Source: an uncultured Isosphaeraceae bacterium (GTDB lineage Bacteria > Planctomycetota > Planctomycetia > Isosphaerales > Isosphaeraceae). From it: DNA of 64,000 nucleotides. Within the stretch, counting starts at the first letter, position 1. The number at the start of each line of letters is the position of its first letter. Shown in pieces: positions 1 through 64,000 of the stretch. The notes below the pieces were generated by a model, which was not told the origin of the DNA, did not search any database, and saw only the letters and a list, made by a program, of their open reading frames with translations. The stretch lies in contig CAWGMM010000001.1 in NCBI GenBank assembly GCA_963823685.1, positions 60,355 to 124,354 of the forward strand. The letters run 5' to 3'. The translations under genes and the position numbers were made by a program.

Positions 1-701
1 TCCGAGCCCGGTCGTCGGGTGAACCCGACACAGGCTCGATCCGGATCGCTTCGGCCACTCTGGGCAACGGCTTGCCGCCGCCGGCATAGCCGCAGTTCGA
101 GAAATCCGGGATGCGATCGCCCCGGTCGTCATAGTCGCGATAGACGAGGCGTCCGTTATTGCCGGCGTGAACCAGCGTCGAGACGGCTGGCTCGGCGGCC
201 GTCGAGGTCGATGATGTCACGCTGTGTGCCGTCAGCACGACACCGATAACCGGAAGGATGGATATCGTCAGGATTGGCCGCAATGGCGCGAGCTCCAAGA
301 GTCAACACGAAACGACTGGTTCGAGAAAATCGGTCGGAGCGACGGCGACGAGCGTGTGCCGAGACCGCGAAATCGTCGTCATTCTTCCAAACGGTCATTC
401 CCTTTTCTACAAAGGCGCCCTTGCGGACAAAGCCGCCGCGAACTTGAAGAAAAAAATCGCGGATTTATCGCGAGCGACCGCTCCTCGTCCAATCGGCGTG
501 TAGACTTGAGTCGAAAGCCGGGATCTGGCATTTCCATCGGTTTGGCTCGCGGGGCACAGGTTCGGCACCCCGGTTGCCTTTGTGATCCGGTGCCGGAACG
601 ATGAGCCCTGACCCTATGGTCAAAGAAACAAGTAAATCCCGGTTCTCCGTCAAAGCCGAGCAGAATCGAACCGAATTCCGCCGAGCAACGCAAAAGCCAA
701 G

Positions 702-1772
702 TTGAGTGAGAGAAAAGGAGAGATGGTCATGCAACGCCTGACCTCGTTCGTTGTGCGCCCGCGACATGGCGCGCTGGTCGTGATCGCGGCACTGGTGATA
801 ACCTCGGCGGTGGGCTGCGGCCATAACCGCCGGGCATCGATGCGGCCGGTCTTCGTTACCCCCACCCCCGTCGCCGCCCCCGGCTGTGCGACCCCCGCCG
901 TTATTCCCGAGACGGTCACCCCCGCGCCGTCGGCGAGCTACACGCCGACGCCGTCGGCGGTCGAGCCTACGCGCATCGAGCCTGGGGGCACCGGCCGAGC
1001 CGCGCCCCCGGCCGAGCGGATTCCTTCGGCCACGCCGGAACCCGCCGGACCAGGAGCCGGCGCCAGCGGCTCGCCTCGATCCAGCGCCGTGGATGAGCCG
1101 AGCCTGCTCGAGCCCGTGGTTCCCAGCTCGGGCAAGACCCGAAGCAACAGCACCCAGACGCCGCCCTCGTCGTCACTGACCGTGCCGCGTTTGATCGGTC
1201 CCGGGGCGTCGCTCAACGGCGGCGCTCCGCGGAAGGTCCCCAAGGTTTCGCTTCGCGAGCGGCTCTCGCCCTACACCAACAACCCCGACGACCTCTTCGC
1301 CCCTCCCAAGGCCGACCGACCCTGGAAGTATGTCGTCCTGCACCACAGCGCCAGCGCCACGGGAAATTACGAATCGATCGACCGCGAGCACCGCAAGCGC
1401 CTGGGCTGGGATGGATGCGGCTACCACTTCGTCATCGGTAACGGCACCAGCAGTCCCGACGGCCAGATCGAGGTCGCCCGCCGCTGGTCCGAGCAGAAGC
1501 ACGGCATCCACTGCCATGACGGCAAGAACCCCGACGTCAGCGAGTACGGCATCGGCATCTGCCTGATCGGCGACCTTGAAAAGAACCCGCCAACCCCTCG
1601 CCAGATCGCCGCTGCCCAGGCCCTTGTCGCCTATCTCGAAACCCGCTACCAGATCGCAAGTGACCATGTCGGCACACACACCCAGCTCGCCCGGAACCCC
1701 ACGGACTGCCCCGGGAAGAACTTCCCCACACAGGCCATCCTGGGTCTGGACAAGCGGCTTACCTATCAGTGA
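702..1772 (+). CDS. N-acetylmuramoyl-L-alanine amidase (Amidase_2/PGRP domain) with N-terminal signal/lipoprotein segment and Pro/Ala/Ser-rich linker
   Basis: C-terminal half (YVVLHHSAS...GWDGCGYHFVIGNG...HCHDGKNP...GTHTQLARNPTDCPGKNFP) matches the AmpD/PGRP zinc amidase fold; hydrophobic N-terminus VVIAALVITSAVGCG. Confidence 0.75.
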   Translation: MSERKGEMVMQRLTSFVVRPRHGALVVIAALVITSAVGCGHNRRASMRPVFVTPTPVAAPGCATPAVIPETVTPAPSASYTPTPSAVEPTRIEPGGTGRAAPPAERIPSATPEPAGPGAGASGSPRSSAVDEPSLLEPVVPSSGKTRSNSTQTPPSSSLTVPRLIGPGASLNGGAPRKVPKVSLRERLSPYTNNPDDLFAPPKADRPWKYVVLHHSASATGNYESIDREHRKRLGWDGCGYHFVIGNGTSSPDGQIEVARRWSEQKHGIHCHDGKNPDVSEYGIGICLIGDLEKNPPTPRQIAAAQALVAYLETRYQIASDHVGTHTQLARNPTDCPGKNFPTQAILGLDKRLTYQ

Positions 1773-1910
1773 ATTCTTGAAAGAAGACCGATGCGCGGAG
1801 CCAATCCGCACTCTGTTCCACATTTCCGCCGATTGACCGGAATCACTCCCCTCGCAACGCCTCTCCGCTCGTCCCCCTTCGCACGGCCTCATGCAAGACC
1901 GCGATGACGC

Positions 1911-2423
1911 TTATGGCGTCGGTGATCTCGCCGCGCCGAGCATGGCGCAGACCTCGGGCCAGGTAACACGGCGGAGCTGGATCCGCTCGGTCCCTTCGGG
2001 GCTGCTCGCCCCAGCGATGAGCTCGGTGGCCCGGAAGATGTAGGCCAGCTCGTCGGAGACCGAGTTCGAGAGATGAGCCGTGCCGAGAAGCTCGATCGTG
2101 CCGGCCTCAAGGCCAGTTTCCTCGCGCAGCTCGCGGCGGGCGGTATCCTCGGGCGCTTCGCCCGCGGGTCCACCTCCCTCGGGGATCTCCCAGGAATAGG
2201 CGTTGAGGGTATAGCGGTACTGGCCGACCAGGTAGATGTTCCCCTGATCGTCGACCGGCAAGACACCCACGGCGATGTGTTTGAACTGAACCACGCCGTA
2301 GATACCGGGCTGGCCGTCCGGGCGGATCACCTGATCCTCGCGGACGGTGATCCACGGATTCTCATAGGCCTGCCGGCAGCTCAGCGTGGTCCAGGGGTTC
2401 ACATGCTCGGAGTCGGACATCAA
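1911..2423 (-). CDS. NUDIX hydrolase (ADP-ribose pyrophosphatase-like)
   Basis: Nudix box GGGPAGEAPEDTARRELREETGL (GX5EX7REUXEEXGU). Confidence 0.8.
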   Translation of the reverse strand: MMSDSEHVNPWTTLSCRQAYENPWITVREDQVIRPDGQPGIYGVVQFKHIAVGVLPVDDQGNIYLVGQYRYTLNAYSWEIPEGGGPAGEAPEDTARRELREETGLEAGTIELLGTAHLSNSVSDELAYIFRATELIAGASSPEGTERIQLRRVTWPEVCAMLGAARSPTP

Positions 2424-2442
2424 GTCGATCCATCCACCCCAA

Positions 2443-3327
2443 TTAGCCGGCCTTCAGGACCGCCTTGAGGGTCACACCCATATCGGCGGGACTCTTGGCG
2501 ACCTTGATGCCGGCGTCCTCGAGCGCGTCGATCTTGTCGGAGGCCTTTCCGGAGCCTCCCGAGATGATGGCCCCGGCGTGGCCCATGCGCTTGCCGGGAG
2601 GAGCGGTCTGGCCGGCGATGAACGCGGCCAGGGGCTTGGTGAACTCGCCCGACTTCTTGAGCGCCGCGGCCTGCTCCTCGGCGTTGCCGCCGATCTCGCC
2701 CATCATCAGGACGGCCTCGGTATCGGGGTCGGCCTGGAAGAGACGCAGGGCGTCGACGAAGCTGGTCCCGTTGACCGGATCGCCGCCGATCCCGACGCAG
2801 GTGCTCTGACCGATCCCCAGGCTCGTCAGTTGCCAGACCCCCTCGTAGGTCAGGGTGCCCGAACGGCTCACGAGCCCGACCTTGCCCGGCTTATGAATAT
2901 AACCTGGCATGATCCCGATCTTGCACTGGCCCGGCGTGATCACGCCCGGACAGTTGGGACCGATCAGCCGGACCTGGGGATGATGCGCCTTGAGATAAGC
3001 CACCGCGCGGGCCATGTCGAGCACGGGAATCCCCTCGGTGATCGCGACGATGAGCGTGATGCCCGCGTCGGCCGCCTCGAGGATCGCGTCGGCGGCTCCC
3101 GGCGGCGGCACGAAGATCATCGTCGCGTTCGCCCCGGTCTGCTTGACCGCCTCGTAGCAGGTGTCGAAAACCGGCACGCCCAGCGTCGTCCCGCCGCCCC
3201 GGCCGGGCGTCACCCCGCCCACGAGGTTCGTGCCGTAGTCGCGGCACTGCTCGGAATGAAACGCGCCGGCCTTGCCGGTGATTCCCTGGCAGATCAGCCG
3301 GGTGTTCCTGTCAACCAGAATGCTCAT
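2443..3327 (-). CDS. sucD: succinyl-CoA synthetase alpha subunit
   Basis: [21 protein letters not shown]...CoA-binding and ATP-citrate lyase/succinyl-CoA ligase motifs; immediately downstream of sucC. Confidence 0.9.
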
Positions 3328-3446
3328 GGGCTCGAACTCGCCTTATCATCTGAAACTTGTTTTGATTTCAGAATATCCTAAACATGCAATTGTCTTTACG
3401 AAACGGGTTGCCGGTCAAGCGGCTGCCCAAGGATCGACAACCCATC

Positions 3447-4697
<1,251 letters not shown>

Positions 4698-4914
4698 CGT
4701 CGTCGGACCACCTGCGTCTGGGAAGCCATGATCGATCCCCCCCGGATCGGATCACGACCGCTCCGTTACGTTATTCGAGTGCGTTTTGATGTTCGTTTCC
4801 GCTCCGCCCGGCTACGGTTTTTACCACACCCAACGCCTCACGGCCAGACCCCAGCCCCGGCAACGGTATCGGCTCTCGCCGGCTCCTCCGCGTTTCCACG
4901 ACGGCGAATCGAAT

Positions 4915-5571
4915 TCAAAAGCCCTTCTTGAACTCCTCATCCACCTCGCGAGCGATCCGCTCGATCTCGTCGTCCGTGGGGGCAAACCGTTCGGACGGCC
5001 GGAGCACGTCGCGGATCTCGGGTTCGTCGTCAAGATAGCCGAAGGTCTCGAGCCAGTCGGCGGCCTCACTGGGCGAGAGGCCCTGGAGCCGCGCCCGCTC
5101 CTCGGGGCTCGGCGATGCGGGACTGTTGGTTTTTTTCGCGCTACGGCGGCGCGCCTCGAGCTCTTCCCAGAAGACCTCGGCGGTGAGCGCCCGTGCCTTT
5201 CGACGGGCCGCCGCCTGGCGAATCCGATGGTCTGACGAGACGACCGTCAAAGTCTTCGGCGCCGAGTGCCGGGCGATCAAGAGCTCGATCCGGGCATCGG
5301 CTCCTTCTTCCCCCTCGGCGTACTCCACGGCGATCCCTTTATGGATCAGCTCGCGGGGCAGGTCGAGGCCCTGGGGGGGGAAGCGGGCATCAAAGACCAC
5401 CGAGGTCTGGTGCGCCTCGACCGCCCCCAGCCGCGCGGCCAGTTCGTTCAGGAACCGATTCCGCGCCTTCCGAAACCCGTCCGGCCCGAACCGCTTGCTG
5501 CCCAGCATTCCGAGCGCGAACATCAGGTTGTAGCCGTCGATCAGGAGGCGCATCGGACCGCCGGGGATCAA
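4915..5571 (-). CDS. YacP-like NYN-domain RNase (Rae1-like)
   Basis: N-terminal RLLIDGYNLM motif typical of the YacP/NYN family. Confidence 0.55.
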   Translation of the reverse strand: MIPGGPMRLLIDGYNLMFALGMLGSKRFGPDGFRKARNRFLNELAARLGAVEAHQTSVVFDARFPPQGLDLPRELIHKGIAVEYAEGEEGADARIELLIARHSAPKTLTVVSSDHRIRQAAARRKARALTAEVFWEELEARRRSAKKTNSPASPSPEERARLQGLSPSEAADWLETFGYLDDEPEIRDVLRPSERFAPTDDEIERIAREVDEEFKKGF

Positions 5572-5740
5572 GGCCAGAGGATCGCGGATGTCGTGGGAGA
5601 GGTAACTTCATCCTCCGCGATCGGTCCTCGGGCCACAAGCGCGATGTTGCGATCGAGCAGGACAAAACCTACGCGAACACGAGGTCCGCCCTGCTTCGAT
5701 GCGCGAGATCACGACGGCAACGAATCTGGACCAATCCGGC

Positions 5741-6283
5741 TCATTCGTTCGGGACCGCCTCGTCAGGCGTCAGCTCACGGAGCCGGATGTTCCGCCAGCG
5801 CACCTGGTAGGGACCCGTACCGGGCTTGATCGCGTGGACCTGGAGCCCGATAAAACCCTGCCGGTCCTTGTCATCGACAAAGTCCGCGCAGGCGACACCG
5901 TTGACCCACGATCGGTAACGATTGCCCTGCACAACGATCCGGTACCGATTCCACTGGCCGTCCTTGAAGGCGTTCCTGGCTTCGGTCCTGGTGGCGAGGT
6001 CGTCGAGCCAGCGAGTCCGGCGGGCCTCGTCCCAGAAGTTGCCGGCGACTCCCTTGGCGGCTTCCGCGATCTCGCATTGCGGGCCGTAGACCGTGCCCGA
6101 GGGTCGGACCCGCTTCGTGTCCGACTCCTGCGGCGTATCCTTCTCGTAAACGTGGCTACGGACCTGGATGCCCGAGTTCAGGGCTGGGTCGCACTGGACT
6201 TCAAGCTCGAGGGCGAAATCGCGGTAGTCGCCCCGGCAGAGGAACGTGTTGGGACTTCCCTCGACCGTCTTGCCGACAATCAT
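5741..6283 (-). CDS. DUF1080 (3-keto-disaccharide hydrolase-like) domain protein; the reading frame stays open upstream to about 6440 with no start codon, reading ...DWTSLFDGSSLEGW...
   Basis: FIGLQVH...YRNIRLREL C-terminus typical of DUF1080; the domain N-terminal motif (WTSLFDG) lies upstream of the annotated ATG in the same frame and overlaps the 3' end of the hydrolase gene in a +1 frame. Confidence 0.6.
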   Translation of the reverse strand: MIVGKTVEGSPNTFLCRGDYRDFALELEVQCDPALNSGIQVRSHVYEKDTPQESDTKRVRPSGTVYGPQCEIAEAAKGVAGNFWDEARRTRWLDDLATRTEARNAFKDGQWNRYRIVVQGNRYRSWVNGVACADFVDDKDRQGFIGLQVHAIKPGTGPYQVRWRNIRLRELTPDEAVPNE

Positions 6284-6386
6284 GCCGTCCTTGACCTCGT
6301 AAACCGCGCGGCCGCCCCGGACCGTCCAGCCCTCGAGGCTCGAGCCGTCAAACAGCGAGGTCCAATCCGCGTCACGGCCGACGCCG

Positions 6387-7241
6387 CTACTTTCGGTCGA
6401 CGACTCCGGCGCGGGGAAGATATCCCAGCGAGACCAGGAACTGGTCCATCCGCCTGGTCGTGCGCTCGGTCCACGGTGCCCGGTTGAAGAAGCTGTGTCC
6501 CTGACCCTCCGCGGTGAAGATCTCGGCCCGGAACCCCAGCTCCTTCGCTCGGGCCAGAAACGCCTGGCCCTGGGCGTACAGCCGATCTTCCGTGCCGAAG
6601 AAGAGGATGGTTGGAGGGGTCTGCTTCGTGACGTGCTCGGTGGGCGATAGCTTGCGCGCCAGCTCCTTGTCGTTTCCGACGCGTTCCATCAACGAGGCGA
6701 TGTCAACGAACGAGAGAACCGGGTTGTACAGGATCAGGACGTTCGGCCGCGACGATACCGCGAGGTCCTCGCCCTGGGCCTCCAGTCCGTCGGTCAGGCT
6801 CGTGCAGGCGGCGATATGTCCCCCCGCCGAACCGCCTGACGCCACAATCCGGTCGGGGTCGACACCCAGCTCACCGGCCTTGCTCCGAAGCCAGCGCACC
6901 GCGCTCTTGGCGTCCTCGACACAACGGTCGGGCGCAACGCCCTGTCGCGACTTCACCCGGTAATCCGCGCGAACCGCCACCATGCCGCGGCGAGCCAGAT
7001 GGTCGGCCTGGGTGGCGAACTGCTTGATATTGCCGTTCGTCCAGCCGCCTCCGAAGAAGAAGACGATGGCCGGCCGCCTGTCCGACTCCTTCCAGCCCGG
7101 CGGATAGTGAACCACCGCCTCGAGCGGGCCTTGCGGGGTTGTCTTGTAGGTAAACGTCCTTGACGACGGTTCCTCGCCCCTGGAAACGCCGACCACAAGG
7201 GCCGTCAGAAGGGCTGGCACGAGGCAGACATCACGTTTCAT
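6387..7241 (-). CDS. secreted alpha/beta-hydrolase (esterase/lipase family)
   Basis: Signal peptide; HGGGW-like oxyanion region (FFFGGGW), GGSAGG nucleophile elbow, GQGHSF C-terminal His region. Confidence 0.75.
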   Translation of the reverse strand: MKRDVCLVPALLTALVVGVSRGEEPSSRTFTYKTTPQGPLEAVVHYPPGWKESDRRPAIVFFFGGGWTNGNIKQFATQADHLARRGMVAVRADYRVKSRQGVAPDRCVEDAKSAVRWLRSKAGELGVDPDRIVASGGSAGGHIAACTSLTDGLEAQGEDLAVSSRPNVLILYNPVLSFVDIASLMERVGNDKELARKLSPTEHVTKQTPPTILFFGTEDRLYAQGQAFLARAKELGFRAEIFTAEGQGHSFFNRAPWTERTTRRMDQFLVSLGYLPRAGVVDRK

Positions 7242-7281
7242 GAAAATGTGCTCCTAGGAACGTTCGATGCCAATGTGCGGT

Positions 7282-8958
7282 TCACTTCGCATCCGGAGTC
7301 CTGGGTTTGTCCTGGCCCTGCGGCACGACCTTCGGCGCACCGTCGGGAACCCGGGCCTGATCAGGAGTGATCAGCGGCAGGTCATCCGGCAGACGCTTCA
7401 GGAACATGTCGCGATACTGGATCGTCATCGGCGGACCGACGTGGACCTGCACGGCGAGTACGCCTTCAAGCTTCCGGCCCCTGGCGTCGAGGTCGATGAC
7501 GTCCACCGTCGGGTGGCCGTCGATCCAGTGCCGGTGATGGTTTCCCTCGACCAGGACCCGGTAATCATGCCATTCGCCGGGGGCGAAGGACCTGAGCGGG
7601 AACGTGCCGACGACCCAGGGCTGGCCCTGGGTGTCGATGATCACGCGCTCGCCCGTGCTGCGCAGGATGCGCCGGCCGCGCTCCTCGTAGAGCATGCCGT
7701 TGTAGTCGGGCCGCTTCGCCACCACGTCGCACTGGTAGCCGGTGATGACCGACTCGCCCAGGTCGGGCCGCTCGGTCCCGCGATACTGCAAACCGCTGTT
7801 GCCGCCTGGCGATACCTTCACCTGGACGCGAAGCTCGAAATTTTTCAACGTGCCGCCGCGCCAGACGATGAAGCGGTTGTACTTGAGGGTGCCGTCGGCC
7901 TTGCCTGTCAGGTCGCCGCCCTCGGCGCTCCAGTACGCCGGGCTTCCTTCCCAGCCGCTCAGATCGCGGCCGTTGAGCAGGTTCACGAACCCTTCGGGAG
8001 GAGGCTTCGGCGAGACCTTGGCGCTCTCGTCGCCTGGTCTGAGGCGGATCTGGCTGGCGCTCGGGAAATCGCCCGGCACCGGAATCGTCACCTGCCCCGT
8101 CGCGGCCCATTCAACCCCGCGCAGGAGCATCGTCTGGAAGCCGGCGCAACGCATCGCGGTTTCCGGACCATTCTTCCAGAGGTGTCCGAGCATCGTCGTG
8201 TAAACCCGGCCCTTACCGTAGGGGATCACCCAGTCCATCACCTCGTTTTCCCTGGTGTCCCGGGAATAGGCGTAGGTAAGGACCGTCAGATCCTGCGCGG
8301 GGCCGTGCTGCCCGTGGGTAAGTTGCTCGTGCGGGTGCAGCCATTGGGTCGGCATACCCCGGGTGATCGGATGATCGGGGTTGAGCACGGTGACCACGAA
8401 GTCGTGCTCGGGCCCATGTCCCGGGTTTCGGCCCTTGCCTTTCGGGACCTCGACCACCTTGCCCTCGCCGCTGACGATCAAGGACGGGCCGAAGTCCTTG
8501 TTTCGCCAGCCCAGGCCGATCATCCGGTTATAGGCCGGCCAGTCGGGGAACGAATTGTTCGCGGCGTGGTAGCTGACGAGCCCCCCTCCTCCGCTGACGT
8601 AATCCTCGAGCGCCTGCTCCAGATCGCGGGGCCAGTGAATGCCCTTGGCGGTATGTCCGCCGTTGAAGTTCATGACCACCACGTCGTACATCGAGAACGC
8701 GGGCTTCCACTCCCGCCAGCGCTCGACGGAGGCACCGGCCGGAGGGCTGGTGGCCACATTCACTTCGAATCGACCGCTCTCTTCGAGAATCGCCTTGAGG
8801 ATGCGCATCGCGCGCTCCCAGTCGTGGTTGTTCGCCCCGTCGACGATGAGCGCTTTGAGCTTTGGCCTCGGCTTCGTATCGAGATTCTGGCCAGAGGCCG
8901 GGGCCGCCAGCAACGCGACGACAACGCCCAGGAGTAGCCTCGAGCATCGGACTCTCAT
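7282..8958 (-). CDS. ThuA (trehalose utilisation, GATase1-like) domain fused to a C-terminal DUF1080 domain; secreted
   Basis: Signal peptide; N-terminal ThuA-like region (KALIVDGANNHDW...VSYHAANNSF); C-terminal DUF1080 (FVNLLNGRDLSGWEG...LAVQVH...YRDMFLKRL). Confidence 0.75.
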   Translation of the reverse strand: MRVRCSRLLLGVVVALLAAPASGQNLDTKPRPKLKALIVDGANNHDWERAMRILKAILEESGRFEVNVATSPPAGASVERWREWKPAFSMYDVVVMNFNGGHTAKGIHWPRDLEQALEDYVSGGGGLVSYHAANNSFPDWPAYNRMIGLGWRNKDFGPSLIVSGEGKVVEVPKGKGRNPGHGPEHDFVVTVLNPDHPITRGMPTQWLHPHEQLTHGQHGPAQDLTVLTYAYSRDTRENEVMDWVIPYGKGRVYTTMLGHLWKNGPETAMRCAGFQTMLLRGVEWAATGQVTIPVPGDFPSASQIRLRPGDESAKVSPKPPPEGFVNLLNGRDLSGWEGSPAYWSAEGGDLTGKADGTLKYNRFIVWRGGTLKNFELRVQVKVSPGGNSGLQYRGTERPDLGESVITGYQCDVVAKRPDYNGMLYEERGRRILRSTGERVIIDTQGQPWVVGTFPLRSFAPGEWHDYRVLVEGNHHRHWIDGHPTVDVIDLDARGRKLEGVLAVQVHVGPPMTIQYRDMFLKRLPDDLPLITPDQARVPDGAPKVVPQGQDKPRTPDAK

Positions 8959-9155
8959 CGACGGGTCTCCAGCGGCTCATTGGTTCGTTTCAAGAAAGAC
9001 AAATTGAGGATGGCGGATCAGAGCGTTCTAACCGAACCGGGGCGCGATCTCAACCGACCAGGGCTCCGATCGTGGAAGTGTTGATCTCAACCCCGATCAA
9101 CGCAATGTGGAGGCAGCCTTCTGTCCAGCCGCATCAAACCGTATAAAACGATGGT

Positions 9156-10676
9156 GTGTCACCGTGTCGACCCTACAAAGCTCAGGTGCTTGCGATGCCA
9201 CCAAAGCCCGTCCTCGTCACCGGCGCGACCGGATATATCGGCGGCCGGCTGATCCCACAGCTTCTGGCCAGGGGATACGCGGTCCGTTGCATGGTCCGCG
9301 ACCCGAACCGGCTCCGAGGTCGTGAATGGGCGAACCAGGTCGAGATCGTGACCGGCGACGTGCTCGATCGGCCGTCGCTGGTGCCCGCGCTGCGGGGGTG
9401 TGGCACGGCGTTTTACCTGATCCACTCGATGACGGCTGGCACCGGCGCGTTTCGCGACTGCGACCTCCAGGCCGCTCGTAACTTCGCGGACGCCGCGTCG
9501 GAGGCGGGCGTCGACCGGATCGTCTACCTCGGCGGCCTGGGACGTCGTTCGGAGAAGCTCTCGAAGCACCTGACCAGCCGGCACGAGGTGGGCGACGTGC
9601 TCCGCGCGGGCCGCGTTCCCACCACCGAGCTCCGGGCCGCGATGATCATCGGGTCGGGAAGCGCCTCGTTCGAGATGCTTCGCGCCCTGGTCATGCGACT
9701 GCCCGCGATGATCTGTCCGCGCTGGGTCGCCAACCGGACCCAGCCCATCGCGATCCGGAGCGTTCTGGCCTACCTGATCGGCTGCATGGAGAATCAAGCG
9801 ACCGCCGGACAGGTCTTCGATATCGGCGGCCCGGATGTCCTCACCTACAAGGAGATGATGGAGCGATTCGCCGGGATCGTCGGCCTGAAGCGCTGGATCG
9901 TCGTGGTCCCGGTCCTGACGCCCCGACTCTCGGCCTACTGGGCCAACCTGGTCACGCCCGTACCGGCGTCGATCGCCTTTCCGCTGATCGAGGGGCTCAA
10001 GTCCGAAACCATCTGCGAGGACGACCGAATCAAGGCCCTTGTCCCGGTCAAGCCCATCGGTTTCGACGACGCGGTGCGCCTGGCGCTGGAGAAGTACCGG
10101 CAGCACGAGGTCGAGACCCGCTGGACGAACGCGAGCATTCCCGATCGCGCCGGGCATCGATCGCGCTTCGACCCGGCCGATTTCCCGATCCGCGACGAGC
10201 AGCGTGTGGCCTGCCATTGCTCATCCGCGGCGTTGTTCGATCGGGTCCAGCGGATCGGAGGTAACGTCGGCTGGTACTACGCCGACGCCCTCTGGAGGGT
10301 CCGCGGCGGGATGGACCGGATGATCGGCGGCGTCGGTCTTCGACGGGGCCGACGCGACCCGACCGATGTCTTCGTCGGCGACGCGATCGACTTCTGGCGC
10401 GTCGAGGACATGCGCCCGGGCCATCGCCTGCTCCTCCACGCCGAGATGAAGGTCCCCGGCGACGCCTGGCTCGAGTTCCGGGTCGAGCCGGGCGTCGATC
10501 GAGAGCACTCCACACTGATTCAAACCGCCTACTTCCGGCCGTCCCCGTTCTGGGGCCGGCTCTACTGGAACCTGCTCTACCCGCTCCACCGGCTGATCTT
10601 CCGTGGCATGGCGAGCAACATCGCCCGGACGGCCGAGGGCCTCCCCGCGCCTGAGAGCACCCTGAAATCCAGGTAA
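9156..10676 (+). CDS. NAD(P)-binding SDR/NmrA-like oxidoreductase with C-terminal DUF2867 domain
   Basis: Rossmann motif VLVTGATGYIGGRL at the N-terminus; C-terminal region (GDAIDFWRVEDM...AWLEFRV...YFRPSPFWGRLYWNLLYPLHRLIF) matches DUF2867. Confidence 0.75.
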   Translation: MSPCRPYKAQVLAMPPKPVLVTGATGYIGGRLIPQLLARGYAVRCMVRDPNRLRGREWANQVEIVTGDVLDRPSLVPALRGCGTAFYLIHSMTAGTGAFRDCDLQAARNFADAASEAGVDRIVYLGGLGRRSEKLSKHLTSRHEVGDVLRAGRVPTTELRAAMIIGSGSASFEMLRALVMRLPAMICPRWVANRTQPIAIRSVLAYLIGCMENQATAGQVFDIGGPDVLTYKEMMERFAGIVGLKRWIVVVPVLTPRLSAYWANLVTPVPASIAFPLIEGLKSETICEDDRIKALVPVKPIGFDDAVRLALEKYRQHEVETRWTNASIPDRAGHRSRFDPADFPIRDEQRVACHCSSAALFDRVQRIGGNVGWYYADALWRVRGGMDRMIGGVGLRRGRRDPTDVFVGDAIDFWRVEDMRPGHRLLLHAEMKVPGDAWLEFRVEPGVDREHSTLIQTAYFRPSPFWGRLYWNLLYPLHRLIFRGMASNIARTAEGLPAPESTLKSR

Positions 10677-10732
10677 AAGCCTAACTCGTTGAGACCAAAC
10701 GACCTTCGCAAGTCTCGGTCAAGTTCCGGAAG

Positions 10733-11251
10733 ATGCGGTCCGATCCTTCTGTCAGTGGATTACTCTCGAAGGGAGGACCGATGGCGGAAGACAAGTCGAA
10801 GCAGGTTCCGGACTGGATCGATGAGTTCACCGAGGAGATCGGACACTACATCGATACCGGCACCGTACCGGTCGCCTACAGTGTCTGGGGGCCGGACGAT
10901 CGCGAGGCCGAGGAAAGCCTCGACGACCCCTGGCTGGTCCATTTCTACCCCACGCTCAGTGAGATGGTCGGCGGCCCGCATGACGGTACCCACGTCTTCC
11001 CCAGCCTGAGCGCCGACGTGATCTCGCTCCAGGAGACGATCGAAGATATCGAATTCCTTTACTTCATGAGCCAGTCGCGGCATCACGAACAAAGGTACAA
11101 GGGAGCGGCACTCGTCATCACCGGCTGGTATCATGAGCATCCGGTGGACCTGAGGGTCTTCGAGATCCCTCCCGACGACGCCGATGTCGAGGCCATCATC
11201 TACCATCAGACCGGCATGCTCCGGATCAAGGACCCGAGTCGATTGTCGTAA
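10733..11251 (+). CDS. hypothetical protein (acidic, no recognisable domain)
   Basis: ORF only; possible internal start at MAEDKSKQ. Confidence 0.3.
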   Translation: MRSDPSVSGLLSKGGPMAEDKSKQVPDWIDEFTEEIGHYIDTGTVPVAYSVWGPDDREAEESLDDPWLVHFYPTLSEMVGGPHDGTHVFPSLSADVISLQETIEDIEFLYFMSQSRHHEQRYKGAALVITGWYHEHPVDLRVFEIPPDDADVEAIIYHQTGMLRIKDPSRLS

Positions 11252-11290
11252 ACGTGCATCGCTGCCCGTGAACCCCTTTGAGACACGACA

Positions 11291-12640
11291 ATGATGAGAC
11301 CCCTGGCCTGGTCGATCCTGCTCCTCTGCCCCTTCGCAGCCGTTCCCGCCCTGGGAGCGGGGCAAATGGTCGAGGTCGCGTATCCGCCGTCCGACAAGCC
11401 GGGTGAGCTGGTTTACGGCGTGACCTATCGCGCCTGGCTCCCGGACGGATTGACCCGGCTCCGGGGTCTCATCGTTCATCAGCACGGCTGCGGCGCGGGG
11501 GCATGCCGGGGGGGTGAGACGGCGGCCGACGACCTCCACTGGCAGGCGCTCGCGAAGAGGTGGGATTGCGCCCTGATCGGCCCCTCGTACCACCAGGAGG
11601 ACGGACAGAATTGCCGACTCTGGTGCGACCCGCGTAACGGCTCCCGGGCCCGCTTCGTCCAGGCCCTCGATGACCTGGCCGGACGTTCCGGCCATCCCGA
11701 GCTGTCGACCGTCCCCTGGTGCCTCTGGGGTCATTCCGGCGGCGCCTTCTGGGCCAGCCTGATGATGATCTCCGACCCCGACCGGGTCGTCGCGGTCTGG
11801 CTCCGATCGGGCACCGCGCTCTCCGCCTGGGAAAAAGGCGAGGTGCCGAAGCCCGAGATCACCGACGCCGTTTACCAGATTCCCTTCATCTGCAACCCCG
11901 GTGTCAAGGAAAACGGCGACCCGCGGTTCAACGGCGCCTGGACCGGCGCCCTCGCGATGTTCCGCGCCTACCGCGACCACGGTGCCCCGGCCGGCTTCGC
12001 CCCCGACCCGCGCACCGCTCACGAGTGCGGCGATTCACGCTATCTCGCCATTCCGTTCTTCGACGCCTGCCTGGCCGCCCGGTTGCCCAGGCCGGAAGAC
12101 GCCTCTCGGGAACCGAAACTCAGGCCCGTCGCGCCCACCAGCGGATGGCTCGCGCCCTTGCTCGGCGAGACCGTCGAGCCCTACGCCTCGTATCGTGGCG
12201 ACCTGAACGAGGCGGTCTGGCTTCCCGACGAGCGGGTTGCCAGAGCGTGGAGCGCGTATGTCCGCACCGGGTCCTTCGTCGATGCCACACCGCCTCCCGC
12301 GCCAACCAGGGTAAAAGCCGTCGCCGTACCCGTTGCTGGAGCGGGCGCGGGTGTCGAGATCACGTGGGACGCGGAAGCCGATTTCGAGAGCGGTATTCAG
12401 GGGTTCGTCATCGAGCGCGACGGCCGTGAGCTGGCGCGTTTGCCGGAAAAAAAGGTCGGGAAGTTCGGTCGGCCGATCTTTCAGGTGATGTCGTATCACG
12501 ACACTCCCAAGCGCCCCTTGCCCACGCTCCGGTTCGTCGATCTCCAACCCGAGGCCGGTAAACCCTCCTCCTATCGGGTGCGGACGATCAACGGCGCCGG
12601 TCTGAACTCGGAGCCCTCGACGCCCGCCCAGGTCCCTTGA
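11291..12640 (+). CDS. secreted serine-hydrolase-like protein with C-terminal fibronectin type III-like domain
   Basis: Signal peptide; GHSGG nucleophile-elbow motif (WGHSGGAF); C-terminal beta-rich FN3-like segment. Confidence 0.5.
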   Translation: MMRPLAWSILLLCPFAAVPALGAGQMVEVAYPPSDKPGELVYGVTYRAWLPDGLTRLRGLIVHQHGCGAGACRGGETAADDLHWQALAKRWDCALIGPSYHQEDGQNCRLWCDPRNGSRARFVQALDDLAGRSGHPELSTVPWCLWGHSGGAFWASLMMISDPDRVVAVWLRSGTALSAWEKGEVPKPEITDAVYQIPFICNPGVKENGDPRFNGAWTGALAMFRAYRDHGAPAGFAPDPRTAHECGDSRYLAIPFFDACLAARLPRPEDASREPKLRPVAPTSGWLAPLLGETVEPYASYRGDLNEAVWLPDERVARAWSAYVRTGSFVDATPPPAPTRVKAVAVPVAGAGAGVEITWDAEADFESGIQGFVIERDGRELARLPEKKVGKFGRPIFQVMSYHDTPKRPLPTLRFVDLQPEAGKPSSYRVRTINGAGLNSEPSTPAQVP

Positions 12641-13063
12641 TCAGCCCTCCTGATACGTCGATTTGCGCGTACCGGAATAAAACCCATATCTCCCGCGGAT
12701 CGCCTCGTGGCCCGGCTTGGGCTCGGGGTAGACCCACGCCACGTCGGACACGGTCCGGCCGTCGGGAGCGACGAAGTCGACCCAGTTGCAGGTTCCCTTG
12801 TACGGGCATGTGTACGTCCGACTTGTCACCCGTAGCGCCCCGGAATCGACCGTGGCGGGTTCGAAGTAGAGATTTCCCTCGTAAACGATCACCCCCGAGC
12901 CCGACTCGCCCTGGGCCAGGACCGAACCCGACTCCCGCTCCTTGATCGCGATCGACACGGTGGGACTCCTTCGACCTGTAGGTTTGTGCGAATGCTTCCA
13001 ATCCACGACACCGGTGGCATTATAGACGCGCGTCAGGAGGGGCCGGCATTGTCGGCCCCGCAC
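12641..13063 (-). CDS. DUF427 domain protein
   Basis: NLYFEP...YTCPYKGTCNW...VAWVYPEP matches the DUF427 signature; true start probably internal (GTG near 12964). Confidence 0.6.
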   Translation of the reverse strand: MRGRQCRPLLTRVYNATGVVDWKHSHKPTGRRSPTVSIAIKERESGSVLAQGESGSGVIVYEGNLYFEPATVDSGALRVTSRTYTCPYKGTCNWVDFVAPDGRTVSDVAWVYPEPKPGHEAIRGRYGFYSGTRKSTYQEG

Positions 13064-14055
13064 TACGTGGCGACTTGCATCAGGCGTCGCAGGCTGTCGC
13101 GGATCAACTCGTGCGAGAGCCCGGCCCAGCGGATCTCGGCATTGAGGACGTCGAACGGGGCCTGGTTATGAAGTTCCCGAAACCGCCGCGCGACGGTCTC
13201 GGGGCCGCCCACGATGAAGTTGATCGGGTGTGCGCACAGGTCGTCGACGCGAGCCGGCTCGGGCATTTCGGCGGGGATCTTCCCTTCCGCTCGAAACCGA
13301 CGCCAGAGGATGCGGAGCGCCGGCTCCGCCTGCGCCAGCGCCGTGGCGTCGTCCGGCCCCACGAACAACGGCCGGTTGGCGGCGATCTGCCGCGTCCCCC
13401 CCGCCTCCCGGTACGCGTCGATGTAGCCGCGGTACTGCTCAGGCGTCCGCAGATGCGAGAACAGCATGTTGAAGTCGAGCGACCCGGCGATCCGCGCGCC
13501 CAGGCTGTTGACCGCGACCCAGCAACGCCCGGCCAGGCCGGGCGCGGCGACCGGTAACGACCGGTGTGGCGGAACCTTGAACGCACGCCCGGCAGGCTCC
13601 GACCAGTCACCCTCCCAGACCGACCGGATGACCCGCAGCGCCTCCTCGAATCGGTCGTGGCGGGCTCGCTCGTCTCCGAAGGTGTCGGCGCCGAATAACC
13701 GTACTTCCTCGGGTGTGCTGCCGCTGCCGAAACCGACCGCCATCCGGCCGCCGGTCAGAATGTCGGCGACCGAAACCTGCTCGGCGACATCGAGCGGGTG
13801 GTGCAGGTTCAGGCAGGTGATCGCCGTTCCCACCCGGATGTCACGGGTCTGCCCCGCCATGTGCAGGGCGAAGATCAACGGCACGGGAAGATGACCGTGG
13901 TGGGCATGGGCGTGGTGCTCGGCGAACCAGGCGTGGCTCACCCCGAGCCGATCGGCCAGCAGGACCAGGTCCGCCACCTCATCGTAGATCTGGGCCGATG
14001 GCTGATCCGCCGGACCCTCCACATGGTCGGTGATCCCGATCGAAAAGCGGCTCAA
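13063..14055 (-). CDS. LLM-class (luciferase-like) flavin-dependent oxidoreductase
   Basis: MSRFSIGITDHVEG...AEHH...TIM-barrel LLM family motifs. Confidence 0.8.
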   Translation of the reverse strand: MSRFSIGITDHVEGPADQPSAQIYDEVADLVLLADRLGVSHAWFAEHHAHAHHGHLPVPLIFALHMAGQTRDIRVGTAITCLNLHHPLDVAEQVSVADILTGGRMAVGFGSGSTPEEVRLFGADTFGDERARHDRFEEALRVIRSVWEGDWSEPAGRAFKVPPHRSLPVAAPGLAGRCWVAVNSLGARIAGSLDFNMLFSHLRTPEQYRGYIDAYREAGGTRQIAANRPLFVGPDDATALAQAEPALRILWRRFRAEGKIPAEMPEPARVDDLCAHPINFIVGGPETVARRFRELHNQAPFDVLNAEIRWAGLSHELIRDSLRRLMQVAT

Positions 14056-15385
14056 GGCTTGCTCCCGGATGCTTCGATCGCATGGCTCGGCGGATGAAAA
14101 AAGACCGCCAGGAGCACCGCGGCCAGCAACGAGACGCCAAACGGGACGAGGAAGAGCGAGTGAAAATCGATCACGCGGCCGACTCGCGCTCCCGGGCTCG
14201 CGGCCCGCGAGAAAACGTCGCCGAGCCAGCCCCAGACCAGGTTGGACACGAACTGCGAGATTCCCAGGATCATCAGGTTAAAAAGGCTCTGGGCACTGGC
14301 GCGGACCTCGGCCGGGAAATTCTCGTCGACGTAGATGAACACCGTCGCGAAGAAGCAGGCGTAGGCAAACCCATGCACGACGTTCACCACGATCACGGGC
14401 CACAACAGATCGCGCGAGCCCAGCGCGTAGACGCCGAACCGGACCGACTGGCTGAGAATACCGAACAGCATCGTCCTGCGCCAGCCCAGCCGCTTGATGA
14501 TGCCCCCCAGCAGGGCCATCGCGACGATCTCCATCGCCTGCCCGATGCTCATCGCCGGGGCGATCCAGTTCTCGGGCACGCCGATCGACTGGAGAAAACG
14601 GCTGGTCCAGAAATAATAGGCGTTATGAACCAGTGAATCGAAGAACGTGACCACGTACAGCACGAGCAGGCTGGGCCGGCCCAGCAGACGGATCGCCTCC
14701 CAGGGCGCGAACCTCGCCCCCGCCCGGCTCGATGGCGTGGGGGGCGTGTGCGGCAAGACGAGTGAGAACACGGCCAGCACCAGCGAAGCGATCCCCGCGA
14801 CGACGAACGTCCCGGTCAGCGCCGACTCCATCGCCGGGCCGGTCTTGAGCGTCGAGAGCGCCGTCCCCACCCAGGCGACGAGCCCGCCGGCCTCGGACAG
14901 AGTTGGCACTCGCACCAGTTGATCGGAATGAAGATCAGCGGCCAGGCCGCCGTGACCCAGCCGACCGTGCCCCAGAGCCGGAGCAAGCCAAACTCCTTGC
15001 GAGGCTCCGCGACATTGGCGAACGCGATCGCGTTGGCGACCGACAAGGTCGGAACATAAAAGAAACAGTGCAGCAACATCAGTCCGAAGAACGGCCAGAA
15101 CGACTTCGCGAACACGAGGCCGAACATCGCCAATCCGCCGACCAGGTGGCTCAGCGCCAGGAACTTCTCCTGCGCGATGTGCCGGTCGGTGAGCTGACCT
15201 CCGAAGAACATCCCCGTGACCGAGGCGATCGCGAACGCGTTGAACACCCACGCTTGCTGAAAACCGGTGAACCCAAGGTATCGGTCGCCCATGTAAAGCC
15301 CCAGCAACGGCAGCCACGCTCCCTTGATCAGGTATTCAAGAAAGAACATCAGGCAGAATTTTGCTCGAACCGACTTGTACATCAA
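14052..15385 (-). pseudogene. MFS transporter (nucleoside:H+ symporter-like), split into two frames near 14905-14950
   Basis: N-terminal half (FFLEYLIKGAWLPLLGLYMG...WPLIFIPINW) in ORF 14816-15385, C-terminal TM half in ORF 14052-15317 in a different frame. Confidence 0.6.
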
Positions 15386-15623
15386 AACGTTTTCAACCTC
15401 GGTGGGGCGGGTGCTGGCGGTCGAGCGTGATCGGTCGGAGGAGCCTACGGTTTGCTGGGCGTCTGACAGTTTACGCTCGAATTCCGCGCCCGGCTACCGG
15501 GCATCGGCGGAGAGTTGTTGCGTGCGTCCCGTCTGTGATACCTTGCTCCGCGTGCCGAGGCCGTCGAGGCGATTGTCTGCGCCTCGATGCGAGAATCGTG
15601 GTTCCAGCAGCGAGGGGGCCGTC

Positions 15624-16172
15624 ATGAGCGAGCGAATCCTACTTCGTACCGGCGAGGCGCTGGTCGAGGGCACCGAGGACTACCTGGCCGCCGAGCCCGA
15701 GGTCGTGATCGGCGAGCTCGACGGCCCGCTCGGCCAGGCGCTGGCCTCACTGATCGGGAACCAGGTCAAGGGCCACACCAAGGTCTTCGCCATCCTGAAC
15801 AGCGACGTCCAGGTCCGGCCCGTGACCGTGATGGTGAGCAAGGTCACGGTCAACGACTCCCGGTACACCAACATCCTGATGGGCACCGTCCAGGCTGCCA
15901 TCGCCAACGGCGTGCTCGATGCCGTGCGTGCTGGGGACATCCCCAAGGAGAAGGCCAACGACCTGGGGATCATCTACTCCGTCTGGCTCGATCCCGCCGT
16001 TCTCAAGGCCGACGATCTCGACCACCAGGCCCTCTTCGACGTCCACCGCGAGGCGACCGCCAAGGTGATCCGAAAGGCCATGCGACACGAGCCGTCGATC
16101 GACTGGCTGCTCGAGCACCAGCACGAGATCCCGCACTATTACCACCAGCTCGGGCTCGAAGGCGAGATCTGA
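15624..16172 (+). CDS. fae: formaldehyde-activating enzyme
   Basis: MSERILLRTGEALVEG...GPLGQALAS...KVTVNDSRYTNILMGTVQAAIANGVLDAV...DLGIIYSVWLDP aligns along its length with the Fae family; GAGGGGG Shine-Dalgarno upstream. Confidence 0.8.
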   Translation: MSERILLRTGEALVEGTEDYLAAEPEVVIGELDGPLGQALASLIGNQVKGHTKVFAILNSDVQVRPVTVMVSKVTVNDSRYTNILMGTVQAAIANGVLDAVRAGDIPKEKANDLGIIYSVWLDPAVLKADDLDHQALFDVHREATAKVIRKAMRHEPSIDWLLEHQHEIPHYYHQLGLEGEI

Positions 16173-16324
16173 GCCGGCAAACCACGGCGTGCGGGTGCTG
16201 GGCACGGTTCATCATGAGCCCTCGTATGGGCCATTGAATTTGAAAAACGAAAGACCCCGTGGCTGTGAACCACGGGGCCTCGTCTGGCAATCAACGATTT
16301 CGGTAGCGATCCGCTCGACTCCGT

Positions 16325-16630
16325 TCAATAGCTCCAGGTCCGAATCCGCTCCTCCAGCTCGAGGTCGCGTTCGAGCTTCCGGTCGCTCGTACCGGGCTGG
16401 TAGCGGTAGATGCCGATATCGTGGACGCTCTCGCCGGCCACGGGCTCGTAGTCCAGCCATCGAGCCTCGGCGCTGCGAAGGACGTCGCGGAGGTGATCGG
16501 CGCAGGAGAAGCCGTAGGTCTTCAACTCCCAGAAACGGCCATCGGTCCAGGGGGCGGCGATCTTGTACTGCGCGGGCTCCGAGCAGCCCGGCTCGGAACA
16601 TCCCACCACCCGCTCATCGTGCATGGTCAA
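16325..16630 (-). CDS. hypothetical small Cys-containing protein
   Basis: ORF only (CSEPGCSEP...CADH). Confidence 0.3.
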   Translation of the reverse strand: MTMHDERVVGCSEPGCSEPAQYKIAAPWTDGRFWELKTYGFSCADHLRDVLRSAEARWLDYEPVAGESVHDIGIYRYQPGTSDRKLERDLELEERIRTWSY

Positions 16631-16756
16631 CCTCGCTCCAGATCGAAGACTCGGATGACTCGAATTCAGACCCAGGCTCGGACACGGACGCCGGCGCCCG
16701 ATTCGGAACGGTCGGCCGGCATCCGTGTGGTTCCCGGGTCGCTCCGCTCCTGATCC

Positions 16757-18262
16757 TTATCGGTTCGCCTGCTCGTATCCGGGGGCCCGCTCGCTATACG
16801 TCGCGGCGGAGCCGTAGGACGACTCGTCGGTCGGGTGACCGAGCATGAGCTCGCCCACACCCATGATATACCCGCGCTCGCCGTGTTGCGAGAGGTCGAG
16901 TCCGATCTCCTCGGCCTCGGTGTCGACCCGCAGACCGATGACCAGGTCCACCAGCTTCAGGATCGCGAACGTGACCACGAAGCTATAGGTTCCGGCCATG
17001 ACGAGCGAGAGGGCCTGGTAACCAAGCTGGGCGGGATTGCCGTAGAGCAGTCCGTTCACATCGCCGGTGATACCGGCCTTGGCCAGGATGCCGACGGCCA
17101 GGGCGCCGAACGCGCCGCCGACACCGTGAACACCGAAGACGTCAAGCGAGTCGTCATAGCCGAGCTTGCTTTTGAGCAGGACCGCGCCGTAGCAGACGCC
17201 GCTCACCACGAGGCCCGCGGCCACGGCACCCATCGGGGTGACGAACCCGGCGCAGGGCGTGATCGCGACCAGACCGGCGACGGCCCCCGAGCACGCTCCG
17301 AGGACGGTCGCCTTGCCCTTGTGCAACCCCTCGACGACGCACCAGCTCACGGTCGCCGCGCCCGCGGCGATGGTCGTGTTCACGAACGCGGCCACCGCCG
17401 AGCTGTTCGCCGCCAGGGCGCTGCCGGCGTTGAAGCCGAACCAGCCGAACCACAGGATCGCCGTGCCGAGCGCCGTCATCGTCAGGTTGTGCGGGTGCAT
17501 CTCTTCCTCGCCCAGACCCTTGCGCTTGCCCATCGTCAGGACGCAGCACAGCGCCGCGATCCCCGAGATCAGGTGCACCACCAGGCCGCCGGCGAAGTCC
17601 AAAGCGCCCAGGTGGACCCGGATCCAGCCGCCGGTTCCCCACACCCAGTGCGCCACCGGGTCGTACACGAACGTCGCCCACAGGAACGTGAACGTCAGGT
17701 AGGCCGAGAACTTCATCCGCTCGGCGAACGCCCCCGAGATCAACGCCGGCGTGATGATCGCGAACATCAACTGGTACACCATGAAGAGCTGGTGCGGAAT
17801 CGTCGCCGCGTAGTCGGGGTTCGGCTCCAGACCGACTCCCTTGAGAGCCGCCCACTCGAGCCCGCCGATGAAGCCGCCCAGCTTGTCGGGGCCGAACGCC
17901 AGGCTATAGCCGAAGAAGATCCACTGGAGCGTGATCACGCCCAGCATGACAAAGCTTTGCTGGAAGGTGGCCAGCACGTTCTTGCGCCGGACCATGCCGC
18001 CGTAGAACAGGCCCAGACCCGGCGTCATGAACATCACCAGCGCGGCGCAGATCATCATGAACGCCGTATCAGCGCCGTCGATCTTGGGGGCCGGCGCCGG
18101 AGTGGCGGCGGGAGGCGTCGCTTCACCGGCAGCAGCGGCAGCGGCCGGAGCCGGAGCCGTCGCGGGAGCCGCGGGCTCCTCGGCGGTCACGATCAACGGA
18201 AAGGCCAGCAGAACCGCAAGCACCGCTCCGCGCAAGACGGCGGCGCTTCTCGTCATGGTCAT
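16757..18262 (-). CDS. amt: ammonium transporter (Amt/MEP family), paralog 1, with signal peptide and Ala/Pro-rich linker
   Basis: GADTAFMMICAALVMFMTPGLGLFYGGMVRRKN... canonical AmtB motifs; GAGGA RBS before MTMTRS. Confidence 0.9.
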   Translation of the reverse strand: MTMTRSAAVLRGAVLAVLLAFPLIVTAEEPAAPATAPAPAAAAAAGEATPPAATPAPAPKIDGADTAFMMICAALVMFMTPGLGLFYGGMVRRKNVLATFQQSFVMLGVITLQWIFFGYSLAFGPDKLGGFIGGLEWAALKGVGLEPNPDYAATIPHQLFMVYQLMFAIITPALISGAFAERMKFSAYLTFTFLWATFVYDPVAHWVWGTGGWIRVHLGALDFAGGLVVHLISGIAALCCVLTMGKRKGLGEEEMHPHNLTMTALGTAILWFGWFGFNAGSALAANSSAVAAFVNTTIAAGAATVSWCVVEGLHKGKATVLGACSGAVAGLVAITPCAGFVTPMGAVAAGLVVSGVCYGAVLLKSKLGYDDSLDVFGVHGVGGAFGALAVGILAKAGITGDVNGLLYGNPAQLGYQALSLVMAGTYSFVVTFAILKLVDLVIGLRVDTEAEEIGLDLSQHGERGYIMGVGELMLGHPTDESSYGSAATYSERAPGYEQANR

Positions 18263-18401
18263 GAAAGTTTTCCTCGGTTGGGGCACGACCTGCAGGATGT
18301 TCGGGAACACGTGTCGTCTCCGTCGGGACTGCAAAGCTTGAATCAATGATCTACTGGTTGAAATTCACATCACTATTTAACATCATGAGGCTACTCGATT
18401 C

Positions 18402-19895
18402 TCACTGACGTTCTTGAAGATACGCCGGCTCCTCGACGGGCACGCCTGCCGACCGTCTACCGAGGGGAGGAGGAGGCAGCTCGAGCTCGTGGCCTCCCAT
18501 CAGTTCGTCGATGCCCATCACGTAACCGTGCTCGCCATGCTGCGAGAGGTCGAGACCGATCTCCTCGGCCTCGGTGTCGACCCGGAGTCCGATGACCAGG
18601 TCCACCAGCTTCAAGATCACGAAGGTGACCGTGAAGCTATAGGTACCCGCCATGACGAGCGAGAGGGCCTGGTAGCCAAGCTGGGCGGGATTGCCGAAGA
18701 CGAGCCCGTTCACGTCGCCGCTGATACCGGCCTTGGCCAGGACGCCGACAGCCAGGGCGCCGAACGCGCCACCGACGCCATGCACGCCGAAGACGTCGAG
18801 CGAGTCGTCATAGCCAAGCTTGCTTTTCAGCAGGACCGCGCTGTAGCAGACCAGGCAGACCAGCTCGCCAATGATGACCGAACCCATCGGGGTGACGAAC
18901 CCGGCGGCCGGCGTGATCGCGACCAGGCCGGCGACAGCCCCGGTGCAGGCACCCAGTACCGTGCCTTTGCCCTTGTGCAGCCACTCGATCGTCATCCACG
19001 CGATCGCCGCCACGGCCGCCGCGGTGTTGGTGTTGATGAACGCGGCCACCGCCGAGCTGTTCGCCGCCAGGGCGCTGCCAGCATTGAAGCCGAACCAGCC
19101 GAACCACAGCAGCGCCGTGCCGAGCGCCGTCATCATCAGGTTGTGCGGGTGCATCTCTTCCTCGCCCAGACCCTTGCGCTTGCCCATCGTCAGGACGCAG
19201 CACAGCGCCGCGATCCCCGAGATCAGGTGCACCACCAGGCCGCCGGCGAAGTCCAAAGCGCCCAGGTGGACCCGGATCCAGCCGCCGGTTCCCCACACCC
19301 AGTGCGCCACCGGGTCGTACACGAACGTCGCCCACAGGAACGTGAACGTCAGGTAGGCCGAGAACTTCATCCGCTCGGCGAACGCCCCCGAGATCAACGC
19401 CGGCGTGATGATCGCGAACATCAACTGGTACACCATGAAGAGCTGGTGCGGAATCGTCGCCGCGTAGTCGGGGTTCGGCTCCAGACCGACTCCCTTCAAT
19501 CCGACCCATTCCAGCCCGCCGATGAAGCCGCCCAGCTTGTCGGGACCGAACGCCAGGCTATAGCCGAAGAGGACCCACTGGACCGCGACCACGCCCAGCA
19601 TGACAAAGCTTTGCTGGAAGGTGGCCAGCACGTTCTTGCGCCGGACCATGCCGCCGTAGAACAGGCCCAGACCCGGCGTCATGAACATCACCAGCGCGGC
19701 GCAGATCATCATGAACGCCGTATCAGCGCCGCTGATGGCCGGGGGGGGTGGAGTGGCTAGGGCGGCGGCGGTGGCGGGGGCGGAGGCCGCGGTAACGGCG
19801 GCGGCCGGCTCCTCGGCACTGGCCAAGCCGGATAGAGCCAGCAACGTCACGATCGCTGCACTCCACAGCAACCCTGCGCGTACCTTCGTCAACAT
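18402..19895 (-). CDS. amt: ammonium transporter (Amt/MEP family), paralog 2
   Basis: Same motifs; a central segment of about 115 aa is identical to paralog 1 at protein and nucleotide level (the antisense ORFs are also identical). Confidence 0.9.
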   Translation of the reverse strand: MLTKVRAGLLWSAAIVTLLALSGLASAEEPAAAVTAASAPATAAALATPPPPAISGADTAFMMICAALVMFMTPGLGLFYGGMVRRKNVLATFQQSFVMLGVVAVQWVLFGYSLAFGPDKLGGFIGGLEWVGLKGVGLEPNPDYAATIPHQLFMVYQLMFAIITPALISGAFAERMKFSAYLTFTFLWATFVYDPVAHWVWGTGGWIRVHLGALDFAGGLVVHLISGIAALCCVLTMGKRKGLGEEEMHPHNLMMTALGTALLWFGWFGFNAGSALAANSSAVAAFINTNTAAAVAAIAWMTIEWLHKGKGTVLGACTGAVAGLVAITPAAGFVTPMGSVIIGELVCLVCYSAVLLKSKLGYDDSLDVFGVHGVGGAFGALAVGVLAKAGISGDVNGLVFGNPAQLGYQALSLVMAGTYSFTVTFVILKLVDLVIGLRVDTEAEEIGLDLSQHGEHGYVMGIDELMGGHELELPPPPLGRRSAGVPVEEPAYLQERQ

Positions 19896-21065
19896 GGTTG
19901 AATTCCTCGGATGGGGTTGGACCTACGCGTCCTCAAACGGACATGGTCCCACTCTTGGTCGCACATCGAACATTGATCGGGACACTCGTGGGAGTGCGTC
20001 ACGCGATCCTCACGCCGGGTTACGCATCAACGCGTTTGCAATTCAATCCAGATGAACGCGGCGGCGGAATACCCGGAGGACACGTCACACGTCACCGTCT
20101 GAACGCGCCAGCCTTCCGCGAGCCGCATGAGCTCGAGATCCACCGTGCAGATTGTCGCGAGGCGCTCGATGAGATTGATTCAGAACGGAGCAACGGTGCT
20201 CCGCGCCGGCGCGTTCGAGCGCAGCCGATCCCGCTCTCGCTCAGCAGACCCATTGATGGAAAAGTTGAGTGAGCGACGACCGCGGGCTGTAAGACGAGCT
20301 GAAATTGTCTGCTCCGAGCGTCGCAATGACCTTGCAGCCTTACCTGGCTGCTCTCACGGCTCGGCCGCGGAAATCCATCCATGTCAAGGAGGAAGCTACA
20401 GGCCGATCGACGCACCAGGTTTGAGTGCGAGAAACCACGACCTCGATTCAGCAAGCATGCCAGCGGAATCGGCAGATACGGCTGAATGACCGGAGTCGTG
20501 CCCGTCGTGTGCGAGCCCGCATCGTCTCGGGACGTCCAGGGAGTCATCCGTGGCAGGGCCGCGATCTCCAGACAGGGCGCAGGCCATGAACGCTCCCTCC
20601 AGAGACCGACCCACGCTCCGCGCCGGATTCATCCTTCCTGGAGGAAGTTCCAGCACGTCGCGCCGCACGGTGATCCAGGAAGCTTGCCCCAGCGCCACGA
20701 CCAGAAGCGCCAGGACCAAGTAACGGAACCCACCATCCAGGGCGTCTTTCCGCTTCGATCTGGAATTGACACGGATCATGCGTGGTTCTTGAACAGGCGC
20801 GTCAACAGGATCCAGGTCCGGAGAATCCCCCTGAATTGCAGCTCGAATGCCATCGGAACGGCATCCGCGCTGTTTTTCTAATCATTGATAAATCAACGAC
20901 TTACACAGAATCATAACGATCTGGGAACGCTCGATCCTGCACAAACCATGGTCTCGAAAGCCCAATCATTGGGCAGTCGTGCGTGACGGGTATAACGATG
21001 GGCAACAGAGTCGTGATCGCACGGAGGGATGATGGGAAGAGTTCAGGCGTGACCGACATCGACGC

Positions 21066-22050
21066 TCAGGACGAGGTGTTCAACAGTCGTTCAGCGACGG
21101 CCTCGATCGTCGTTGGAGCGTGGCCTTCGAGACGGTTATTGACGAAGAGAAACGCGGGCTTCCGCAGGCGTCTCGAATGCTCGGCGATCGACACCAGCGC
21201 GTCCCGGGCCGATGGGTTGGGCTGCTGGATCAGCCGATAGGGCTCGAAGGCGCGTACCGCCTGCTCATAGGAGCAACCACGGCTCAGCAGGGCTCGCACG
21301 ACCAGGAAGTCGGCCGTGAACGCGCCCGGCATGGTCCATTTGCACACCTAGCTCGGGCATTCGGGTCCACGCATTCAGGACATGAGCCACACCGTGACGG
21401 GCCAGCAGGTCGAAGTATCGGGCACCCAGAAATTCCGGATTGCGAATCTCCACGCCATAACGAAAACCGATCGGCAGCGCCTCCAGAAAAGGAGCGAGCG
21501 CGGCCAGGAAATCGGTGAACTCGGGGAAGGTCGCGCGGCCGAACGCGCCGAACTCGAAGATCAGGGTCGCGACCTGCGCTGGCGGTAGGGCTCCAGTCGG
21601 CGGGCGAAGTGCGTGTTGAAGAGCGAGGCGTCGAGGAAGCCGGGGTTTACCGTACCCGCTCGGCCGCCGTAACGGGCATGGCCCGGCCATCGGGCGACGG
21701 TGATGTCTTCAGGGACCTTGAACGCGAAGGAGAGCGTGCTCGGGGTGCGCTCGAAAAGCCGCTTCCAGTGATCGGGGTCGGGAAACTGGTAGAACGCAAA
21801 GTCGCCGCAGACGACCGGAAACACCCGCGGCGTATTCGGAAAGGCAATCGGCCTCGAACCGGGTACGCGAGAACCGGCCCCGGTTGCGATACCGATCCGG
21901 GTTGTAGACGCTCCCGAGCCAGCCCTCGTACTTCCACGAACTGGTCCCGAAGTAGAGCCCTTGCTCGGCCAGGGTACGCAGCTTCGGGGCCAGCCCCGCT
22001 GCCTGGGGAGGCAGCTCGTCTTCGAGCTCGAATTGTGGAAACAACGACAT
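21066..22050 (-). pseudogene. DUF72 (YecE-like) family protein, split into three frames
   Basis: LYFGTSSWKYEGW (N-terminus), FEFGAFGRATFPEF...LPIGFRYGVEIRNPEFL (middle), FLFVNNRLEGHAPTT (C-terminus) lie in three different reading frames. Confidence 0.6.
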
Positions 22051-22139
22051 CCCGCCGCCTCGTCACTTCGGGACAGACGATCCCGCCGGGGATCGTCTGT
22101 CCCAACCATAACACAAGCACGGGGAGCCGGCGGAAACCA

Positions 22140-25100
22140 CGCGACCTACCATCAATCGTGGCCAGGCGAATGATGCCCTTTCAAATGGCCGGGAAATGCC
22201 ATACCCCCCGCCTCGACAAAGGCGTGCAGGTCGAGGATCTCGTCCCGGGTGAGCACGTTCAGCAACCCGCTCCGGCATCGGCGAGACCTTTGACGCCGCC
22301 TTCTCCTCGACGTCCTTCTTGCGGATGCGCGTCAGCGTATGCGGGGGTCAGCAGATTGGTGGCGATCTGATAGGAGTCGCGCGTCTTCCTTGACGATCAC
22401 GCCGGTCACGACCCGGCCCTCGTTCGTGGCGATCTGGTAGTTCTGGAATTTCTCATGGATCTTGCTCGACGGCTCGATGATCTGCCGCAGCAGCTCTTCG
22501 CCCTTGAGCGTCTTGATCGACTCGGCTCAGGTCGGGGCCAAGGTTCACGCCGTGGCCGGCAACGACGTGACACTGGTTACACCGTGCCTTGACGAATACC
22601 GACATACCGCGCATCAACGTCGCGTTCATCATGACCGCGAGCGATCCGCGCGAAATCGGCGAAATCGGCCATGGTCCATTCCTTGACGATTTCGGCGGGT
22701 CGGCGGCGAGCATCGCCTCGGCGGCGGCCGGGTCGTTGGCGACGACCATCACGCCATTCATGACGACCCAGTGGCCCGGAAACGTGCAGAGATACGGGAT
22801 AAATACCCGGCTCGCGGGCGCCTCGAACCGCAGAACATGGACCATGTGACAGACCGCGTGGGTCCGATCATCGGTCGAGGCGTGCAGGATCAGGTTCCGT
22901 TTCATCGGCGGGACGAAGTCGGAGTTGGCGTTCCGCGGGTCCCTGGCCATCTCGTTGGCGGCCATACCGACCTCGGACATCGCGTCCGGCTTCACGATCA
23001 CGAGGTTGTGGTCGGTGGCGTCGGGATTGGTGAACACGATCTTCACCGGCTGACCGGGTGCCACGGTGAACGCTTGACCGTGAACAGCATCCGCTCGGGC
23101 ATGCACGCGATATTGACCCGCTTGAGGTCCGGCTGGCCGTCGAACTGGGCCTCGGACGCATTCGGGGTTGCGGCTCCTTGATCGACATGCTCGCGACGCG
23201 GCCTGTTTCAGCAAGCCGGGCGATGTCGTACTGCGGGTTGCCCTCCCAGTAGGGACGCAGCGTGTGCGAACCCGAGGCGCACAGGTGATCGCATAGGCGA
23301 GATGACCGTCGCGGGGATGTTTCGAGCACGTCGAGCATCGCCTCGAAGGCCGGCCGTCGTGCCGATGTAACTGGCGGCGATCGCTGCCTCCATCCGGACG
23401 ATGCCGTTCGGGATCGTTGGCCGACGTGCGGAGCAGGCTCCGGCGATCGTCAAGATGACGGATGCCAGTACGCGCAGCTGCTGGGTCGCCGCGGCGCGGG
23501 CGTGGCGGTCGTCGCAGGCGAGCAGCTCGCGCAGGAGCGACGGTGTTGACCGCGTTGATCCAGCGATACGTCCAGATGGCTTCGACCTGATGATGGCGAT
23601 ACCGCGGGTCGTCGGACTCGAAGCCGGGCAACCCAGGCGTCGAGCGCCGACTTCACCTGCGGCGACGTCGCGCTCGCGAAGCTCGCGCTTGGCCCAGTAG
23701 CGATACGCGGTATTCGGGCCGCTTGAGCAGGTCGAGCAGCTCGTCGATCGAGGCGTCCGGCGATCTTCGGCGGGTCTTGGAGCGGACTTGCCCTTCGTGG
23801 TGATCCGCCAGATCCGGCCCGAGTGCCGGTCGCGCCGCTCGTCCCGGAGCGAATACTGCATGTGCCCTTTGACCGGGTTATACCAGTCGCACACATACAG
23901 ATCGCCGCGCGGGCCGAACTGGAGGTCGACCGGAATGAAGCTCAGGTTGGTCGAGAAGAGCAAGTCACTGACATACTTCTTCGTCGTAGCCGAATGGTCC
24001 GCTCATGCCACTTGTGGATCTCGATCCGGTTCGTCGGCTTGTACCGGACCTTGATGAAGCCGCCCCGCAGCTCGTCGGGAAAGGTTGCGAAGTCAACGAA
24101 CTCGTGCCCGCAGACCCCGGAATACGCCTGCAAACCCTTGGGCGACGGATGCTGCTGAGGGTACGGCGGGTCGAGCGCGTGAAAGGCGGCGGCATAGACC
24201 GGATGGCTCGCCACGTGCTGGCCCCAGTCGTCGAACGTCACGCCCCAGGGATTCGTGCTGCTGTAGGTGCCGAAGCTGATCAGCCGGTGCGTCCGCGGCT
24301 GAACCGGAACCAGCCGCTATTCTGCTGCCGGACCGGACCGTACGGCGTCTCGACCTGCGAGTGATGAAAGACCGACTCGCGGAAGATCAGGTCGCCGTCC
24401 GGGGTCCACGTGAAGTCATGCGAGCGCATGGTGCGAGTCCTCGGTGCCGAAGCCGGCGAGGAGCTGCTGCCGGAAGTCGGCCTTGCCGTCGCCGTCGGTA
24501 TCCTTGAGGAACGTCAGGTGCGGCATGTCCGAGACGATAGACACCGCCATGGCCGAGCTCGAACGACAGCGGGATGTGCAGATCGTCGGCAAACACGCTC
24601 GAACGGTCGGCCTTGCCGTCGCCGTCGGTGTCTTCCAGGATCACGAGCTTGTCGTTCGGCTCATTGCCCGGATAAACGTGCGGATACGTGTTCGAGCAGC
24701 TCACCCAGAGCCGGCCCCGGGCATCCCAACGCATCTGGATCGGGTTCGCGATCTCGGGGAACTGTTCCTCGCCCGCGAACAGGTTGACCTCGAACCGCGG
24801 GTCGACCTTGAACGCCTTGAGCTCCTCGGCCGCCGGAAAGCCACTCGTTGACCCCGCGGCTCTGGAGCGTCTTGGGCAGCGGCGGCACATTCGAGTCGTC
24901 CACGGTTCGCCGCGACGCCGCTTCCCCTCGGCGATGTCCCAGATCCTCCGATCGCGATTGGCGACCATGAGGTCGAAATTGCGCATCGCCGGCAGGAAGT
25001 CCAGATAGCCGTACGTCTTGTTCCGGCCGCCGGTGTAGTAGAAGGTGTTGAGCGGGCGGAAGCGGCGGAAGAACTGGCTGGTTCTTGTCCACGATCACCA

Positions 25101-26946
25101 GCCGTAGCGCCTGGTTCAACCCGCGGCGGCTCCTCTCCGAAAAGACCCCGGTAGAGAAGCCTCGGAGAACAGCCGATCTCCCTCCCGCGTCAGGTGGACC
25201 CCATTGAGCGTCAGGTCCGGTCGCGGACTCGCGCATCGCCGACTCCGTGCCGCTGAAAACGTCGACGAAGCCGGCCTGCTGCTCGCGCGCGACCTCGCGC
25301 ATGGCATCGACGTACCGCTTGATCCGGACGTTGTTGCAGATCGGCCGCCGCGACGCCCGCCACGTTCTCGTTGGCGATCGGCGAGACGAGCACGACCCGA
25401 GGAGCCGATTGGCCGTTGTAGGCCTTCGACCTGAGCCCGCGAGGTAACCGGCCAGCTTCTTGCGGAAGTCGTCCAGCCCTCCCGCGTCCGCGAACGACTC
25501 GTTGAACCCGAACGCCGCCAGGATCACGTCGGCGCTGCTCGTGCGTGAGGTGCTGCTCGGTATCGGCGAAGTTCGCGGGGCGGGGCTGCAAGTCAATCGC
25601 GTCGGCCGACCAGGCCAGGTGGCGTACGACAAGTTGATGATGGGGATACCGCTTTTGCAGCATCGCCTCGAAGCTGGCCGAAGTGCTGCGCAGCGTTCCG
25701 AGCAGGGTGTTTCCAATCAGCGCGATCCGGTCACCCGGCTTCAAAACGAGAGGCAAGGCCGTGGCCACGGGTCGCGCAGGCGACGGTCGGGGCGCTGTCT
25801 TCTCGTAGATGCCAAACGCGTCGAATTTCTCGGTCGTCACCGGCGGCGCCGTTTCGAGAGCCACGTGCTTCGCGTCCCGAGGTATCACCCGGGCCTGGGT
25901 GGTGTCGCCAGCCGCGACCTTCGCCGCCCTGGCGGAATGATCGGGAAGGATCGGCGTATCCCAACCCGTCAGCTCCGACGGCTTCACGCCCTTGCGGTGG
26001 CCGCCAAAGCCGAACGTCGTCGGCTGGTACGGACCCACGAACTCGATCGAGAGGTCGGGCGTGACCTGGTCCTCCAGTCCGCAAGCCCAGAACGAGGCGT
26101 TGATCAGCATCCGGCGATAGTCGGCATCGAGGATATCTTCCGACGCTCCGTACGTGCTCGTGAACACACGGCCCGACTTACCCATGGCGTTACGATACGA
26201 GCGCACCCAGCCGCCCGGACACGGCTTCTTGTCCTCGGCGACCTTGGATTCCCGCGTCATGCCGTTGAGCGGCTTCGCCATCGCGAGCACCGTGCTGTCC
26301 GGCATCGGATCGGTCCAGTACCGCGCCGGCCTGAACCCACGGTCGCGACACACCCCGCAGGACCGGGTGCGCTTTCTGGTCGGGCACCAGGTCGAGTCGT
26401 GTGCTCATCGCGTGGTTCTTGCCGTAATGGCCCGCCCACGTCTCGCCCAGAACCTGACGCCCGAAGCCCCTGGTGAACTCAGCACCGGGATAATTCGTGT
26501 CGAACCGCGCATATGTGGACGTACGCGGAATCTTGAACGCATGCGTCGCCGTGCGCAGGCCGACCACCGGCCCGGCCCGGTCGAGGTAATCGGAAATGTG
26601 CTTCATCTGGTCATCGGGGAAATTCTGGAATCGCAGGAAGATGACCATCAGATCGGCCGTGTCGAGCGCCTCCAGACCCGGCATGAAACTCGATCCCGCG
26701 CGATCTCGCCGGTCCTGGGATCGAGGCTGAAAAGCACGGTGCACTTGAAACCATGGTGCCTGGCCAGGATGCGCGCGATGCCGGCAGCGTCTCCTCCGAC
26801 CGGTACTCGTGATCGCCCGCCAGAAACACGATATGCTTACCCAGGCCCGGACCGCGCGTCCCTTCGAATACCAGCTCGGCGGCCGGTGCCGGTACGGCGG
26901 CGAAGATCATGGTCAAGAGCGGAATTCCGATCCCGAGAGCACGCAT
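22140..26946 (-). pseudogene. large multidomain PVC-type secreted protein (ThuA-like, GDSL/SGNH-like, membrane-bound dehydrogenase beta-propeller, cupredoxin and cytochrome c CxxCH domains), split into at least 8 frames
   Basis: Signal peptide MRALGIGIPLLTMIFAAVPAPA at 26946; ThuA-like KHIVFLAGDHEY; dehydrogenase-domain fragment EVNLFAGEEQFPEIANPIQMRWDARGRLWVSCS; cupredoxin CTFPGHWVVMNG; heme motif CNQCH; C-terminal LNVLTRDEILDLHAFVEAGG. Confidence 0.55.
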
Positions 26947-26983
26947 TAAAGAGTTCTCCTGAAATTTATATCTAACATGATCA

Positions 26984-28546
26984 TCACGGCGTATTCTTGC
27001 TCTTATTCGGTTGGCCTGGCTTCGAATCGTTACCCTGAGCCGCTTTGAGAAGCGGTGCCTTCCGTTCCCAGGCGATCGCACGGCTGAAGAGGGTGGGATA
27101 AGGCTCATAGCCGTGTCCCTTGACGACCCTTAGGGTCAGGTCATCGAGCTGAGCGTCGAAGCTTCTTCGCATCGTCGCCAGTTTCTCCGTGTATCGAGGC
27201 TCGGACGCGAGGTTGGTCATCTCGAGTCGATCCCCACCGACGTGGAACAACTCCTCGACGGGCTGCATGCCATCGCCACCGTAGTACCAGTATATATATT
27301 TCCATTCTGGAGTCACCACGGCCATCGATTGGGCCGACCTTGCCCCCCAGAAGTTGAACAGGGGGAGCACGTCGTGAACCTGGCCGGTGGGATTGGTCAG
27401 CAGTGGCAGCAGGCTCTTGCCGTCGATGTCCGCAGGAGGCTCAACACCGGCCAGAGCGCAGAGGGTCGGAGCCATATCCACATTTCCCGTGATCGCGTGG
27501 CAGACGGTGCCGGCGTTCGCTCTGGGCAGGCGTGGATCATAGATCAGGAGCGGCGACTTCGAGCCTTCCTCGTAAGGCAAGACCTTGTCGCCGAAGCCGT
27601 GGGCGCCGCAGTTGTAGCCGTTATCCGAGGTGAAGATGATCACCGTCGATTCCGCAAGGCCCTCCCGTTCGAGCCCCGCGCGGATCATCCCGACCGCGGC
27701 GTCCACGCCCGCGACCAGGCGATAATAGTTCGCCAGCGCGGTGTCGTAGTCGTTGACCCAATCGCGGTAGCTGTTGAACGCCCGGCTCGTCCGGGCCTGG
27801 GGCGCGAGATATGCGGCGTTCTTGACTCCGTAATTGTCAGGCCGAGGGAAGGTCGCGTGATCGTAAAGCGGCCGGTCCAGCGGATCAGGCGTGTTGGGCA
27901 GATGCGGCGCCTTGAAGCTGACCGAGAGGCAGAACGGCTTGCCCGATTGCCTGGCCGCCTTGAGGAAATCAACCGCCCACGCCCCATACGCGCGAGAACA
28001 TTGCGGGTATTGCCCGGCGTACCGGGCGATCCCCTTGTTCTTCGCTGTCTCGTAAAAGGTCTGTCCCGGCCCTCCGGCCCACTGATCGAAAAATGTCTCG
28101 AACGCCTCGAAGGGTTCACCCTGAAGCACGAACCCGATCTTGCCGGCAAAGCCCGTGAAGTATCCCGACTCGCGAAGCCGGACGGGATACGACCGCACAA
28201 AGAACCGACGCTCCAGATCGCCGTGCTCGAAGTTGCAACCGTGGCGATACTCGTAGAGCCCCGTCAGCACGGAGCATCGGCTGGCCATGCAGATCGAGGT
28301 CGTATTGTAGTGATTGGTGAATCGGACCCCGTCGTGCGCGAGCCGGTCCAGGTGCGGGGTCTGGATCTGAGCGTTCCCGTAACAGCCCACGGCCATCGCG
28401 GTCTGATCGTCACTGAGCAGGAAGACAATGTTGGGCGGCGCGGCGACCGCCGCGGACCAGTCGGCAAGCCCGATCCCGATCGCCGCCACAAGTAAAAACT
28501 TGATCTTGCATTGAGCGAGACGCCTGGATGAATCCCGTCGGTTCAT
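26984..28546 (-). CDS. sulfatase (formylglycine-dependent arylsulfatase family)
   Basis: Signal peptide; LLSDDQ...SICMASRCS (C-x-A-x-R formylglycine motif). Confidence 0.85.
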   Translation of the reverse strand: MNRRDSSRRLAQCKIKFLLVAAIGIGLADWSAAVAAPPNIVFLLSDDQTAMAVGCYGNAQIQTPHLDRLAHDGVRFTNHYNTTSICMASRCSVLTGLYEYRHGCNFEHGDLERRFFVRSYPVRLRESGYFTGFAGKIGFVLQGEPFEAFETFFDQWAGGPGQTFYETAKNKGIARYAGQYPQCSRAYGAWAVDFLKAARQSGKPFCLSVSFKAPHLPNTPDPLDRPLYDHATFPRPDNYGVKNAAYLAPQARTSRAFNSYRDWVNDYDTALANYYRLVAGVDAAVGMIRAGLEREGLAESTVIIFTSDNGYNCGAHGFGDKVLPYEEGSKSPLLIYDPRLPRANAGTVCHAITGNVDMAPTLCALAGVEPPADIDGKSLLPLLTNPTGQVHDVLPLFNFWGARSAQSMAVVTPEWKYIYWYYGGDGMQPVEELFHVGGDRLEMTNLASEPRYTEKLATMRRSFDAQLDDLTLRVVKGHGYEPYPTLFSRAIAWERKAPLLKAAQGNDSKPGQPNKSKNTP

Positions 28547-28915
28547 GATCGACCCCGTGCTGGAATGACCCTGCAAGGCGGCGTTCCTGGTGACTTTTCG
28601 GGTTGGATCGTGGGTGCGGAACTCGTTCGCGATCAAGGTGGCCGCCCTGCATTTCGCGGGCTGCCGCCGGGGTGCTCGGGTTCGATTTCCGGGTGGACAC
28701 CTGGTGAGCCTTCGACTGCGTTTTACCAGAACCGAGACGCTCCGTGCATCGTCTTTCCGTCCCGCGCACTCCATTTTGCCACCAACCGGCAGAACTCGGC
28801 GAACTCGCACCGCGGGGACGAAACCCGTCCGGGTTTCGTGGGTTTAATCGGTCATGCGACCGGTACAAAGGTCTCGCAACGTCGCCAACGCCCTCATTTC
28901 CCGGGAGGATGCGTG

Positions 28916-30382
28916 ATGCAGCGCCCCTGGCGATTCCTGATGTTGATGTGCCTCACGCTTACGGCCTCGAGCGAGGCGGCCGAGCCATCGATCAGGCCGA
29001 ACATCATCGTCATCCTGGCCGACGATTACGGTTACGGCAGCGCCGGCTGTTATGGCGGTCAGGGGGTGAAAACGCCGAACCTCGACCGGCTCGGTCGCGA
29101 GGGCCGTCGTTTCACCCAGGCCTACGCGCCGGGCTCGGTCTGCTCGCCGACCCGCTATGGCCTGATGACCGGCCGCTACTACTGGCGTACGAGTGTCAAG
29201 GATGGCGAGGTGCTCCCGGGCAACGCCCCGTTGCACATCGAGACCGACCGGATGACGCTCGCCTCGCTCTGCAAGGGCCAGGGCTACCGGACCGCCGCGT
29301 TCGGCAAGTGGCACCTGGGCCTGGGCTCGGAGCGAACCACCGACTGGTCCGTCACCTTGAAGCCCGGCCCCCTTGAGATCGGCTTCGACCACTTTTTCGG
29401 CCTGGCGGCCAATCCCTGGAACGGCCCCCACACCTTTATCGAGGATCGCGGGCTGACCGGCCGGGTCCCCGGCCAGCCGGCGATCGTCCAGGGCCAGCGC
29501 GAGCAGAGCACGACCAGCGGCATCACCCAGCCCTGGGACGAGACCCGGATCATGCGCACCCTCACCGATCACGCTGTCGCCTGGCTTGAACAGAACCAGG
29601 CCAACGGCCCCTGCTTCCTTTACTTCGCGCCCAACGCGGTCCACATGCCAGTGGTCCCGAATCGAGCGTTCCGAGGAAGTCCTCTGGGTTCCTACGGCGA
29701 CTTCATCTCCGAGCTCGACTGGTCCGTAGGCCAGCTTCTCGACGCGCTCGACCGGACACACACCGCGGACAAGACCCTCGTGATCTTCACCAGCGACAAT
29801 GGCGGCGTGGTGAACCCTAATAACGAACCGTCGTCCAGCGCCATGAAAGCAGGGCTGGCCATCAACGGCGCCCTGCGCGGGGGCAAACACGACATCTGGG
29901 AAGGTGGATTTCGCGAGCCGTTCCTCGTTCGATGGCCCGGCCGCGTCCCGGCCGGCTCGGTGAGCGACCAGGTGATCTGCGTGACGGACGTGCTCGCCAC
30001 GCTCGCGGGCATCCTCGGAGTTCCGCTCCCCGACGGCCAGGCCGAGGACAGCTTCGACGCGCGCGAAGCCTTCCTCGCCACTCATCCCGCCCGGCCCGTG
30101 CGCGACCACGTCATCCTTCAGGATGCCCACGCCACCTACGCCGTCCGGTCGGGCGACTGGAAACTGATCGAGCGGCGCGATGCTCCCTCATTCACCCCTC
30201 GCAACGCCGGCGCCGCCAAGAAGATCGCCGCGGCTCGCAAGAAGGAAGCCGGGCACGACGAGCTGTTCAACCTGGCCAGCGACCCGGCCGAAACCAGGGA
30301 CGTCCACGCCCAACATCCCGACGTCGTGGCCCGGCTCCGTCAACTCCTGGCCGATTCCCGCGGGAATGGGCACACGCGCTGA
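28916..30382 (+). CDS. sulfatase (formylglycine-dependent), divergent from the previous gene
   Basis: Signal peptide; IVILADDYGYG...SVCSPTR motif. Confidence 0.85.
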   Translation: MQRPWRFLMLMCLTLTASSEAAEPSIRPNIIVILADDYGYGSAGCYGGQGVKTPNLDRLGREGRRFTQAYAPGSVCSPTRYGLMTGRYYWRTSVKDGEVLPGNAPLHIETDRMTLASLCKGQGYRTAAFGKWHLGLGSERTTDWSVTLKPGPLEIGFDHFFGLAANPWNGPHTFIEDRGLTGRVPGQPAIVQGQREQSTTSGITQPWDETRIMRTLTDHAVAWLEQNQANGPCFLYFAPNAVHMPVVPNRAFRGSPLGSYGDFISELDWSVGQLLDALDRTHTADKTLVIFTSDNGGVVNPNNEPSSSAMKAGLAINGALRGGKHDIWEGGFREPFLVRWPGRVPAGSVSDQVICVTDVLATLAGILGVPLPDGQAEDSFDAREAFLATHPARPVRDHVILQDAHATYAVRSGDWKLIERRDAPSFTPRNAGAAKKIAAARKKEAGHDELFNLASDPAETRDVHAQHPDVVARLRQLLADSRGNGHTR

Positions 30383-30423
30383 AGGCTCGCCTTGCACACG
30401 ATACCACGGCCAAAGCCGTCGGC

Positions 30424-31380
30424 TCACTCCGCGGTCGCGGGATCGCTCCCGCGCGTTCGCTCCAGTAACGTCTTCAACCGTTCCACTTCACTGGCGAGGG
30501 CATCCGCTCGCTGCCGTTCCTGTTCGGCATGCCGCTGCGCCTGTTCGGCATGCCGCTGCGCCTGTTCGGCATGCCGCTGCGCCTGTTCGGCGAGCCGTCG
30601 TTCCTGTTCGGCATTCTGCCGTTCCTGTTCGGCGAGCCGTCGTTCCTGCTCGGCATTCTGCCGTTCCTGTTCGGCGAGCCGTCGTTCCTGTTCGGCAAGC
30701 CGCTGCGATTGCTCGACTCGCTCGTAGCGCGTCAGAATCGGAGCCCCGGTGGTCCCATCGAACAGCCGCAACAGTGTGTCCTCGGCTTTCAATCCATAGC
30801 CGAGCTCCTCGCTGCGGAGGCGATCCTCGTCATCGCGCTCGAGGATCACGTAGCGGCCTTCGACGAGGCGGAAGCCCATTAACGGTGGTCGAAGGTATTC
30901 GCCTTCCGGGTCGAACAGGAAGTATTCGCGGACGCCCAGCCGCTCGTAGAGCCGGAGTTTCTCGCTCAGGTCTTCGCGCCAGGTGCTCAACGAGGCCATC
31001 TCGAACACAACGGCCGGAACCGCGCCATTCTTGCGCCAGGTGAAGAACGAACGACGGTGGGCTCGACCGCCTCCCTTGACGACCATGACATCAGGCGCGA
31101 CTCGCGACTCGGAATGGCCTTGTTGCCAGTACCAGAACATGTCGGCGGCGATGAAGTCGCTGGTGGATAAGTGGTCGAGCAACACCTCGAACAACGTGAG
31201 AATCGCCACGACATGAATGCCGGTCTCGCCCATGGGCTGTCCATCCGATGACGGATAGTCGATCTCATCGCGGTTCGGTGGAGGGAATGAGGGAGCGGCG
31301 AGAGACATTTGGTATTCCTCCTCGGGACCCAGACCCATCCTACATCGGATCGCGCTTTTCAGAAACCCGAAGCGAGACAT
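30424..31380 (-). CDS. Uma2-family (DUF820) PD-(D/E)XK nuclease-like protein with C-terminal coiled-coil heptad-repeat tail
   Basis: EYPSSDGQPMGETGIH...FIAADMFWYW...RVAPDVMVV...AVPAVVFEMASLSTWREDLSEKLRLYERLGVREYFLFDPEG Uma2 core; tail (AEQERRL/AEQAQRH) repeated about 9 times. Confidence 0.8.
   Translation of the reverse strand: MSRFGFLKSAIRCRMGLGPEEEYQMSLAAPSFPPPNRDEIDYPSSDGQPMGETGIHVVAILTLFEVLLDHLSTSDFIAADMFWYWQQGHSESRVAPDVMVVKGGGRAHRRSFFTWRKNGAVPAVVFEMASLSTWREDLSEKLRLYERLGVREYFLFDPEGEYLRPPLMGFRLVEGRYVILERDDEDRLRSEELGYGLKAEDTLLRLFDGTTGAPILTRYERVEQSQRLAEQERRLAEQERQNAEQERRLAEQERQNAEQERRLAEQAQRHAEQAQRHAEQAQRHAEQERQRADALASEVERLKTLLERTRGSDPATAE
30511..30712. repeat. 21-bp tandem repeat array (about 9.5 copies, unit ctgttcggcatgccgctgcgc with variants) encoding the heptad tail of the Uma2 gene
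   Basis: Direct reading of the sequence; the repeat is in-frame coding. Confidence 0.85.
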
Positions 31381-31447
31381 CGCACCTTCAATCGGTCAAT
31401 CGGTCCCAGGTCAACTCCGCGTGGCATTGACCTGGGAACATCGAGCC

Positions 31448-32566
31448 TCACAACAGGTTGACGACGCGATCGGTCAGTCCCTTCTCACCGAGCACGACGT
31501 TGAGGTGACCGGCCGCGGCGATCTTCTCGAGCGCCTCAAGCTCGCGGAGGCGCATCAGGAGCGGGTTATCCGCCAGCAGACGGGCCGTGTTGACCTGACT
31601 ACGGATCGCGGCCGTCTCCTCGCGGCGGGTCACCAGGTTGGCCTCGGCCGCCTTGCGGGCCTCGGTCACCTTGTTCATCAATTCCTTCATATCTCCCGGC
31701 AGGATGATGTCGCGGATACCTGTCGAGAGGACCTCCAGACCAAGCTCCCCCGCACGGCCGCGGAGCAGTTCCTCGGTCTCGCGCGAGACCACGTCCTTGT
31801 CCGTCAGCAGCGCGTCGAGGTCACGGACTCCAAGGACAGCCCGGAGCGCAAGCTGCGCCTCGCGGTAGAGCGCCTGCCGCGCGTCGTCCGTGGCGCAGAC
31901 GGCGCGCCGCGGGTCGATCACCCGGTAGACCACGACCACGTTGAGTCGCAAGGTGACCTTGTCGGCGGTCATGATCTCCTGACCGCCGACGTCGAGCGTT
32001 GCCTCCCGGAGATCGACCTCGACGACCCGTGCATCGGCCGCTCCGCGCCAGAACACGTACGAACCGGGCGGAAGCGTGTCGGCGTACGCGCCGTCGAGGA
32101 ACAGAACACCCACACAGCCGCGACCGACGTTGCAGGCATCGAGCCACAGGTTCGACGACGAGGCACGGACGATCGACCGCAGTTCGTCGTGCTCGAACCG
32201 AGCCCGGCGCGTGTCGACGACCTCGATCCGGACATCGCGGCGGCCCGTCCAGTACGCGTACAGGCCCGGCGGCAAGATGCCGCTGAACCGGCCCTCAACC
32301 CAGACCAGGCCGCGCTGGGTGTCCTTCAGATCGACAACCGCGGCGCAGCTCTTGAGCGCGCCCGACTTCACGATCATGTCGAGCTGTTCGTGAACGAGCT
32401 GCGGCGTCCGCTGCGAGACGATCTCGACCTTGACCCGACCGAGCGGGTCGAGGAACCAGTGCGTTCCCGCGCCGAGCAGGCCGCGGAACTCATCCGCGTG
32501 GAAGTAAAGGCCCATCTCGTAGCTGCGGACCTTGTATCGCTTGAGAGGAAACATCAGAGGGACCTC
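31448..32566 (-). CDS. SPFH/band-7 (stomatin/HflC-like) domain protein
   Basis: C-terminal SPFH core and coiled-coil (KVTLRLNVVVVYRVIDP...TGIRDIILPGDMKELMNKVTEARKAAEANLV); probable start MFPLKRY at 32566. Confidence 0.6.
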   Translation of the reverse strand, partial: EVPLMFPLKRYKVRSYEMGLYFHADEFRGLLGAGTHWFLDPLGRVKVEIVSQRTPQLVHEQLDMIVKSGALKSCAAVVDLKDTQRGLVWVEGRFSGILPPGLYAYWTGRRDVRIEVVDTRRARFEHDELRSIVRASSSNLWLDACNVGRGCVGVLFLDGAYADTLPPGSYVFWRGAADARVVEVDLREATLDVGGQEIMTADKVTLRLNVVVVYRVIDPRRAVCATDDARQALYREAQLALRAVLGVRDLDALLTDKDVVSRETEELLRGRAGELGLEVLSTGIRDIILPGDMKELMNKVTEARKAAEANLVTRREETAAIRSQVNTARLLADNPLLMRLRELEALEKIAAAGHLNVVLGEKGLTDRVVNLL

Positions 32567-32958
32567 CTTCCACCAGAAATTGCGTCCTGGTTTATCGAAA
32601 AACCAAGAATACACACTTTCACGTAAAAATGCCGTTGGGAGGCGAGGCGCTCGCCGGTCACACCTCGGGAAGCGGGGTACCGCTTGAGCCGTCCGGGCCG
32701 TCGGCGTCCGATCAACGCCGGGTGCTCGCCGGGGTCGAGACCCCGCGGTGCACGTCGAGCGATGACCATTCACCGGCGCCCGGGACGGCGGAATCCGCGG
32801 ACCGCAGGGCTCCCTTTTCGTGCTGCCGCTGCGCGGCCATTGCCTGTGAAGGCAACGCCAACGCGGCGGCCAACCAGGCGTTCGCCCGCCTCCCGCGGGC
32901 GCGTGGGTCGAGACGTTTTGACGCGTCTCGGGCTCGGTCGGTGTTCAGCCGACTGCGG

Positions 32959-33030
32959 AGCAGTGGACGGGAATCGAACCCGTAACGTCCAGGTTATCAG
33001 CCTGGTGCTCTACCCTTGAGCTACCACGTC
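32959..33030 (-). tRNA. tRNA-Ile (anticodon GAU)-like; cloverleaf is intact except for two mismatched acceptor-stem pairs (2-71, 3-70)
   Basis: D-arm GCTC-AAGGGTA-GAGC, anticodon arm CCAGG-CTGATAA-CCTGG, variable loop ACGTT, T-arm ACGGG-TTCGATT-CCCGT. Confidence 0.55.
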
Positions 33031-33448
33031 CTGATACCGCGAAGTTTTGATCCCAGTCACGGAACGCCCTGGACCGATCGTCGCGAGACGAGGCCGGTGC
33101 GCCGCTGGCTTGTCGGTATCAGTCGCTTGCCTGGAACTCATGCGAGGGCCATGGACTCACCCGGCTCTCGCAATTGACGCCGATGGGAATCGAACCCACC
33201 TCGACCAGAACGGACCACGTCGGTCTCCTGGCCGATTTTCCGGCCTCTCCGGCTCCAGCGTCTCGTCTTGCCTGTCGGGACTTGACTCGATTCGCGTCGC
33301 TTCGTGACCGACCTGTCGTCCTCGACATCGTTTTCATTTTCGTAGACGCGCGTGTTCCGCGCGATGTTCGCGCGGCATCGTTGCTTTTTCCTGTGACACG
33401 AACCCGTCGAACCGAGGTCACGCTCCAGGCAGGCGAATCGTCCTCGGG

Positions 33449-34393
33449 TCACTCCGCCAGACCACGCCTGGCCTGTTCCAGGAGTGCCTTCATGCGCTCG
33501 ACCTCTGCGGCGAGCCTGTCGGCACGCTGCCGCTCCTGCTCGGCCATTTGTCGTTCTTGCTCGGCCCGCTGCTGTTCCTTCTCGGCCCGCTGCTGTTCCT
33601 TCTCGGCCCGCTGTTGTTCCTTCTCGGCCCGCTGTTGTTCCTTCTCGGCCCGCTGCTGTTCCTTCTCGGCTCGCTGCTGTTCCTTCTCGGCCCGCTGCTG
33701 TTCCTTCTCGGCCCGCTCTCGGGGCGTCAACACCAGGGCGCCGGTGGTGTCGATGAGCCGGAGCATCACGCCCTCGCCTTTCAGCATGAAGCCCAGTTCT
33801 TCACTCGTGAGACGGTCGTCATCGTCCAGGTCAATCGGCACGTAGTGCCCGCCAACGAGACGAAAGCCGACCAGCGGTGGTCGAAGGTATTCGCCCTCCG
33901 GGTCGAACAGGAAGTATTCGCGGACGCCCAGCCGCTCGTAGAGCCGGAGTTTCTCGCTCAGGTCTTCGCGCCAGGTGCTCAACGAGGCCATCTCGAACAC
34001 AACGGCCGGAACCGCGCCATTCTCGCGCCAGGTGAAGAACGAACGGCGGTGGCCCCGGCCCACTCCCTTGACGACCATGACATCGGGCGCGACTCGCGAC
34101 CTGGGTTGGCCCTCTTCCCAGTACCAGAACATGTCGGCGGCGATGAAGTCGCTGGTGGGCAGGACATCATGCAGCACCTCGTACAGGAAGATGATCGCCA
34201 GGACGTGAAGGCCGGTTTCACCCATGGGCTGTCCATCCGATGAGGGATACTCGACCTCGTCACGGTGCGATGAGGCGATCAACTGGGTGGTGATGGACAT
34301 GAGCACTTCTCCGCGATACCCGCATCCCTCTGGACCCCGACAACCCGTGCTGACTCGCGAGACCTCGAAATCCGGCTTCAACCCGGTACTCAA
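33449..34393 (-). CDS. Uma2-family (DUF820) nuclease-like protein, paralog 2, with a different heptad-repeat tail
   Basis: Core of about 180 aa nearly identical (also at nucleotide level) to 30424-31380; tail AEKEQQR repeated 8 times. Confidence 0.8.
   Translation of the reverse strand: MSTGLKPDFEVSRVSTGCRGPEGCGYRGEVLMSITTQLIASSHRDEVEYPSSDGQPMGETGLHVLAIIFLYEVLHDVLPTSDFIAADMFWYWEEGQPRSRVAPDVMVVKGVGRGHRRSFFTWRENGAVPAVVFEMASLSTWREDLSEKLRLYERLGVREYFLFDPEGEYLRPPLVGFRLVGGHYVPIDLDDDDRLTSEELGFMLKGEGVMLRLIDTTGALVLTPRERAEKEQQRAEKEQQRAEKEQQRAEKEQQRAEKEQQRAEKEQQRAEKEQQRAEQERQMAEQERQRADRLAAEVERMKALLEQARRGLAE
33530..33725. repeat. 21-bp tandem repeat array (about 8 copies, unit cttctcggcccgctgctgttc) encoding the heptad tail of Uma2 paralog 2
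   Basis: Direct reading of the sequence. Confidence 0.85.
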
Positions 34394-34548
34394 TCACTGT
34401 ACCAGGTTCCCGGCGCAATAAAAGCCCTGATGTGGACGGATGTCTCCTCACTCCTCGAACGTATCGCTCCGGGGCGGAAACGCAAGGGGGACGCACTCCC
34501 ATGGAAGGCGTCCCCGTGACGATCGTGATCAAAGGTTTCGGTCAACGG

Positions 34549-34677
34549 TCACTTGCCGAGCATCTTGGCCCCGACCCAGATAACGATGGCCCCCAGCACT
34601 CCGCCCCCGCAGAGCAAATAGGCCGCGGAATACCGCCACGCCGCGACGGCAAGCGGTAACATCTCGTAATATTCCAT
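34549..34677 (-). CDS. putative 42-aa single-TM peptide (MEYYEMLPLAVAAWRYSAAYLLCGGGVLGAIVIWVGAKMLGK)
   Basis: ORF only; hydrophobic helix with C-terminal lysines. Confidence 0.25.
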   Translation of the reverse strand: MEYYEMLPLAVAAWRYSAAYLLCGGGVLGAIVIWVGAKMLGK

Positions 34678-34964
34678 CGATCTCCCCTTCGGTGATAGGT
34701 AGAGGGTTTGAGGCGGTGAATCGATGATCGCCTCTCTGATGGAAACGTCACGAGCAAACCACATGCCGGAATCCACTTCCGGAACCGTCACCGCCCGCGA
34801 GATCGAAGCTGTTGGCATACCAGCGTCGCCGGGTCATGGTTAACGCAGTTCGGCCTGTCGTGGCGTTACGACGTCTTCGTGGTCACGTGAGAACGACAAT
34901 GAGGAACGACAGGCTGTCCAACTTCGAAAGGGCAAACCCCTGGATTTCCAGGGGTTTTGCCGGA

Positions 34965-35007
34965 TATGCCCGGCAGGACTTGAACCTGCAACCTTTAGCT
35001 CCGGAGG
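34965..35007. repeat. 43-bp direct repeat identical to the 3' end of tRNA-Arg(CCG) at 42307-42349 (att site, distal end of the integrated element)
   Basis: atgcccggcaggacttgaacctgcaacctttagctccggaggc is present identically at both positions. Confidence 0.85.
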
Positions 35008-35208
35008 CAAAAAGCCTACCGACGTAAGTGATGCCATCAAAGAACTTACGTCGAGTGATCCCGGCCGTTGCACTGTACGTTGCTCCAACATTGGTGAAAC
35101 CGACCCGCTGGCCGCGTTCGTCGCCGGCCTGACCGATGCCGACCGGCAACGGCTCGCCTCCCTCTTGCTCGACAAGGCCGAAGGGTCCGACCGAGGGGGG
35201 CTTGACCA

Positions 35209-35391
35209 ATGACCGAAACCGTCGTGACCTGCGATCGGTGCGGAACCCGGATCGATACCGATCGATCGAACCTGGCGAGTGTGTGCGGGCCGATTCGAGC
35301 GCGGCGGGCGGAGATCGATCTTTGTATGGCGTGCGTGGATGCATTCGAGACGTGGCTTCAACGCGGGATCGGGCGGGAGGAACGAGCATGA
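35209..35391 (+). CDS. small zinc-ribbon-like protein (CxxC...CxxC)
   Basis: VTCDRCGTRIDTD...LCMACVDAF four-Cys arrangement; ORF only. Confidence 0.3.
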   Translation: MTETVVTCDRCGTRIDTDRSNLASVCGPIRARRAEIDLCMACVDAFETWLQRGIGREERA

Positions 35392-36026
35392 GCGACCACA
35401 CCAACGGGACCGGGACCGAGAAGCGGAACAAACGAGGGCGACCGACGGTGCTGACCGAGGCCGTCCAGGCGACGATCCTCGCGAACCTGCGAGCGGGGAA
35501 CTATCTGGCGACGTCATGCCGCGCGGCGGGGATCTCGCCGCGAACCCTGGAAACCTGGCGACAACGGCATCGCGAGGGCGATCCGCGAGCGGATCGGCTG
35601 ACCGATTTCGTTCGGTGCGTCAAAAAGGCGATCTCCGAGGGCGAAACGGACTTGCTGGGGAAGGTTCGCGCCGGCGGACCGGGTTGGCAAAGCGCCGCGT
35701 GGATCTTGGAGCGAAGGTGGCGGGATCGATGGGGACGGAACCCCAACGTGGTTGTGAGCAGCGCGACGACCGGATACCGGACCGGAAGAACCCTTGGAAC
35801 CGGATTTCTCCGGTTTCGACGTCGGCGAGCTGGAAGCGTACCGCGATATGACGCGGCGAGCGTATGGCTCGTCCGGGTCCGCTCAACCCGCAAAAGCGCG
35901 GTAGAGTACACGCATCGGGACGGTCGCACTCCGGCCAGAGTTCGACCAAGCGGACCCGGTCGGCGCGCGGACCCCCTGCCCGCCACCGACTGGGTCCGAC
36001 CCGTATTGCAGGGGGACTCTCCATGA
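35388..36026 (+). CDS. phage terminase small subunit-like HTH protein
   Basis: KRGRPTVLTEAVQATILANLRAGNYLATSCRAAGISPRTLETWRQRH...AWILERRWRDRWGRN resembles the TerS N-terminal HTH family; ATGA overlap with the next ORF. Confidence 0.45.
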   Translation: MSDHTNGTGTEKRNKRGRPTVLTEAVQATILANLRAGNYLATSCRAAGISPRTLETWRQRHREGDPRADRLTDFVRCVKKAISEGETDLLGKVRAGGPGWQSAAWILERRWRDRWGRNPNVVVSSATTGYRTGRTLGTGFLRFRRRRAGSVPRYDAASVWLVRVRSTRKSAVEYTHRDGRTPARVRPSGPGRRADPLPATDWVRPVLQGDSP

Positions 36027-36673
36027 CGTCATCGCGAGACGCGCTCCGGGTATCGGAGCGGTTGCTCCAGTTAATTCATTCGGGATCGCTACCATCCCTA
36101 GGTCGGCTGACCTGGGATCGGACCGCGCCGCAACCACACATCATCAACTGGCTGCGGACGACGCTGGCGGCTCTCAACGAGTGGGTGAGCGGTCCGGTCG
36201 CGACCGATGACGATCCGCGAATCCGCGCCGCGCGGGAGCTGGTCCGATCCCTGCACGATCGTCTGTGTCCGCGACTTGACAATATCGCGAGCGGACGGGA
36301 TGGGATCACACTTGATGATGCGTCGAAACTCGTGGACGCGATCGTGATATTGCAAGACGCCGCACTGGATGATGCCGACGAACCCGAACCCGCGTGCTCT
36401 GAACCGGAGGGCTCGGGCGCGTCGGCGCGCCGTGCTGGCGACGATCTGACCGAGACAGAGGACAACATCCTCAAGGCATGCGGTGAGCTTGGAGCGTACG
36501 ACCTGCGATCGGCGCGGACCAAGGACGAGATTGCGCGGCGGGCCGGGTATACCTCAAGTGCCGCCCGGAACGTTCGGTCCGCGTTCGAATCGCTGAAAGC
36601 ACGCGGCATTACAACCGCCAAACGCAAGTCCGGGACCTGGCTCACACACGCCGGGCGCGAATTCGTGTCATAA
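36023..36673 (+). CDS. hypothetical protein with C-terminal winged-helix DNA-binding domain
   Basis: C-terminal ILKACGELGAYDLRSARTKDEIARRAGYTSSAARNVRSAFESLKARGI wH-like segment. Confidence 0.4.
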   Translation: MTSSRDALRVSERLLQLIHSGSLPSLGRLTWDRTAPQPHIINWLRTTLAALNEWVSGPVATDDDPRIRAARELVRSLHDRLCPRLDNIASGRDGITLDDASKLVDAIVILQDAALDDADEPEPACSEPEGSGASARRAGDDLTETEDNILKACGELGAYDLRSARTKDEIARRAGYTSSAARNVRSAFESLKARGITTAKRKSGTWLTHAGREFVS

Positions 36674-36785
36674 ATGTCAGCCGGCCTGACACGAATGGGG
36701 TCATTTTTGACACGAATCCACACGGCTATACTTCTCACGTCGGCCACGCACTGTGCAGGTCGAGACTCGACATCAGGAGTCCGCC

Positions 36786-37010
36786 ATGTCCGCATCCGCA
36801 TCCGCAACGATCGAGAGTCCGGTTGAGCTGATCGACGTCCGCGAAGTCGCGCGGATGCTGAGCATCAGCGAACGACATATCTGGCGATCCGAGGACCGGG
36901 GGCTGATGCCGCGCGGCGTGCGAATCGGCGCGTCCGTCCGCTGGTCGCGCTCCGCGCTCGAAAAGTGGATCAACGACGGTTGCCCGCCGGTCCGCAAACC
37001 CGCGCGATGA
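36786..37010 (+). CDS. AlpA-family phage transcriptional regulator / excisionase-like HTH protein
   Basis: LIDVREVARMLSISERHIWRSEDRGLMPRGVRIGASVRWSRSALEKWI matches the AlpA/Xis HTH pattern. Confidence 0.65.
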   Translation: MSASASATIESPVELIDVREVARMLSISERHIWRSEDRGLMPRGVRIGASVRWSRSALEKWINDGCPPVRKPAR

Positions 37011-37143
37011 CGCGCCGCCGGTCGAACCCCGTGGTCTGACCCCCCCGAAGGGTTTGACCCGTCAACCTATTCCGACATCGGTGAATCAACAAACGAAAAT
37101 GCCCGCCAGGTGCCGCGAAGTCCTGGCGGGCGGAGGCGTCGCT

Positions 37144-37626
37144 ATGCGCAAACGTCTGTCTGATATCGTACCATCGACCGAGGCGGAGTCAATCCGCCGG
37201 ACCTGGGACTCGACCGAGGCCGCGCCCGAAATGGGTCCGCTGCCGGCCGGAGAGTACCGTTGCATCGTCGAGTCCATCGACGTGCATGTGGCGAAATCGG
37301 GAACACCCGGCGTCAAAGTCGCGATGCGCGTTCACGATCCGGCTGCGTTCAAAGGTCGCAAGCTATGGGCCGATCACTGGCTCACTCCGGCCGCGCTCCC
37401 GATCACCAAGCGCGAGATCAAGCATCTCGGAATCGAGACGCTCGACGATCTGGAGAGACCTCTGCCGACCGATCGGCACATCATCATGAAGTGCTGCGTC
37501 ATTGTCCGAAAGGACGACGATGGGACCGAGCGGAACCGAGTCCGAAGCTGGGAGTTCGACGGCATCGCCACGCCGCAAGACGTCGAGCCGTTCGCGCCTC
37601 CCGCCGATGGGGAGGTCCCGTACTGA
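37144..37626 (+). CDS. hypothetical protein (element-borne)
   Basis: ORF only. Confidence 0.3.
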   Translation: MRKRLSDIVPSTEAESIRRTWDSTEAAPEMGPLPAGEYRCIVESIDVHVAKSGTPGVKVAMRVHDPAAFKGRKLWADHWLTPAALPITKREIKHLGIETLDDLERPLPTDRHIIMKCCVIVRKDDDGTERNRVRSWEFDGIATPQDVEPFAPPADGEVPY

Positions 37627-39559
37627 CATGGGCTCGACCCCCTGCCCGTTCGGGTTCCGAATCCAGGGTCCGACGCACGGGACACGGCATCTCATCGATT
37701 GGGATGCCGCGTTCCGGGCCTATGCCAGTCTCGACCCCCGGATCGACCCGAGCCAAGAGGCATATCTATCTGCGTTCACGTTCCCGGTCGAGTTTCAGGG
37801 ACCATCTTCGCTCGACCGGCTCGACGCGCGGCTACGCTGGCCGTTGCGGGGCTCGCTGGCTGTGGTGGGACATCGACCGGGAAGACAATCCGGGGCACGC
37901 CCTGGCGGACGCCAAGCGGCTTGTTGGCTCGTTGCTCGCCCGGTTCAAGTCGCTCGACGATGCCGACGTTCTGGCGTTCTTCTCCGGGAGCAAGGGATTC
38001 CATGTCGGCAAACCGATGTTCTGGGAACCCGAGCCGACCGCGACGTTTCACAAGGCGGCTCGACGGCTCGCCGAGCGGTTCGCGGCCGATGGTCGCGATC
38101 ACCATCGACGCGGGGTCTATGACAGCGTGCGCGCGTTTCGCGCTGCCCAACTCGCGTCATCCGAAGACCGGTCTGTTCAAGCGCCGGATTGACCATGACG
38201 CGCTCATGAGTTTGTCGATCGACGGCATCCGCCGGCTCGCCGAGCAACCCGCCGAGTTCGACCTGCCGGACCCGCGTCCGTCCGCCGCCGACGTCGCCAC
38301 CATGCGGAGCCTTTGGTCCGAAGCCAACGCCCATGACGCCAAACACAGCCGAAGGGTCCGACGCCAGGGGGCTCGACAACGGGCCGGCTCAACCGTCAGA
38401 CGTTCGATTTCATCCAGCGACGGGGCGGGGCCTGGCGACCGTCATCGGTTGCTGTTCTCCGCCGCCGCGAACCTGGCGGAGTTCGGTTGCTCGCCCGAAC
38501 TTGGCTTATGCGTTGCTCGCCGAGTCCGCGCTCGATTCGGGCCTGAGTCCGTTCGAGGTCCGCCGTCAGATTGGGTGCGGGCTTGCTCATATAAAAGGAC
38601 AACCGACATGAAGGGACCGGGGTTCGTCAGCGCGGCCGACGCTATTGGCTCATGGCGGGATCGACGTGCTCTCCGGTCGCAAGCCGACGCTCTGGACGGT
38701 CGGCATCGGGGGGCCTGGCGTCGGTGGAGATCGGGCCGGGGTTCATCGTGCTCATCGGTGCGCCGCCAGGGGCGGGTAAGACCGCGCTGGTCTGTCAGAT
38801 GACGCTCGACGCCTTGCGGACCGAGCCGTCGCTCAGGTGCTCGATCGCCAACGTTGAGGTCTCGCCCGCCGTCTTGCTCGACCGCCAGCTTGCCCGGCTT
38901 GGCGGGATCAACCTGGCAGAGATCCGGCATCGCCGGCTTGGTGCCGAGCATGCCGACCGGCTGGACTCGGGGGTTGGCCGCGATCGAGGGAATCGCCGAC
39001 CGACTCGCGTTCCTGGAATCGCCGTTCGACCTGCGCGAACGTGGCCGCATCGGCGGATACGTTCGGGGCGGACCTGATCGTCATCGACTACGTCCAACGC
39101 TTCGGCTCGCCCGGTTCGCAAGGGGACGGCCGGGTATCGATGAACGCGCTCATGGGGTTCCTGCGCGAGTTCGCCGACGCGGGCTGCGGGCTCATCGTGG
39201 TCTCGTCGGTCGCGCGGCAAAAGGACTCCAAGGGTGGTTCGTCATACGAAGATCTCAACATCGCGTCATTCCGGGAGTCGAGCGAACTGGAGTTCGGGGC
39301 GGACTCGGCTTTCATGCTGGTTGCCGACCCGGACGACGCCTCAAGCGTGACTCTCCGATGCTTGAAGAATCGCCACGGCGAGCCGGTTGACGTCGCCCTG
39401 CGATTCGACGGGGCTCGCCAGTCATTCACGCCTCGCGAGGCGGACGGGCCGAAGGGCAAGCCGTCGAGCAACGAGCAAGCCCTGCGCGACCTGGCGGAAC
39501 TATGGGGACGGACCCCGCCGGCCGATGACGACGCGGGGGACGATGCCGATGGGTACTGA
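37624..39559 (+). pseudogene. primase-helicase: AEP-type primase (Prim-Pol) + PriCT-like + DnaB-like P-loop helicase, split over at least 4 frames
   Basis: AEP motifs (AYLSAFTFPVEF; WDIDREDN; SGSKGFHV; NSRHPKTG), PriCT-like RHRLLFSAAANLAEFG, Walker A GAPPGAGKT, Walker B DLIVIDYVQ, arginine finger KNRHGE, distributed over overlapping ORFs in different frames. Confidence 0.6.
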
Positions 39560-40013
39560 CGCGCTGGCGGAACACGCTCGACGGCTGGCGGAGCTGGATG
39601 CGAGGGAAGCCGCCGCGCGTCGAGCCAGGGGCGAGCCGGACCCGCCGCCGCCCGAACCCAAGCCGCGCCCGGATCGACCCGCCGATCGGACCCGCCAGGG
39701 ACGGGGCCAGCCGAAGGGTCGGACGCGCGGACGCGAGTTCGCTCGACGCCAGGCGATCCGCAATGCGTTCGCGGACTGCCTTGCCGGGCTCGACCGGGGG
39801 GAGATCGCCGTGTGGGTCCTGCTCGACCGGGACACCAAGCCGGACGGAGCCGCGACGTGCCGCTCAATCCGACCTGGCGCGTCGGGCCGGGATCAACCCC
39901 CGGACGGTCCGCCGCGCTCTCGATTCGCTCGTTGCCGGGGACTGGTCAAGATCGTCCGCCAGGGGGGTTTCAACCGTGGCATGTCCACTTATCGAATTTG
40001 CAAACCTTCATGA
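39549..40013 (+). CDS. winged-helix/HTH protein (frameshifted, two frames)
   Basis: LARRAGINPRTVRRALDSLVAG in one frame and GLVKIVRQGGFNRGMSTYRI in another. Confidence 0.35.
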   Translation: MGTDALAEHARRLAELDAREAAARRARGEPDPPPPEPKPRPDRPADRTRQGRGQPKGRTRGREFARRQAIRNAFADCLAGLDRGEIAVWVLLDRDTKPDGAATCRSIRPGASGRDQPPDGPPRSRFARCRGLVKIVRQGGFNRGMSTYRICKPS

Positions 40014-40015
40014 AT

Positions 40016-40094
40016 CCCACAGAGGGCATGGGTGTCCGGTTGACCCCCTCCCACAGAGGGCATGGGTGTCCGTCACAGAGGGCATGGGTGCCCT
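40016..40094. repeat. three direct repeats of cacagagggcatgggtg(t/c)cc: iteron-like, candidate replication origin or recombinase arm sites
   Basis: Sequence at 40016-40037, 40051-40073 and 40075-40094, immediately downstream of the primase-helicase region. Confidence 0.6.
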
Positions 40095-40206
40095 ATATCC
40101 CAGTGTCTTACCCCTACGGGGTGAAGACACACGCACTGAGGTACTGACGTGCTGACGCACACGTACCCCAGTGCGGTTCGTAGGTCATCAGATCGGTAGG
40201 TAGTCG

Positions 40207-40602
40207 ATGCGCATGCCGTTCGGACAACATCGTGGTTGCATGCTTGCAGACGTTCCTGATCGCTACCTTTGGTGGGCGATCCGGGAAGCCGGCGCGACGG
40301 TCGATCGGTATCCCGGCTTGCGGCGTGCGATCGATATCCGCCTGGGAGTCCCGTACGCGAGCCCAACGGCCGGACCGTCCAAACCCCCGCCGACCGGCTC
40401 AACGTCGCGCCACGCGGACGCCAGGGCACTTGTCGAGTGCGTTCGCGGCGTGCTCAAGATCGCGTACCGCGAAGAGTCGATGCGATGCCATCCCGATCGG
40501 GGTGGATCGACCGACCGAATGATCGGGATCAATGAACTCAACGACCGGCTCAACGCGCTACTCGACCGGCAACTATCCGAATTTCTCAAGCAACGGTCTT
40601 GA
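40207..40602 (+). CDS. small protein with DUF3820/QSregVF_b-like N-terminus and C-terminal J-domain (HPD motif)
   Basis: MPFGQHRGCMLADVPDRYLWWAI; ...YREESMRCHPDRGGSTDRMIGINELNDRLN. Confidence 0.45.
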   Translation: MRMPFGQHRGCMLADVPDRYLWWAIREAGATVDRYPGLRRAIDIRLGVPYASPTAGPSKPPPTGSTSRHADARALVECVRGVLKIAYREESMRCHPDRGGSTDRMIGINELNDRLNALLDRQLSEFLKQRS

Positions 40603-40675
40603 ATGTCGCGGGTAAAGTGTGTAGACTGAATCGCGCCTTGATGAAATGGTGTAGGCTCGACGGGAGAATGGATCG

Positions 40676-42352
40676 ATGGGCAACGTTTACCGGAAGCAAG
40701 TGACCCGCCCGTTGCCGCCAGGGGCGGAGATCATCGAACGCAAGGGCGAACGGCTCGCCCGCTGGCGGGATGCCAGGGGCAAGATCCGAACCGCCCCCCT
40801 GACCGAATCCGGGGACCGCATCCGGGAAACGTCCCGGACGTTCCATGCCCGCTACCGGACCGGAGAGGGAACCATCGCCGACGTTCCGACCGGCTGCCGA
40901 GATGAGCAAGCCGCGCGGGCCGTTCTCGCCGACCTGGAGAAGCGGGCCGAAATGGTCAAGGCCGGAATCCTCAAGACCGCCGAGTTGCAAACCGCCGATC
41001 ATGCCCGGACGCCGATCGCCGAGCATTTCGATGCCTACCTGAACCATCATGACGCGGCCGGATCGGTCGCGTTGCATCGCCACAACGTTCGGACCTACCT
41101 GGATCGGATCGCCGCTGACTGCGGATTCCGCCGGCTCGCCGACCTGGATCGGTCCGCGTTCGAGAGCTGGCTGTCCCGCGAGACCAAACGCGGCCGGTCG
41201 GCCCGGTCCCGGAACACGCACCGGGCAACGCTCATCGCGTTCTGTCACTGGTGTTCCAGGCCGGAGGTTGCCCGGTTGGCGTCCAACCCGTTCAAGGGAA
41301 TCCCGAAAGCGGATGAGAAAGCGGACCCCCGCCGCAAGCGCCGGGCCATGACCGAGAGCGAGTTGACCCGGTTGCTCGACGTCGCCCGGACCCGCCCGCT
41401 GACCGAGGCCCTGACCGTCAGGAGAGGCAAGGCGAAGGGTTCGACCCATGCCAAGGTCCGCCCGGAGGTCCGCGAACGGCTCGACGCTCTCGGCCGGGAA
41501 CGCGCGTTGATCTACAAGACGCTCATCCTGACCGGACTTCGCAAGGGCGAGTTGACGAGTCTGACGATTGGTCAAGCCTGTCTCGACGGACCCCGCCCGT
41601 ACCTGGACCTGAGTGCGGCGGACGAGAAGAACCGGGAAGGGGCCTGGCTGCCCCTGCGGGCCGACCTGGCGGACGACTTGCGGCAATGGCTTGCCGACCG
41701 GCTGACATCGCTCCAAGACGACGCCAGGGGCCAAGGCGAGCCGATCCCGGTCCGATTGCCCGCCGACATGCCGTTGTTCAACGTTCCGGCCGGTCTGATC
41801 CGCATTTTCGACCGGGACTTGAAAGCCGCTGGGATCGCCAAGCGCGACGACCGAGGCCGGACGCTTGACGTCCATGCCCTGCGGACGTCGTTCGGCACGC
41901 TCTTGAGCGCGGGCGGGGTTCCATTGCGGACGGCTCAAGCCGCGATGCGGCATTCCGACCCCAGCTTGACCGCGAACGTGTATACCGACCCCCGGTTGCT
42001 CGACGTGGCCGGAGCGCTCGACGCCCTGCCGGCGCTTCGGCTCGACCGTCCCGACGTCGATAGCATGCGTGCGACCGGGACGGTCGGCGGGTCGAACCCT
42101 TCGGCTCGTTTGTGCCAGGGGCCTGTCACGTCCGTTGCACTAAATGTTGCTGCGAATCCGTGCAACGAGAGACAAGGAAGTTCAATTGGTGGCAAAATGA
42201 ACAGGACCGACCTGGAATTGGCCGGTCCTGATCGGTTCGCCGTAACTTCCATCTCTGACAGGGGAAATCATCTCGTGTCATTGCCTGACACTGGCTTCCC
42301 CTCAGTATGCCCGGCAGGACTTGAACCTGCAACCTTTAGCTCCGGAGGCTAA
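40676..42352 (+). CDS. int: tyrosine-type site-specific integrase; ORF runs into the tRNA-Arg gene
   Basis: Catalytic region LDVHALRTSFGTLL...RTAQAAMRHSD...ANVYTD (R..H..R..Y arrangement); N-terminal SAM-like/arm-binding domains. Confidence 0.85.
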   Translation: MGNVYRKQVTRPLPPGAEIIERKGERLARWRDARGKIRTAPLTESGDRIRETSRTFHARYRTGEGTIADVPTGCRDEQAARAVLADLEKRAEMVKAGILKTAELQTADHARTPIAEHFDAYLNHHDAAGSVALHRHNVRTYLDRIAADCGFRRLADLDRSAFESWLSRETKRGRSARSRNTHRATLIAFCHWCSRPEVARLASNPFKGIPKADEKADPRRKRRAMTESELTRLLDVARTRPLTEALTVRRGKAKGSTHAKVRPEVRERLDALGRERALIYKTLILTGLRKGELTSLTIGQACLDGPRPYLDLSAADEKNREGAWLPLRADLADDLRQWLADRLTSLQDDARGQGEPIPVRLPADMPLFNVPAGLIRIFDRDLKAAGIAKRDDRGRTLDVHALRTSFGTLLSAGGVPLRTAQAAMRHSDPSLTANVYTDPRLLDVAGALDALPALRLDRPDVDSMRATGTVGGSNPSARLCQGPVTSVALNVAANPCNERQGSSIGGKMNRTDLELAGPDRFAVTSISDRGNHLVSLPDTGFPSVCPAGLEPATFSSGG

Positions 42353-42379
42353 CGCTCTATCCAATTGAGCTACGGGCAC
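42306..42379 (-). tRNA. tRNA-Arg (anticodon CCG)
   Basis: Acceptor GTGCCCG/CGGGCAT (G1-U72 wobble), D-arm GCTC-AATTGGATA-GAGC, anticodon arm TTAGC-CTCCGGA-GCTAA, T-arm GCAGG-TTCAAGT-CCTGC. Confidence 0.8.
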
Positions 42380-42415
42380 GACTGGACCCTATTTCAGCCC
42401 CGGGGTGGCCGTTTG

Positions 42416-43441
42416 TCAAGGGGAGTAAAGCGTCAGAGCCGGGGGCGGGTGAAGGGTCAGGCCGATTCCAGACAGCGGTTGGAGCTCCTCCAGTTCGGTC
42501 CGGCCGCCGACGATCAAGGGGGTGCGCTGGTGGACGCTCTCGGGAACGATGTCGAGAATCCGGCGGCGGCCGTCGGTGGCGAGGCCGCCGGCTTGCTCGA
42601 CGAGGAAGGCGATCGGGCTCGCCTCGTAGAGGAGCCGGAGCTTGCCGCCGGGATGGTCGGCGGTCGGCGGGTAAAGGAAGACGCCCCCCTTGAGAAGGGT
42701 CCGGTGGAAGTCCGCGACCATCGAGCCGATGTAGCGCAGGCTGTATCTTTCGGCCCAGGCCGCCCGGCTTGAGGCGATCGAGATAGGTCCGGTAGGCCGG
42801 CGGAAAGGCGTCGCTGTTGCCCTCGTTGACCGAGTAGTACGAGCCCTGGTCGGGGATGCGGATGTTCTCGTGGCTCAGGACGTAGGCGCCGATCGCGGGG
42901 TCGAGCGTGAACCCGTGGACGCCGTTGCCCACGCTGTAGACCAGCGTGGTCGAGGAACCGTACACCACGTAGCCCGCCGCCACCTGGCGGCTTCCCGGCT
43001 GGAGCAGCCAGCTCGTCACGTCGGATGTGTCGACCCCCTCCGGCCGACGCAGGATCGAGAAGGTCGTGCCCACGCTCACGTTCACGTCAATGTTCGATGA
43101 TCCATCGAGCGGATCGAAGATCACCGCGTAGCTGGCCCGCTCCGAGTGGTGCGGGACCGTGATCGGGTGGTCGTTCTCCTCGGAGGCGAGGATGCCGATG
43201 CTCTCGCGGACGCTCAGGCAGTGAAGGAGCACGTTGTTGGCGTAGACGTCGAGCTTCTGCTGGATCTCGCCCTGAACGTTGATCTCGCCCTCGCGCCGAG
43301 GATGTCGCTCAGGCCGGCGCGTCGGACCTTCGCCTGGATCATCTTGGTCGCCAGGGTGATTCCGGACAACAGCCACGAGAACTCGCCCGAGGCGCCGGGG
43401 AAACGCTTCTGGTCCTGGAGGATGTGTTGCTGAAGCGTCAA
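42416..43441 (-). pseudogene. fbp: fructose-1,6-bisphosphatase class 1, split over three frames
   Basis: N-terminus MTLQQHILQDQKRFPGASGEFSWLLSGI, middle NVQGEIQQKLDVYANN...DPLDGSSNIDVNVSVGT, C-terminus [17 protein letters not shown]...[11 protein letters not shown] lie in different frames. Confidence 0.7.
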
Positions 43442-43519
43442 GATCGGCCGATCGGGGAGCGGGCAGCCACTCCTCGACGCGCAGGGGCCGGGTCATGCCG
43501 GGTTTCGGATTCATGGGGA

Positions 43520-44770
43520 GGTTCCTCGATCGAACGGGAGAAGGGTTCGACACGATGGAATCGAGCCTACCAGTGCGGGCCGCGCTGGAGATAGACAGGA
43601 TCGGATCAAAGCACGCCCGCGGTGATCTCGGTCAGCGCATCGAGGAAGCTGTCGATGTCGTCCGTCGGTCGTGAACGGGCCGGGGCTGAGGCGAAGCGTG
43701 CCGTCGGGGAAGGTGCCGAGGGCGCGGTGGATGTAGGGGGCGCAGTGCAGGCCGGGCCGGACGGCGATCTCGAAGCTGGTGTCGAGGATCGAGCCGAGGT
43801 CCTGGGGCGTCAGAGGCGTCGGGGACGATCGAGCGACAGGGCGCCGACGTGGGTGGTCGGGTCCCAGCGGCCGGCGACCTGCCAGCCGTCGGCGGACTCG
43901 GCCCAGTCGACGACGCGCTCGAAGCAGGGCGACCTCGTGCCGGCGCAGGGTCTCGGGCCCGCGCTCGGCGACCCAGGCGACCCCGGCGGCCAGGCCCGGC
44001 GACGCCCAGGACGTTGGGCGTGCCCGCCTTCGAGATAAGTAGGGCAAGAGCGTCGGCTGGGTCTGGCTCGACGAGTCGCCGCCGGTGCCCCCCTCGCGCC
44101 AGGCGCGCAGGCTGGCGCGCGGGCCGACGTAGAGGACGCCGGTGCCGGTCGGTCCGTAGAGCGCCTTGTGGCCGGGGAAGGCCAGCAGGTCGATCGGCGT
44201 GGCCTGGAGGTCGATCGGCGACCACGCCCGCCGTCTGCGCGGCGTCGACCAGGTAAAGCGCCCCGGCCTCGCGGACGATCGCGCGCGATCGCCTCGATCG
44301 GCTGCACCGTCCCCAGCACGTTCGAGGCGTGCGTGTGCGCCACCAGGCGGGTCCGCGGCGTCAGGGCGCCGGCGGATCGCGTCGGGGTCGAGGTAGCCCT
44401 GATCGCGAGGCGACGCGCGTCAGCGTGATGACCCCGGCCTTTTCCAGGGCCCGCGAGCGGCCGGCTGATCGAGTTGTGCTCGAGGTCGGTGGTGATCGAC
44501 GTGGTCGCCCGGCCGCGATCACTCCCTTGATCGCCATGTTCAGGGCGTCGGTGCAGTTGAGCGTGAAGATCCAGCGCTCGGGCGCCTTCGCCGTGGAAGA
44601 ACTGGTTCAGGGCATGCCGCGCGTCGTCGAGCGCCCGCTCGGCCGGCGACCGCCATCCGATGCCCGGCCCGCCCGGGGTTGGCCAGCTGCGTGCGCGCGA
44701 AGCGGTCGAGGGCCTGGTAGACGGGCTCGGGCTTGGGAAAGCTGGTGGCGGCGTTGTCGAGGTAAATCAT
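43520..44770 (-). pseudogene. class V aminotransferase (cysteine desulfurase / SufS-like), multiply frameshifted
   Basis: [24 protein letters not shown] (N-terminus), AHTHASNVLGTVQPIEAIA (middle), IAVRPGLHCAPYIHRALG (C-terminus) in different frames. Confidence 0.6.
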
Positions 44771-44793
44771 GATCAGGGCCGTCCCGGCGGAAA

Positions 44794-45873
44794 TCAACTT
44801 CCCACGAACTGGGCGTAGAGCGTCCGGGCCTTGGCGATGTCGTTGGTCCCCTTGATGATGGCGCGGCCGTCGGGGAAGACGGTGAACTCGTGGCCCTCGG
44901 TGGCGAACCGGAGCATGAAGGCGTTGTGCCGGACATCGCCCAGGGGGGCGAGGCGTCGGGCCAGTTCGGGGAAGTCGAGCGGGCTCGGCCACGGCGGGTG
45001 GCGACCTGGACGGCGTTCCGGCCGCAGAGCGTCGTCGTGTGCGAGCCGAGGGCGCCGTCGAGCCACTCGAACTGGCGGCGCTGACAGCACGGACAATCGA
45101 CCTTGCCGAGCAGGCCGGCGACCTTGAGCCGGCGGAACGACCAGTCCCAGAGGTCGACCATGATCAGCTCGCGGTTCAGGGCGTCGATCGCGCCCGCTGA
45201 GGAGCTTGATCGCCTCGACGGCCTCGAACGACGCGATCACGGCGACCGCCGGGCCGAGCACGCCGGCCGTCTCGCAGGTCGGGGTCATCCCGGGCGGCGG
45301 GCTGGTCTCGATCAGGCAGCGGATGCACGGGGTCTGCCCGGGCAGGATCGTCATCGTCTGCCCTTCGCTGCCGATCACGCCGCCGAAGATCCACGGCTTG
45401 CCGAGCTTCACCGCCGCGTCGTTGATCAGGTAGCGGGTCTCGAAGTTGTCGGTCCCGTCGAGGATCAGGTCGGCGTCGCCCACCAGGTCGAGGATGTTGG
45501 TGTGGTCGATGTCGGTCACGACCGGCTCGATCGTCGATCGTGCTGTTGATCTGCGCGGAGCTTGCGCGCGGCGGCCTCGGCCTTGGGCAGGTTGTCGGCG
45601 ACGTCGTGACTCGTCGAAGAGGATCTGGCGCTGGAGGTTGTGCGTCTCGATGAAGTCGCGGTCGACGATCCGGATCCGGCCCACCCCGGCGCGGGCCAGG
45701 TGGTTGGCCAGCACCGTCCCGAGCGCACCGCAGCCGCAGATCGTGACCCGGCTGGCCATCAGACGCCGCTGGCCGGCCTCGCCCAGCGCCGGGAAGCGGA
45801 CCTGGCGGCTGTAGCGATCGAGTGATTCGGCGTCGAGGTCAACGGCCATGGTCTCTGGGATATCCACGGACAA
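44794..45873 (-). pseudogene. ThiF/MoeB/MoeZ-type E1-like adenylyltransferase, frameshifted
   Basis: LDRYSRQVRFPALGEAGQRRLMASRVTICGCGALG; C-terminal CPCC...C Zn motif in a second frame. Confidence 0.65.
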
Positions 45874-45916
45874 GACGATGCTTGGCTTGCGGCGGACGGA
45901 AGAACGAGGGCCTGGC

Positions 45917-46195
45917 TCAGCCCCCGGCCACGGCGGGGATGATGCTCACCTCGTCGCCCGCGGCGACGGCGGTGGCCAGGTCGTCGAGGTAGCGGATGTC
46001 CTCGTTGTTGACGTACACGTTGACGAACCGGCGGAGCTCCGCGCCGTCGAAGATGCCGCTCGCGGAGCGCGGGGTACTGTTCGCCGAGGTCGGCGAGGAC
46101 CTCGCCGACGGTGGCACCCGTCGGCCTCGACGACGTCGTGGCCGCCGGCGTGGGGGCGGAGCGGGGTGGGGATGCGGACCTGCGGCATGGTGAAG
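45917..46195 (-). CDS. ThiS/MoaD/CysO-like sulfur-carrier protein (C-terminal GG), frameshifted near the N-terminus
   Basis: ...[35 protein letters not shown]-stop; N-terminal [12 protein letters not shown] is in an adjacent frame. Confidence 0.55.
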
Positions 46196-46307
46196 TCGTT
46201 CCCTTCTGGCGATCGTTCGCGGAATCGACGATTCCGTCGACGCCGGTTCCGCGTCGGTCCGAGTTCCGGGGGACCGACCCGGACGAGCTTACCCTCGAGA
46301 TCGACTA

Positions 46308-47700
46308 TCAGGCGCCGCGCCGGCGAGCTCGGGGCTGGCGGCGGCGGGCTCGAGCTCGTGGGCATGGCCGTGAGCGGCCGACCAGGGCCTCGAAGGCGTC
46401 GAGGCTGGGCTTGATGACGACCGGCCGCGCGATCCGGTCGATCAGGGCTTCCTGGGTCTTCAGGCCGTTGCCGGTGATGCAGAGGACGGTCGAGCCGTCG
46501 CGATCGATCCGGCCCTGCTCGATCAGCTTCTGGGCGACGGCCAGGGTGACGCCGCCGGCGGTCTCGGCCCAGATCCCCTCGGTCTCGGCCAGGAGCTTCA
46601 TCGCGTCGACGATCGCGTCGTCGTCGACGTCCTCGCTCCAGCCGCCCGAGTCGCGGATCAGCTGCGAGGCGAAGTAGCCGTCGGCCGGGTCGCCGATCGC
46701 CAGGCTCTTGGCGATCGTGTTCGGGTTGCGGATCGGCTTGACCTTGAACGCCTCGGTCTTGACCGTGTTCGAGATCGGGTTGCAGCCGGTCGCCTGGGCG
46801 CCGAACATCCGGGTGCGTGACCGGCCCGTCGATCAGGCCGAGCTTCTCGAACTCCTTGAGCGCCTTGAGCAGCTTGCCGATCAGGCTGCCGCCGGCCATC
46901 GGGGCGACGACGTGGTCGGGTGCGCGCCAGCCGAGGTCCTCGGCGATCTCGAAGCCCATCGACTTCGACCCCTCGGCGTAGAACGGCCGGAGGTTCACGT
47001 TGACGAACCCCCAGCCGAACCGGAAGGCGATCTGCGAGCAGAGGCGGTTGACGTGGTCGTAGTTTCCCTCGATCGCGATCACCTTGGCGCCGTAGATCGT
47101 GGCGCCGAGGACCTTGCCCTGCTCGAGGCCGTCGGGGATCAGGACGTAGGCCTCGAGCCCGGCGGCGGCGGCGTTGGCCGCGACGCTGCCGGCGAGGTTG
47201 CCCGTCGAGGCGCAGCCGACCGTCTGGAAGCCGAGCTCGACCGCCTTGGAAAGCGCCACGGCGACCACCCGGTCCTTGAACGAGAGCGTCGGGTGGTTCA
47301 CCGCGTCGTTCTTGATGTAAAGCTCGCGCACGCCCGAGCACCTTGGCCAGCCGGTCGGCCCGGATCAGCGGGGTGCCGCCGACGTGCCGGCCGACGGTCG
47401 GCTCGCCGTCGACCGGCAGGAGCTCGCGATACCGCCACATCGTCCGCGGCCGGCTCTCGATCGCCCGGCGGCTCAGGGTCCGCGCCACCGCCTCGTAGTC
47501 GTAGCGACTTCGAGCGGCCCGAAGTCGTCGGTGCAGAAGTTGAGCGCTTCCTTGGGATAGAGCTTGCCGCAGAGGCGACACTTCAGAGTCCGCGAACAAG
47601 TTCAGACACCGGCGATCCTCCTCTTCAATGCGAGACCGTTCTCGGGCAGGCGACGCGAACGCCGGTCCAGACGGAGGCGAGGCCGTCGAAGACACGCGTC
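46308..47700 (-). pseudogene. threonine synthase-like PLP enzyme with N-terminal Cys4 zinc ribbon, multiply frameshifted; candidate O-phosphohomoserine-dependent homocysteine synthase
   Basis: KCRLCGKLYPKEALNFCTDD (Zn ribbon), MWRYRELLPVDG...GGTPLI, LYIKNDAVNHPTLSFKDR (PLP lysine), C-terminus KMFGAQATGCNPI... lie in three frames; GAGGAGG RBS before a GTG near 47690. Confidence 0.6.
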
Positions 47701-47809
47701 GTGTTCGTTCGCAGCAACCTGAGAGGCACAGATCGAGAAGATGAGGGGATAGGGCAAGTATAAGGAGGGTCACTGGGCTCGCGGAGAGAAATCCGCGGCC
47801 ACGGAAGAC

Positions 47810-47968
47810 CATCTTATCTGTCCCATCGGCGTTCTCGGTCGGCCGCAGATCAGTCGCGGCGATCTCGAACAAAACGCTGGGCAGGAGTTAGCACCAGCAT
47901 TCGCCATGGTGGCGAACCGGTTGCTGTGGCGTCGCAGGGCCCGTCCCTCAGCCACTCTGGATAAGATG
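47810..47968 (-). promoter_or_regulatory. SAM-I riboswitch (S-box) in the leader of the thrC-like operon
   Basis: Minus-strand sequence CATCTTATCCAGAGTGGCTGAGGGACGGGCCCTGCGACGCCACAGCAACC...GGTGCTAACTCCTGCCCAG...GATAAGATG matches the SAM-I consensus (P1 pairing, GAGGGA, GGCCC, GCAACC, GGTGCTAA). Confidence 0.75.
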
Positions 47969-48070
47969 CGCACCAAATTGTGATGCCGCAAGTGTATCCC
48001 CCGCGAAACGGCCGAGTCAAGTCGGAACCGCGTTCGCGATGGATTTTGCCGGGTCGATCGTGGCGCGGAT

Positions 48071-48853
48071 TCAGGCGTTTCCGGTCAGGACCCGATCACG
48101 CAGGGCCGGAAACTCGCCGCGGGCGCGGGCGACGGCCGGGACGTCGATCTCGAACGTGAGCAACGTCTCGGCCTCGCCGGCCTCGGCGATGACGTTGCCG
48201 GCGGGATCGACCGCCAGGCTCCCCCCGGCCAGGGTCACGCCGCCGTGCGAGCCGGCGCCGCAGCAGGCGATGACGAACGCCTGGTTCTCGATCGTGGCGC
48301 GCCCGGTTCAGAAGCCGCCACGCCTCGCGCCGCGCGGCCGGCCAGGCGGCGACATTCAGGAGGACCTCGGCCCCCTGATCGATCAATCGACGATACAGCT
48401 CGGGAAACCGCAGGTCGTAGCAGATCGACAGGCCGAGCTTGCCCAGCGGGGTCGACGCGACGACGACCTCATCGCCGGGGCTGATCAGCGGCGCTCCTGC
48501 GACTGGTAGCCAAACAGGTGGATCTTGCGATAAACCGCCCCGATCCGGCCCCCCGGGTCGATCAGGACGCTCGTGTTGTGGAGCGTCTCGCCGGCGCGTT
48601 CGACCACGCTGCCGGCGCAGACGAACGCGCCGATCGACGCGGCCCGGTCGCGAATCGACCGGAGCGTCGGGCCGTCGAGCGGCTCGCTCTCATCGGCGTA
48701 CCGCGCGAAGGCGAAGTAGCCGGTCGGCCAGAGTTCGGGCATGACCACCAGGTCGCTTCCCCGCGCCTGGTCCAGCATCGCCAGCGCATGGGCCATCGAT
48801 TCTTCGCGGGTGGCCCCGTCCCGGTTGGCCATCTGGATGATCGAGACTCGCAT
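48071..48853 (-). pseudogene. carbon-nitrogen hydrolase (nitrilase superfamily), frameshifted
   Basis: MRVSIIQMA...VVMPELWPTGY (N-terminus) and LLNVAAWPAARREAWRLLNRARAIENQAFVIA (C-terminus) in different frames. Confidence 0.6.
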
Positions 48854-48968
48854 GACGGCGAAACACCCCCCTGCCCCTGTTCAAGACGCTTCCGACGTAT
48901 GATACTGCACGCCATCGATCTTTTAAGCCTTACGTGCCGTGGATTCCTTGATCAAACGAGGCAACGCC

Positions 48969-50223
48969 ATGTACCAGGAGCGACGCAAACTCTCCGTGCT
49001 CGCCGCCGCCAGCGCGGTGGTCGTCATTGTGAGCGGTCTGACGTGGCTGGGGCTCGGAGCGCCGCCGGGCGCAGGACGAGCCGATTGACGTCCCGAAGGC
49101 CAAGGCGCTCTTCCAGCGTCAGCAGAACGGAGAAACGCTCACCGAACCGGAAAAAGCCTACATCGAGCGGGTCAAGAAGGAGGTTCAGAAACGCCAGGCC
49201 GGCGGCGCGGGCGGAGCCGGGCCGTCGATCGCGCAGCCGGTGCCGGTGCCGCCGCCCACGAGCTCGACCGGCCTGGTGCCGCTGACCGACCTGAACGGTC
49301 CGGCGTACAAGGGCGAGGACGGCGGCCTCTACGGCGGCGGCCGGAACGAGCCCCCCGAGGCGCATCGCGCGTCGGTTGCGGCCGAGGTCGCGAAGATCGA
49401 GCCCCTCGATGCCGACGGCCGCCCCGCATCGGTGGAAAAGGGGGGCAAGATCGCGTTCCTCTCGATCGGGATGTCGAACACGACCCAGGAATTCTCGGCC
49501 TTCATGAAGCTGGCCGCGGCCGACCCGCGGAAGTCGCCCGCGGTGGTGCTGGTCGATGGAGCGCAGGGCGGTCGGGTGGCGTCGGTCTGGGCCAACGACG
49601 GCGACGGCAACCGCGGCCCCGACCCCTGGCCGGTCCTCGACCAGCGGCTCAAGGCCGCCGGAGTCAGCCCGCTCCAGGTCCAGGTCGCCTGGATCAAGCA
49701 CGCGCAGAACGCCCCCCACACCCTGGCCGACTTTCCCCGGATGATGCACGCGCAGTACCTCGCCAACAACATCATGCTCACCGCGCAACGGCTACGGAAG
49801 CGGTTTCCCAACCTGCGGGTGGCCTACCTTTCGAGCCGGATCTACGCCGGGTACGCGACCACGCCCCTGAATCCCGAGCCCTACGCCTATGAAGGCGCGT
49901 TCGCCAACCGGTGGGTGATCCAGGCCCAGATCAAGGGCGACCCGCTCCTGAACTTCGACAAGGCCCGAGGGCCCGTGCTGGCCCCGGCCCTGGTCTGGGG
50001 ACCGTATCTCTGGGCCGATGGCGTCAAGCCGCGTCAGGGGGATCACCTGGTCTGGCTCCGCGAGGACCTCAGCCCCAGGGACGGCACCCACCCCAGCGAC
50101 GCCGGCCGCGAGAAGGTCGCCCGGCTCCTGCTCGACTTCGTCCACCGCAACCCGCTGGCCAGCCCCTGGTACCTGGGAAACGCGGCCCGAGAGGGATCGA
50201 CCGAGCCGGCCCCGGTCCGGTAA
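48969..50223 (+). CDS. secreted SGNH/GDSL-like hydrolase-fold protein (probable frameshift after the signal peptide near 49070)
   Basis: Signal/TM MYQERRKLSVLAAASAVVVIVSGL at 48969 in a different frame from the main ORF; IAFLSIGMSNT block resembles SGNH block I. Confidence 0.4.
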
Positions 50224-50309
50224 AATCGACGCTTTACCGCTGTCACCGTCGCTGACGCGTCACGCGGCGGTCCCACCGACCCTTTGTTCGTATCGCGCAG
50301 GGAGATCGC

Positions 50310-51038
50310 ATGAGTGGATCCAAGTTGGCCGCGTTCGGCGCGGCACTGGTTGTGACGGCGGGTTTCGGCCTCGGGCTCGGTATGAACCTGGCCACGGCCC
50401 AGGACCCGAAGGGCGCGGCCGCCACCAAGGGGGCTGACTCCGATTTCAAGGACCTGCGTCAAAAAGCGAGCTACGGCCTGGGCGTCCGGGTCGGCAAGAG
50501 CCTGCTGTCCCAGTCGGCCGACATCGACACCGCGCTGTTCGCCCGCGGCCTGACCGAAGCCCTGGAAGGCAAGCCCTCCAAGCTCACCGATCAGCAGATC
50601 CAGGACACCCTGGTCGCCTTCCAGAAGGAGATGATCGAAAAGAAGTCCAAGGAGGGCGAAACCTTCCTCGCCGAGAACAAGAAGAAGCCGGGTGTGAAGA
50701 CCCTGGAAAGCGGTCTTCAGTACAAGGTCCTCAAGGACGGGACCGGCAAGGTCCCCAAGGCCACCGACAACGTCACCGTCAACTACGAGGGCCGTTTGAT
50801 CGACAACACCGTCTTCGATAGCTCGGCCAACCACGGCGGACCCGCCAGCTTCCAGGTCGGCGGCGTCATCAAGGGATTCTCCGAGGCCCTCCAGCACATG
50901 AAGGCCGGCTCGAAGTGGCAGGTCTACATCCCCGCCGGCCTCGCCTACGGCGCCAGCCCGCCCCCCGGAAGCAAGATCACCCCCAACGCCCCCTTGATCT
51001 TTGATCTCGAGCTCGTCGAGGTCAAGGAAGCCAAGTAA
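50310..51038 (+). CDS. FKBP-type peptidyl-prolyl cis-trans isomerase (FkpA-like, periplasmic)
   Basis: Signal peptide; N-terminal dimerisation helix; FKBP domain TLESGLQYKVLKDGTG...VTVNYEGRLIDNTVFDSS...GGVIKGFSEAL...IPAGLAYG...IFDLELVEV. Confidence 0.85.
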   Translation: MSGSKLAAFGAALVVTAGFGLGLGMNLATAQDPKGAAATKGADSDFKDLRQKASYGLGVRVGKSLLSQSADIDTALFARGLTEALEGKPSKLTDQQIQDTLVAFQKEMIEKKSKEGETFLAENKKKPGVKTLESGLQYKVLKDGTGKVPKATDNVTVNYEGRLIDNTVFDSSANHGGPASFQVGGVIKGFSEALQHMKAGSKWQVYIPAGLAYGASPPPGSKITPNAPLIFDLELVEVKEAK

Positions 51039-51468
51039 ACCGCGGCGCTCTGTTGTGTTGTGCTACGCGGCGCGGCGCGGCGAAGGATTCGCCCCGCGCT
51101 CATCCAGGACATTCGAAACCTCGGGTCCGCTCCGGCGGACCTGGTCGGTTCCTTGAAAAAATCGAGGCACCCGATGGATTCCGGGGTGCGGCCCCGGAAA
51201 AGGAAAATCCGACAAGCCGCCGACCCTTCGTAGGGTCCGCTCGGCGGACCCTACACGCTCCCCCTCCCAGGCCAACGACCTCCCACCAACGCACTCATGT
51301 TCGTAAGTGTTGAGATTTTCATCCAGAAAAGGTGAAGATCTTCTCCAGACTGCGCCGATACCCCAGAACGGACGGTGACGCCGCCGTCCCTCGTTCCGCC
51401 GCGCCACGCACACGCGCCCGGAGCCTGGTGCTGGACAGCCTGAGACTTACGACCACGAGGCCGTTGCC

Positions 51469-52668
51469 ATGATCGCCACCCTGGACGTGCTCGACGCCCC
51501 GAGCGCACCCGAGACCACGAGTGAGACCGACGCCCCCCGCCCTCGCAAGCGCGGCGGCGGACCGAAAACCGAGGAAGGCAAGAACATCGCGCACCGCAAC
51601 GCGATGAAGCACAGCCTGCGGGCCAGGCTCGTCCTCCCCGATGAGCTTGAAACGGCCTATCATGAGACCAGGACCGCGTACTTCGATGAGCTCAAGCCTG
51701 TCGGCCGGGTCGAGCAACAGCTTGTCAGCCGGATGGCGTTCACGTCGGTTCAGCTTGAACGATCGGCCGAGCTGGCGATCTCGGACCTCCGCCGCGTGAT
51801 CGATCGCGCCGAGAACTTCTGGGACCTCGACCGACAAACCCAGGTCGATAACCTGGACAAGCGCCTCAAGAAGGACCCCGAGCGGATCGCGCACCGGCTG
51901 GAACGGTACACCCAGGGAGCCGACTGGCTGATTGATCGCTGGGAAGGGTTGGCCGACGCACTTCGGACCAATGGCCGCTGGGACGACACTCAGCGCGACC
52001 TGGCGTTTGACCTGCTGGGCGTCTCGAAGGCCCTCCGCGACGGTCACGCGAAGGTCCCCGCGCCTGATGACCGCAACGGCCTGATGACCCTGGTCAAGGA
52101 CGAGATCGGGCGTCTGTGGGACGAGCAGCGGGCGACCCTGAACCGGCTCGATATGCATGAACAGGACCTTGCCTGTTGCGGGATGCCGGTCGAGGCGGAC
52201 GCCGAGACGAAACGTCTGCGGAAATATGACTCGGACCTGAGCCGCGAGTGGCGGTGGGCGTACGATCAACTGTTCAAGTTACGTTCTGATCCCTCGCGGC
52301 TGGCGAAGGTGGAAGCGCGGCTGGCGAAGTGCCCGTTGCCCATTGATGGGGTGGTATCGGAGCGGGTTGGGGAGTCGGTCGCGCCGAGCAACACACCCGT
52401 GATGATCGAGGATGACGCCGACCAGTTGATCTGGTCGGACGCCGAGGCGCTGGCCAGGGCGATGGCCGAGCTGGAGGCGATGGAGGAAACCGACGAGGAG
52501 GAAGCGGCGGAAGAGGAAACGCCGGTGCCGGCGCCGGTGTCGGCTCCTCCCGCGCCGCGGCCGTCGGTTCCGTCGTTCGTGCCGTCGGGAGCGAAGGGCG
52601 GGAATCGCCGTCAGCGGCGAGCCGCCGAGAAGCGGGCGCGCCAGAAAGCGCGTCGATCGACCCGCTGA
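51469..52668 (+). CDS. hypothetical protein with Glu/Ala-rich acidic tail and C-terminal basic patch
   Basis: ORF only; intact 399-aa frame. Confidence 0.35.
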   Translation: MIATLDVLDAPSAPETTSETDAPRPRKRGGGPKTEEGKNIAHRNAMKHSLRARLVLPDELETAYHETRTAYFDELKPVGRVEQQLVSRMAFTSVQLERSAELAISDLRRVIDRAENFWDLDRQTQVDNLDKRLKKDPERIAHRLERYTQGADWLIDRWEGLADALRTNGRWDDTQRDLAFDLLGVSKALRDGHAKVPAPDDRNGLMTLVKDEIGRLWDEQRATLNRLDMHEQDLACCGMPVEADAETKRLRKYDSDLSREWRWAYDQLFKLRSDPSRLAKVEARLAKCPLPIDGVVSERVGESVAPSNTPVMIEDDADQLIWSDAEALARAMAELEAMEETDEEEAAEEETPVPAPVSAPPAPRPSVPSFVPSGAKGGNRRQRRAAEKRARQKARRSTR

Positions 52669-52917
52669 GGGTCGATCGCGGTACAAAACGGAGTCGGTTC
52701 GACGACCGGAGCCGCCCGAAAGACGTCCCCGGCTGTTCGGCTGCGCACCCGGCGCGGATTCGCGCCTCGGAACGGGCCGAAATCCCGATATTGAAGAGAG
52801 AGGAACGCGTGAAATCGGGCCGATCGCCGACCAGATCAGGCGCCGTTGGGTTCGGAAGACAGGGGTGGCACGGGCTGTAACGATGGCGCGGGTGGGTTGG
52901 TGGCGGGTCGATCGCGA

Positions 52918-52959
52918 TCCGGTACGAACGAACTCGACGCCGGTACGAACGAACTCGAC
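52918..52959. repeat. tandem duplication, 2 x 21 bp (cggtacgaacgaactcgacgc), upstream of the PSCyt1 gene
   Basis: Direct reading of the sequence. Confidence 0.8.
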
Positions 52960-53096
52960 GCCCTGCTCCCAGCGCGGATGGCCCGCGTCGATGCGACGAC
53001 GATTGTTAAACTTTCTCTTTCGGCATCCTCCGCCGTTCGCTTACAATCGATGCGATCGAGCGGCCCTGGTGAGCGAAGATCGAGGAGCATCGGCCA

Positions 53097-56000
53097 TGTC
53101 GGGCACGTCTAGCCAGCGTCGCGCGGGCACCCTCATCCGGACCTCGGCCGGAGTGCTCGTCTGCGGGCTGATCGCGGGGCTGGGCCTGGGGCTGAACCGG
53201 GCCGAAGCCGAAGCCGAGACCGAGACCAGGACCGATGCCGATACCAGTCCGGCGGCGGTCGAGTTCTTCGAGCGCGAGGTCCGGCCGATCCTGGTCGAGC
53301 GCTGCCAGGGGTGCCACGGGCCGTCGAAATCGAAGGCGGAGTTACGGCTTGACTCGCGCGAGGCGGCGCTGGCCGGCGGGCAGAGCGGGCCGAGCGTCGT
53401 ACCGGGAAAACCGGGGGAAAGCCTGCTGATCGAGGCGATCAACTACGGCGACCTCCAGAAGATGCCTCCCAGGTCAAAGCTCCCCGCCGCGAGATCGACG
53501 CCCTGACCCGCTGGGTCGAGATCGGCGCTCCCTGGCCCTCGACGACGACCACGACAGCGGGCGGGGAATCCAGGGCCGGCGGACCGCCCGCCCGCTTCAA
53601 CCTGGAAGAACGCGCGGCGCGGCACTGGAGCTTTCAGCCGCTGGGGAACCCTCCCCTGCCCCGGGTCGTTCAGACCGGCTGGGCCCGGTCGCCGATCGAT
53701 CGATTCATCCTCGCGGGCCTGGAGTCGAAGGGCCTGGCGCCCGCTCCCGAGACCGATCGGCGGACCTGGCTCCGCCGGGTGAGCTTCGATCTGATCGGAT
53801 TGCCTCCCACCCCCGACGAGATCGCCGCGTTCCTGAACGACCGATCGCCCGCGGCCTACGAGACGGTGGTCGAGCGGCTCCTGGCCTCGCCCCGTTACGG
53901 CGAGCGATGGGCGCGGCACTGGCTCGACCTGGTGGCGTTCGCCGAGACCTCCGGGCACGAGTTCGACTACGAGATTCCCGATGCCTACCGATACCGCGAC
54001 TACCTGATCCGGGCCTTCAACGCCGACCTGCCCTACGACGAGCTCGTGGTCGAGCACCTGGCGGGCGACCTGCTCGCCAGCCCGCGCGTGCACCCGGCCG
54101 AAGGGTTCAACGAGTCGGTCCTGGGAACCGGTTTCCTCTTCATGAACGAAGGGACCCACTCGCCGGTCGATCTGCTGGAGGACGAAGCAACCCGGGTCGA
54201 TCACCAGATCGATGTCCTGTCCAAGACGTTCCTCGGCCTGACGGTCGCCTGCGCCCGGTGCCACGACCACAAGTTCGACCCGATCAGCACCCGCGACTAC
54301 TACGCCCTGGTCGGCTATTTCCACAGCTCGCGGCACCAGCACGCGTTCATCGATCCGCCGACGCGGATCGGGGCGAAGGTCGCGGAGCTGTCGGCGATCA
54401 AGCAGGCGCTCGCCCCGTTCGTAGCCGAGGCCAGCGCTTCCATTTCGTCCGAGCCGGATCGGGACGACGAGCCCGCGGCCGCGGCTCCGGCCGGATCGAC
54501 CCACGACGACGGCTCGGTCGTCTTCGAGAGCTTCGACGGTCCCGACTTCATCGGCTGGTCGAACACCGGCGACGCCTTCGGCCCCCGGCCCGACGCGCCC
54601 GGGCGACTGGCGGGTACGATCGGGAACGGGAAGCGAGGGCGAGGGCGAGGCCAAGGGCAAGGGCAAGGGCAAGGGCAAAAGCAAGGGTAAGGGCGAGAGC
54701 GAGGGCGATGGCGACGCGGCCGAGGTCGTCGCCCCCGGACTGGCGCACAGCGGACTGTCGGCCGATCGGCTTCAGGGGGTGCTCCGATCGCGGCACCTTC
54801 CGGATCGAGAAGCCCCTGATCCTGGTCCGGGCGGCGGGCCGCCAGGGACGGATTCAACTCGTCATCGACGGCTTCGAGAAGATCCGCGCGCCGATCTACG
54901 GCGGCCTGTCGATCGCCGTCAAGGCCGAGACGCCCGCCTGGTACACGATCGACGTGACGATGTGGCAGGGACACCGGGCCTACCTCGAGATGATCGACGG
55001 CGCCGCGCTCGACTACACGGGGGGTCCGACCCGGTACGCGCCGGGTGACGGCTACCTCGCGGTCGACGAGATCCGGTTCGCCGACACGAAGCCACACGGA
55101 AAGGACTCCGGACCGGGACGAGGGTTTGGCCGGACGGTCCTCGACCTGGGCCGATGCGCCGCGCCTTGCGGGCGCATCCGTGGGACGCCGAGTTGATCCG
55201 GTATCGCGCGGTGGCGTCGGCGATTCCCGAGCCGAACCTGGGGCTATCGATCGCCGACGGGACCGGCGAGGACGCCCACGTCCAGATCCGCGGCAGTACC
55301 CGGAACCTGGGCGACGTGGTCCCGCGCCGGTTCCTGGAGGCGATCGCTGGCAAGGACCAGAGCGCGCCGTCGACCGAGCCCGCCGCGGGAAGCGGCCGGC
55401 TCGACCTGGCGCGGCGGGTGGTCGATCCGTCGAATCCGCTCCTGGCCCGGGTGCTGGTCAACCGGGTCTGGAAGCACCATTTCGGCGAGGGGATCGTCCG
55501 CACCCCGGACGACTTCGGCCTGATGGGCCGGCCCCCCAGCCATCCCGAGCTACTCGACGACCTGGCCCGCCGGTTCATCGCAGGCGGATTCTCGATCAAG
55601 AGCCTGCACCGCCTGATCGTCCTGTCGAGCACCTACCGGATGTCGAGCGATCCGGCGACGGGCCATGGCGGCGACTCGTCGGCCGAACAGGTCGATCCCA
55701 GTAACGAGCGGCTGCATCGGATGAACCTGCGCCGGCTCGAGGCCGAGGTCCTGCGCGACACGCTGCTGTCGATCTCGGGGCGGCTCGACCCGCGCTGTAC
55801 GGTCCCAGCGTCGCCCCCTACCTGACGCCCTTCATGGACGGCCGGGGCCGTCCCGCGCGCATCGGGACCGCTCGACGGCGACGGCCGGCGCAGCATCTAC
55901 CTCAACGTCCGCCGCAACTTCCTGAACCCGCTGTTGCTCGCCTTCGACTTTCCGACGCCGTCGTCCCCCATGGGCCGGCGCAACGTCTCGAACGTCCCCG

Positions 56001-56279
56001 CGCAGGCGCTGACCCTGCTCAACGACCCGTTCGTCGTCGCCCAGGCCCGGCTCTGGGCCGAGCGCTGCGCCGAGTGAAGGCAAACCCGACGGCCGTTCGC
56101 CATCCGAACGCGTCGGCCAGCTCTACGAGACCGCCTTCGGCCGACCGCCCAGCCCCGACGAGACCGCCGCGGCGCTCGCCTTCCTGAGCGCCGGCGATAC
56201 GCCGCTGGATGACCCGCGAGCCTGGGCTGACCTGTGCCATGTGCTGGTCAATGTTAAGGAATTTATTTATGTAAAGTAA
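53097..56279 (+). pseudogene. PSCyt1 (planctomycete cytochrome c) - DUF1549 - DUF1553 - PSD1 family protein, split over several frames
   Basis: CQGCHG heme motif with LLIEAINYGDLQKMPP; DUF1549 block LPPTPDEIAAFLND...RYGERWARHWLDLVAFAETSGHEFD; DUF1553 block LARVLVNRVWKHHFGEGIVRTPDDFG; conserved C-terminus CHVLVNVKEFIYVK. Confidence 0.7.
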
Positions 56280-56606
56280 AAGCGTTCATTCTTGATTTTG
56301 ATTGATCCAATCATTAAAATATGTTTTGATGATTTGACTTAAATCGGTGGTGTCCCAGATCCATTGCAGGAAGAGATATGGCCTTTCTCCCCCCTTAAAA
56401 AAGGGGGCAAGGCGGGGTCGGCCTGGTCGGCCGCCTGGTCTCGTGGCGGGCTTAACCCCCCAACCCTCTTGGAAAGGGGGGAGAAGCGTGTATCGATTCT
56501 CGTGCAAGGGATCTGGGACCTCACCCTAAAAAATCGGCTCTGCGGAATTCTCCGTTTCGCACGTTCGTTTCCAATGATCTCTCGAACTTCACCAGCGGAG
56601 TGCCGC

Positions 56607-58040
56607 ATGCACTGCCAGCGCTATCACAGCGAGCCCGCGACCCGACGCGAGATGTTGCTCCGCTGCGCCAGCGGATTTGGCGGGCTGGCGATGACGGCGC
56701 TTCTGCGCGATCCGGCGTTCGGCGAGGCGCTGAAGACCGCGGACGACCCGCTCACGCCCCGGCCGCCCCACTTCACGCCACGGGCGCGGAACGTGATCTT
56801 CCTGTACATGGACGGCGGGCCGTCGCAGATGGACACGTTCGACCCCAAGCCGCGGCTCGACCGCGAGCATGGCCAGCCGATCAAGGTCAAGACCCACCCG
56901 ACCCAGTTCAACAACGTTGGCAACGTGCTCAGGTCGCCGTGGACGTTCCGCCCGTACGGCGAGAGCGGCATCCCGGTCAGCGACCTGTTTCGACACGTTG
57001 GTGAGTGCGTCGACGACCTGGCGATCGTCCGGTCGATGGTCTCGAACTTCTCCGAGCACACCAGCGCCAATTACTTCCTGCACACCGGCAGCGGCCTCCA
57101 GGGCCGGCCCAGCCACGGCGCCTGGGTCACGTACGGGCTGGGCAGCGAGTGCCGCGACCTGCCCGGCTTCGTCGTCCTGAACGGCGGCCTGATTCCTCCC
57201 GGCGGGCTCGACTGCTTCAACAGCGGCTTTCTTCCCGCGTCGTACCAGGGCTCGATCTTCAAGGCCGGCGCCAACCCGGTCGCCAATATCGAGCCGACCG
57301 AGTCGTCGACCGACATCCGCGACCGCAAGCTGCGCGCTGTTGCGGACCCTCGACCAGGGGGTCCTGGGCCGGATCGGCCACCACGACGCGCTCGAGTCGG
57401 TCGATCGCCAACTACGAGCTGGCCTTCAAGATGCAGGCCGCGGTGCCGGGCCTGCTCGACCTGTCGGGTGAATCGAAGGCGACCCAGCAGCTTTACGGTC
57501 TCGACGCGGCGTACCCGCCCACCCAGATCTACGGCCGGCTCTGCCTGCTGGCCCGACGCCTGGTGGAGCGCGGGGTCCGGTTCGTCGAGCTACTCTGTCC
57601 CAAGGTCACGGGCGACCGATGGGACCAGCACTCGAACCTCAAGGACGGTCACGAGAACAACGCGCCGCGCCGTGGACCAGCCCATCGCCGCGCTGCTCAA
57701 GGACCTGAAAGCCCGCGGCCTGCTCGAATCGACCCTGGTCGTCTGGGGCGGCGAGTTCGGCCGGACCCCCATGGCCCAGGGAAGCAACGGCCGCGACCAC
57801 AACCCCTATGGTTTCACCATGTGGCTGGCCGGCGGCGGTATCAAGGGGGGGACCATCCACGGCGCGACCGACGACTACGGCTACCACGCCGTCGAGAACA
57901 AGGTCGAGGTCCACGACCTTCACGCCACCATCCTGCACCTCCTGGGCATCGACCACAAGCGCCTGACCTTCCGCTTCAGCGGTCGCGACATGCGGCTGAC
58001 CGACGTGCATGGCGAGATCGTCACACCGATCATCGCATGA
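56607..58040 (+). CDS. DUF1501 family protein (Tat signal; sulfatase-like fold), partner of the DUF1549/DUF1553 gene; middle section out of frame, about 57340-57700
   Basis: Tat-like [15 protein letters not shown]; [19 protein letters not shown]; C-terminus [11 protein letters not shown]...[21 protein letters not shown]; central [22 protein letters not shown] is in another frame, flanked by two compensating shifts. Confidence 0.7.
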
Positions 58041-58041
58041 G

Positions 58042-58386
58042 ATGAGTATACAAACACGTAAAATAATCGTTATCGACACCTGCGACGGCTGCGGCGCGTG
58101 CTGCCAGGTGGTGACGAGCCCGCCGTTTCATCGGGTTTTCGGCGAGCGGGGCGAGGACAACTGGGAAATCCTCCGGCACGATCACCCCGAGCTGGCCACC
58201 GAGATCCTCGCCGCCGAATCCGCCCGCCGCGCCCTTGGCGTTCCCGATTACGGTTCGCCCTGTCTCTGGTACGACCCCGCGACCCGGCTCTGCCGCCATC
58301 ACGACCTTCGCCCACGCGCCTGCCGTGCCTTCGAGATCGGCGGCATCGATTGCCGCGACGCGAGGCGACGCGCCGGCATGCCTTGA
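58042..58386 (+). CDS. YkgJ-family Cys-cluster (putative zinc/iron-chelating, CxxCxxCC) protein
   Basis: [14 protein letters not shown] motif. Confidence 0.6.
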
Positions 58387-58408
58387 TTCATGAACGTATC
58401 GAATGCAC

Positions 58409-58723
58409 CTATTCAACAAGCCGGACGTGCCGGACGCCCCGCGTGCTCAGCCAGCCCAGGAGCGATTCCTGCTCCTCGGTCAGCTCGACCTCGGTCATGT
58501 TGGCCGTGTCGAGGGGTGAGACGAGGTAAAAGACGCCTTCGTCGACCCAGCGCGCGACTTCCTCGGGGTCGAACCAGTATTCGTTCTCGCCCAGTGCCGG
58601 GACACCCGGCGTTCCCGGCGCCGCCATGAAGTAAACGAGCTGGCTCCGCAGCCGCGCCGAGAGCGGATAGGGCGCCACCTCGGGACGATCGATCGGGACG
58701 AGTGCGGGACGTGACTGAGCCAT
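58409..58723 (-). CDS. hypothetical protein
   Basis: ORF only. Confidence 0.3.
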   Translation of the reverse strand: MAQSRPALVPIDRPEVAPYPLSARLRSQLVYFMAAPGTPGVPALGENEYWFDPEEVARWVDEGVFYLVSPLDTANMTEVELTEEQESLLGWLSTRGVRHVRLVE

Positions 58724-58802
58724 CGTTTCCTTCGTGTTGCCGTCGTTTGTGGTCGTGATGAGGTCAGGCAGGTTGAAGCCTACCCGACCGGAGGGATCGC
58801 CT

Positions 58803-59471
58803 TCAAGGCAGAGGCTCGGGAGGCTCGTCGGGTCCGCGGAGATTCCGATAGGTCACCCGAGGCAGACCGCGCGAGAACGCCGGAAAGACCGGATCGACCA
58901 GCCCGAGCCGCGCCGCGGCCCGTCGATCGGTGCCGGGAGGAAGCGGCGCGCTCTTGATCAAGATCAGCTCGCATGCCTTCAGGTCCAGCGCCACACGGGC
59001 GGCGATCGTGTCGCTGGTCACGTCCCACGAGGCGGGCAAGGGGTCGCTCGGATCGAGCGTCGTCCGCAACGAGATGGCGGTACGGGGCGAGGGCGGGAAT
59101 CCGGCCATGCGACCAGATCGGGTCCAGACCCGCGAGGTCGTCGGTCACCTCGATCATGGCCAGGAGCGCCGCGAGAACCTCGCGGTCAGGTCCATTGATC
59201 GGATCGCCAGGTCATGGGCCGCGCGGTCACCGATCGCGAAAACCCGGTCGACGTCCCTGATCCAATCGGCCGCGGGGCCGCCGCCGGTCACGACCACGAG
59301 GCGCTGTCCCGCCTCGCGGCGACGATCAAGGAACCGGCCCAGGCGGTCCGGCAAATCCGGCCAGTCGAGGAGGCTACCGCCGACCTTCACGACCACGATC
59401 GATCGAGAAGCGCTCGATATTCGCGGCTCGCCGCCCGCTTCGCACGGAAGCTCGCGCTCGCTGGCGAGCAC
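58803..59471 (-). pseudogene. amino-acid-kinase-family (Asp/Glu/uridylate kinase fold) protein, frameshifted
   Basis: SIVVVKVGGSLL (N-terminus); C-terminal TSDTIAARVALDLKACELILIKSAP in another frame. Confidence 0.5.
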
Positions 59472-59742
59472 GAGCAGCGCGCGGGCGCAGCCGGCGCTCG
59501 AGGCGACAGCGCCCAGGCGTCGTTCAGGCTGAGGATCGAGCCCCCCGGCTCGATCAGCGCCCGGCCAGTCGGCGGGCGAGGAACTCCCCCGAGCCGGCCA
59601 CGACGGCGGATCGCGGCCGGCCGATGGACGCGTGGCAAGCGCCGCTCTGCGCCGGCCTCAAGCCGGGCCAGCAGCGCCTCATCGGCCGCGCGGGCGAAGG
59701 CCAGGGCGTCGTCGTCGCTGAAGCCGTCGCGGTCGGTCCCGA

Positions 59743-60462
59743 TCATCCGGGCCATCCGCTCGCGGGCCGCGTCGCGAGTCGCGGGGCGGCCGTCGGCGGT
59801 CGAGAGGTCCTTGGGGTCCGCGCGATCTCATCCAGCGTCAGATAGACGTCAAGCGTTGACGCGAACAGCTCGGCCGCCAGACCGGTCGGCACCCCGCGAT
59901 GCGGCAGGTCGGTCGCCAGCGCACAGATCGGGGTTCGCCGGACGCCGGCATACACCAGCTCGCCCGTCTGGAGCCGTTCGGTGTCGGTCCGACCCCGGGC
60001 GCGGTGCAGGCCGTCGGCCAGGGGAATCAGGTCGGTCGTGGTGGTGCCGATATCGATCAGGAGACCCGGTCCTTCGGGCACGAGCCGGGCCGCCAGCGTG
60101 GCCAGCGCCAGCCAGTTGGCCGCCGCCGCCAGCTCCGGCCGTTGCCGAATCGTCGCGACATCGTGGAGCCGGCCATCCACCCCCCACACCTCAACGAGCC
60201 GTGGCCCGAAAGCCTCTTCCACCGCGTCGAGGACCGCGCTAACCCCGACCGCCTTGGTCGGATAACAGTCACATAGCTCGGCCGTCATCGTGACCGCCAG
60301 CCGATCGGACTGAGGAAACGTCGCCCCCAGCGCCGCCAGGACCCGGCCCAGCTCATCCGGCCGTTTCCAGACCTCGAACGGCAAGGTCCGCGCCGGTCCC
60401 GCCGTATGCGCCGCCTTGATGTTCGGCGCCCCCGATATCCAGCGCCAGCCACGAATCCAGGA
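59743..60462 (-). CDS. hydantoinase/oxoprolinase-like (actin-fold ATPase) protein of the H4MPT-linked C1 pathway family; C-terminus probably frameshifted
   Basis: MSEILDSWLALDIGGANIKAAH (start at 60462, in frame), LAVTMTAELCDCYP, LLIDIGTTTTDLIP. Confidence 0.55.
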   Translation of the reverse strand, partial: SWIRGWRWISGAPNIKAAHTAGPARTLPFEVWKRPDELGRVLAALGATFPQSDRLAVTMTAELCDCYPTKAVGVSAVLDAVEEAFGPRLVEVWGVDGRLHDVATIRQRPELAAAANWLALATLAARLVPEGPGLLIDIGTTTTDLIPLADGLHRARGRTDTERLQTGELVYAGVRRTPICALATDLPHRGVPTGLAAELFASTLDVYLTLDEIARTPRTSRPPTAAPRLATRPASGWPG

Positions 60463-60468
60463 TCTCGC

Positions 60469-61526
60469 TCATGGGGGGAACCTCCCGGTCGACCGCGATC
60501 GCCCCTGAACCTGAACCAATCGACCGTCCGCCGCGAATGTGACGGGATCGCCTGATTCCCAGTCCAGGATCGGAGTCCGGCCGGCTTCCTCGCGATCGGG
60601 ATCGCTCTCGATCAACCCTTCAAGCCAACGTCGTGCCAGACTCCCGGGAGATCGCCCCGCCGCCCGGGTCAGGCCCACCATCGACGTCGTCGGCCGGGGG
60701 TTGATCTCCAGCACCACGCCACACTTTGCCACGTCATCCCACACATAATCAACCCCCACAAACCCAGCCAGACCCGGAACGGCGGCGACGGCCTGCGCGG
60801 CGACCTCCAGGCCCAGGGGCTCGACCGGGACCGTTCCTCCGCGATAATGGAACCGGCCGTGCTCGATCGCGATCTCTTGCCGTCCCGCTGCGATCGGGTG
60901 CGCCCGGCCGTCGGCTCCCACCAGGAAGCTCGCGCTCATGGGCACGCCCTGCGCATACGGCTGAAGCAGAGCCGACCCCATCGACCGGGCCGGAACGGGA
61001 CAGGCCCCCGCCTCCGTGACCAGGTACGTATCCATCGTCCCCGCGCCGTCGATCGGCTTGAGCACCGCGGGATAGGAAAAATCGGCCGGCAACCCCCGCC
61101 GCGGCACGACCGGAATGGTCTCGGGAGTCGTGACGCCGCGGCTTCGCAGGTGACGGCCGAGCCGAAGCTTGTCGCCGCATAGCTCGATCGCCCCGGGGCT
61201 CGATCCCAGCGACCGGCCGCCGCTCTCAAGGATCGATGCCGCCCGCGCGGCAGAATTCCCCCGGTCTCGGGAGCCACCAGCACGGTATAATCGACCCGGG
61301 AGGCAAGCTGCCGGAAGACTCGCTCTTCCTCGCCCTTGCCGATGCGGACCACCGACCAGGAATCAGCGACCGACTCGAGCTCGGGCTCGACCTCATCGGT
61401 AAACCGCTCATCGAGCGTGACGACCACGCGGACACCTGGCAAGGCGGCGAACTCGTCGGCGATCGCCCTCCGCATCGCCTTTCCCTCCGCCGCCCAGCTC
61501 GCCGGCAGCGGCGCCGGCCAGACCAC
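60469..61526 (-). pseudogene. ATP-grasp enzyme (H4MPT-biosynthesis orfY-like), frameshifted near 61100
   Basis: YPAVLKPIDGAGTMDTYLV...VVLEINPRPTTSMVGL (ATP-grasp core); N-terminal pre-ATP-grasp part lies in ORF 60936-61526. Confidence 0.6.
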
Positions 61527-61594
61527 CGCCCGTCACCCATTCGTGAACCAGGATGCTTGTCGTCATAAATCAACCACGCACGGTCTTCTTGATG

Positions 61595-62452
61595 GAACAA
61601 TCCCCGCGTCTGATCCCTGTCCTTGATATCCTGCGCGGAGTCGCGGTCCACGCCGTCGGCGGGGACCGTGCATCTTATCAGCCCCTGCGGAGTTGTCTCC
61701 ATCCCGATAGCGACCCTCTCGGTATCGCCCGGGGCATCCGCGAGCGGCTCGGCCTGCGCGAGCTCTACCTCGCCGACCTGGACGCGATCGCGGGCGCGGC
61801 TCCGAACATCGATCTCTACCGGGCGATCTCCGCCTTGGATTTGCCTCTCTGGATCGACGCCGGTATCCGCGACCGGAAGTCGCTGGCTCCCCTGCTCTCG
61901 CCATGGCCCGGCGCGGGGAACGAACCAGCTCCCTTCACGATCATCGCCGGCCTGGAGACCGTCCAGGGGCCCGAGGCGCTCGCGACCATGGTCGACGAGG
62001 TGGGGCCGGATCGCCTGGTCTTCAGTCTCGACCTCCGGGCCGGTCGGCCGCTCATCGAGGGCCGTCGCGAGGCCTGGGGTTCCGATGATCCCTGCACGAT
62101 CGCCAGGACCGCCTGTCGATCGGGAGCCCGCCGGATCCTGGTCCTCGACCTCGCCCGCGTCGGCACGGGTCGGGGGATCGGACCCGCAACCCGGGCGATC
62201 CTCGCCCAGCTCCGCGCCGGATACCCGGAGCTGGAGATCAGCGTCGGAGGCGGCATCGCGAGCCGTTCCGAGCTTCACGACCTGGCCCAGGCCGGCGCCG
62301 ACGCCGTCCTCGTCGGCTCAGCCCTGCACGATGGCCGGATCGAAACCGAATCGCTTCCAGACCGTCGAGGCCAGGCTACGGATGTTCCAAGTGGTTCGTC
62401 CACTCGACCCGAGCCGACTGTCCGAAGCTTTCCTCGACCTCGACCCGGATGA
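61595..62452 (+). CDS. HisA/HisF-family (beta/alpha)8-barrel protein of the H4MPT-biosynthesis type
   Basis: MEQSPRLIPVLDILRGVAVHAVGG...SVGGGIAS...DAVLVGSALHDG. Confidence 0.6.
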   Translation, partial: EQSPRLIPVLDILRGVAVHAVGGDRASYQPLRSCLHPDSDPLGIARGIRERLGLRELYLADLDAIAGAAPNIDLYRAISALDLPLWIDAGIRDRKSLAPLLSPWPGAGNEPAPFTIIAGLETVQGPEALATMVDEVGPDRLVFSLDLRAGRPLIEGRREAWGSDDPCTIARTACRSGARRILVLDLARVGTGRGIGPATRAILAQLRAGYPELEISVGGGIASRSELHDLAQAGADAVLVGSALHDGRIETESLPDRRGQATDVPSGSSTRPEPTVRSFPRPRPG

Positions 62453-62935
62453 TCCGGGGCACGGTGATGCCTCGTGCGGTCATCCGTTCCCGGAGGGCAC
62501 CGGCGATGTAGTCGCCCAGCAACTCGGCGGTCGTATTGGCGATCGGCAGCAGGGCACACTCATCGCGAGGGAAGCTCCAGAACCGGTCACGATACCGGAC
62601 CCGCCAGTTCGGCCCATCCTCATCGAGCACGATGAAGGCGCACTTGCGGTCGGCAGGAGCATCCGGTGGTCGATCTCGTCGACAATCTCGCGGGTGAGGT
62701 CCTTCAGCGCGATAAAGTCGAACACGTAATGGTTCTCGTCCAGCCGGTCCTCGATCTCGACGGCGACCCGGTAATTATGGCCGTGGACCCGCTCGCACAG
62801 GCCCCCTCCATAGGTGATGAAGTGCCCCGAGCTGAACACGAGGTAATCCTTGCTGACACGAACCTGATAGCGCGAACCGGCCACGGTCGAAAAACTCCTC
62901 ACGGGATGCGGACCCGCTTTCCTCTGCATCTTCAT
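62376..62935 (-). pseudogene. 6-pyruvoyl-tetrahydropterin synthase (QueD/PTPS family), frameshifted
   Basis: FSSGHFITYGGGLCERVHGHNYRVAVEIE...HYVFDFIALKDL; C-terminus NWRVRYRDRFWSFPRDECALLPIANTTAE in another frame. Confidence 0.65.
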
Positions 62936-63822
62936 CGGCGAAACGAGAGCGGCAACGGGATTGTCCCATCCCGCAGCCCGGCGAACAAGGCGGCGGCGAT
63001 CAGGTCGGCCGTGGCGCCGGGGTTGCGGGCATGGCCATCGGCGCGGAGCCAGTCGTCAAGATCTCTGCAACGCGCGTGCCCGGCCTCGGAGTCGGGCCAG
63101 CCTGACGCCAGGACGTCGGCGGCCTGCCGCGTGGCTTCGGATGCGATCGCATGACCCCGCTTGCGTGCGATCAGGGTATCGGGATGCCGAGCCAGCAGGG
63201 TGAGATACGCGCTCACGATCGACATTTCGAGCGGCTGGCCCACTTCCAGGGCGTTGCGCAGGGCGGGCAGAGCCTCGGCAAGAACCTGCTCGTAGTTGTT
63301 CGCGTACTGACGCGCCACCAGGTCGCGGCCGGCCGCCAACCGCATCGTCCCGAGCAGGCTGACACCTGGCTCGGCCGCGACGTCCTGTTCGGCGACCTCA
63401 CCCAGGCCGCCAGGATGGGCCAGACGGATGGCCTGGTAAACCTCGCGCGCATCTTCGATCGTGGTCGCCGCCAGGACTCCGGCAACTCCGGCTTCGAGCG
63501 GTTGGTCCAAAGGCACAGCCGCCAGGGGGGCAAGCAACAGGACCATGCCCAGGTTCGTGTTCGTCGCCACGACCCTGCGGGTCGCCTCGATCGCCTTGCG
63601 GATCGAACGGCCGATTCCTTCGGTCCGGGCCAGGTCGAGAGGGCCGGCGATCGCCGCGGCGCTGACGCAAAAATCGAGGAACCCGCAATCCTCGAAGTCG
63701 CTCCCGGCCCCGCGATGGACGTTCCCCGGCTTGGGCGCGTTGACCTCCAGGAGACACGCAAGTTGCGCGAGCAGGCCGGGTGACGGTGAAGCGAAGGACG
63801 GGGTGCGAACATCGACGCTCAT
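62932..63822 (-). CDS. triphosphoribosyl-dephospho-CoA synthase (CitG/MdcB)-family protein, H4MPT-associated type
   Basis: LLEVNAPKPGNVHRGAG CitG-family motif; ATGA start/stop overlap with the upstream gene. Confidence 0.7.
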   Translation of the reverse strand: MSVDVRTPSFASPSPGLLAQLACLLEVNAPKPGNVHRGAGSDFEDCGFLDFCVSAAAIAGPLDLARTEGIGRSIRKAIEATRRVVATNTNLGMVLLLAPLAAVPLDQPLEAGVAGVLAATTIEDAREVYQAIRLAHPGGLGEVAEQDVAAEPGVSLLGTMRLAAGRDLVARQYANNYEQVLAEALPALRNALEVGQPLEMSIVSAYLTLLARHPDTLIARKRGHAIASEATRQAADVLASGWPDSEAGHARCRDLDDWLRADGHARNPGATADLIAAALFAGLRDGTIPLPLSFRR

Positions 63823-63825
63823 GAG

Positions 63826-64000
63826 CCGGGACCTCGTTCCCCCCGAACCCGCGACCTGAGGAAATCGAGGATCTCGGCGGCCACGTCGATCCCGTTGGCC
63901 TGAGCCAGCGCCCGCCAGCCGGGGACGGCGTTGACCTCGAGGACGACCAGGGTTCCGCGATCGAGGTCCGGCATCAGGTCGACTCCCGCCATCTCGGCCC
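63826..64000 (-). CDS. RimK-like ATP-grasp ligase (C-terminal fragment; gene continues beyond the window end)
   Basis: Minus-strand translation ...AEMAGVDLMPDLDRGTLVVLEVNAVPGWRALAQANGIDVAAEILDFL-stop. Confidence 0.5.

Follow-up and report, generated by a model that had tools for sequence, protein, structure and literature searches.

The window analysed here, a 64-kb stretch of DNA, belongs to a Singulisphaera-like bacterium of the family Isosphaeraceae, and its genes are interrupted by at least 91 frame breaks distributed over at least 19 genes. The census merges homologue-based alignments with a codon-usage Viterbi model (codon HMM), the latter being the sole source for 31 of the 91 breaks. 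This model returned 84 same-strand frame switches, about 10 of which are true gene boundaries. To the model a 1-nt deletion is indistinguishable from two nearby insertions, and five of its six "-1" switches in the validated region proved to be double insertions; because these switches are ambiguous, insertion-to-deletion ratios are given below for homologue-typed events only. Domain splits were detected with Pfam on three-frame translations in which stops were masked, and single domains continue across a change of frame without interruption of their profile positions. An earlier note on this DNA had reported at least 15 split genes; the splitting is real, and the number was an undercount.

The breaks are concentrated in five patches at 21.3-26.8 (A), 38.1-39.1 (B), 42.7-49.1 (C), 53.4-57.7 (D), and 59.0-62.7 kb (E), as the earlier note had largely described, except for the end of the third cluster, which is at about 49.05 kb instead of 50.2 kb. 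Coding sequence within the patches amounts to 21.4 kb and holds 89 breaks (4.2 per kb; 2-6 per coding kb in individual patches) compared with two in 30.2 kb elsewhere (0.07 per kb; P about 1e-51), and a dispersion test rejects an even spread (chi2 = 228, 62 df, P = 7e-21). Each patch spans 1-6 kb and carries an extra or missing base at roughly 0.4-1.4% of its positions. Three blocks of the window are clean or nearly so. The first (1..21000; 17.5 kb coding) has only two isolated breaks and contains intact sucCD and two intact amt genes; the second (27001..37600; 7.0 kb coding, no breaks) holds two sulfatase genes, two Uma2 genes, and a Band_7 gene, all intact; the third, between patches C and D (49101..53300; 3.1 kb coding, no breaks), holds an FKBP gene and two hypothetical genes. 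The long genes that had been listed as intact (sucCD, both amt, two sulfatases, FKBP, and the integrase at 40676-42349) are indeed so. The correlation of error density with GC content is only moderate (rho = 0.44, P = 4e-4), the GC of patch A being average; GC-driven dropout of short reads is thus only partly consistent with the distribution of the patches.

At the lower end of patch A, a DUF72 gene (21096..22030, minus strand) has three breaks, placed by codon HMM frame switches at about 21333, 21578, and 21823, and its DUF72 Pfam fragment is found in one frame only. The main body of the patch is a giant ThuA-GDSL-DUF7133-cytochrome c gene (22200..26952, minus strand) with about 30 breaks. 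Its DUF7133 profile is divided across frames into positions 3-96, 97-208, and 315-384. Alignment of the ThuA-GDSL part (24.85-26.95 kb) with ThuA homologues (P0147, P0148, and P0150) and a GDSL homologue (P0247) yields 11 insertions, 3 deletions, and no stops, and the breaks outside that interval come from the codon HMM. Patch B affects the replication genes of an integrative element (DUF669-like and DnaB_C-like; 37177..39852, plus strand), in which at least three +1-type breaks (38086, 38923, and 39060) were placed by the codon HMM and Pfam, with DnaB_C profile positions 20-94 and 127-253 in different frames. Two IMG/VR scans with the integrative element returned no match.

In patch C, the class I fructose-1,6-bisphosphatase gene fbp (42425..43459, minus strand) lacks one nucleotide at about 43291 and has an additional one at about 42749; the FBPase profile is split (2-54 and 52-191), FBPase_C lies in another frame, and a frameshift-aware alignment with FBPase of E. 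coli (2gq1_A) extends over 316 codons (55% identity) without a stop. The adjacent class-V aminotransferase or cysteine desulfurase-like gene (43606..44770, minus strand) carries 16 single-base insertions (1.4% of positions), typed against an orthologue (L002) and by nucleotide alignment with four relatives, and Aminotran_5 positions 90-163 and 184-363 fall in different frames. The ThiF/MoeB-like gene (44794..45850, minus strand), whose ThiF domain is split across frames, has 1-nt insertions at 45609, 45552, 45535, and 45192, a 2-nt insertion at 44989, and an uncertain event near its start (45836) that the protein aligner types as a deletion; frameshift-aware alignment with S. acidiphila covers 363 codons at 87.6% identity without a stop, and a nucleotide alignment was also run. 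Two 1-nt insertions (46120 and 46055) divide the ThiS-like gene (45917..46188, minus strand) and its Pfam domain, with 81.6% identity to the L001 orthologue. In the threonine-synthase-like (PALP) gene (46365..47621, minus strand), extra bases occur at 47589 (2 nt), 47335, and 46815, and there is one deletion, at 47504. Its PALP profile is split into 20-180 and 181-295, and it aligns with S. acidiphila over 414 codons at 87.7% identity without a stop, nucleotide alignment again included. A carbon-nitrogen hydrolase gene (48074..48860, minus strand) shows two HMM breaks (about 48298 and 48492), its profile passing from positions 1-124 to 126-194 in the other frame and then back to the first. The last event of the patch, a +1-type HMM switch at about 49054, places the 5' part of a hypothetical gene (48960..50223, plus strand) in another frame, and coding-like sequence reaches upstream of its first start codon.

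Patch D begins with a PSCyt1-PSCyt2-PSD1 (DUF1549/DUF1553) gene (53123..56077, plus strand) that has at least six breaks (HMM switches at 53462, 54633, 54784, 55151, 55787, and 55869), its three domains lying in frames 3, 2, and 3. The available references (about 40% identity) gave contradictory typing, and these events were left out of the typed counts. In the DUF1501 gene (56364..58040, plus strand), the profile runs to position 183, continues at 184-269 in another frame, and returns at 268-390. The frame is regained, as the earlier note had observed, but by way of three extra bases, two at about 57339 and one at about 57653 (typed by alignment to the L006 homologue and seen as three +1 HMM switches), and not through two compensating shifts. 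Patch E covers an H4MPT-linked cluster on the minus strand. Its amino-acid-kinase-like gene (58830..59450), in which the AA_kinase profile is split, shows two events typed against a fusion homologue (P0269), namely a deletion (about 59183) and an insertion (about 59055); the Hydantoinase_A-like gene (59454..60454), also split in Pfam, has insertions at about 60427 and 59626 and deletions at about 59820, 59562, and 59509, typed against P0272, P0270, and P0269; the ATP-grasp gene (60455..61554) has deletions at about 61509 (2 nt) and 61250 and insertions at about 60498 and 60455, typed against P0272 and P0270, with its pre-ATP-grasp and ATP-grasp domains in different frames. One HMM break at about 62652, the last of the patch, divides a PTPS-like gene (62391..62931, minus strand), with PTPS positions 8-68 in one frame and the remainder in another. 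A metagenome scan with the intact HisA/F-like gene for a syntenic H4MPT cluster found only relatives of 51% identity or less.

Two breaks lie outside the patches, at about 6.4 kb (a candidate) and 14.9 kb, close to where the earlier note had placed its isolated cases, and only these two are hosted by short C/G runs (6413-6416 and 14914-14916). In a nucleoside:H+ symporter-family gene (14052..15403, minus strand), GGG is read as GG at 14914-14916, a 1-nt deletion typed against the L065 homologue that divides the Nuc_H_symport profile into 3-148 and 155-398. The candidate concerns an esterase and a 3-keto-disaccharide-hydrolase (5741..7241, minus strand), whose Pfam domains are each complete and in different frames. 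The esterase reading frame stops at 6387, the hydrolase domain begins 20 nt past this stop with no start codon, and dropping one C from CCCC at 6413-6416 would fuse the two frames.

Sixty breaks could be typed against intact homologues. All are 1-2 nt long, 47 being insertions and 13 deletions, and more than 3,500 aligned codons contain no in-frame stop. Small indels unaccompanied by substitutions or nonsense codons are what an artefact would leave. The balance between insertions and deletions differs among patches (29:2 in C and 5:7 in E; Fisher P = 7e-4), as would be expected if each patch had been built on a different small set of reads. Damage also takes no account of gene function, affecting core genes (thrC and fbp), large planctomycete-type cell-surface-like genes, and mobile-element genes, and in this too the breaks behave as an artefact would, following stretches of sequence.

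The earlier note had favoured localised low-accuracy assembly and had given homopolymer indels as an example. Low accuracy fits our results, but the homopolymer mechanism must be rejected for the patches. The longest run within 6 nt on either side of 54 typed breaks averages 2.37, against a background of 2.47 (P = 0.85), and the 30 runs of at least 5 nt that lie in patches A, C, and E show essentially no errors. Most base-resolved insertions (19 of 24) are unlike both neighbours (expected 45%, P = 6e-4), each of the 19 being a run of one, and all 20 inserted G or C bases have the opposite strong base as a neighbour (59% expected, P = 3e-5). In the aminotransferase gene, the insertions occupy the three codon slots evenly (5, 6, and 5), with no third-position excess. 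GATC (7 of 24, P = 0.018) and CGATCG (5 of 24, P = 0.0026) are mildly enriched near insertions, these values being uncorrected with eight motifs tried, and a systematic error at methylation motifs was discarded because the same motifs in the clean blocks are error-free. The error signature fits no platform profile that could be cited.

Removal of the indels restores the genes. Deleting 16 bases from the aminotransferase gene yields a 1146-nt open reading frame of 382 aa without a stop, equal in length to 86 homologues, and the corrected protein matches its best 382-aa homologue at 100% coverage and 91% identity. It has no private change at 138 columns that are invariant in those homologues (intact homologues average 0.45), and its identities to outgroups (82.6%, 81.4%, and 85.4%) are within the range of intact sister sequences; relative-rate and invariant-column tests of the corrected sequence thus gave no sign of the acceleration that relaxed selection would bring. 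ThrC (87.7%) and MoeB (87.6%) remain highly similar to S. acidiphila in spite of 4-6 breaks each, and ThrC, MoeB, ThiS, FBPase, ThuA, and the ATP-grasp and hydantoinase-like genes align end to end once indels are allowed. Full-length proteins colinear with orthologues, as obtained here upon indel removal, are expected from artefactual breaks. In Singulisphaera acidiphila, three MAGs, and one metagenome contig, the thrC-thiS-thiF-aminotransferase cluster is unbroken and in synteny; a comparison with intact orthologues, which the earlier note had proposed as a check, thus found the genes full-length and syntenic in S. acidiphila and Isosphaeraceae MAGs.

Judged from the sequence, the frame breaks are very probably errors of the assembled consensus and not mutations of the organism. 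The window would then, with much the same confidence, be a mosaic of accurate sequence and five error-laden stretches in which an extra base is commoner than a missing one. The lesions are confined to indels, the reading frames can be restored, nonsense codons and excess substitutions are lacking, and the relatives are intact and syntenic, which together bear out the earlier preference for low accuracy over decay. It is possible that the patches rest on error-prone reads that were scarce or contradictory, or were missed by polishing, while the remainder was well supported. An indel-only, insertion-biased, and homopolymer-independent profile is reminiscent of raw or low-depth single-molecule reads, or of disagreement between reads or strains that was written out as an extra base.

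A related explanation, doubtful but deserving attention, is that two or more strains, or copies of a gene, that had diverged were collapsed into a single consensus in the patches, with substitution disagreements or misaligned neighbouring variants written as an extra base. The 19 of 24 insertions that differ from both neighbours, and the 20 of 20 G/C insertions beside the other strong base, look like two calls kept side by side, and patchiness would mirror where strains diverge. Allele collapsing is also a documented source of indel errors (PMC8445201). However, the even codon slots (5, 6, and 5) do not agree with two strain alleles retained next to each other; natural polymorphisms concentrate at third positions, making these insertions unlike strain polymorphism, and five would imply non-synonymous first- or second-position variants. 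Deletions, moreover, are about as frequent as insertions in patch E. We therefore retain the side-by-side alleles, whose neighbour statistics fit, as a minor variant.

Genuine decay, in which patches of accessory or recently redundant DNA under relaxed selection gained real frameshifts, is very improbable. The clustering of the breaks was the ground on which the earlier note had kept a decaying accessory region open; patch B belongs to an integrative element, and decay there would cause no surprise; the two isolated breaks in short C/G runs could represent natural slippage mutations. Against this, the aminotransferase gene has 16 frameshifts in 1.15 kb, yet none of its 138 invariant residues is changed and its branch shows no excess length. 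No nonsense codon occurs in more than 3,500, and indels of 1-2 nt biased 47:13 toward insertion run opposite to real pseudogenes, in both their size spectrum and their bias, which there is toward deletion. Core genes of single-copy type (thrC-like and fbp) are damaged as much as others, and relatives retain the genes broken here as intact, syntenic copies. In bacterial mutation accumulation, substitutions outnumber indels roughly tenfold. At that excess, 60 indels would imply hundreds of substitutions and more than 10 stops. Decay would be expected to favour deletions, to produce longer indels and nonsense mutations, and to speed up substitution, and this alternative is therefore effectively excluded.

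It is scarcely credible that the extra and missing bases are real in some other way, whether through a recent, insertion-biased, patch-wise mutation of core genes or through RNA-level base deletion or recoding that keeps the genes functional; core genes frameshifted every 80 nt with residues perfectly conserved would be extraordinary, and we found no support for them. Programmed recoding of real extra bases (ribosomal frameshifting, transcriptional slippage, or RNA editing) has a negligible chance of being correct, for although coding signal is preserved downstream of every break, which is all that favours it, the sites lack slippery or homopolymeric motifs and have random contexts, number up to 16 per gene, are conserved in no relative (the relatives' genes being uninterrupted), include both insertions and deletions, and follow patches instead of particular genes.

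If the breaks are consensus errors, annotation of this assembly would show about 19 false pseudogenes or split genes within the window alone. The genes falsely broken would include fbp, the threonine-synthase-like gene, the sulfur-carrier pair ThiS/MoeB, and a large part of the H4MPT-linked C1 cluster, and metabolic reconstructions would in consequence mistakenly record the loss of those pathways. Any claim of gene loss or genome decay in this organism should wait until the patches have been re-polished or masked.

Among known systems, bacterial pseudogenes under reductive evolution (300 insertions and 396 deletions, the latter averaging 18.7 nt; PMC6054270) share with the window several indels per gene and the clustering of disrupted genes. 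However, they have 0.76 insertions per deletion, nonsense mutations, and relaxed constraint, whereas the window has 3.6 insertions per deletion, no stops, and invariant residues that are kept; its insertion share departs from their 0.43 with P = 3e-8. Neither a deletion bias with a broad size range nor nonsense codons with raised divergence, by which pseudogenes are recognised, were seen in the window, and nor was a slippery or homopolymeric site conserved in relatives, as programmed frameshifting would require. Allele or strain collapse (PMC8445201) likewise produces frameshifts in a consensus although each haplotype is intact, with errors local to variants, but that case is a diploid eukaryote, whereas the window gives no evidence of two haplotypes and its insertions have no preference for the third codon position. 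In polished PacBio assemblies of high-GC genomes, residual errors are reported to be G/C homopolymer deletions (PMC8574707), and more than 70-99% of residual errors lie in homopolymers. The patches, in contrast, avoid homopolymers, are dominated by insertions, and have an error rate of 0.4-1.4% in stretches of 1-6 kb, far above that of a polished assembly, and their profile is unlike what remains in a long-read assembly after thorough polishing. Gene-fragmenting indels as such are a known product of long-read assemblies (PMC12007338 and PMC8574707), and such indels in long-read and hybrid assemblies share with the window that they are single-base, split genes, occur several per gene without substitutions, and leave proteins that comparison with orthologues restores.

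The genes of the window, which has a G+C content of 62–70%, include planctomycete-typical ones (PSCyt/PSD1 with DUF1501, sulfatases, ThuA/DUF1080, and an H4MPT-linked C1 cluster) and find their nearest relatives in Isosphaeraceae. High G+C generates long spurious ORFs in all frames, and ORF lists were therefore not relied on. Suspect regions were scanned with Pfam as three-frame translations in which stops had been masked. In all regions where an earlier note had placed split genes, single domains cross frames at contiguous profile positions, namely DUF7133 (3–96 and 97–208), PALP (20–180 and 181–295), FBPase (2–54 and 52–191), Nuc_H_symport (3–148 and 155–398), and DUF1501 (up to 183, 184–269, and 268–390); many further domains are split likewise. 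A seven-state Viterbi model, its codon usage learned from 18 intact window genes, yielded 84 same-strand frame switches, approximately 10 of which match real stop codons and gene boundaries. The switches agree with alignment-derived events in the region validated base by base, except that insertions less than about 40 nt apart are merged into one. With homologue alignments added, the split genes proved real and more numerous than first noted, at 91 breaks (31 called by the HMM alone) in at least 19 genes.

Breaks were typed with a purpose-written protein-to-DNA aligner permitting codons of 1, 2, 4, or 5 nt. References were Singulisphaera acidiphila and MAG loci for the threonine-synthase-like ThrC, ThiS, the ThiF/MoeB-like MoeB, and the class-V aminotransferase; ThuA and GDSL homologues for the 25–27 kb part only of the giant ThuA-GDSL-DUF7133-cytochrome c gene (22200–26952, minus strand); E. 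coli FBPase from a PDB alignment; fused ATP-grasp/hydantoinase-like/kinase-like homologues for the H4MPT cluster; and, for the nucleoside symporter and DUF1501, homologues met by chance in fetched loci. Of the 60 typed events, 47 are insertions (42 of one base, 5 of two) and 13 are deletions (12 of one base, 1 of two). Nucleotide alignment against four relatives located 24 single-base insertions to the base between 47.65 and 43.6 kb. No in-frame stop codon occurred in more than 3,500 codons aligned with homologues.

The breaks are strongly clustered (chi2 = 228, 62 df, P = 7e-21). Five patches hold nearly all of them: A (21.3–26.8 kb) with 33 events or 6.0 per coding kb, B (38.1–39.1 kb) with 3 or 2.1, C (42.7–49.1 kb) with 32 or 5.5, D (53.4–57.7 kb) with 9 or 2.2, and E (59.0–62.7 kb) with 12 or 2.7. 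The blocks between them contain 2 events in 30.2 kb of coding sequence; at the patch rate, two or fewer would have a probability of about 1e-51. Errors become denser as local G+C rises (Spearman 0.44, P = 4e-4), although patch A is of average G+C. The insertion:deletion ratio also varies, from 29:2 in C and 11:3 in A to 5:7 in E (C versus E, Fisher P = 7e-4).

Several other features of the window are worth recording. One is an integrative element (34965–42379), about 7.3 kb long. Its 47-nt direct repeat (34965–35011 and 42306–42352, one mismatch) duplicates part of tRNA-Arg(CCG) at 42305–42379, which an intact tyrosine integrase (40676–42349) abuts. Inside the element are DUF669-like and DnaB_C-like genes, and this interior fits the host codon model poorly. 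Also within it, three copies (two exact, one 79%) of the 24-nt repeat TCCCACAGAGGGCATGGGTGTCCG at 40015–40094, situated upstream of the integrase gene by about 600 nt, may be protein-binding sites or iterons. Two tandem ammonium-transporter paralogues (16757–19895) share 89% identity over 419 aa, including long stretches without a difference, which suggests that they were recently duplicated or underwent gene conversion; neither is disrupted, though near-identical repeats are difficult to assemble. Uma2-family (putative restriction endonuclease) paralogues with 65% identity (30427–31380 and 33452–34393) lie on either side of a Band_7 gene and tRNA-Ile. Both end in a run of QRAEKEQ-like heptads, and the second contains a 21-nt tandem array (33498–33738). 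A putative formaldehyde-activating-enzyme-like gene (15587–16172), spotted by eye in translation, is intact in a clean block, 43 kb from the H4MPT-linked cluster at 58.8–63.8 kb.

The thrC-thiS-thiF-aminotransferase cluster (43606–47640), labelled a methionine operon in the earlier note, looks like a putative sulfur-carrier-protein pathway. It is intact and in the same order in every relative examined (S. acidiphila, Isosphaeraceae MAGs, and a metagenome contig). The ThiF/MoeB-like gene is closest to S. acidiphila DSM 18658, at 90% in the best segment, and to several MAGs; for the aminotransferase the nearest are metagenome proteins (up to 91% identity), with named Singulisphaera species at 83–84%.

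It could be supposed that preserved natural third-position strain variants lie side by side in the consensus, but the even spread of aminotransferase insertions over the three codon slots (5, 6, 5) argues against this. Gene decay was also considered. In the aminotransferase (43606–44770, minus strand), 16 single bases have been inserted, at a density of one per 73 nt, and removal of exactly those bases restores a 1146-nt ORF without a stop. At 382 aa, the corrected protein is as long as practically all homologues, and it matches its best homologue at 91% identity over 100% coverage. At 138 columns invariant in 86 intact 382-aa homologues it shows no deviation, where intact homologues deviate 0.45 times on average and at most 3. 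Its identities to three outgroups (82.6%, 81.4%, and 85.4%) fall inside the range of intact sister sequences and thus indicate no extra branch length. ThrC and MoeB retain 87.7% and 87.6% identity to S. acidiphila despite their breaks, and core genes (thrC-like, fbp) are damaged as heavily as a mobile-element gene. A gene drifting long enough to gather 16 frameshifts would also gather many substitutions and several stops. Indels in natural bacterial pseudogenes are deletion-biased (300 insertions versus 396 deletions), with a mean deletion of 18.7 nt (PMC6054270), whereas the window favors insertion 47:13 (P = 3e-8 against the pseudogene share) and its events never exceed 2 nt. Taken together with the intact relatives, these results effectively exclude decay and fit an indel-only error process working on stretches of consensus. 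The frame breaks are an artefact, which supports the localised assembly error preferred in the earlier note, and their sole importance is that they will yield false pseudogenes and false pathway gaps.

The homopolymer indels offered there as an example do not describe the patches. Within 6 nt on either side of 54 typed events, the longest run has a mean length of 2.37, versus 2.47 at random positions (P = 0.85), and the 30 runs of at least 5 nt that patches A, C, and E contain are practically free of errors. Among the 24 base-resolved insertions of patch C (43600–47650; 20 G/C, 4 A/T), 19 are unlike both neighbours (45% expected, P = 6e-4), and inserted bases almost never lengthen a run. Each inserted G or C, 20 in all, has the other strong base as a neighbour (59% expected, P = 3e-5). 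CGATCG is mildly over-represented at insertion sites (5/24 versus 4%, uncorrected P = 0.0026), and its occurrences in clean blocks show no errors. The two isolated breaks, unlike patch errors, lie in short C/G runs. One G is missing from a GGG run (14914–14916) in the symporter. At 5741–7241, an esterase ORF stops, and 20 nt further on begins a complete 3-keto-disaccharide-hydrolase (DUF1080) domain that lacks a start codon; an extra C in the run at 6413–6416 accounts for this junction, and one C fewer would give a candidate esterase-DUF1080 fusion analogous to the adjacent ThuA-DUF1080 gene (7285–8958). Residual errors in homopolymers, or natural mutations by slippage, would produce breaks of this type, and a few are expected even where sequence is otherwise accurate.

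In the patches, the consensus most probably rests on error-prone reads that were too few or in conflict, or else polishing missed these stretches; indel errors are known to arise when diverged alleles are collapsed (PMC8445201). The error signature seen in patch C, together with the difference in insertion:deletion ratio between patches, could not be matched to a sequencing platform. In polished PacBio assemblies of high-GC genomes, G/C homopolymer deletions are reportedly left behind (PMC8574707), and the patch errors differ from that profile.

Follow-up and report, generated by a model that had tools for sequence, protein, structure and literature searches.

Among bacterial protein families whose fold is clearly that of a nuclease but whose function is not known, Uma2 (COG4636, DUF820, PF05685) is one of the largest; in Gloeobacter, about 2% of all genes belong to it (PMC551604). 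The putative catalytic residues of its members have been defined as an H-PD-EXX-K arrangement (PMC551604), their neighbourhoods in cyanobacteria are known to be erratic (PMC551604; PMC2701414), and they have been treated as possible solo toxins (PMC2701414). That no function is established for them, as the original prediction for the DNA studied here had stated for those with variable heptad tails, agrees with three papers (PMC551604, PMC2701414, PMC3424549), and a search of the literature gave no published phosphodiesterase (nuclease) activity for any member of the family. Below, "nuclease" accordingly refers to the fold and the conservation of the motif only; the proteins would be Mg-dependent phosphodiesterases.

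Here we describe two such genes, A and B, lying 3 kb apart in a window of 64,000 nucleotides (the whole stretch of DNA analysed). They have the fold and the H-PD-EXX-K motif in common with the described members of COG4636 (Tt1808, 1wdj; Ava_3926, 3ot2; all3650; PMC551604). Like those members, they are solitary genes of no known function in erratic neighbourhoods, with no methyltransferase partner (Feder and Bujnicki 2005, PMC551604), and they occur as one of several paralogs per genome, which are occasionally adjacent (PMC551604). They differ in host, which is a planctomycete-like genome and not a cyanobacterium or Thermus, and in architecture: the solved members are all of 150-190 aa without a tail, whereas A and B add a heptad helix of 80-100 residues and a conserved terminal motif. 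Coiled coils are not mentioned in PMC551604.

The two Uma2 genes and their surroundings

The genes of the locus are as follows.
30424..31308, minus strand: gene A, Uma2/COG4636 protein P0002, 294 aa (database-annotated start; maximal ORF to 31380; Pfam Uma2 E 1.3e-19)
31448..32554, minus strand: SPFH/Band_7 gene between the paralogs (probable start 32554; maximal ORF to 32773; Pfam Band_7 E 4e-29)
32957..33030, minus strand: tRNA-Ile(GAT)-like gene (ARAGORN; Rfam tRNA, 59.2 bits, non-canonical pairs marked)
33449..34300, minus strand: gene B, Uma2/COG4636 protein P0001, 283 aa (database-annotated start; maximal ORF to 34393)
34965-35011 and 42306-42352: 47-nt att direct repeats of the tRNA-Arg-targeted island beside gene B, which holds a tyrosine integrase, an AlpA-like gene, and others

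Both proteins matched Pfam Uma2 PF05685 (70.8 and 73.1 bits; gathering cut-off, 27). The putative catalytic residues, whose presence the original prediction had left to be checked, were all found in both (H32, P72-D73, E103 followed by x-x-S106, and K117); among 71 homologs, each is either invariant or conserved to 90% or more. The AF2 model of the gene B protein (pLDDT, 91.9) consists of a PD-(D/E)XK-type core and one helix (residues 193-280), and in a Foldseek search it matched with a probability of 1.0 only the Uma2/DUF820 structures 9y1l, 6okh, 3ot2, 1wdj, and 3ijm, with no other significant match. By their sequences, both proteins are putative PD-(D/E)XK nucleases of the H-PD-EXX-K variant of Uma2/COG4636. 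The ORFs, Pfam, TRF, and ARAGORN thus agree with the predicted arrangement of two Uma2 genes with different 21-bp tails around an SPFH gene and a tRNA-Ile-like gene; the latter carries two acceptor-stem mismatches, A2.G71 and C3.U70.

The original prediction had further taken the position around a tRNA gene and beside a tRNA-targeted island to suggest a mobile or defence module. The placement itself holds, the locus lying between two tRNA-type elements and adjoining the tRNA-Arg island. The module, comprising the two Uma2 genes, the SPFH gene, and the tRNA, with the nucleases as anti-phage effectors and the island-side position as a sign of mobility, appears improbable. It is favoured by weak, partial matches of both proteins to the PADLOC candidate PDC-S03 (E 1.4e-11 to 1.9e-5, 22-42 bits), on which no paper was found in the literature, and by the listing of COG4636 among restriction-type cargo genes in PMC8649781. 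The PDC-S03 matches probably reflect the shared Uma2 fold and leave some room for a defence role; the SPFH gene had no PADLOC match. Both Uma2 genes lie outside the island (the 5' side of gene B ends at 34300), so that neither is cargo between the 47-nt att repeats, and no repeat of the tRNA-Ile 3' end bounding the gene A-SPFH segment was found. No SPFH homolog occurred within 6 kb of the related Uma2 genes at any of 80 loci, where the immediate neighbours turned out to be scattered housekeeping genes (Rho, Hsp70, PolA, aconitase, and others), unrelated from locus to locus, and not the defence context that had been proposed as a check. The 116 flanking ORFs of these loci contained 136 Pfam families, each in four ORFs at most, with Uma2 among the most frequent; another Uma2 gene was the sole recurrent non-syntenic neighbour. 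No viral relatives turned up among 2.9 million viral contigs or in BFVD. The location in a tRNA-rich integration hotspot may amount to a hotspot effect, and the proximity of the SPFH gene, the tRNA-like genes, and the tRNA-Arg island to A and B would be coincidental.

A restriction-modification system was rejected because there is no adjacent methyltransferase gene: in the window, A and B are surrounded by sulfatases, the SPFH gene, and tRNAs, and a generic methyltransferase domain was present in only 2 of the 116 flanking ORFs. A type II toxin-antitoxin pair was rejected as well, for want of a recognisable small partner and of any neighbour, other than Uma2 itself, recurring in related loci; an 89-aa ORF upstream of gene B (34549-34818) had no Pfam match.

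Gene conversion over the catalytic centre

The near-identity of A and B turned out to be confined to one patch.
30883..31164, minus strand: gene-conversion patch of gene A, which takes in codons 49-142 and with them the PD, EXX, and K catalytic elements (perfect 127-nt run at 30905-31031)
33875..34156, minus strand: its counterpart in gene B (perfect 127-nt run at 33897-34023)

A core of about 550 bp had been predicted to be almost nucleotide-identical. The actual 552-nt core is 81% identical, with 105 differences, and reaches 94% only over the 282 nt of the patch, the remaining core being 67% identical; overall, the proteins are 65% identical. The 127-nt run is the longest perfect one (permutation p<1e-5), and the BLASTP E value of 4e-137 is likewise far beyond chance. 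In the patch, 81 codons are identical, 5 differ synonymously, and 8 nonsynonymously, the corresponding numbers for the rest of the core being 30, 33, and 42. Among codons for identical residues, synonymous changes thus affect 5 of 86 inside the patch versus 33 of 63 outside (Fisher p about 8.6e-11).

Since the near-identity and the scarcity of synonymous differences are limited to the patch, and outside it A and B are each nearer to other metagenomic proteins than to one another, we attribute the pattern to gene conversion between old paralogs. By this sequence comparison, A and B are old, diverged paralogs in which a patch of about 280 bp spanning the catalytic centre has become homogenised. 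The original prediction had offered recent duplication or gene conversion; the synonymous contrast and the mosaic relationships bear out the second, while the age of the paralogs speaks against the first. It would require a recent segmental duplication in which the tails and the outer core diverged fast, with purifying selection holding the catalytic centre identical. The patch does coincide with the catalytic part, where the protein is most conserved, and the copies are direct repeats just 3 kb apart. However, selection at the protein level does not clear synonymous sites, yet third positions differ in 8 of 94 codons in the patch versus 44 of 90 outside; the patch varies in amino acids among other homologs (82-84% identity to the best outsider versus 91% between A and B); and the similarity ends at the CDS ends, with unrelated flanking DNA. 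Together with the nearer relatives elsewhere, these observations make a recent duplication very improbable.

The heptad arrays and the stalk

Downstream of the core, each gene carries a repeat array followed by a terminal motif.
30520..30708, minus strand: gene A heptad array, nine 21-bp units (TRF 30513-30703, 9.1 copies, period 21/42, scores 214/260)
30457..30519, minus strand: gene A conserved C-terminal amphipathic motif ERQRADALASEVERLKTLLER, conserved across the family
33536..33703, minus strand: gene B heptad array, eight 21-bp units (TRF 33519-33717, 9.5 copies, 89% matches, score 300)
33473..33535, minus strand: gene B conserved C-terminal amphipathic motif ERQRADRLAAEVERMKALLEQ (E266 invariant; L263, R269, L270, and L274 nearly invariant)

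The units differ between the two tails, as predicted: in gene A, SQRLAEQ is followed by ERRLAEQ and ERQNAEQ in alternation (x2.5) and then by three identical AQRHAEQ units, and in gene B, seven EQQRAEK units (0-2 nt apart) are followed by EQQRAEQ and then ERQMAEQ. The TRF scores of 214-300 place both arrays far beyond chance.

The spacer from the core to the conserved C-terminal motif RADALAAEVERLKALL measured 12+7n residues (n = 0-10) in 68 of 73 close homologs, and proteins with 85-95% identical cores differed by 1-6 heptads; A and B are both singletons at 90% identity. Arrays of period 21, 42, or 126 were found in the tail at 36 of the 80 related loci, from different species and several phyla, and many of them had 95-100% unit identity and lineage-specific units. 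These comparisons show that the heptad-coding 21-bp units expand and contract in frame, in line with the repeat-mediated length variation anticipated earlier, so that the length of the predicted stalk shifts by 7 residues, or about 1 nm, per step.

Judged by sequence, the heptad-repeat tail is family-wide and not special to this locus, and A and B belong to a large stalked subfamily present in Planctomycetota, Chloroflexota, Acidobacteriota, and other phyla. Its layout comprises a nuclease core of about 190 aa, a short hinge (xTGxPxxTxxER), a long single alpha-helix of variable charged heptads with the consensus R-A-E-Q-E-R-Q, an amphipathic end motif (RADxLAAEVERLKALL), and a disordered Gly-rich end. 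Conversely, proteins of 190-340 aa ending in the terminal motif almost always have a Uma2 core. The motif is likely a short zipper or docking helix, and its L-x-x-x-V-x-x-L-x-x-L-L pattern is the only amphipathic part of the tail.

The heptads consist of 24% E, 20% R, 18.5% Q, 17% A, and 5% K. Across 359 repeat units there is one apolar position only (Ala, 75%; Val, 13%), and the residue three positions on is Glu (72%) or Ala (22%); the hydrophobic a/d seam of a canonical two-stranded coiled coil was not found in these units. AF2, a monomer-only predictor, modelled the gene B tail as one uninterrupted 88-residue helix. Of the coiled-coil tails originally proposed, the long predicted helix is therefore retained, but not the seam. 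Packing of one helix against another would also be in keeping with the strict 7-residue periodicity and the conserved Ala stripe, and the stalk could be either a charged single helix, present as a monomer, or a weak two-stranded coil with an Ala core.

It is barely credible that the shared patch or the arrays are collapsed or duplicated sequence of a metagenome assembly, the refutation foreseen in the original prediction: although the 225-kb contig is of metagenomic type, the databases contain no second copy, and short reads make it difficult to size near-perfect 21-bp arrays of 150-190 bp, the copies differ in their flanks, N-termini, tails, and 105 core positions, so that neither can be a contig segment that was duplicated. 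Moreover, each ORF is intact and conforms to the family-wide architecture, and a direct repeat crossed twice in one contig (X-R-Y-R-Z) should allow one path only, which would keep heads and tails from being swapped. Only the exact numbers of repeat units could be affected by misassembly of the near-perfect arrays.

Overall reading and comparison with known systems

The locus is best explained, with a probability of roughly 0.8, by two old Uma2 paralogs of the stalked subfamily that have a labile heptad stalk, a converted catalytic patch, and coincidental surroundings. Uma2/COG4636 members proliferate as solitary genes, at times side by side, and would behave as solo genes of a selfish or conflict type, in keeping with a proposal of earlier authors. 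The stalk would hold the nuclease head and the terminal interaction motif apart as a stiff spacer whose length can be adjusted.

A more far-reaching proposal, which we regard as unlikely, is that the stalk, quantised in heptads, works as a tunable molecular ruler, with rapid 21-bp expansion and contraction plus gene conversion of the catalytic core forming a diversification mechanism of stand-alone conflict nucleases, a class that would be very large and so far unrecognised. Steps of about 1 nm would then set the reach from the Uma2 head to a partner or to a second head held by the terminal zipper. If true, this would be the first lead on function in the Uma2/COG4636 enigma, now 20 years old.

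The locus itself is ordinary, since paralogs, gene conversion, and in-frame repeats are all common processes. The comparisons do show a large multi-phylum subfamily with a heptad-quantised stalk, whose length differs between near-identical proteins, and with a conserved end motif. Stalk length and terminal motif offer experimenters two concrete variables to manipulate, and annotators are warned that repeat counts in stalked Uma2 genes are labile and may be misassembled.

Three other systems bear comparison. Streptococcal M proteins and similar proteins with in-frame tandem repeats change in size when heptad-based repeats within the gene recombine or slip; the M proteins are dimeric coiled coils that are anchored at the cell surface and exposed to immune selection. 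Like them, A and B have a predicted helical rod built from short in-frame DNA repeats, and close relatives differ by whole units; unlike them, A and B have no annotated domain beyond the nuclease core, and their repeats lack the hydrophobic a/d seam. Charged single alpha-helices of the ER/K type occur as spacers in, e.g., myosin VI and myosin X. Like them, the A/B stalk is predicted as one long straight helix, its repeats consist of about 50% E+R+K, with Q and A besides and hardly any large hydrophobic residues, and a role as a stiff spacer between two functional ends is plausible; compared with classic ER/K helices, the A/B repeats have more Q and A, a strict 7-residue periodicity, and a conserved Ala position. 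In the type I restriction subunit HsdS, the central helical spacer contains a short repeat whose number determines how wide the gap in the recognition sequence is (EcoR124I versus EcoR124II); the spacer separates two DNA-recognition domains, and its functional effect is proven. HsdS and the stalked Uma2 proteins both belong to families of (putative) nucleic acid enzymes in which the copy number of an in-frame repeat alters the length of a helical spacer, but the A/B stalk lies C-terminal to a single putative nuclease domain, with no methyltransferase or HsdR partner.

Similarity of the two Uma2 genes

Genes A and B, two neighbouring minus-strand Uma2/COG4636 paralogs (Pfam Uma2, PF05685; 70.8 and 73.1 bits, respectively; threshold, 27), lie in a region of about 64% G+C, and their best relatives are found in Gemmataceae metagenome-assembled genomes (MAGs); taken with the two sulfatase genes next to gene A, both traits suggest a planctomycete host.

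Features at the Uma2 locus
26984-28810, minus: sulfatase gene (PF00884)
28565-30382, plus: sulfatase gene (PF00884), divergent from the preceding one; the two are directly downstream of gene A
30424-31380, minus: gene A (P0002), Uma2; database-annotated start 31308, 294 aa
30513-30703: 21-bp array of gene A, 9.1 copies as assembled, with a 42-bp super-period (TRF)
31448-32773, minus: SPFH/Band_7 ORF (Band_7 E value, 4e-29); probable ATG 32554
32957-33030, minus: tRNA-Ile(GAT), 59 bits against Rfam tRNA
33175-33263, minus: second tRNA-like element
33449-34393, minus: gene B (P0001), Uma2; database-annotated start 34300, 283 aa
33519-33717: 21-bp array of gene B, 9.5 copies as assembled (TRF)
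34549-34818, minus: putative 89-aa ORF

The two proteins are 65% identical overall and remain singletons upon clustering at 90% identity. Their core, i.e., the nuclease part preceding the heptad-repeat tail (stalk), had been described as almost nucleotide-identical over about 550 bp, which turned out to be an overstatement: the gap-free core of 552 nt is 81% identical, and 94% is reached only in a patch comprising codons 49 to 142 (A, 30883-31164; B, 33875-34156) that spans the putative catalytic centre, the 270 nt of the core outside it being 67% identical. The patch includes 127 consecutive nt without a mismatch (A, 30905-31031; B, 33897-34023), and when the 105 core differences were placed at random, a run of at least this length appeared in none of 100,000 trials. 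Identical, synonymous, and nonsynonymous codons numbered 81, 5, and 8 in the patch versus 30, 33, and 42 in the rest of the core (Fisher P = 8.6e-11), and third positions differed in 8 of 94 codons inside versus 44 of 90 outside. Within the patch, A and B are mutual closest relatives (91% identity versus at most 84% for outsiders), whereas in the core segments on its N- and C-terminal sides they are not; in the N segment, the database homolog P0013 is 83% identical to B versus 72% for A. The similarity starts near the start codons and stops near the stop codons, with unrelated flanks.

From the confined identity, the synonymous contrast, the mosaic relatives, and the unrelated flanks, the patch is, on sequence grounds, one of gene conversion between old paralogs, the catalytic part having been homogenised between the copies. 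Of the two origins initially put forward, recent duplication or gene conversion, only the latter stands. Recent duplication is ruled out by the patch-limited identity, the closer outside relatives elsewhere in the core, and the unrelated flanks, and the same observations dispose of an assembly duplication. If the two genes recombined within the 127-nt run, the SPFH-tRNA segment between them could be lost and a head-tail chimera formed.

Predicted nuclease core and repeat stalk

An AlphaFold2 model of the gene B protein (71 homologs; mean pLDDT, 91.9) has an alpha-beta core and, after it, one unbroken helix (residues 193 to 280). A Foldseek search against the PDB returned significant similarity only to the Uma2/DUF820 entries 9y1l (matched also at the sequence level), 6okh, 3ot2, 1wdj (Tt1808), and 3ijm. 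In the 71-sequence alignment, E103, S106, Y129, F132, D133, R181, and E266 are invariant, and E28, H32, P72, D73, and K117 are at least 90% conserved. Both proteins of the window carry H-PD-EXX-K, the active-site variant set out for COG4636 by Feder and Bujnicki (PMC551604), which removes the concern that the catalytic residues might be absent. They are thus Uma2-fold proteins with a conserved set of these residues and putative Mg-dependent phosphodiesterases. Neither is matched by an NCBIfam model, and the literature searched reports no activity or role for Uma2 proteins, in agreement with the original remark that no function is established for Uma2 proteins with variable heptad tails. The family has been regarded as one of predicted nucleases, possibly selfish elements or solo toxins, and is expanded in cyanobacteria and Thermus, with cassettes of paralogs (PMC551604, PMC2701414, PMC3424549, PMC1274311).

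The stalks of both proteins are encoded by in-frame 21-bp units. In gene A, SQRLAEQ is followed by alternating ERRLAEQ/ERQNAEQ (2.5 times) and three nucleotide-identical AQRHAEQ units, and in gene B, seven EQQRAEK units, 0 to 2 nt apart, are followed by EQQRAEQ and ERQMAEQ. After the arrays, both tails end in a common motif, ERQRAD(A/R)LA(S/A)EVER(L/M)K(T/A)LLE. Terminator-like matches within the arrays were dismissed as repeat artefacts, and a sigma-70 promoter scan returned nothing. A further tandem repeat, based on a hexanucleotide (GCGAGG/AGGGCA; about 12 to 14 copies, with periods 12 and 18 scored too), is present at 54633-54714, far from the Uma2 locus.

We then surveyed the tails of the best 120 of 2,461 homologs, 73 of which have both the core end (LRLxD) and the terminal motif. 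The segment between the two measures 12 + 7n residues (n, 0 to 10) in 68 of them; that of gene A, with 82 residues, reaches the upper limit, and that of gene B, with 74, falls one residue off this series, its hinge having lost one residue. Pairs with 85 to 95% identical cores are 1 to 6 heptads apart, and at 36 of 80 related loci TRF detected a tail array of period 21, 42, or 126, so the number of units differs among close relatives and the predicted repeat-mediated length variation is borne out. Within many arrays the units are 95 to 100% identical, and unit sequences are lineage-specific, a pattern that suggests recent expansion on separate occasions. The unit number would change via slipped-strand mispairing or unequal recombination. 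The sole non-heptad periodicity among the tail arrays is a 33-bp (11-residue) unit in a Pirellulales MAG (L010), about 583 to 671 nt past the match start. The stalked layout in relatives, i.e., a hinge, a repeat helix that varies greatly in length, and an AE(V/L)xRL(K/R)xxL motif, occurs in phyla including Planctomycetota, Chloroflexota, Acidobacteriota, and Armatimonadota.

Over 359 units, the heptad consensus is R-A-E-Q-E-R-Q (E, 24%; R, 20%; Q, 18.5%; A, 17%; K, 5%), with a single apolar position (Ala, 75%; Val, 13%). This composition is not that of a canonical a/d coiled coil; it is closer to that of a charged single alpha-helix or, possibly, of a coil with an Ala core. The term coiled coil, used originally for the tails, suits them only in part, the terminal motif being their one clearly amphipathic segment. 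In an exhaustive search of 1.84 billion representatives for the tail on other domains, the profile of this motif matched the C terminus of 190- to 340-aa proteins, almost all with a Uma2 core, the other matches being unrelated generic coiled coils. As modelled, the gene B helix would measure about 13 nm (88 residues at 0.15 nm each) and could act as a rigid spacer that separates the nuclease head from a putative terminal zipper or docking motif.

Surroundings of the genes

The SPFH protein has a Band_7 domain over just residues 143 to 313 of 368; its N-terminal ~140 residues have no Pfam match, the only similarity found was a distant one to HflK, and no NfeD-type partner adjoins the gene. The tRNA-Ile(GAT) between the Uma2 copies was fairly called tRNA-Ile-like, since its acceptor stem has two neighbouring non-canonical pairs (A2.G71 and C3.U70); it has no encoded CCA and may be either an unusual tRNA or one in decay. 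The second tRNA-like element, between it and gene B, combines an irregular interior with a perfect 7-bp acceptor stem and a canonical T arm (GGTTCGATTCC). Apart from a relaxed ARAGORN call, it was matched only by Rfam tRNA-Sec, and weakly (21.8 bits; E value, 0.73); it may represent what is left of a tRNA at a former integration site. The 89-aa putative ORF at 34549-34818, like gene B on the minus strand, has a hydrophobic C-terminal stretch and no Pfam match; it lies between gene B and the att repeat of a genuine integrated element.

Features of the integrated element
34965-42352: 7.3-kb element in tRNA-Arg(CCG)
34965-35011 and 42306-42352: 47-nt direct repeat of the tRNA-Arg(CCG) 3' part, 98% identical, at the element's ends
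36753-37010: AlpA/HTH_17 (AlpA-like HTH) gene
37054-37626: DUF669-like ORF
40676-42352, plus: tyrosine integrase (PF00589, 42.3 bits)
42305-42379, minus: tRNA-Arg(CCG)

The remaining small ORFs of the element have no Pfam match. Three tandem copies of a 24-nt motif, TCCCACAGAGGGCATGGGTGTCCG (two identical, one 79%), occupy 40015-40094 in the element, some 600 nt upstream from the integrase ORF; they may be binding sites for a recombinase or regulator.

A mobile or defence-associated module had been proposed from these surroundings. Both Uma2 genes lie outside the att repeats, and the gene A-SPFH segment is not flanked by a copy of the tRNA-Ile 3' end. Phage origin was rejected, as neither viral contigs nor a BFVD fold search yielded a Uma2 relative. 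The PADLOC matches of the Uma2 proteins to the candidate PDC-S03 were weak. A tblastn search with the window's SPFH protein found no homolog within 6 kb at any of the 80 related loci, and SPFH-Uma2 linkage was rejected. The 116 immediate neighbours there gave matches to 136 Pfam families, each in at most 4 ORFs (most frequently Rho, a second Uma2 gene, and Hsp70), and all-against-all ORF clustering found no conserved neighbour beyond a small syntenic Gemmataceae subset (PolA/Rho context); a conserved operon partner was thus rejected, only this subset and occasional second Uma2 copies recurring. Sulfatases alone recur in synteny with the window (3 loci) and were discounted, being abundant in such genomes. 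With no linkage to SPFH or other neighbours, a position outside the island, no viral relatives, and weak PDC-S03 matches, the module reading is not supported; the Uma2 family as a whole may still have a conflict-type role.

We regard the A/B locus as an ordinary one of a known, functionally unexplained family. The stalked sub-architecture is widespread. In the literature searched, no paper describes either it or PDC-S03. The solved Uma2/DUF820 structures are tail-less structural-genomics entries of 150 to 190 aa with no assigned function, whereas the gene B protein has a tail. The erratic placement in the phyla of the related loci is the same pattern as that of cyanobacterial COG4636, in which another family member is the sole recurrent neighbour (PMC551604).

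Follow-up and report, generated by a model that had tools for sequence, protein, structure and literature searches.

The stretch of DNA analysed here (64 kb, hereafter the window) contains a 7.3-kb integrative, self-replicating element that a tyrosine integrase placed in a tRNA-Arg(CCG) gene, within its 3' half. The element is a member of a very large family of Planctomycetota elements measuring 7-13 kb, and we consider it most likely, with a probability of roughly 0.55, that it lives as a phage satellite. Moreover, the sequence predicts a feature that we regard as a new finding: excision would fuse the integrase gene int, with the frame maintained, to a conserved tail that codes for protein, followed by translationally coupled genes for a Zn-ribbon protein and a small terminase subunit, TerS (two ATGA overlaps).

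Insertion site and gene content

ARAGORN and Rfam both place an intact tRNA-Arg(CCG) gene at 42305/6-42379 on the minus strand, as the initial annotation had proposed. The 3' part of this gene, starting with the anticodon loop, is duplicated at the opposite end of the element; the two copies of the att repeat (34965-35008 and 42306-42349) match exactly over 44 bp and are 98% identical over 47 nt. A perfect repeat of 43 bp had been described before; the exact, tRNA-derived duplication was correctly recognised, whereas its length is 44 bp and its second coordinate was off by one. The attL copy scored 27.3 bits as a tRNA, under the threshold of 29 bits, and is therefore considered a tRNA fragment. 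The identical tRNA without a neighbouring integrase was found in three other metagenomic contigs (L098, L100 and L101). The element is a genuine mobile element that resides in a tRNA gene, and its integrase is intact. The hairpin on the host side immediately beyond attL (Table 1) probably once served as terminator of the tRNA-Arg gene and was displaced by the insertion; in L098 and L100, where this tRNA is unoccupied, similar hairpins follow it directly. The strong hairpin within the element could possibly serve as terminator of the rebuilt tRNA gene; the total count of hairpins with a T-rich tail was not above chance.

Table 1. Features of the element and its borders (positions within the window)
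Feature	Position	Strand	Evidence
Host-side hairpin AAACCCCTGG-ATTT-CCAGGGGTTT, immediately beyond attL	34934..34957	-	sequence read
attL core, displaced copy of the tRNA-Arg(CCG) 3' half	34965..35008	.	exact repeat; tRNA score 27.3 bits
Detached C-terminal coding segment ('tail') of the integrase, conserved peptide DPLAAFVAGLTDADRQRLASLL	35009..35212	+	continues the int frame through the core after excision
P' arm-type repeat pair CCGTTGCACT-GTAC-GTTGCT	35065..35084	+	
Zn-ribbon-like ORF, 60 aa, CxxC...CxxC	35209..35391	+	weak family matches only
Orphan small terminase subunit TerS; 3' end uncertain (possible frameshift)	35388..35771	+	phrog_4102, E 1.1e-24
216-aa protein, wHTH-like C-terminal region; candidate regulator	36023..36673	+	positional analogy
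AlpA-like excisionase/transcriptional regulator	36753..37010	+	HTH_17 1.4e-07; Phage_AlpA 22.3 bits; phrog_66
DUF669 protein, like phage single-strand DNA-binding proteins	37144..37626	+	PF05037 24.4 bits (above cut-off); phrog_378
AEP-type primase, PriCT-like C-terminus; broken by indels across frames 2, 3, 1, 2	37637..38599	+	tblastn, intact 325-aa L002 primase
DnaB-family replicative helicase, split over at least two frames	38706..39559 (DnaB_C match 38652-39559)	+	DnaB_C on two fragments; phrog_239, phrog_19; tblastn of L002 helicase
wHTH (HTH_36-like) protein, frameshifted; probable initiator	39556..40013	+	tblastn of L002 HTH_36; weak HTH_24/HTH_36 matches
Three direct repeats CACAGAGGGCATGGGTG, iteron-like, in 190-bp gap 3' of the initiator gene	40015..40094	.	
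131-aa protein, N-terminal QSregVF_b/DUF3820-like motif and short J-like segment with HPD	40207..40602	+	PF12843 1.6e-06
Tyrosine integrase, integrated form, 558 aa	40676..42352	+	PF00589 8.7e-11
P arm-type repeat pair CCGTTGCACT-AAAT-GTTGCT, within the int 3' extension	42132..42151	+	
Hairpin with T-rich tail on the tRNA strand, ~75 nt beyond the tRNA 3' end	42202..42230	-	11 pairs, 8 G-C
tRNA-Arg(CCG), intact; its 3' 44 bp (42306-42349) are the attR core	42305..42379	-	ARAGORN, Rfam

All genes between the att copies run in the same direction, as had been noticed initially, and encode successively a Zn-ribbon protein, TerS, a wHTH protein, AlpA, a DUF669 protein, an AEP primase, a DnaB-type helicase, a wHTH initiator (followed by the iterons), a J-like protein and the tyrosine integrase. 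The order int-alpA-rep-ori-terS put forward before had to be replaced by att-terS-alpA-rep-ori-int-att; on the circular map TerS lies between int and alpA. The predicted identities of TerS and of the AlpA-like regulator were borne out by profile matches, that to Phage_AlpA passing the cut-off of 21 bits. The supposed winged-helix protein has a wHTH-like C-terminal region, but the ORF (36023-36673) has no significant family match; it lies directly upstream of alpA, in the slot of the 'c8' protein family in relatives. The c8 and c7 proteins of the relatives had no family match themselves. Similarly, the supposed J-domain protein has an HPD motif, whereas the Pfam DnaJ match was sub-threshold (13.7 bits) and the N-terminus matches QSregVF_b; the same protein is encoded by one relative (L018). 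Pfam and PHROG searches of the element's ORFs revealed no homologues of the large terminase (TerL) nor of capsid, tail or lysis proteins, in agreement with the absence of the latter three reported initially. TerL was also found neither in the 64-kb window nor in 82 family loci.

The replication module had been taken for one primase/helicase gene. Both an AEP primase and a DnaB helicase are indeed present, but as two adjacent genes, like in the intact relatives, where they encode 325 aa and 313 aa. A three-frame read of the primase revealed the motifs DxD, SGSKGFHV and PNSRHPKTG, with weak matches to Prim-Pol. Two genes had been overlooked, namely the one for the SSB-like DUF669 protein, which is colinear with the DUF669 gene of L002, and the HTH_36-like wHTH gene, which probably encodes the replication initiator and is kept in 16 of 18 relatives. 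The three iteron-like repeats, already noted in the initial annotation, probably form the origin of replication; relatives also have repeats in the gap after the initiator gene, but different ones of their own.

The integrase gene and its detachable tail

The catalytic residues of the integrase, which has 2873 homologues, are all in place (R289, H400, R403, H426 and Y436). The ORF crosses the attR core and takes its stop codon (TAA) from the tRNA gene. The attP core lies inside the int reading frame, where it constitutes codons 544-558, and the split point is found 108 codons after the catalytic Tyr436. As the split follows the catalytic domain, integration removes just a tail of 67 codons and leaves every catalytic residue in the gene. 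The frame across the rebuilt attP is preserved in 18 out of 18 elements, and in 70 of 73 loci the open frame of int continues into the tRNA (2.6 expected). The three codon positions of the tail differ at 0.33, 0.31 and 0.56, respectively, which indicates purifying selection at the level of codons; moreover, 33% of the differing codons are synonymous, versus 7-8% in shifted frames. No start codon was found in frame ahead of the conserved motif of the tail, and none is conserved. Full-length integrases that include the tail are represented by six database proteins, and such ORFs derive from metagenomes. In many genomes the tail was annotated by gene callers as a separate small ORF. The ATG of the Zn-ribbon gene overlaps the stop of the tail and the ATG of TerS overlaps the stop of the Zn-ribbon gene, both as ATGA and both read directly from the sequence.

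The arm-type pattern occurs at just two places in the 64 kb, one on each side (0 expected), and consists of paired TTGCAC repeats on both arms, a layout that is kept across the family. Judged by its R..HxxR..H..Y residues, core-type sites and predicted arm-type sites, the protein appears to be a heterobivalent tyrosine recombinase like lambda-Int.

We infer the following roles for the tail and for excision-coupled expression. A signal, possibly infection by a helper phage, would activate AlpA and the 558-aa Int, and the element would excise as a circle. The circle would join int in frame to the 67-codon tail, yielding an Int of 632 aa, and would put the coupled Zn-ribbon and TerS genes downstream of int, so that they would be expressed solely from the excised form. 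The initiator would then bind the iterons and load helicase and primase for replication of the circle, while TerS would bind the element DNA and recruit the large terminase of the helper phage, leading to packaging into helper capsids. In a new cell, the full-length Int would integrate the element at tRNA-Arg via the core and the four arm sites, and the tRNA would be rebuilt. More tentatively, and at somewhat under even odds, we propose that the family consists of phylum-wide bacterial integrative replicons, probably phage satellites, with attP in int, in which integration and excision toggle the C-terminus of Int (558 aa integrated, 632 aa excised) and connect or disconnect int and the coupled operon of TerS or cargo. 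This would constitute a built-in sensor of the physical state that controls the direction of recombination and the expression of packaging genes. If true, the archaeal SSV-type integrases would have a non-suicidal counterpart in bacteria, and the elements would be the first family of satellites known from Planctomycetota.

The family of relatives and the lifestyle of the element

Relatives of 7-13 kb, associated with many different tRNAs, were found in at least 585 species-level (species-representative) genomes, almost all of Planctomycetota. A convergent tRNA adjoins int in 76 of the 80 loci fetched, with many tRNA species represented. The elements that were delimited (n=18; 7.3-11.2 kb) have a common core order, and AlpA is present in 18 out of 18 complete relatives. 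A recognisable TerS was found in 4 of the 18 delimited relatives, most others having an unknown protein of ~300 aa and assorted cargo. In L022, L042 and L075 TerS proteins of different PHROG families occupy the same left-end slot, in L075 together with a head-maturation (prohead) protease. Matches to capsid, portal or TerL proteins were absent from all family loci examined.

The TerS protein has the TerS fold and 98 homologues in viral contigs, with TerL downstream on the same strand in 8 of the 10 tested (and in L135 according to Pfam). A tblastn search against 50,697 phage genomes yielded no TerS match; no prophage was seen among the ORFs sampled from the window, and no helper phage was identified. 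Considering that a packaging gene is present and that genes for a virus particle are absent, the element probably hitch-hikes in the particles of another phage. The PICI-like satellite proposed initially is plausible on the basis of the sequence: the integrase, AlpA, the replication module, the orphan TerS and the lack of virion genes stood, whereas the gene order is not that of PICIs and a capsid-morphogenesis gene is lacking.

The small share of TerS-bearing relatives (4/18) speaks against the satellite reading, and so does a relative that was assembled as a circle of 13,243 bp in two independent samples and could equally be a plasmid-like episome. On these grounds we retain, as a possible though rather doubtful alternative, a phage-independent integrative replicon that alternates between the tRNA site and a replicating circle, spreads via vesicles, transformation or unknown helpers, and has the TerS-like protein as cargo or DNA-binding regulator. 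The full replication module with iterons, the mere 13 integrase relatives in IMG/VR and the missing helper phage are in line with such a lifestyle. However, the fold of TerS and the vicinity of its family to TerL in phages are not, and the recurrence of different TerS families in one slot, once with a prohead protease, is hard to explain without packaging into capsids; moreover, no genes for partition, conjugation or a relaxase were seen. A temperate virus that is small but autonomous, with structural genes hidden among ORFs without family match (the Zn-ribbon, 36023-36673, and c8 and c7 in relatives), is very improbable: about 12 genes on 7.3 kb leave some 1 kb of coding sequence without an assignment, the family-wide absence of virion matches argues against it, and TerS without TerL cannot package DNA by itself.

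The split primase, helicase and initiator genes could finally point to a decaying prophage or genomic-island remnant that has lost its mobility by real pseudogenisation; the initial annotation had named both indels and decay. Similar frame breaks, however, are found throughout the window, the housekeeping gene fbp has single-base indels compared to an intact orthologue, and the closest relatives come from nanopore-type 'MFD' MAGs. Considering this assembly-wide error pattern we ascribe the splits to sequencing indels and assume that the three genes are intact in reality. Together with the exact att repeats, the intact int and a compact architecture that is kept in hundreds of genomes, this makes decay improbable.

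Comparison with known systems

Satellite P4 (about 11 kb) is packaged by a helper phage, and uses the cos sites of the helper without a TerS of its own. Like the element described here, this integrative replicon combines int with an AlpA-like regulator and a primase-helicase. Of the components of P4-like satellites (psu, delta, sid and epsilon, plus int, alpA and alpha), just int, AlpA and primase/helicase have counterparts here, in terms of function; Pfam and PHROG searches gave no homologues of psu, sid, delta or epsilon.

The PICIs, including SaPIs and Gram-negative PICIs (PMC10085698), share with the element a small size (PICI median 9.5 kb), a site-specific integrase, an AlpA-type regulator, a TerS of their own, a variable accessory slot and the absence of tail and lysis genes; their primase/replicase module with origin also appears to have a counterpart here. 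Compared by function, component by component, four of the five PICI core components listed in PMC10085698 appear to be present: integrase, regulation module (alpA, merR or stl homologue), TerS, and a primase-replicase component represented by the AEP primase and DnaB-type helicase, which were identified by Pfam, PHROG and tblastn and are frameshifted in the assembly. The fifth, capsid morphogenesis, had no Pfam or PHROG match in any ORF, and is also lacking in SaPI-type PICIs (PMC10085698); the components forbidden in PICIs (tail, holin, portal, head-tail connector) gave no matches either. The PICI order is int, regulator, pri-rep, (morphogenesis), terS, whereas here int ends the array at the 3' side and circularisation places TerS between int and alpA. 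In addition, primase and helicase are encoded by separate genes, together with one for DUF669, and attP lies inside int. More than 99.9% of the PICIs detected by SatelliteFinder are in Proteobacteria or Firmicutes, and 'Planctomycet' is absent from the text of that paper (PMC10085698); relative to known PICIs, Planctomycetota is a new host phylum.

By description, the minimalist PICMI satellites of Vibrionaceae (PMC10803314) are likewise very small, with a core of int, AlpA and primase, no capsid-remodelling genes and cargo that can include defence genes. They integrate next to fis and their three-protein core has no TerS, whereas the element here resides in a tRNA and has one. The tycheposons of Prochlorococcus (bioRxiv 10.1101/2020.12.28.424599), also compared by description, are tRNA-targeting tyrosine-recombinase elements with cargo that abound in one phylum; they occur in tandem arrays, and some of them look like phage parasites. 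They differ in phylum and apparently in integrase family, and the element here is set apart by the conserved DUF669-primase-helicase-initiator module and the attP inside int.

In the integration-dependent immunity of mycobacteriophages (BPs and relatives; PMC4557955) attP also lies near the 3' end of a gene, and integration alters the C-terminus of the protein and thereby its behaviour. There the gene is a repressor and the part removed a degradation tag, whereas here it is int, and the tail ends are not tag-like. The archaeal SSV-type 'suicidal' integrases (PMC8371274, PMC7253208) likewise have the recombination site within the integrase ORF, which is split upon integration. In these integrases essential parts of the enzyme are separated and activity is lost, whereas int is split well past the catalytic Tyr. 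Self-disrupting integrases were described in a 2021 review as exclusively archaeal, whereas the host of the present element is a bacterium.

Insertion site and gene content of the element

The element, an insert of about 7.3 kb, is bounded by a repeat that is identical over 44 bp, beyond which one mismatch is followed by two further matches. The initial annotation had described this repeat as exact and tRNA-derived, which it is, but had given its length as 43 bp and placed the start of the second copy one base too high. The intact tRNA-Arg(CCG) that had been proposed at the right end was recovered by both ARAGORN and Rfam (70.6 bits), and the repeat corresponds to its portion from anticodon loop to 3' end. 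Scored as a tRNA, the distal copy (attL) reaches 27.3 bits, which is below the threshold of 29 bits and thus marks it as a displaced tRNA fragment. Moreover, the hairpin immediately outside attL is similar to hairpins directly 3' of identical but unoccupied tRNA genes on two metagenomic contigs (L098 and L100), and judging from this resemblance the element appears to have inserted between the tRNA and its former terminator. The exact empty-site pattern had no match in metagenome contigs, and the two contigs that share the flank with the fructose-1,6-bisphosphatase gene fbp (L099 and L102) reach less than 260 nt beyond the tRNA, too short a stretch to reveal an empty site in the same lineage. 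No element adjoins the tRNA-Ile(GAT) gene that lies 2 kb to the left of attL, and no prophage was seen among the window ORFs sampled.

Features of the element and of its surroundings (window positions)
Feature	Position	Strand	Remarks
Two tandem ammonium-transporter genes	16757-19895	-	
Paired sulfatases	26984-30382		typical planctomycete housekeeping content, as is a DUF1501 gene elsewhere
Apparently non-coding DNA	32580-33297		~700 bp, around tRNA-Ile(GAT)
tRNA-Ile(GAT)	32957-33030	-	
Uma2-family gene	33449-34393	-	putative restriction endonuclease
Repeat in Uma2-family gene	33498-33738		at least 8 tandem 21-nt units encoding (EKEQQRA)n, a heptad-like coiled-coil C-terminal extension
Hairpin outside attL	34934-34957		
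attL	34965-35008		
Tail of int	35009-35212		TGA at 35210-35212
Arm pattern, copy 1	35065-35084		
Zn-ribbon-like ORF	35209-35391	+	60 aa, CxxC...CxxC
TerS-like protein	35388-35771	+	
216-aa protein	36023-36673	+	wHTH-like segment at C-terminus; no family match
AlpA	36753-37010	+	HTH_17 1.4e-07; Phage_AlpA exceeds cut-off
DUF669 SSB-like protein	37144-37626	+	absent from the initial annotation
AEP primase	37637-38599	+	
DnaB-family helicase	38706-39559	+	
HTH_36-like wHTH protein	39556-40013	+	
Three copies of CACAGAGGGCATGGGTG	40015-40094		
QSregVF_b / J-like protein	40207-40602	+	HPD motif; Pfam DnaJ sub-threshold
Tyrosine integrase (int)	40676-42352	+	PF00589 8.7e-11
Arm pattern, copy 2	42132-42151		
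Hairpin with T-rich tail	42202-42230	-	on the tRNA strand
attR core	42306-42349		
tRNA-Arg(CCG)	42305/6-42379	-	
Class-1 fructose-1,6-bisphosphatase (fbp)	42416-43441	-	adjoins the tRNA; split into three frames

Every gene between the repeats lies on the plus strand, in line with the co-directional set proposed initially, and the AlpA-like regulator, the iteron-like repeats and the tyrosine integrase of that set were all recovered, the last with residues R289, H400, R403, H426 and Y436 in place. Two other assignments stood in part. The supposed winged-helix protein has a wHTH-like C-terminal segment, but a Pfam search of the gene returned nothing; the supposed J-domain protein has the HPD motif, but is QSregVF_b-like and stays below the Pfam threshold. 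The single AEP-primase/PriCT/DnaB-like helicase gene had to be abandoned. Relatives with intact genes encode the primase (325 aa) and the helicase (313 aa) separately, and a primase-helicase fusion was therefore rejected. When these intact proteins were used in tblastn, the hits to the window primase fell in frames 2, 3, 1 and 2 and those to the helicase in frames 3 and 2. A sigma-70 promoter scan gave chance-level results only.

For such frame breaks sequencing indels and decay had both been considered. In a comparison of the broken housekeeping gene fbp with its intact orthologue on L099 (81% identity), single-base indels were located at ~42750 and ~43293, exactly at the frame changes. In addition, a codon-usage Viterbi segmentation revealed frame switches within one strand, at intervals of 100-300 bp, over large parts of the window (e.g. 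21070-26984, 43291-47572 and 58410-61567). The window assembly carries many single-base indels with a long-read-type error profile, so that any ORF call within it needs care; the closest relatives of the integrase are found in 'MFD' long-read MAGs. Since the frameshifts are assembly-wide, fbp included, decay of the replication genes was rejected in favour of sequencing indels.

The attachment site within the integrase gene

The attP of this family lies inside int. The ORF continues for some 100 codons past the catalytic domain and through the core (the tRNA-derived att repeat), and its stop codon is provided by the tRNA gene. The same gene is open into the tRNA in 70 of 73 family loci, where 2.6 would be expected from base composition, and after in-silico rebuilding of attP the frame was unbroken across the core in all 18 delimited elements, for 62-300 further codons. 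The tail thus appended holds a conserved peptide, DPLAxLAAALLxLSPxDRxRLAAML (ETDPLAAFVAGLTDADRQRLASLL in the window), preceded by a linker that varies from about 10 to 60 residues and always keeps the frame. Divergence of the tail at codon positions 1, 2 and 3 is 0.33, 0.31 and 0.56 and the synonymous share of differing codons is 33%, against 7-8% in shifted frames (15 elements), which shows that the tail is subject to protein-level selection when read in frame with int. A start codon of its own is not conserved; the window and four other elements have no in-frame ATG, GTG or TTG at all before the motif. Gene callers annotate it as a separate ORF of 60-105 aa in many integrated copies, a database search with the consensus tail matched short orphan ORFs only, and Pfam found nothing in it.

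The arrangement is confirmed by six called database proteins of 613-626 aa that read Int, then core, then tail (P0028, P0044, P0049, P0064, P0098 and P0113) and by a circular relative. More specifically, P0049 is encoded on a Logan contig of 13,273 bp (L104, SRR20363679) with a terminal overlap of 30 bp, and a contig from an independent sample (L105, SRR20363642) crosses its ends at 100% identity, indicating a 13,243-bp circle. This circle encodes a full-length Int of 620 aa and has no tRNA gene; among the cargo genes are those for a WD40 protein and for cpYpsA-like and Rrf2-like proteins. P0044 comes from a contig (L103, JGI 3300033066, 15.3 kb) on which at least two elements, 87-91% identical, stand in tandem with a period of ~8 kb; here the reading frame of each int runs on into the tail of the element that follows it.

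The 20-nt pattern CCGTTGCACTNNANGTTGCT is confined to two places in the 64-kb window (0 expected). Across the family, the core is preceded by two copies of TTGCAC, 12 nt apart, at distances of ~170 and 158 nt and followed by a second pair at ~57 and 69 nt, all four in one orientation; most simply, these would be arm-type Int-binding sites. The apparent protein features 'CTxxCT' and 'VAPxVA' were rejected, being better explained as the arm-site DNA repeat translated in two frames. The strong hairpin between the second arm pattern and the core could act as terminator of the tRNA gene once this is rebuilt.

The stop codon of the tail shares an ATGA (35209-35212) with the start codon of the Zn-ribbon gene, whose own stop codon shares another (35388-35391) with the start of TerS. 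On the circle, int and these two genes are thus joined into a single, translationally coupled string. In the integrated form int is at the opposite end of the element from the other two. Synthesis of TerS and the Zn-ribbon protein would depend mainly on the excised form, and the C-terminus of Int could signal the state of the element, integrated or free.

The family of relatives and the orphan TerS

Among 8000 candidates scored, 2873 integrase homologues were found at E <1e-10, the top 120 having 59-70% identity. When each species was represented by one genome, at least 585 relatives were found, a few in Hydrogenedentota and nearly all in Planctomycetota (Isosphaeraceae, Gemmataceae, Pirellulales, Planctomycetaceae, Thermoguttaceae and Phycisphaerae); relatives of Gemmata, Singulisphaera, Planctomicrobium or Schlesneria are among the carriers. 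A minus-strand tRNA gene directly follows int in 76 of 80 fetched loci, where tRNAs for Arg, Val, Pro, Gly, Ala, His, Asp, Trp and Thr are used. The 18 elements that could be delimited by tRNA-derived repeats measure 7.3-11.2 kb and have the common order attL - tail - variable cargo - (c8, ~300 aa) - AlpA - (c7) - DUF669 - primase - helicase - HTH_36 - repeats - XRE or J-like - int - attR, c8 and c7 denoting proteins of the relatives. The gap after HTH_36 holds different repeats in each relative, a pattern expected if they are iterons, each set fitting its own initiator.

The c8 proteins (20 members, ~230-440 aa; e.g. L018 3544-4437, L059 3599-4783 and L065 4545-5513) are always encoded directly before alpA, in the slot taken by the 216-aa protein in the window, and combine a variable N-terminus with a conserved, basic C-terminus (LPSFATW..LR). 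They are candidates for a master regulator or sensor. More distant integrase relatives (38-52% identity) occur on predicted viral IMG/VR contigs of 10-82 kb (L084-L094), with AlpA directly upstream of int as a prophage-style xis-int pair; this suggests that the integrase clade may be common to full-size planctomycete phages as well.

The TerS proposed in the initial annotation is genuine and orphan, with sequence, fold and genomic context in agreement as three independent lines. The ORF matches phrog_4102 'terminase small subunit' (E 1.1e-24, profile positions 4-114 of 166) and has 98 homologues among IMG/VR viral contigs. A large-terminase gene lies downstream on the same strand, within 0.1-2 kb, in 8 of 10 homologues tested and, by Pfam, at L135; nothing TerL-like was found in the 64-kb window or in 82 family loci. 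A tblastn search with TerS against 50,697 deposited phage genomes (INPHARED) gave no match, so no close helper candidate is known, and a word-index protein search returned two homologues only (the context on L083 was uninformative).

The variable slot of the relatives carries methyltransferase-, helicase- and protease-like cargo and, in at least three further members, a TerS of another PHROG (phrog_2538/4102 in L022, phrog_3218 in L042 and phrog_57 in L075). In L075 (1509-4551, at tRNA-Arg(ACG)) the TerS gene is accompanied by a 187-aa ORF and a gene for an S49 head-maturation protease (630 aa; phrog_53, 1.9e-62) whose C-terminus bears a long extension. This locus, which has no capsid or portal gene and in which an IstB-like ATPase replaces the usual replication module, is possibly a capsid-remodelling variant.

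Lifestyle and relation to known systems

The element is almost certainly mobile, and a satellite lifestyle is the best single explanation, with a probability of roughly 0.55. The main rival, an integrative plasmid independent of phages, is possible and yet doubtful: a recognisable TerS is present in only 4 of the 18 delimited members, but the occurrence of differing orphan TerS types in one slot is what is expected for satellites fitted to different helpers. An autonomous virus is unlikely, and no capsid or tail genes were seen in the variable slot of the relatives. It is likewise unlikely that the element, its replication frames broken, is a remnant.

Few phages of Planctomycetota have been characterised and, as the initial annotation had supposed, the literature searched describes no phage satellite for the phylum. 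Family size, host phylum and the conserved attP-inside-int design add to the interest of the element. Its family, present in at least 585 species-level genomes, is a ready handle on horizontal transfer in Planctomycetota, and the orphan TerS makes hijacking of a helper phage directly testable. The position of attP suggests a simple physical switch that would govern recombination direction as well as excision-dependent gene expression. In addition, the integrase/attP module is compact (core and four arm sites, ~330 bp) and targets many tRNAs, and could be turned into a genetic tool for Planctomycetota, which are difficult to manipulate.

PICIs have been defined by function, as carrying an integrase, an alpA/merR/stl regulator, a primase-replicase, capsid morphogenesis genes and TerS, with tail and holin genes forbidden (PMC10085698). 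By function the element has four out of the five, with its AEP primase and DnaB-family helicase as the probable primase-replicase, and nothing that is forbidden, but it lacks a morphogenesis gene and its gene order differs, also from the int-alpA-pri/rep-ori-terS layout initially ascribed to it. On these grounds the element is taken to be PICI-like in function, and membership is not assigned. More than 99.9% of PICIs are from Proteobacteria or Firmicutes, and Planctomycetes are not mentioned (PMC10085698). The PICMIs have the minimal int-AlpA-primase core in common with the element, but integrate beside fis, and their three-protein core is without TerS. With the tycheposons the family shares tRNA targeting, cargo and tandem arrays. 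For the attachment site inside int the nearest precedent is formed by the SSV-type integrases, which are exclusively archaeal according to a 2021 review, a view that is contradicted by the present family; here, moreover, the split leaves the catalytic domain intact. A further precedent is the integration-dependent immunity of mycobacteriophages, where attP truncates the repressor and not the integrase.

What the first reader, a model, noticed from the sequence alone, without database searches (positions are those of the whole stretch)
40016..40094. Iteron-like triple direct repeat downstream of the primase-helicase gene
Three copies of cacagagggcatgggtg(t/c)cc lie within 80 bp in a non-coding stretch between the helicase/HTH genes and the J-domain gene. 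Their position relative to pri-rep matches the ori iterons of PICIs and of rolling-circle or theta replicons. They could alternatively be integrase arm-type sites.
Basis: seen in the sequence. Interest (0 to 1): 0.5.

Follow-up and report, generated by a model that had tools for sequence, protein, structure and literature searches.

The report
Replication-origin repeats of an integrated element
The three repeats are real and are most likely the binding sites (iterons) of a small phage-lambda-O-like DNA-binding protein at the replication origin of a 7.3-kb mobile element inserted in a tRNA-Arg gene of a planctomycete; this is an ordinary kind of feature, in an element family that has not been described.

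Summary
There are three copies of CACAGAGGGCATGGGTG at 40018, 40052 and 40074. They occur nowhere else in the window, and they start 2 nt after the stop codon of a winged-helix (wHTH) gene.

The array lies inside a 7.34-kb element bounded by a 44-bp direct repeat (34965-35008 = 42306-42349) in tRNA-Arg(CCG). The element's gene order is excisionase-like HTH, DUF669 (SSB-like), AEP-type primase, DnaB-type helicase, wHTH, ARRAY, small ORF, integrase.

Twenty related metagenomic elements have the same layout after the wHTH gene: 2-4 imperfect palindromic sites at fixed offsets (about -67/-43/-20) from a conserved box (ATCCCAKAA...), then a GC-rich palindrome. The site sequence differs between elements and tracks the wHTH recognition helix. 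All 20 wHTH proteins match the PHROG families 'replication initiation O-like'.

Arm-type integrase sites are unlikely, because the array is 2.2 and 5.0 kb from the att cores.

The origin reading is therefore well supported by comparison, but it is not proven. No AT-rich unwinding element, circular form or binding data were found, and the covariation statistics do not exclude simple co-descent. In the window the replication genes carry about 10 frameshifts, so this copy may be inactive. Verdict: a new member of a known kind, of moderate interest.

The parts
40015..40038 (+). Site 1 of the array (TCCCACAGAGGGCATGGGTGTCCG; imperfect palindrome AGGGCA-TGGG-TGTCCG)
   Evidence: 76 nt upstream of the box
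40049..40072 (+). Site 2, identical to site 1
   Evidence: 42 nt upstream of the box
40071..40094 (+). Site 3, the best palindrome (AGGGCA-TGGG-TGCCCT). It ends 2-3 nt before the conserved box, as the last site does in all relatives
40095..40104 (+). Degenerate copy of the family's conserved box (TATATCCCAG; family consensus (C/T)AT(A/C)TCCCA(G/T)AAGGGACCATAA)
40103..40130 (+). Hairpin/palindrome 1 (GTGTCTTACCCC-TAC-GGGGTGAAGACAC)
   Evidence: the equivalent GC-rich palindrome is present in every relative with different stem sequences
40132..40176 (+). Hairpin/palindrome 2 (CGCACTGAGGTAC...GTACCCCAGTGCG). Its loop ACGTGCTGACGCACAC resembles the loop in relative L108
39520..40013 (+). wHTH gene (O-like/HTH_36 winged helix), the proposed site-binding initiator. 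It is broken by two frameshifts (about 39858 and about 39935). The start is approximate
38608..39559 (+). DnaB_C/AAA_25-type helicase gene, in four or five frame pieces
37637..38602 (+). AEP-type primase-like gene, in four frame pieces
37147..37638 (+). DUF669 (phage SSB-like) gene, intact
36795..37007 (+). HTH_17 excisionase-like gene
40207..40602 (+). Small ORF (131 aa) with a QSregVF_b-like N-terminal motif and a weak J-domain-like HPD region. It takes the place of the XRE-type HTH gene found in most relatives
40676..42352 (+). Tyrosine integrase, intact. Its last ~15 codons are encoded by the att core
34965..35008 (.). attL: 44-bp exact copy of the tRNA-Arg 3' half
42306..42349 (.). attR core inside tRNA-Arg(CCG) (gene at 42305-42379, minus strand)

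Best explanation
The triple repeat is the initiator-binding (iteron) part of the replication origin of a 7.34-kb integrative element sitting in tRNA-Arg(CCG) of an Isosphaeraceae-like planctomycete. Proposed mechanism, with what is shown and what is inferred marked step by step. (1) After excision by the integrase, dimers of the small winged-helix protein encoded immediately upstream bind the three imperfectly palindromic sites. That protein is related to the N-terminal origin-binding domain of lambda-O-like initiators and to HTH_36 plasmid Rep proteins. The palindromes and the protein family are shown; binding is inferred. (2) The fixed geometry of the sites relative to the conserved box and GC-rich palindrome suggests a defined nucleoprotein complex, comparable to the lambda O-some on four 18-bp iterons. 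The geometry is shown; the complex is inferred. (3) That complex would recruit the element's own DnaB-type helicase and AEP-type primase, with the DUF669 SSB-like protein coating the unwound DNA, to start theta-type replication. The box and palindrome next to the last site are the likeliest entry or priming point. This step is inferred. In this particular copy the primase, helicase and wHTH genes carry about 10 frameshifts. Unless these are assembly errors, the origin is a recently orphaned cis site that could only work with proteins supplied in trans.
For: The element is bounded by a 44-bp direct repeat in tRNA-Arg. The gene order HTH_17, DUF669, primase, DnaB_C helicase, wHTH, array, integrase is shared with intact relatives. 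In 20 module-carrying loci the DNA after the wHTH stop holds 2-4 palindromic sites, a conserved box and a GC-rich palindrome. The sites start at -67/-43/-20 from the box in most loci and at -76/-42/-20 in the window. The box occurs in 17 of 20 module loci and in no module-less integrase locus at a comparable place. The array stays with the replication genes when cargo separates it from the integrase (L035, L036, L052, L055, L090, L099, L101). In L110 it stays with the box when a gene is inserted after the wHTH gene. Identical recognition helices go with identical site classes, and the window, L090 and L110 share similar helices and similar sites (xGGC[GA]TGGGTGCCx). Mantel r=0.47, p=1e-4; the partial correlation controlling for the rest of the protein, the integrase or the helicase is 0.34-0.45, p<=6e-4. 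All 20 wHTH proteins hit phrog_678 'replication initiation O-like', 19 hit phrog_391 and 18 hit phrog_270; initiator families dominate the ranking. HTH_36 is found in nearly all of 2,248 family members. HTH_36 proteins are plasmid Rep proteins (PMC3832669). Lambda ori consists of four 18-bp iterons bound by O (PMC3349717). The primase-helicase-WH order with the WH predicted to read the origin is a recognised MGE theme (PMC5862659).
Against: There are no binding, replication or copy-number data. No clear AT-rich unwinding element lies next to the array; the most AT-rich 20-mers in the window are the 3' end of the wHTH gene at 65% AT. The predicted fold of the wHTH is a generic winged helix closest to CodY/MarR regulators, so it does not separate an initiator from a regulator. 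Site distance also correlates with integrase and helicase distance (r 0.41-0.48, and partials remain 0.34-0.46), so the covariation is not specific to the wHTH. No circular contig was found among 34 whole-contig relatives. The exact repeat is unique to this element: there is no array in 185,579 species genomes. The window's replication genes are frameshifted.
Confidence: 0.68

Rival explanations
1. Transcriptional operator. The wHTH protein is a MarR/ArsR-type regulator, and the array is where it represses or activates the downstream promoter (small ORF and integrase) or feeds back on read-through from the replication operon. It would not be an origin.
For: The fold search gives CodY/MarR regulators as the closest solved structures. 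Sources annotate family members as ArsR/MarR regulators. In many relatives a TTGAC-N17-TAtAAT promoter for the XRE-HTH and integrase operon follows within about 100-150 bp. Iteron-binding initiators often autoregulate as well, so the two functions are not exclusive.
Against: The array stays attached to the wHTH gene, box and palindrome, not to the promoter. In seven relatives cargo genes or a directly abutting ORF follow instead of the integrase promoter. The sites lie more than 100 bp upstream of the -35 and are separated from it by a strong palindrome. No promoter-like site was found in the window. Among phage protein families the best and most frequent matches are replication initiators, not regulators.
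Confidence: 0.15
2. Integrase arm-type sites. The N-terminal domain of the tyrosine integrase binds the repeats to build the intasome.
For: They are direct repeats in an element with a lambda-type tyrosine integrase. Site distance also correlates with the integrase N-terminal domain (r=0.39; partial 0.35).
Against: Arm sites lie within roughly 100-200 bp of the core (established knowledge of lambda-type attP). Here the array is 2,212 bp from attR and 5,007 bp from attL, and the motif is absent from 400 bp on either side of the reconstructed attP. A better-placed candidate, CCGTTGCACTnnnnGTTGCTnC, lies 174 bp before and 57 bp after the core. Integrase relatives that lack the helicase-wHTH module lack the box, so the array-box unit tracks the replication module. 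The palindromic form of the sites is atypical for arm sites.
Confidence: 0.03
3. A 3'-UTR or terminator structure, or a small RNA. The repeats and hairpins act at the RNA level at the end of the replication operon.
For: The array begins 2 nt after the last stop codon of the operon. 40090-40200 folds into two strong hairpins (z = -4.5). A GC-rich hairpin is conserved in position with changing stem sequence.
Against: No T/U tract follows the hairpins, and the terminator scan found nothing. There is no Rfam family. The repeats themselves are palindromes at fixed helical spacing, which is a DNA-protein signature. The alignment-based fold found no covarying pairs beyond an invariant 4-bp stem. At most this explains the hairpins, not the repeats.
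Confidence: 0.07
4. Packaging (pac/cos-like) or partition site of a phage-satellite-like element.
For: The window's element carries a terS-like HTH protein (phrog_4102, 6.5e-24). Arrays of repeats are typical of pac and par sites.
Against: The terS-like gene is at the other end of the element and is absent from relatives that have the same array architecture. The conserved box is not found in viral contigs apart from two chance hits, and the integrase family is almost absent from IMG/VR. There is no ParA/ParB.
Confidence: 0.03

Closest known systems
Phage lambda ori and O protein (lambdoid initiator-type origins, including P22 gene 18 with its DnaB-like gene 12)
   Same: Several (3-4) short sites of about 18 bp with internal dyad symmetry lie roughly 20-25 bp apart and are bound by a winged-helix initiator domain. 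The sites sit directly 3' of the DNA that encodes that domain. The wHTH proteins here match O-like PHROG families (lambda facts from PMC3349717).
   Different: The initiator here is only about 110-145 aa, with no C-terminal helicase-loader-binding domain. The iterons lie after the gene, not inside it. The element brings its own AEP primase and helicase. No 38-bp AT-rich stretch follows; instead there is a conserved box and a GC-rich palindrome. The host is a high-GC planctomycete.
PICI/SaPI pri-rep-ori modules and phage P4 alpha (primase-helicase-winged-helix) with ori/crr
   Same: These are small tRNA- or site-specifically integrated elements with a primase, a helicase and a specificity determinant, and with the iterons immediately 3' of the replication genes. 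Iteron sequence differs between elements together with the binding domain.
   Different: The proteins are not homologous at detectable sequence level to SaPI Rep or P4 alpha. The closest annotated phage or plasmid helicases are <=29% identical. The three activities are separate genes. There is no second iteron cluster. No helper-phage link was shown.
AEP primase-helicase-WH replication proteins of integrated MGEs (PrimPol-PV1 supergroup; Kazlauskas et al. 2018, PMC5862659)
   Same: An AEP-type primase is followed by a RepA/DnaB-type helicase and a winged helix predicted to recognise the origin, on tRNA-integrated elements flanked by direct repeats.
   Different: In that paper the domains are mostly fused in one polypeptide, and origins were not mapped. 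Membership of the window's primase in any of the named AEP families was not tested here.
IncQ (RSF1010) oriV with RepC iterons and ssiA/ssiB hairpins, RepA helicase and RepB' primase
   Same: There are three separate proteins (site-specific binder, RecA-fold hexameric helicase, AEP-like primase) and an origin made of about 20-bp iterons followed by hairpin-forming sequences (recalled from established knowledge, not tested).
   Different: By sequence the helicase groups with the DnaB C-terminal domains, not specifically with RepA. The primase has no detectable match to solved structures. Whether the hairpins are priming signals is unknown.

Membership tests
Iteron-type replication origin | Multiple copies of one short sequence clustered next to the gene of the replicon's own initiator | tested here: met
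   Three copies lie within 80 bp, starting 2 nt after the wHTH gene and occurring nowhere else. The same arrangement is seen in 20 relatives.
Iteron-type replication origin | Repeat sequence is element-specific and changes together with the initiator's DNA-reading residues | tested here: inconclusive
   Identical recognition helices go with identical site classes. Helix-site Mantel r=0.47, with partials of 0.34-0.45. But the integrase and helicase also correlate (0.41-0.48), so co-descent is not excluded.
Iteron-type replication origin | Adjacent DNA-unwinding element (AT-rich) | tested here: inconclusive
   No marked AT-rich block was found. The best 20-mers in the window are 65% AT, inside the 3' end of the wHTH gene. 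In relatives the richest spots are the downstream promoter or a purine tract.
Iteron-type replication origin | Initiator binds the repeats, and the segment supports replication in cis | not testable with these tools
   This needs EMSA or footprinting and a replication assay.
Lambda O-like / HTH_36 initiator family (the protein proposed to read the repeats) | Sequence match to O-like initiator profiles over the N-terminal winged helix | tested here: met
   20/20 match phrog_678 (best 5.7e-8), 19/20 match phrog_391 and 18/20 match phrog_270. PF13730 is present in nearly all family members. Note that the Pfam hits of the L036 protein are at or below the gathering threshold (MarR_2 27.2 bits vs 27; HTH_36 20.6 vs 25).
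Lambda O-like / HTH_36 initiator family (the protein proposed to read the repeats) | C-terminal domain that recruits the helicase or loader (as in lambda O) | tested here: not met
   The proteins are about 110-145 aa and consist of the winged helix only. They are therefore 'O-N-terminal-domain-like', not full O homologues.
Integrase arm-type sites | Located within about 200 bp on either side of the att core in attP | tested here: not met
   The array is 2,212 and 5,007 bp from the cores, and the motif is absent within 400 bp of the reconstructed attP.
PICI / phage satellite | Int, a regulator and pri-rep with an adjacent ori, plus genes that hijack a helper phage (terS, capsid redirection), and size/packaging by a helper | tested here: inconclusive
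   Int, primase, helicase and the array are present, and there is a terS-like hit. But there are no capsid or redirection genes, no helper is known, the family is almost absent from viral contigs, and the terS-like gene is not shared by relatives.
Rolling-circle replicon (double-strand origin) | HUH Rep nickase and a nick site | tested here: not met
   No Rep_1/2/trans or HUH domain was found in any element ORF; the replication genes are a primase and a helicase.

The most novel reading that the evidence does not exclude
The array, the invariant box (ATCCCAKAAGGGACCAKAA) and the GC-rich palindrome, held at fixed distances, may define a previously undescribed origin type. It would serve a large family (thousands of members in soil, peat and freshwater metagenomes) of small tRNA-integrating elements of planctomycetes and other high-GC bacteria. 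In this reading a minimal, stand-alone O-N-terminal-like winged helix positions the element's own AEP primase and DnaB-type helicase on a conserved entry/priming signal (the box and palindrome) rather than on an AT-rich unwinding element. If so, the module would be a ready-made replicon for Planctomycetota, for which replicating vectors are lacking (the plasmidome preprint 10.1101/2024.01.22.576637 notes that IncQ/IncP/pBBR replicons fail there).
Probability: 0.3. Interest if true: 0.55.

Novelty: new member of a known kind. Interest (0 to 1): 0.35.

Why it matters
Iterons next to replication genes are textbook biology, so the finding itself is not surprising. Its value lies in the context.

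- It delimits a complete small integrative element in a planctomycete.
- It shows that a large, uncharacterised family of such elements shares a rigid origin-like architecture: variable sites, an invariant box and a palindrome.
- It assigns a likely function (origin recognition) to a widespread family of small proteins currently annotated as hypothetical or as ArsR/MarR regulators.
- An intact relative (for example L036 or L066) would give a testable minimal replicon for a phylum with few genetic tools.

Tried and rejected
- **Exact-core scan of 185,579 species genomes:** 34 single-copy hits in unrelated taxa, about the number expected by chance for a 17-mer in 1.2e12 positions, and no arrays. 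The repeat sequence itself is therefore private to this element.
- **Retrieval of the source contig via the integrase:** not on record. The cluster look-up gave no accession.
- **Rfam at gathering and permissive thresholds:** nothing relevant.
- **Promoter and terminator consensus scans:** nothing.
- **Sequence search of PDB:** nothing for the primase or the wHTH. The helicase matches only the DnaB C-terminal domain, so the RSF1010 RepA/RepB'/RepC parallel stays an analogy.
- **Annotated plasmids and phages:** no close relatives of the helicase.
- **Box motif and integrase family in IMG/VR:** two chance hits and two distant integrases. I therefore dropped the idea that the box is a helper-phage pac/cos signal.
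- **MAFFT and RNAalifold on the box-hairpin region:** this failed to align the variable-length palindrome and returned only an invariant 4-bp stem. I replaced it with per-locus folding, which shows conservation of a palindrome but is not a formal covariation test.
- **Whole-protein Mantel test:** it did not single out the wHTH. The recognition-helix version gave an independent but non-exclusive signal.
- **Circular-contig check:** negative. Two further context look-ups were uninformative.
- **Fold search of the wHTH model:** a generic winged helix, not discriminating.

Full report
**Observation**

The window at 40015-40094 contains three direct copies of one unit.
- Copies at 40015-40038 and 40049-40072 are identical 24-mers.
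- The copy at 40071-40094 matches 19/24.
- The 17-nt core CACAGAGGGCATGGGTG is exact in all three.

With up to three mismatches the core has no other match on either strand of the 64-kb window. The expectation is 0.22, and none of 100 shuffles reached three. Each unit is an imperfect palindrome: AGGGCA-TGGG-TGCCCT is perfect in the third copy, and TGTCCG replaces the right arm in the first two. The pattern GGGCA-N4-TGYCC occurs only at these three places.

**Context: an integrated element**

Two tRNA genes flank the area. A 44-bp exact direct repeat, 34965-35008 = 42306-42349, equals the 3' half of tRNA-Arg(CCG). It delimits a 7,341-bp insert. An intact tyrosine integrase (40676-42352, PF00589) reads into the right-hand repeat.

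The host is an Isosphaeraceae-like planctomycete. An adjacent ammonium transporter is 77-81% identical to Singulisphaera proteins and lies on the same 225,605-bp contig as the integrase.

**Genes of the element**

The integrase family is large. Two relatives with context (L035, L036) and 80 metagenomic loci were fetched. L036 carries an intact element with this gene order:
- HTH_17, excisionase-like
- a 156-aa ORF
- DUF669, phage SSB-like
- a 328-aa AEP-type primase (phrog_16345, 7e-22; weak DNA_primase_S)
- a 318-aa DnaB_C/AAA_25 helicase
- a 111-aa winged-helix protein
- non-coding DNA, cargo, a small XRE-type HTH gene, and the integrase

tblastn with these proteins shows the same genes in the same order in the window. 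However, the primase, the helicase and the wHTH genes are each split over several reading frames.

The wHTH homologue ends at the stop codon 40011-40013, at the same relative position as in the intact proteins. The repeats are therefore outside the coding region even after frame correction.

**The same place in relatives**

Twenty loci carry the helicase-wHTH module. In essentially all of them the DNA after the wHTH stop has one architecture:
- **Sites.** There are two to four imperfectly palindromic sites of 16-18 bp, such as GGGGACGCTGGCGCCCC, GGGACG-N4-CGTCCC, GGGACATAGCTATGTCCC, CGGACAG...CTGTCC, GGTGGCGTGGGTGCCACC, GTGAC-N6-GTCAC, GTAGGC-N6-GCCTAC and CGGCAC-N4-GTGCCG. Often the middle one is a half-site followed by ACATTTYGNGYNNTTT.
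- **Box.** An almost invariant box follows: (C/T)AT(A/C)TCCCA(G/T)AAGGGACCATAA.
- **Palindrome.** A GC-rich palindrome of 10-19 bp comes next. Its stem sequence differs between loci.
- **Tail.** A purine-rich tract follows.

The last site always ends 2-3 nt before the box. The other sites start 43 and 67 nt upstream of it in most loci, giving spacings of 22-25 or 47-49. The window has -76/-42/-20, so its first interval is about one helical turn longer. The window also has a degenerate box (TATATCCCAG) and two strong hairpins (z = -4.5).

The box is present at the expected place in 17 of 20 module loci, and in no module-less integrase locus at a comparable place. The array stays with the replication genes where cargo separates it from the integrase. 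In L110, where a gene has been inserted after the wHTH gene, the array stays with the box and palindrome. The relatives have repeats at the same position, with different sequences.

**Who reads the sites**

The sites are palindromes, which suits a dimeric winged-helix protein. The predicted structure of a family member (mean pLDDT 76, >90 across the domain) is a winged helix. Its closest solved folds are CodY-C and MarR, which is not discriminating.

By sequence, all 20 wHTH proteins, including the frame-corrected one of the window, match phrog_678 'replication initiation O-like' (best E 5.7e-8). Nineteen match phrog_391, 18 match phrog_270 and 14 match a DnaD-like loader family. Regulator families come well behind. 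The matches cover the N-terminal part of the O-like profiles.

The family has at least 2,248 members, and nearly all carry Pfam HTH_36. HTH_36 proteins are Rep proteins of Paracoccus plasmids (PMC3832669). They are also listed as candidate initiators on three planctomycete plasmids (10.1101/2024.01.22.576637).

The recognition helix goes with the site class:
- NRRNVGRA goes with GGGGAC..GCCCC (three loci).
- DRRTVGRS goes with GGGACA-N6-TGTCCC (two loci).
- (E/D)RTVRR goes with GGACA... (three loci).
- DRRSVLRA versus DRRSVSRA goes with GTGAC-N6-GTCAC versus GGGAC-N6-GTCCC.
- The window (NPRTVRRAL), L090 (NLRTVKRAV) and L110 (DPSTVKRAV) share sites of the form xGGC[GA]TGGGTGCCx.

Quantitatively, site distance correlates with helix distance (Mantel r = 0.47, p = 1e-4). 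It still does after controlling for the rest of the protein (0.34), the integrase (0.41) or the helicase (0.45). However, the integrase and helicase distances also correlate with site distance (0.41-0.48; partials 0.34-0.46). A whole-protein test did not favour the wHTH. The covariation therefore fits wHTH-site co-evolution but does not exclude plain co-descent of the whole element.

**Mechanism**

The best-supported reading is that the array is the iteron part of the element's origin.
- wHTH dimers bind the three sites (binding is inferred).
- The fixed geometry implies a defined complex next to the box and palindrome (the geometry is shown; the complex is inferred).
- The element's own helicase, AEP primase and SSB-like protein then start theta-type replication of the excised circle (inferred).

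This parallels lambda, where O binds four 18-bp iterons that lie just after the part of gene O encoding its DNA-binding domain (PMC3349717). It also parallels the primase-helicase-winged-helix order described for AEP primases of integrated elements (PMC5862659). PICI/SaPI pri-rep-ori and P4 alpha/ori are similar from established knowledge.

There are differences:
- The initiator is a stand-alone winged helix without a C-terminal recruiting domain.
- There is no marked AT-rich block.
- A conserved box and a palindrome take the position where lambda has its AT-rich region.

**Rivals**

- **Arm-type integrase sites** are unlikely. The array is 2,212 and 5,007 bp from the att cores, and its motif is absent around the reconstructed attP. 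A better-placed 22-nt motif (CCGTTGCACTnnnnGTTGCTnC at 42132 and 35065, with an inverted partial copy at 42160) flanks the core.
- **A pure transcriptional operator** is possible but fits the comparative data less well, because the array follows the replication genes and not the downstream promoter. A dual role is common for iteron-binding initiators and is not excluded.
- **An RNA-level role** (terminator or sRNA) could apply to the hairpins but not to the phased palindromic repeats. No terminator consensus or Rfam family was found.
- **A pac or par site** has no support.

**State of this copy**

About ten frameshifts lie between 37.6 and 40.0 kb. Almost all are +1, and they are mostly single-base insertions in non-homopolymer contexts. 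None falls in the integrase, in DUF669 or in neighbouring host genes. The fragments keep 45-60% identity to intact homologues. I could not decide between recent pseudogenisation of the replication module and local consensus error in the assembly. If the frameshifts are real, the array is an orphaned cis site.

**Novelty**

Neither the helicase (<=29% identity in annotated phages and plasmids) nor the element family appears in the annotated collections or in the literature I searched. The kind of feature is classical. I rate it a new member of a known kind, with moderate interest. The main interest is that it gives a testable minimal replicon and an annotation for a large family of small 'regulator-like' proteins in Planctomycetota and other environmental bacteria.

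Noticed in passing
window 42290-42352 and 34952-35212: The integrase ORF ends inside the att core: its last ~15 codons (..CPAGLEPATFSSGG*) are the complement of the tRNA-Arg 3' half. This holds family-wide (the alignment consensus ends ..PAGFEPxTSS). In the excised circle the ORF would read on into the left end of the element, giving 625 aa instead of 558. The integrase C-terminus therefore depends on the integration state.
   Followed up: partly
window 37637-40013: About ten frameshifts are confined to the primase, helicase and wHTH genes. Nearly all are +1, and most are single-base insertions outside homopolymers (for example ACG-T-GCC and CTG-C-GCG); there is one G-run deletion near 39935. 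The integrase, DUF669 and host genes are intact. Pseudogenisation versus local assembly error is unresolved.
   Followed up: partly
window 42128-42170 and 35063-35086: Candidate integrase arm-type sites: CCGTTGCACTnnnnGTTGCTnC lies 174 bp before and 57 bp after the reconstructed attP core (18/22 identical), with an inverted partial copy at 42160. The 9-mer alone is at chance frequency in the window.
   Followed up: partly
window 35133-36026: An ORF has a strong match to a PHROG 'terminase small subunit' family (phrog_4102, E 6.5e-24, residues 96-206) plus weak HTH_29/HTH_Tnp_1 hits. It is absent from relative L036. This could hint at a phage-satellite lifestyle, or it may only be a shared HTH domain. 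The left 2 kb of the element also looks frame-broken (overlapping ORFs 35133-36026 and 35852-36673).
   Followed up: no
window 40207-40602: A 131-aa ORF between the array and the integrase has an N-terminal QSregVF_b/ExoX-C-like motif (E 1.6e-6) and a sub-threshold DnaJ match (E 0.068) around an HPD motif. It takes the place of the XRE-type HTH gene that precedes the integrase in most relatives. A J-domain next to an O-like origin would be interesting, since lambda needs DnaJ/DnaK at ori, but the evidence is weak.
   Followed up: partly
relatives L035-L110, 70-100 nt after the wHTH stop; window 40095-40176: An almost invariant box, ATCCCA(G/T)AAGGGACCA(T/G)AA, is followed after about 20 nt by a 10-19-bp GC-rich palindrome whose stem sequence varies between loci. 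Many stems read GCGTC(A)CCC...GGG(T)GACGC. The box contains a tandem CCAKAAG and a TCCC/GGGA mini-stem. The function is unknown; candidates are a helicase/primase entry signal or a terminator.
   Followed up: partly
window 16757-18346 and 18402-19895 (minus strand): There are two tandem ammonium-transporter (Amt) paralogues about 85% identical to each other. The closest named relatives are in Singulisphaera/Isosphaeraceae.
   Followed up: no
window 47844-47967 (minus strand): A SAM-I riboswitch (RF00162, 51.6 bits) lies upstream of the minus-strand gene ending near 47.8 kb.
   Followed up: no
window 33030-34965: Between tRNA-Ile(GAT) (32957-33030) and attL lies a Uma2-family putative endonuclease gene (33449-34393, minus strand; PF05685, 2.6e-20) with lower-GC DNA around 34-35 kb. 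This may be a remnant of another insertion next to the tRNA genes.
   Followed up: no
window 26984-28810 (minus) and 28565-30382 (plus): Two long ORFs on opposite strands overlap by about 250 bp, and both match arylsulfatase profiles (C-terminal part on the minus strand, N-terminal part on the plus strand). At least one of the two ORF extents is probably spurious.
   Followed up: no
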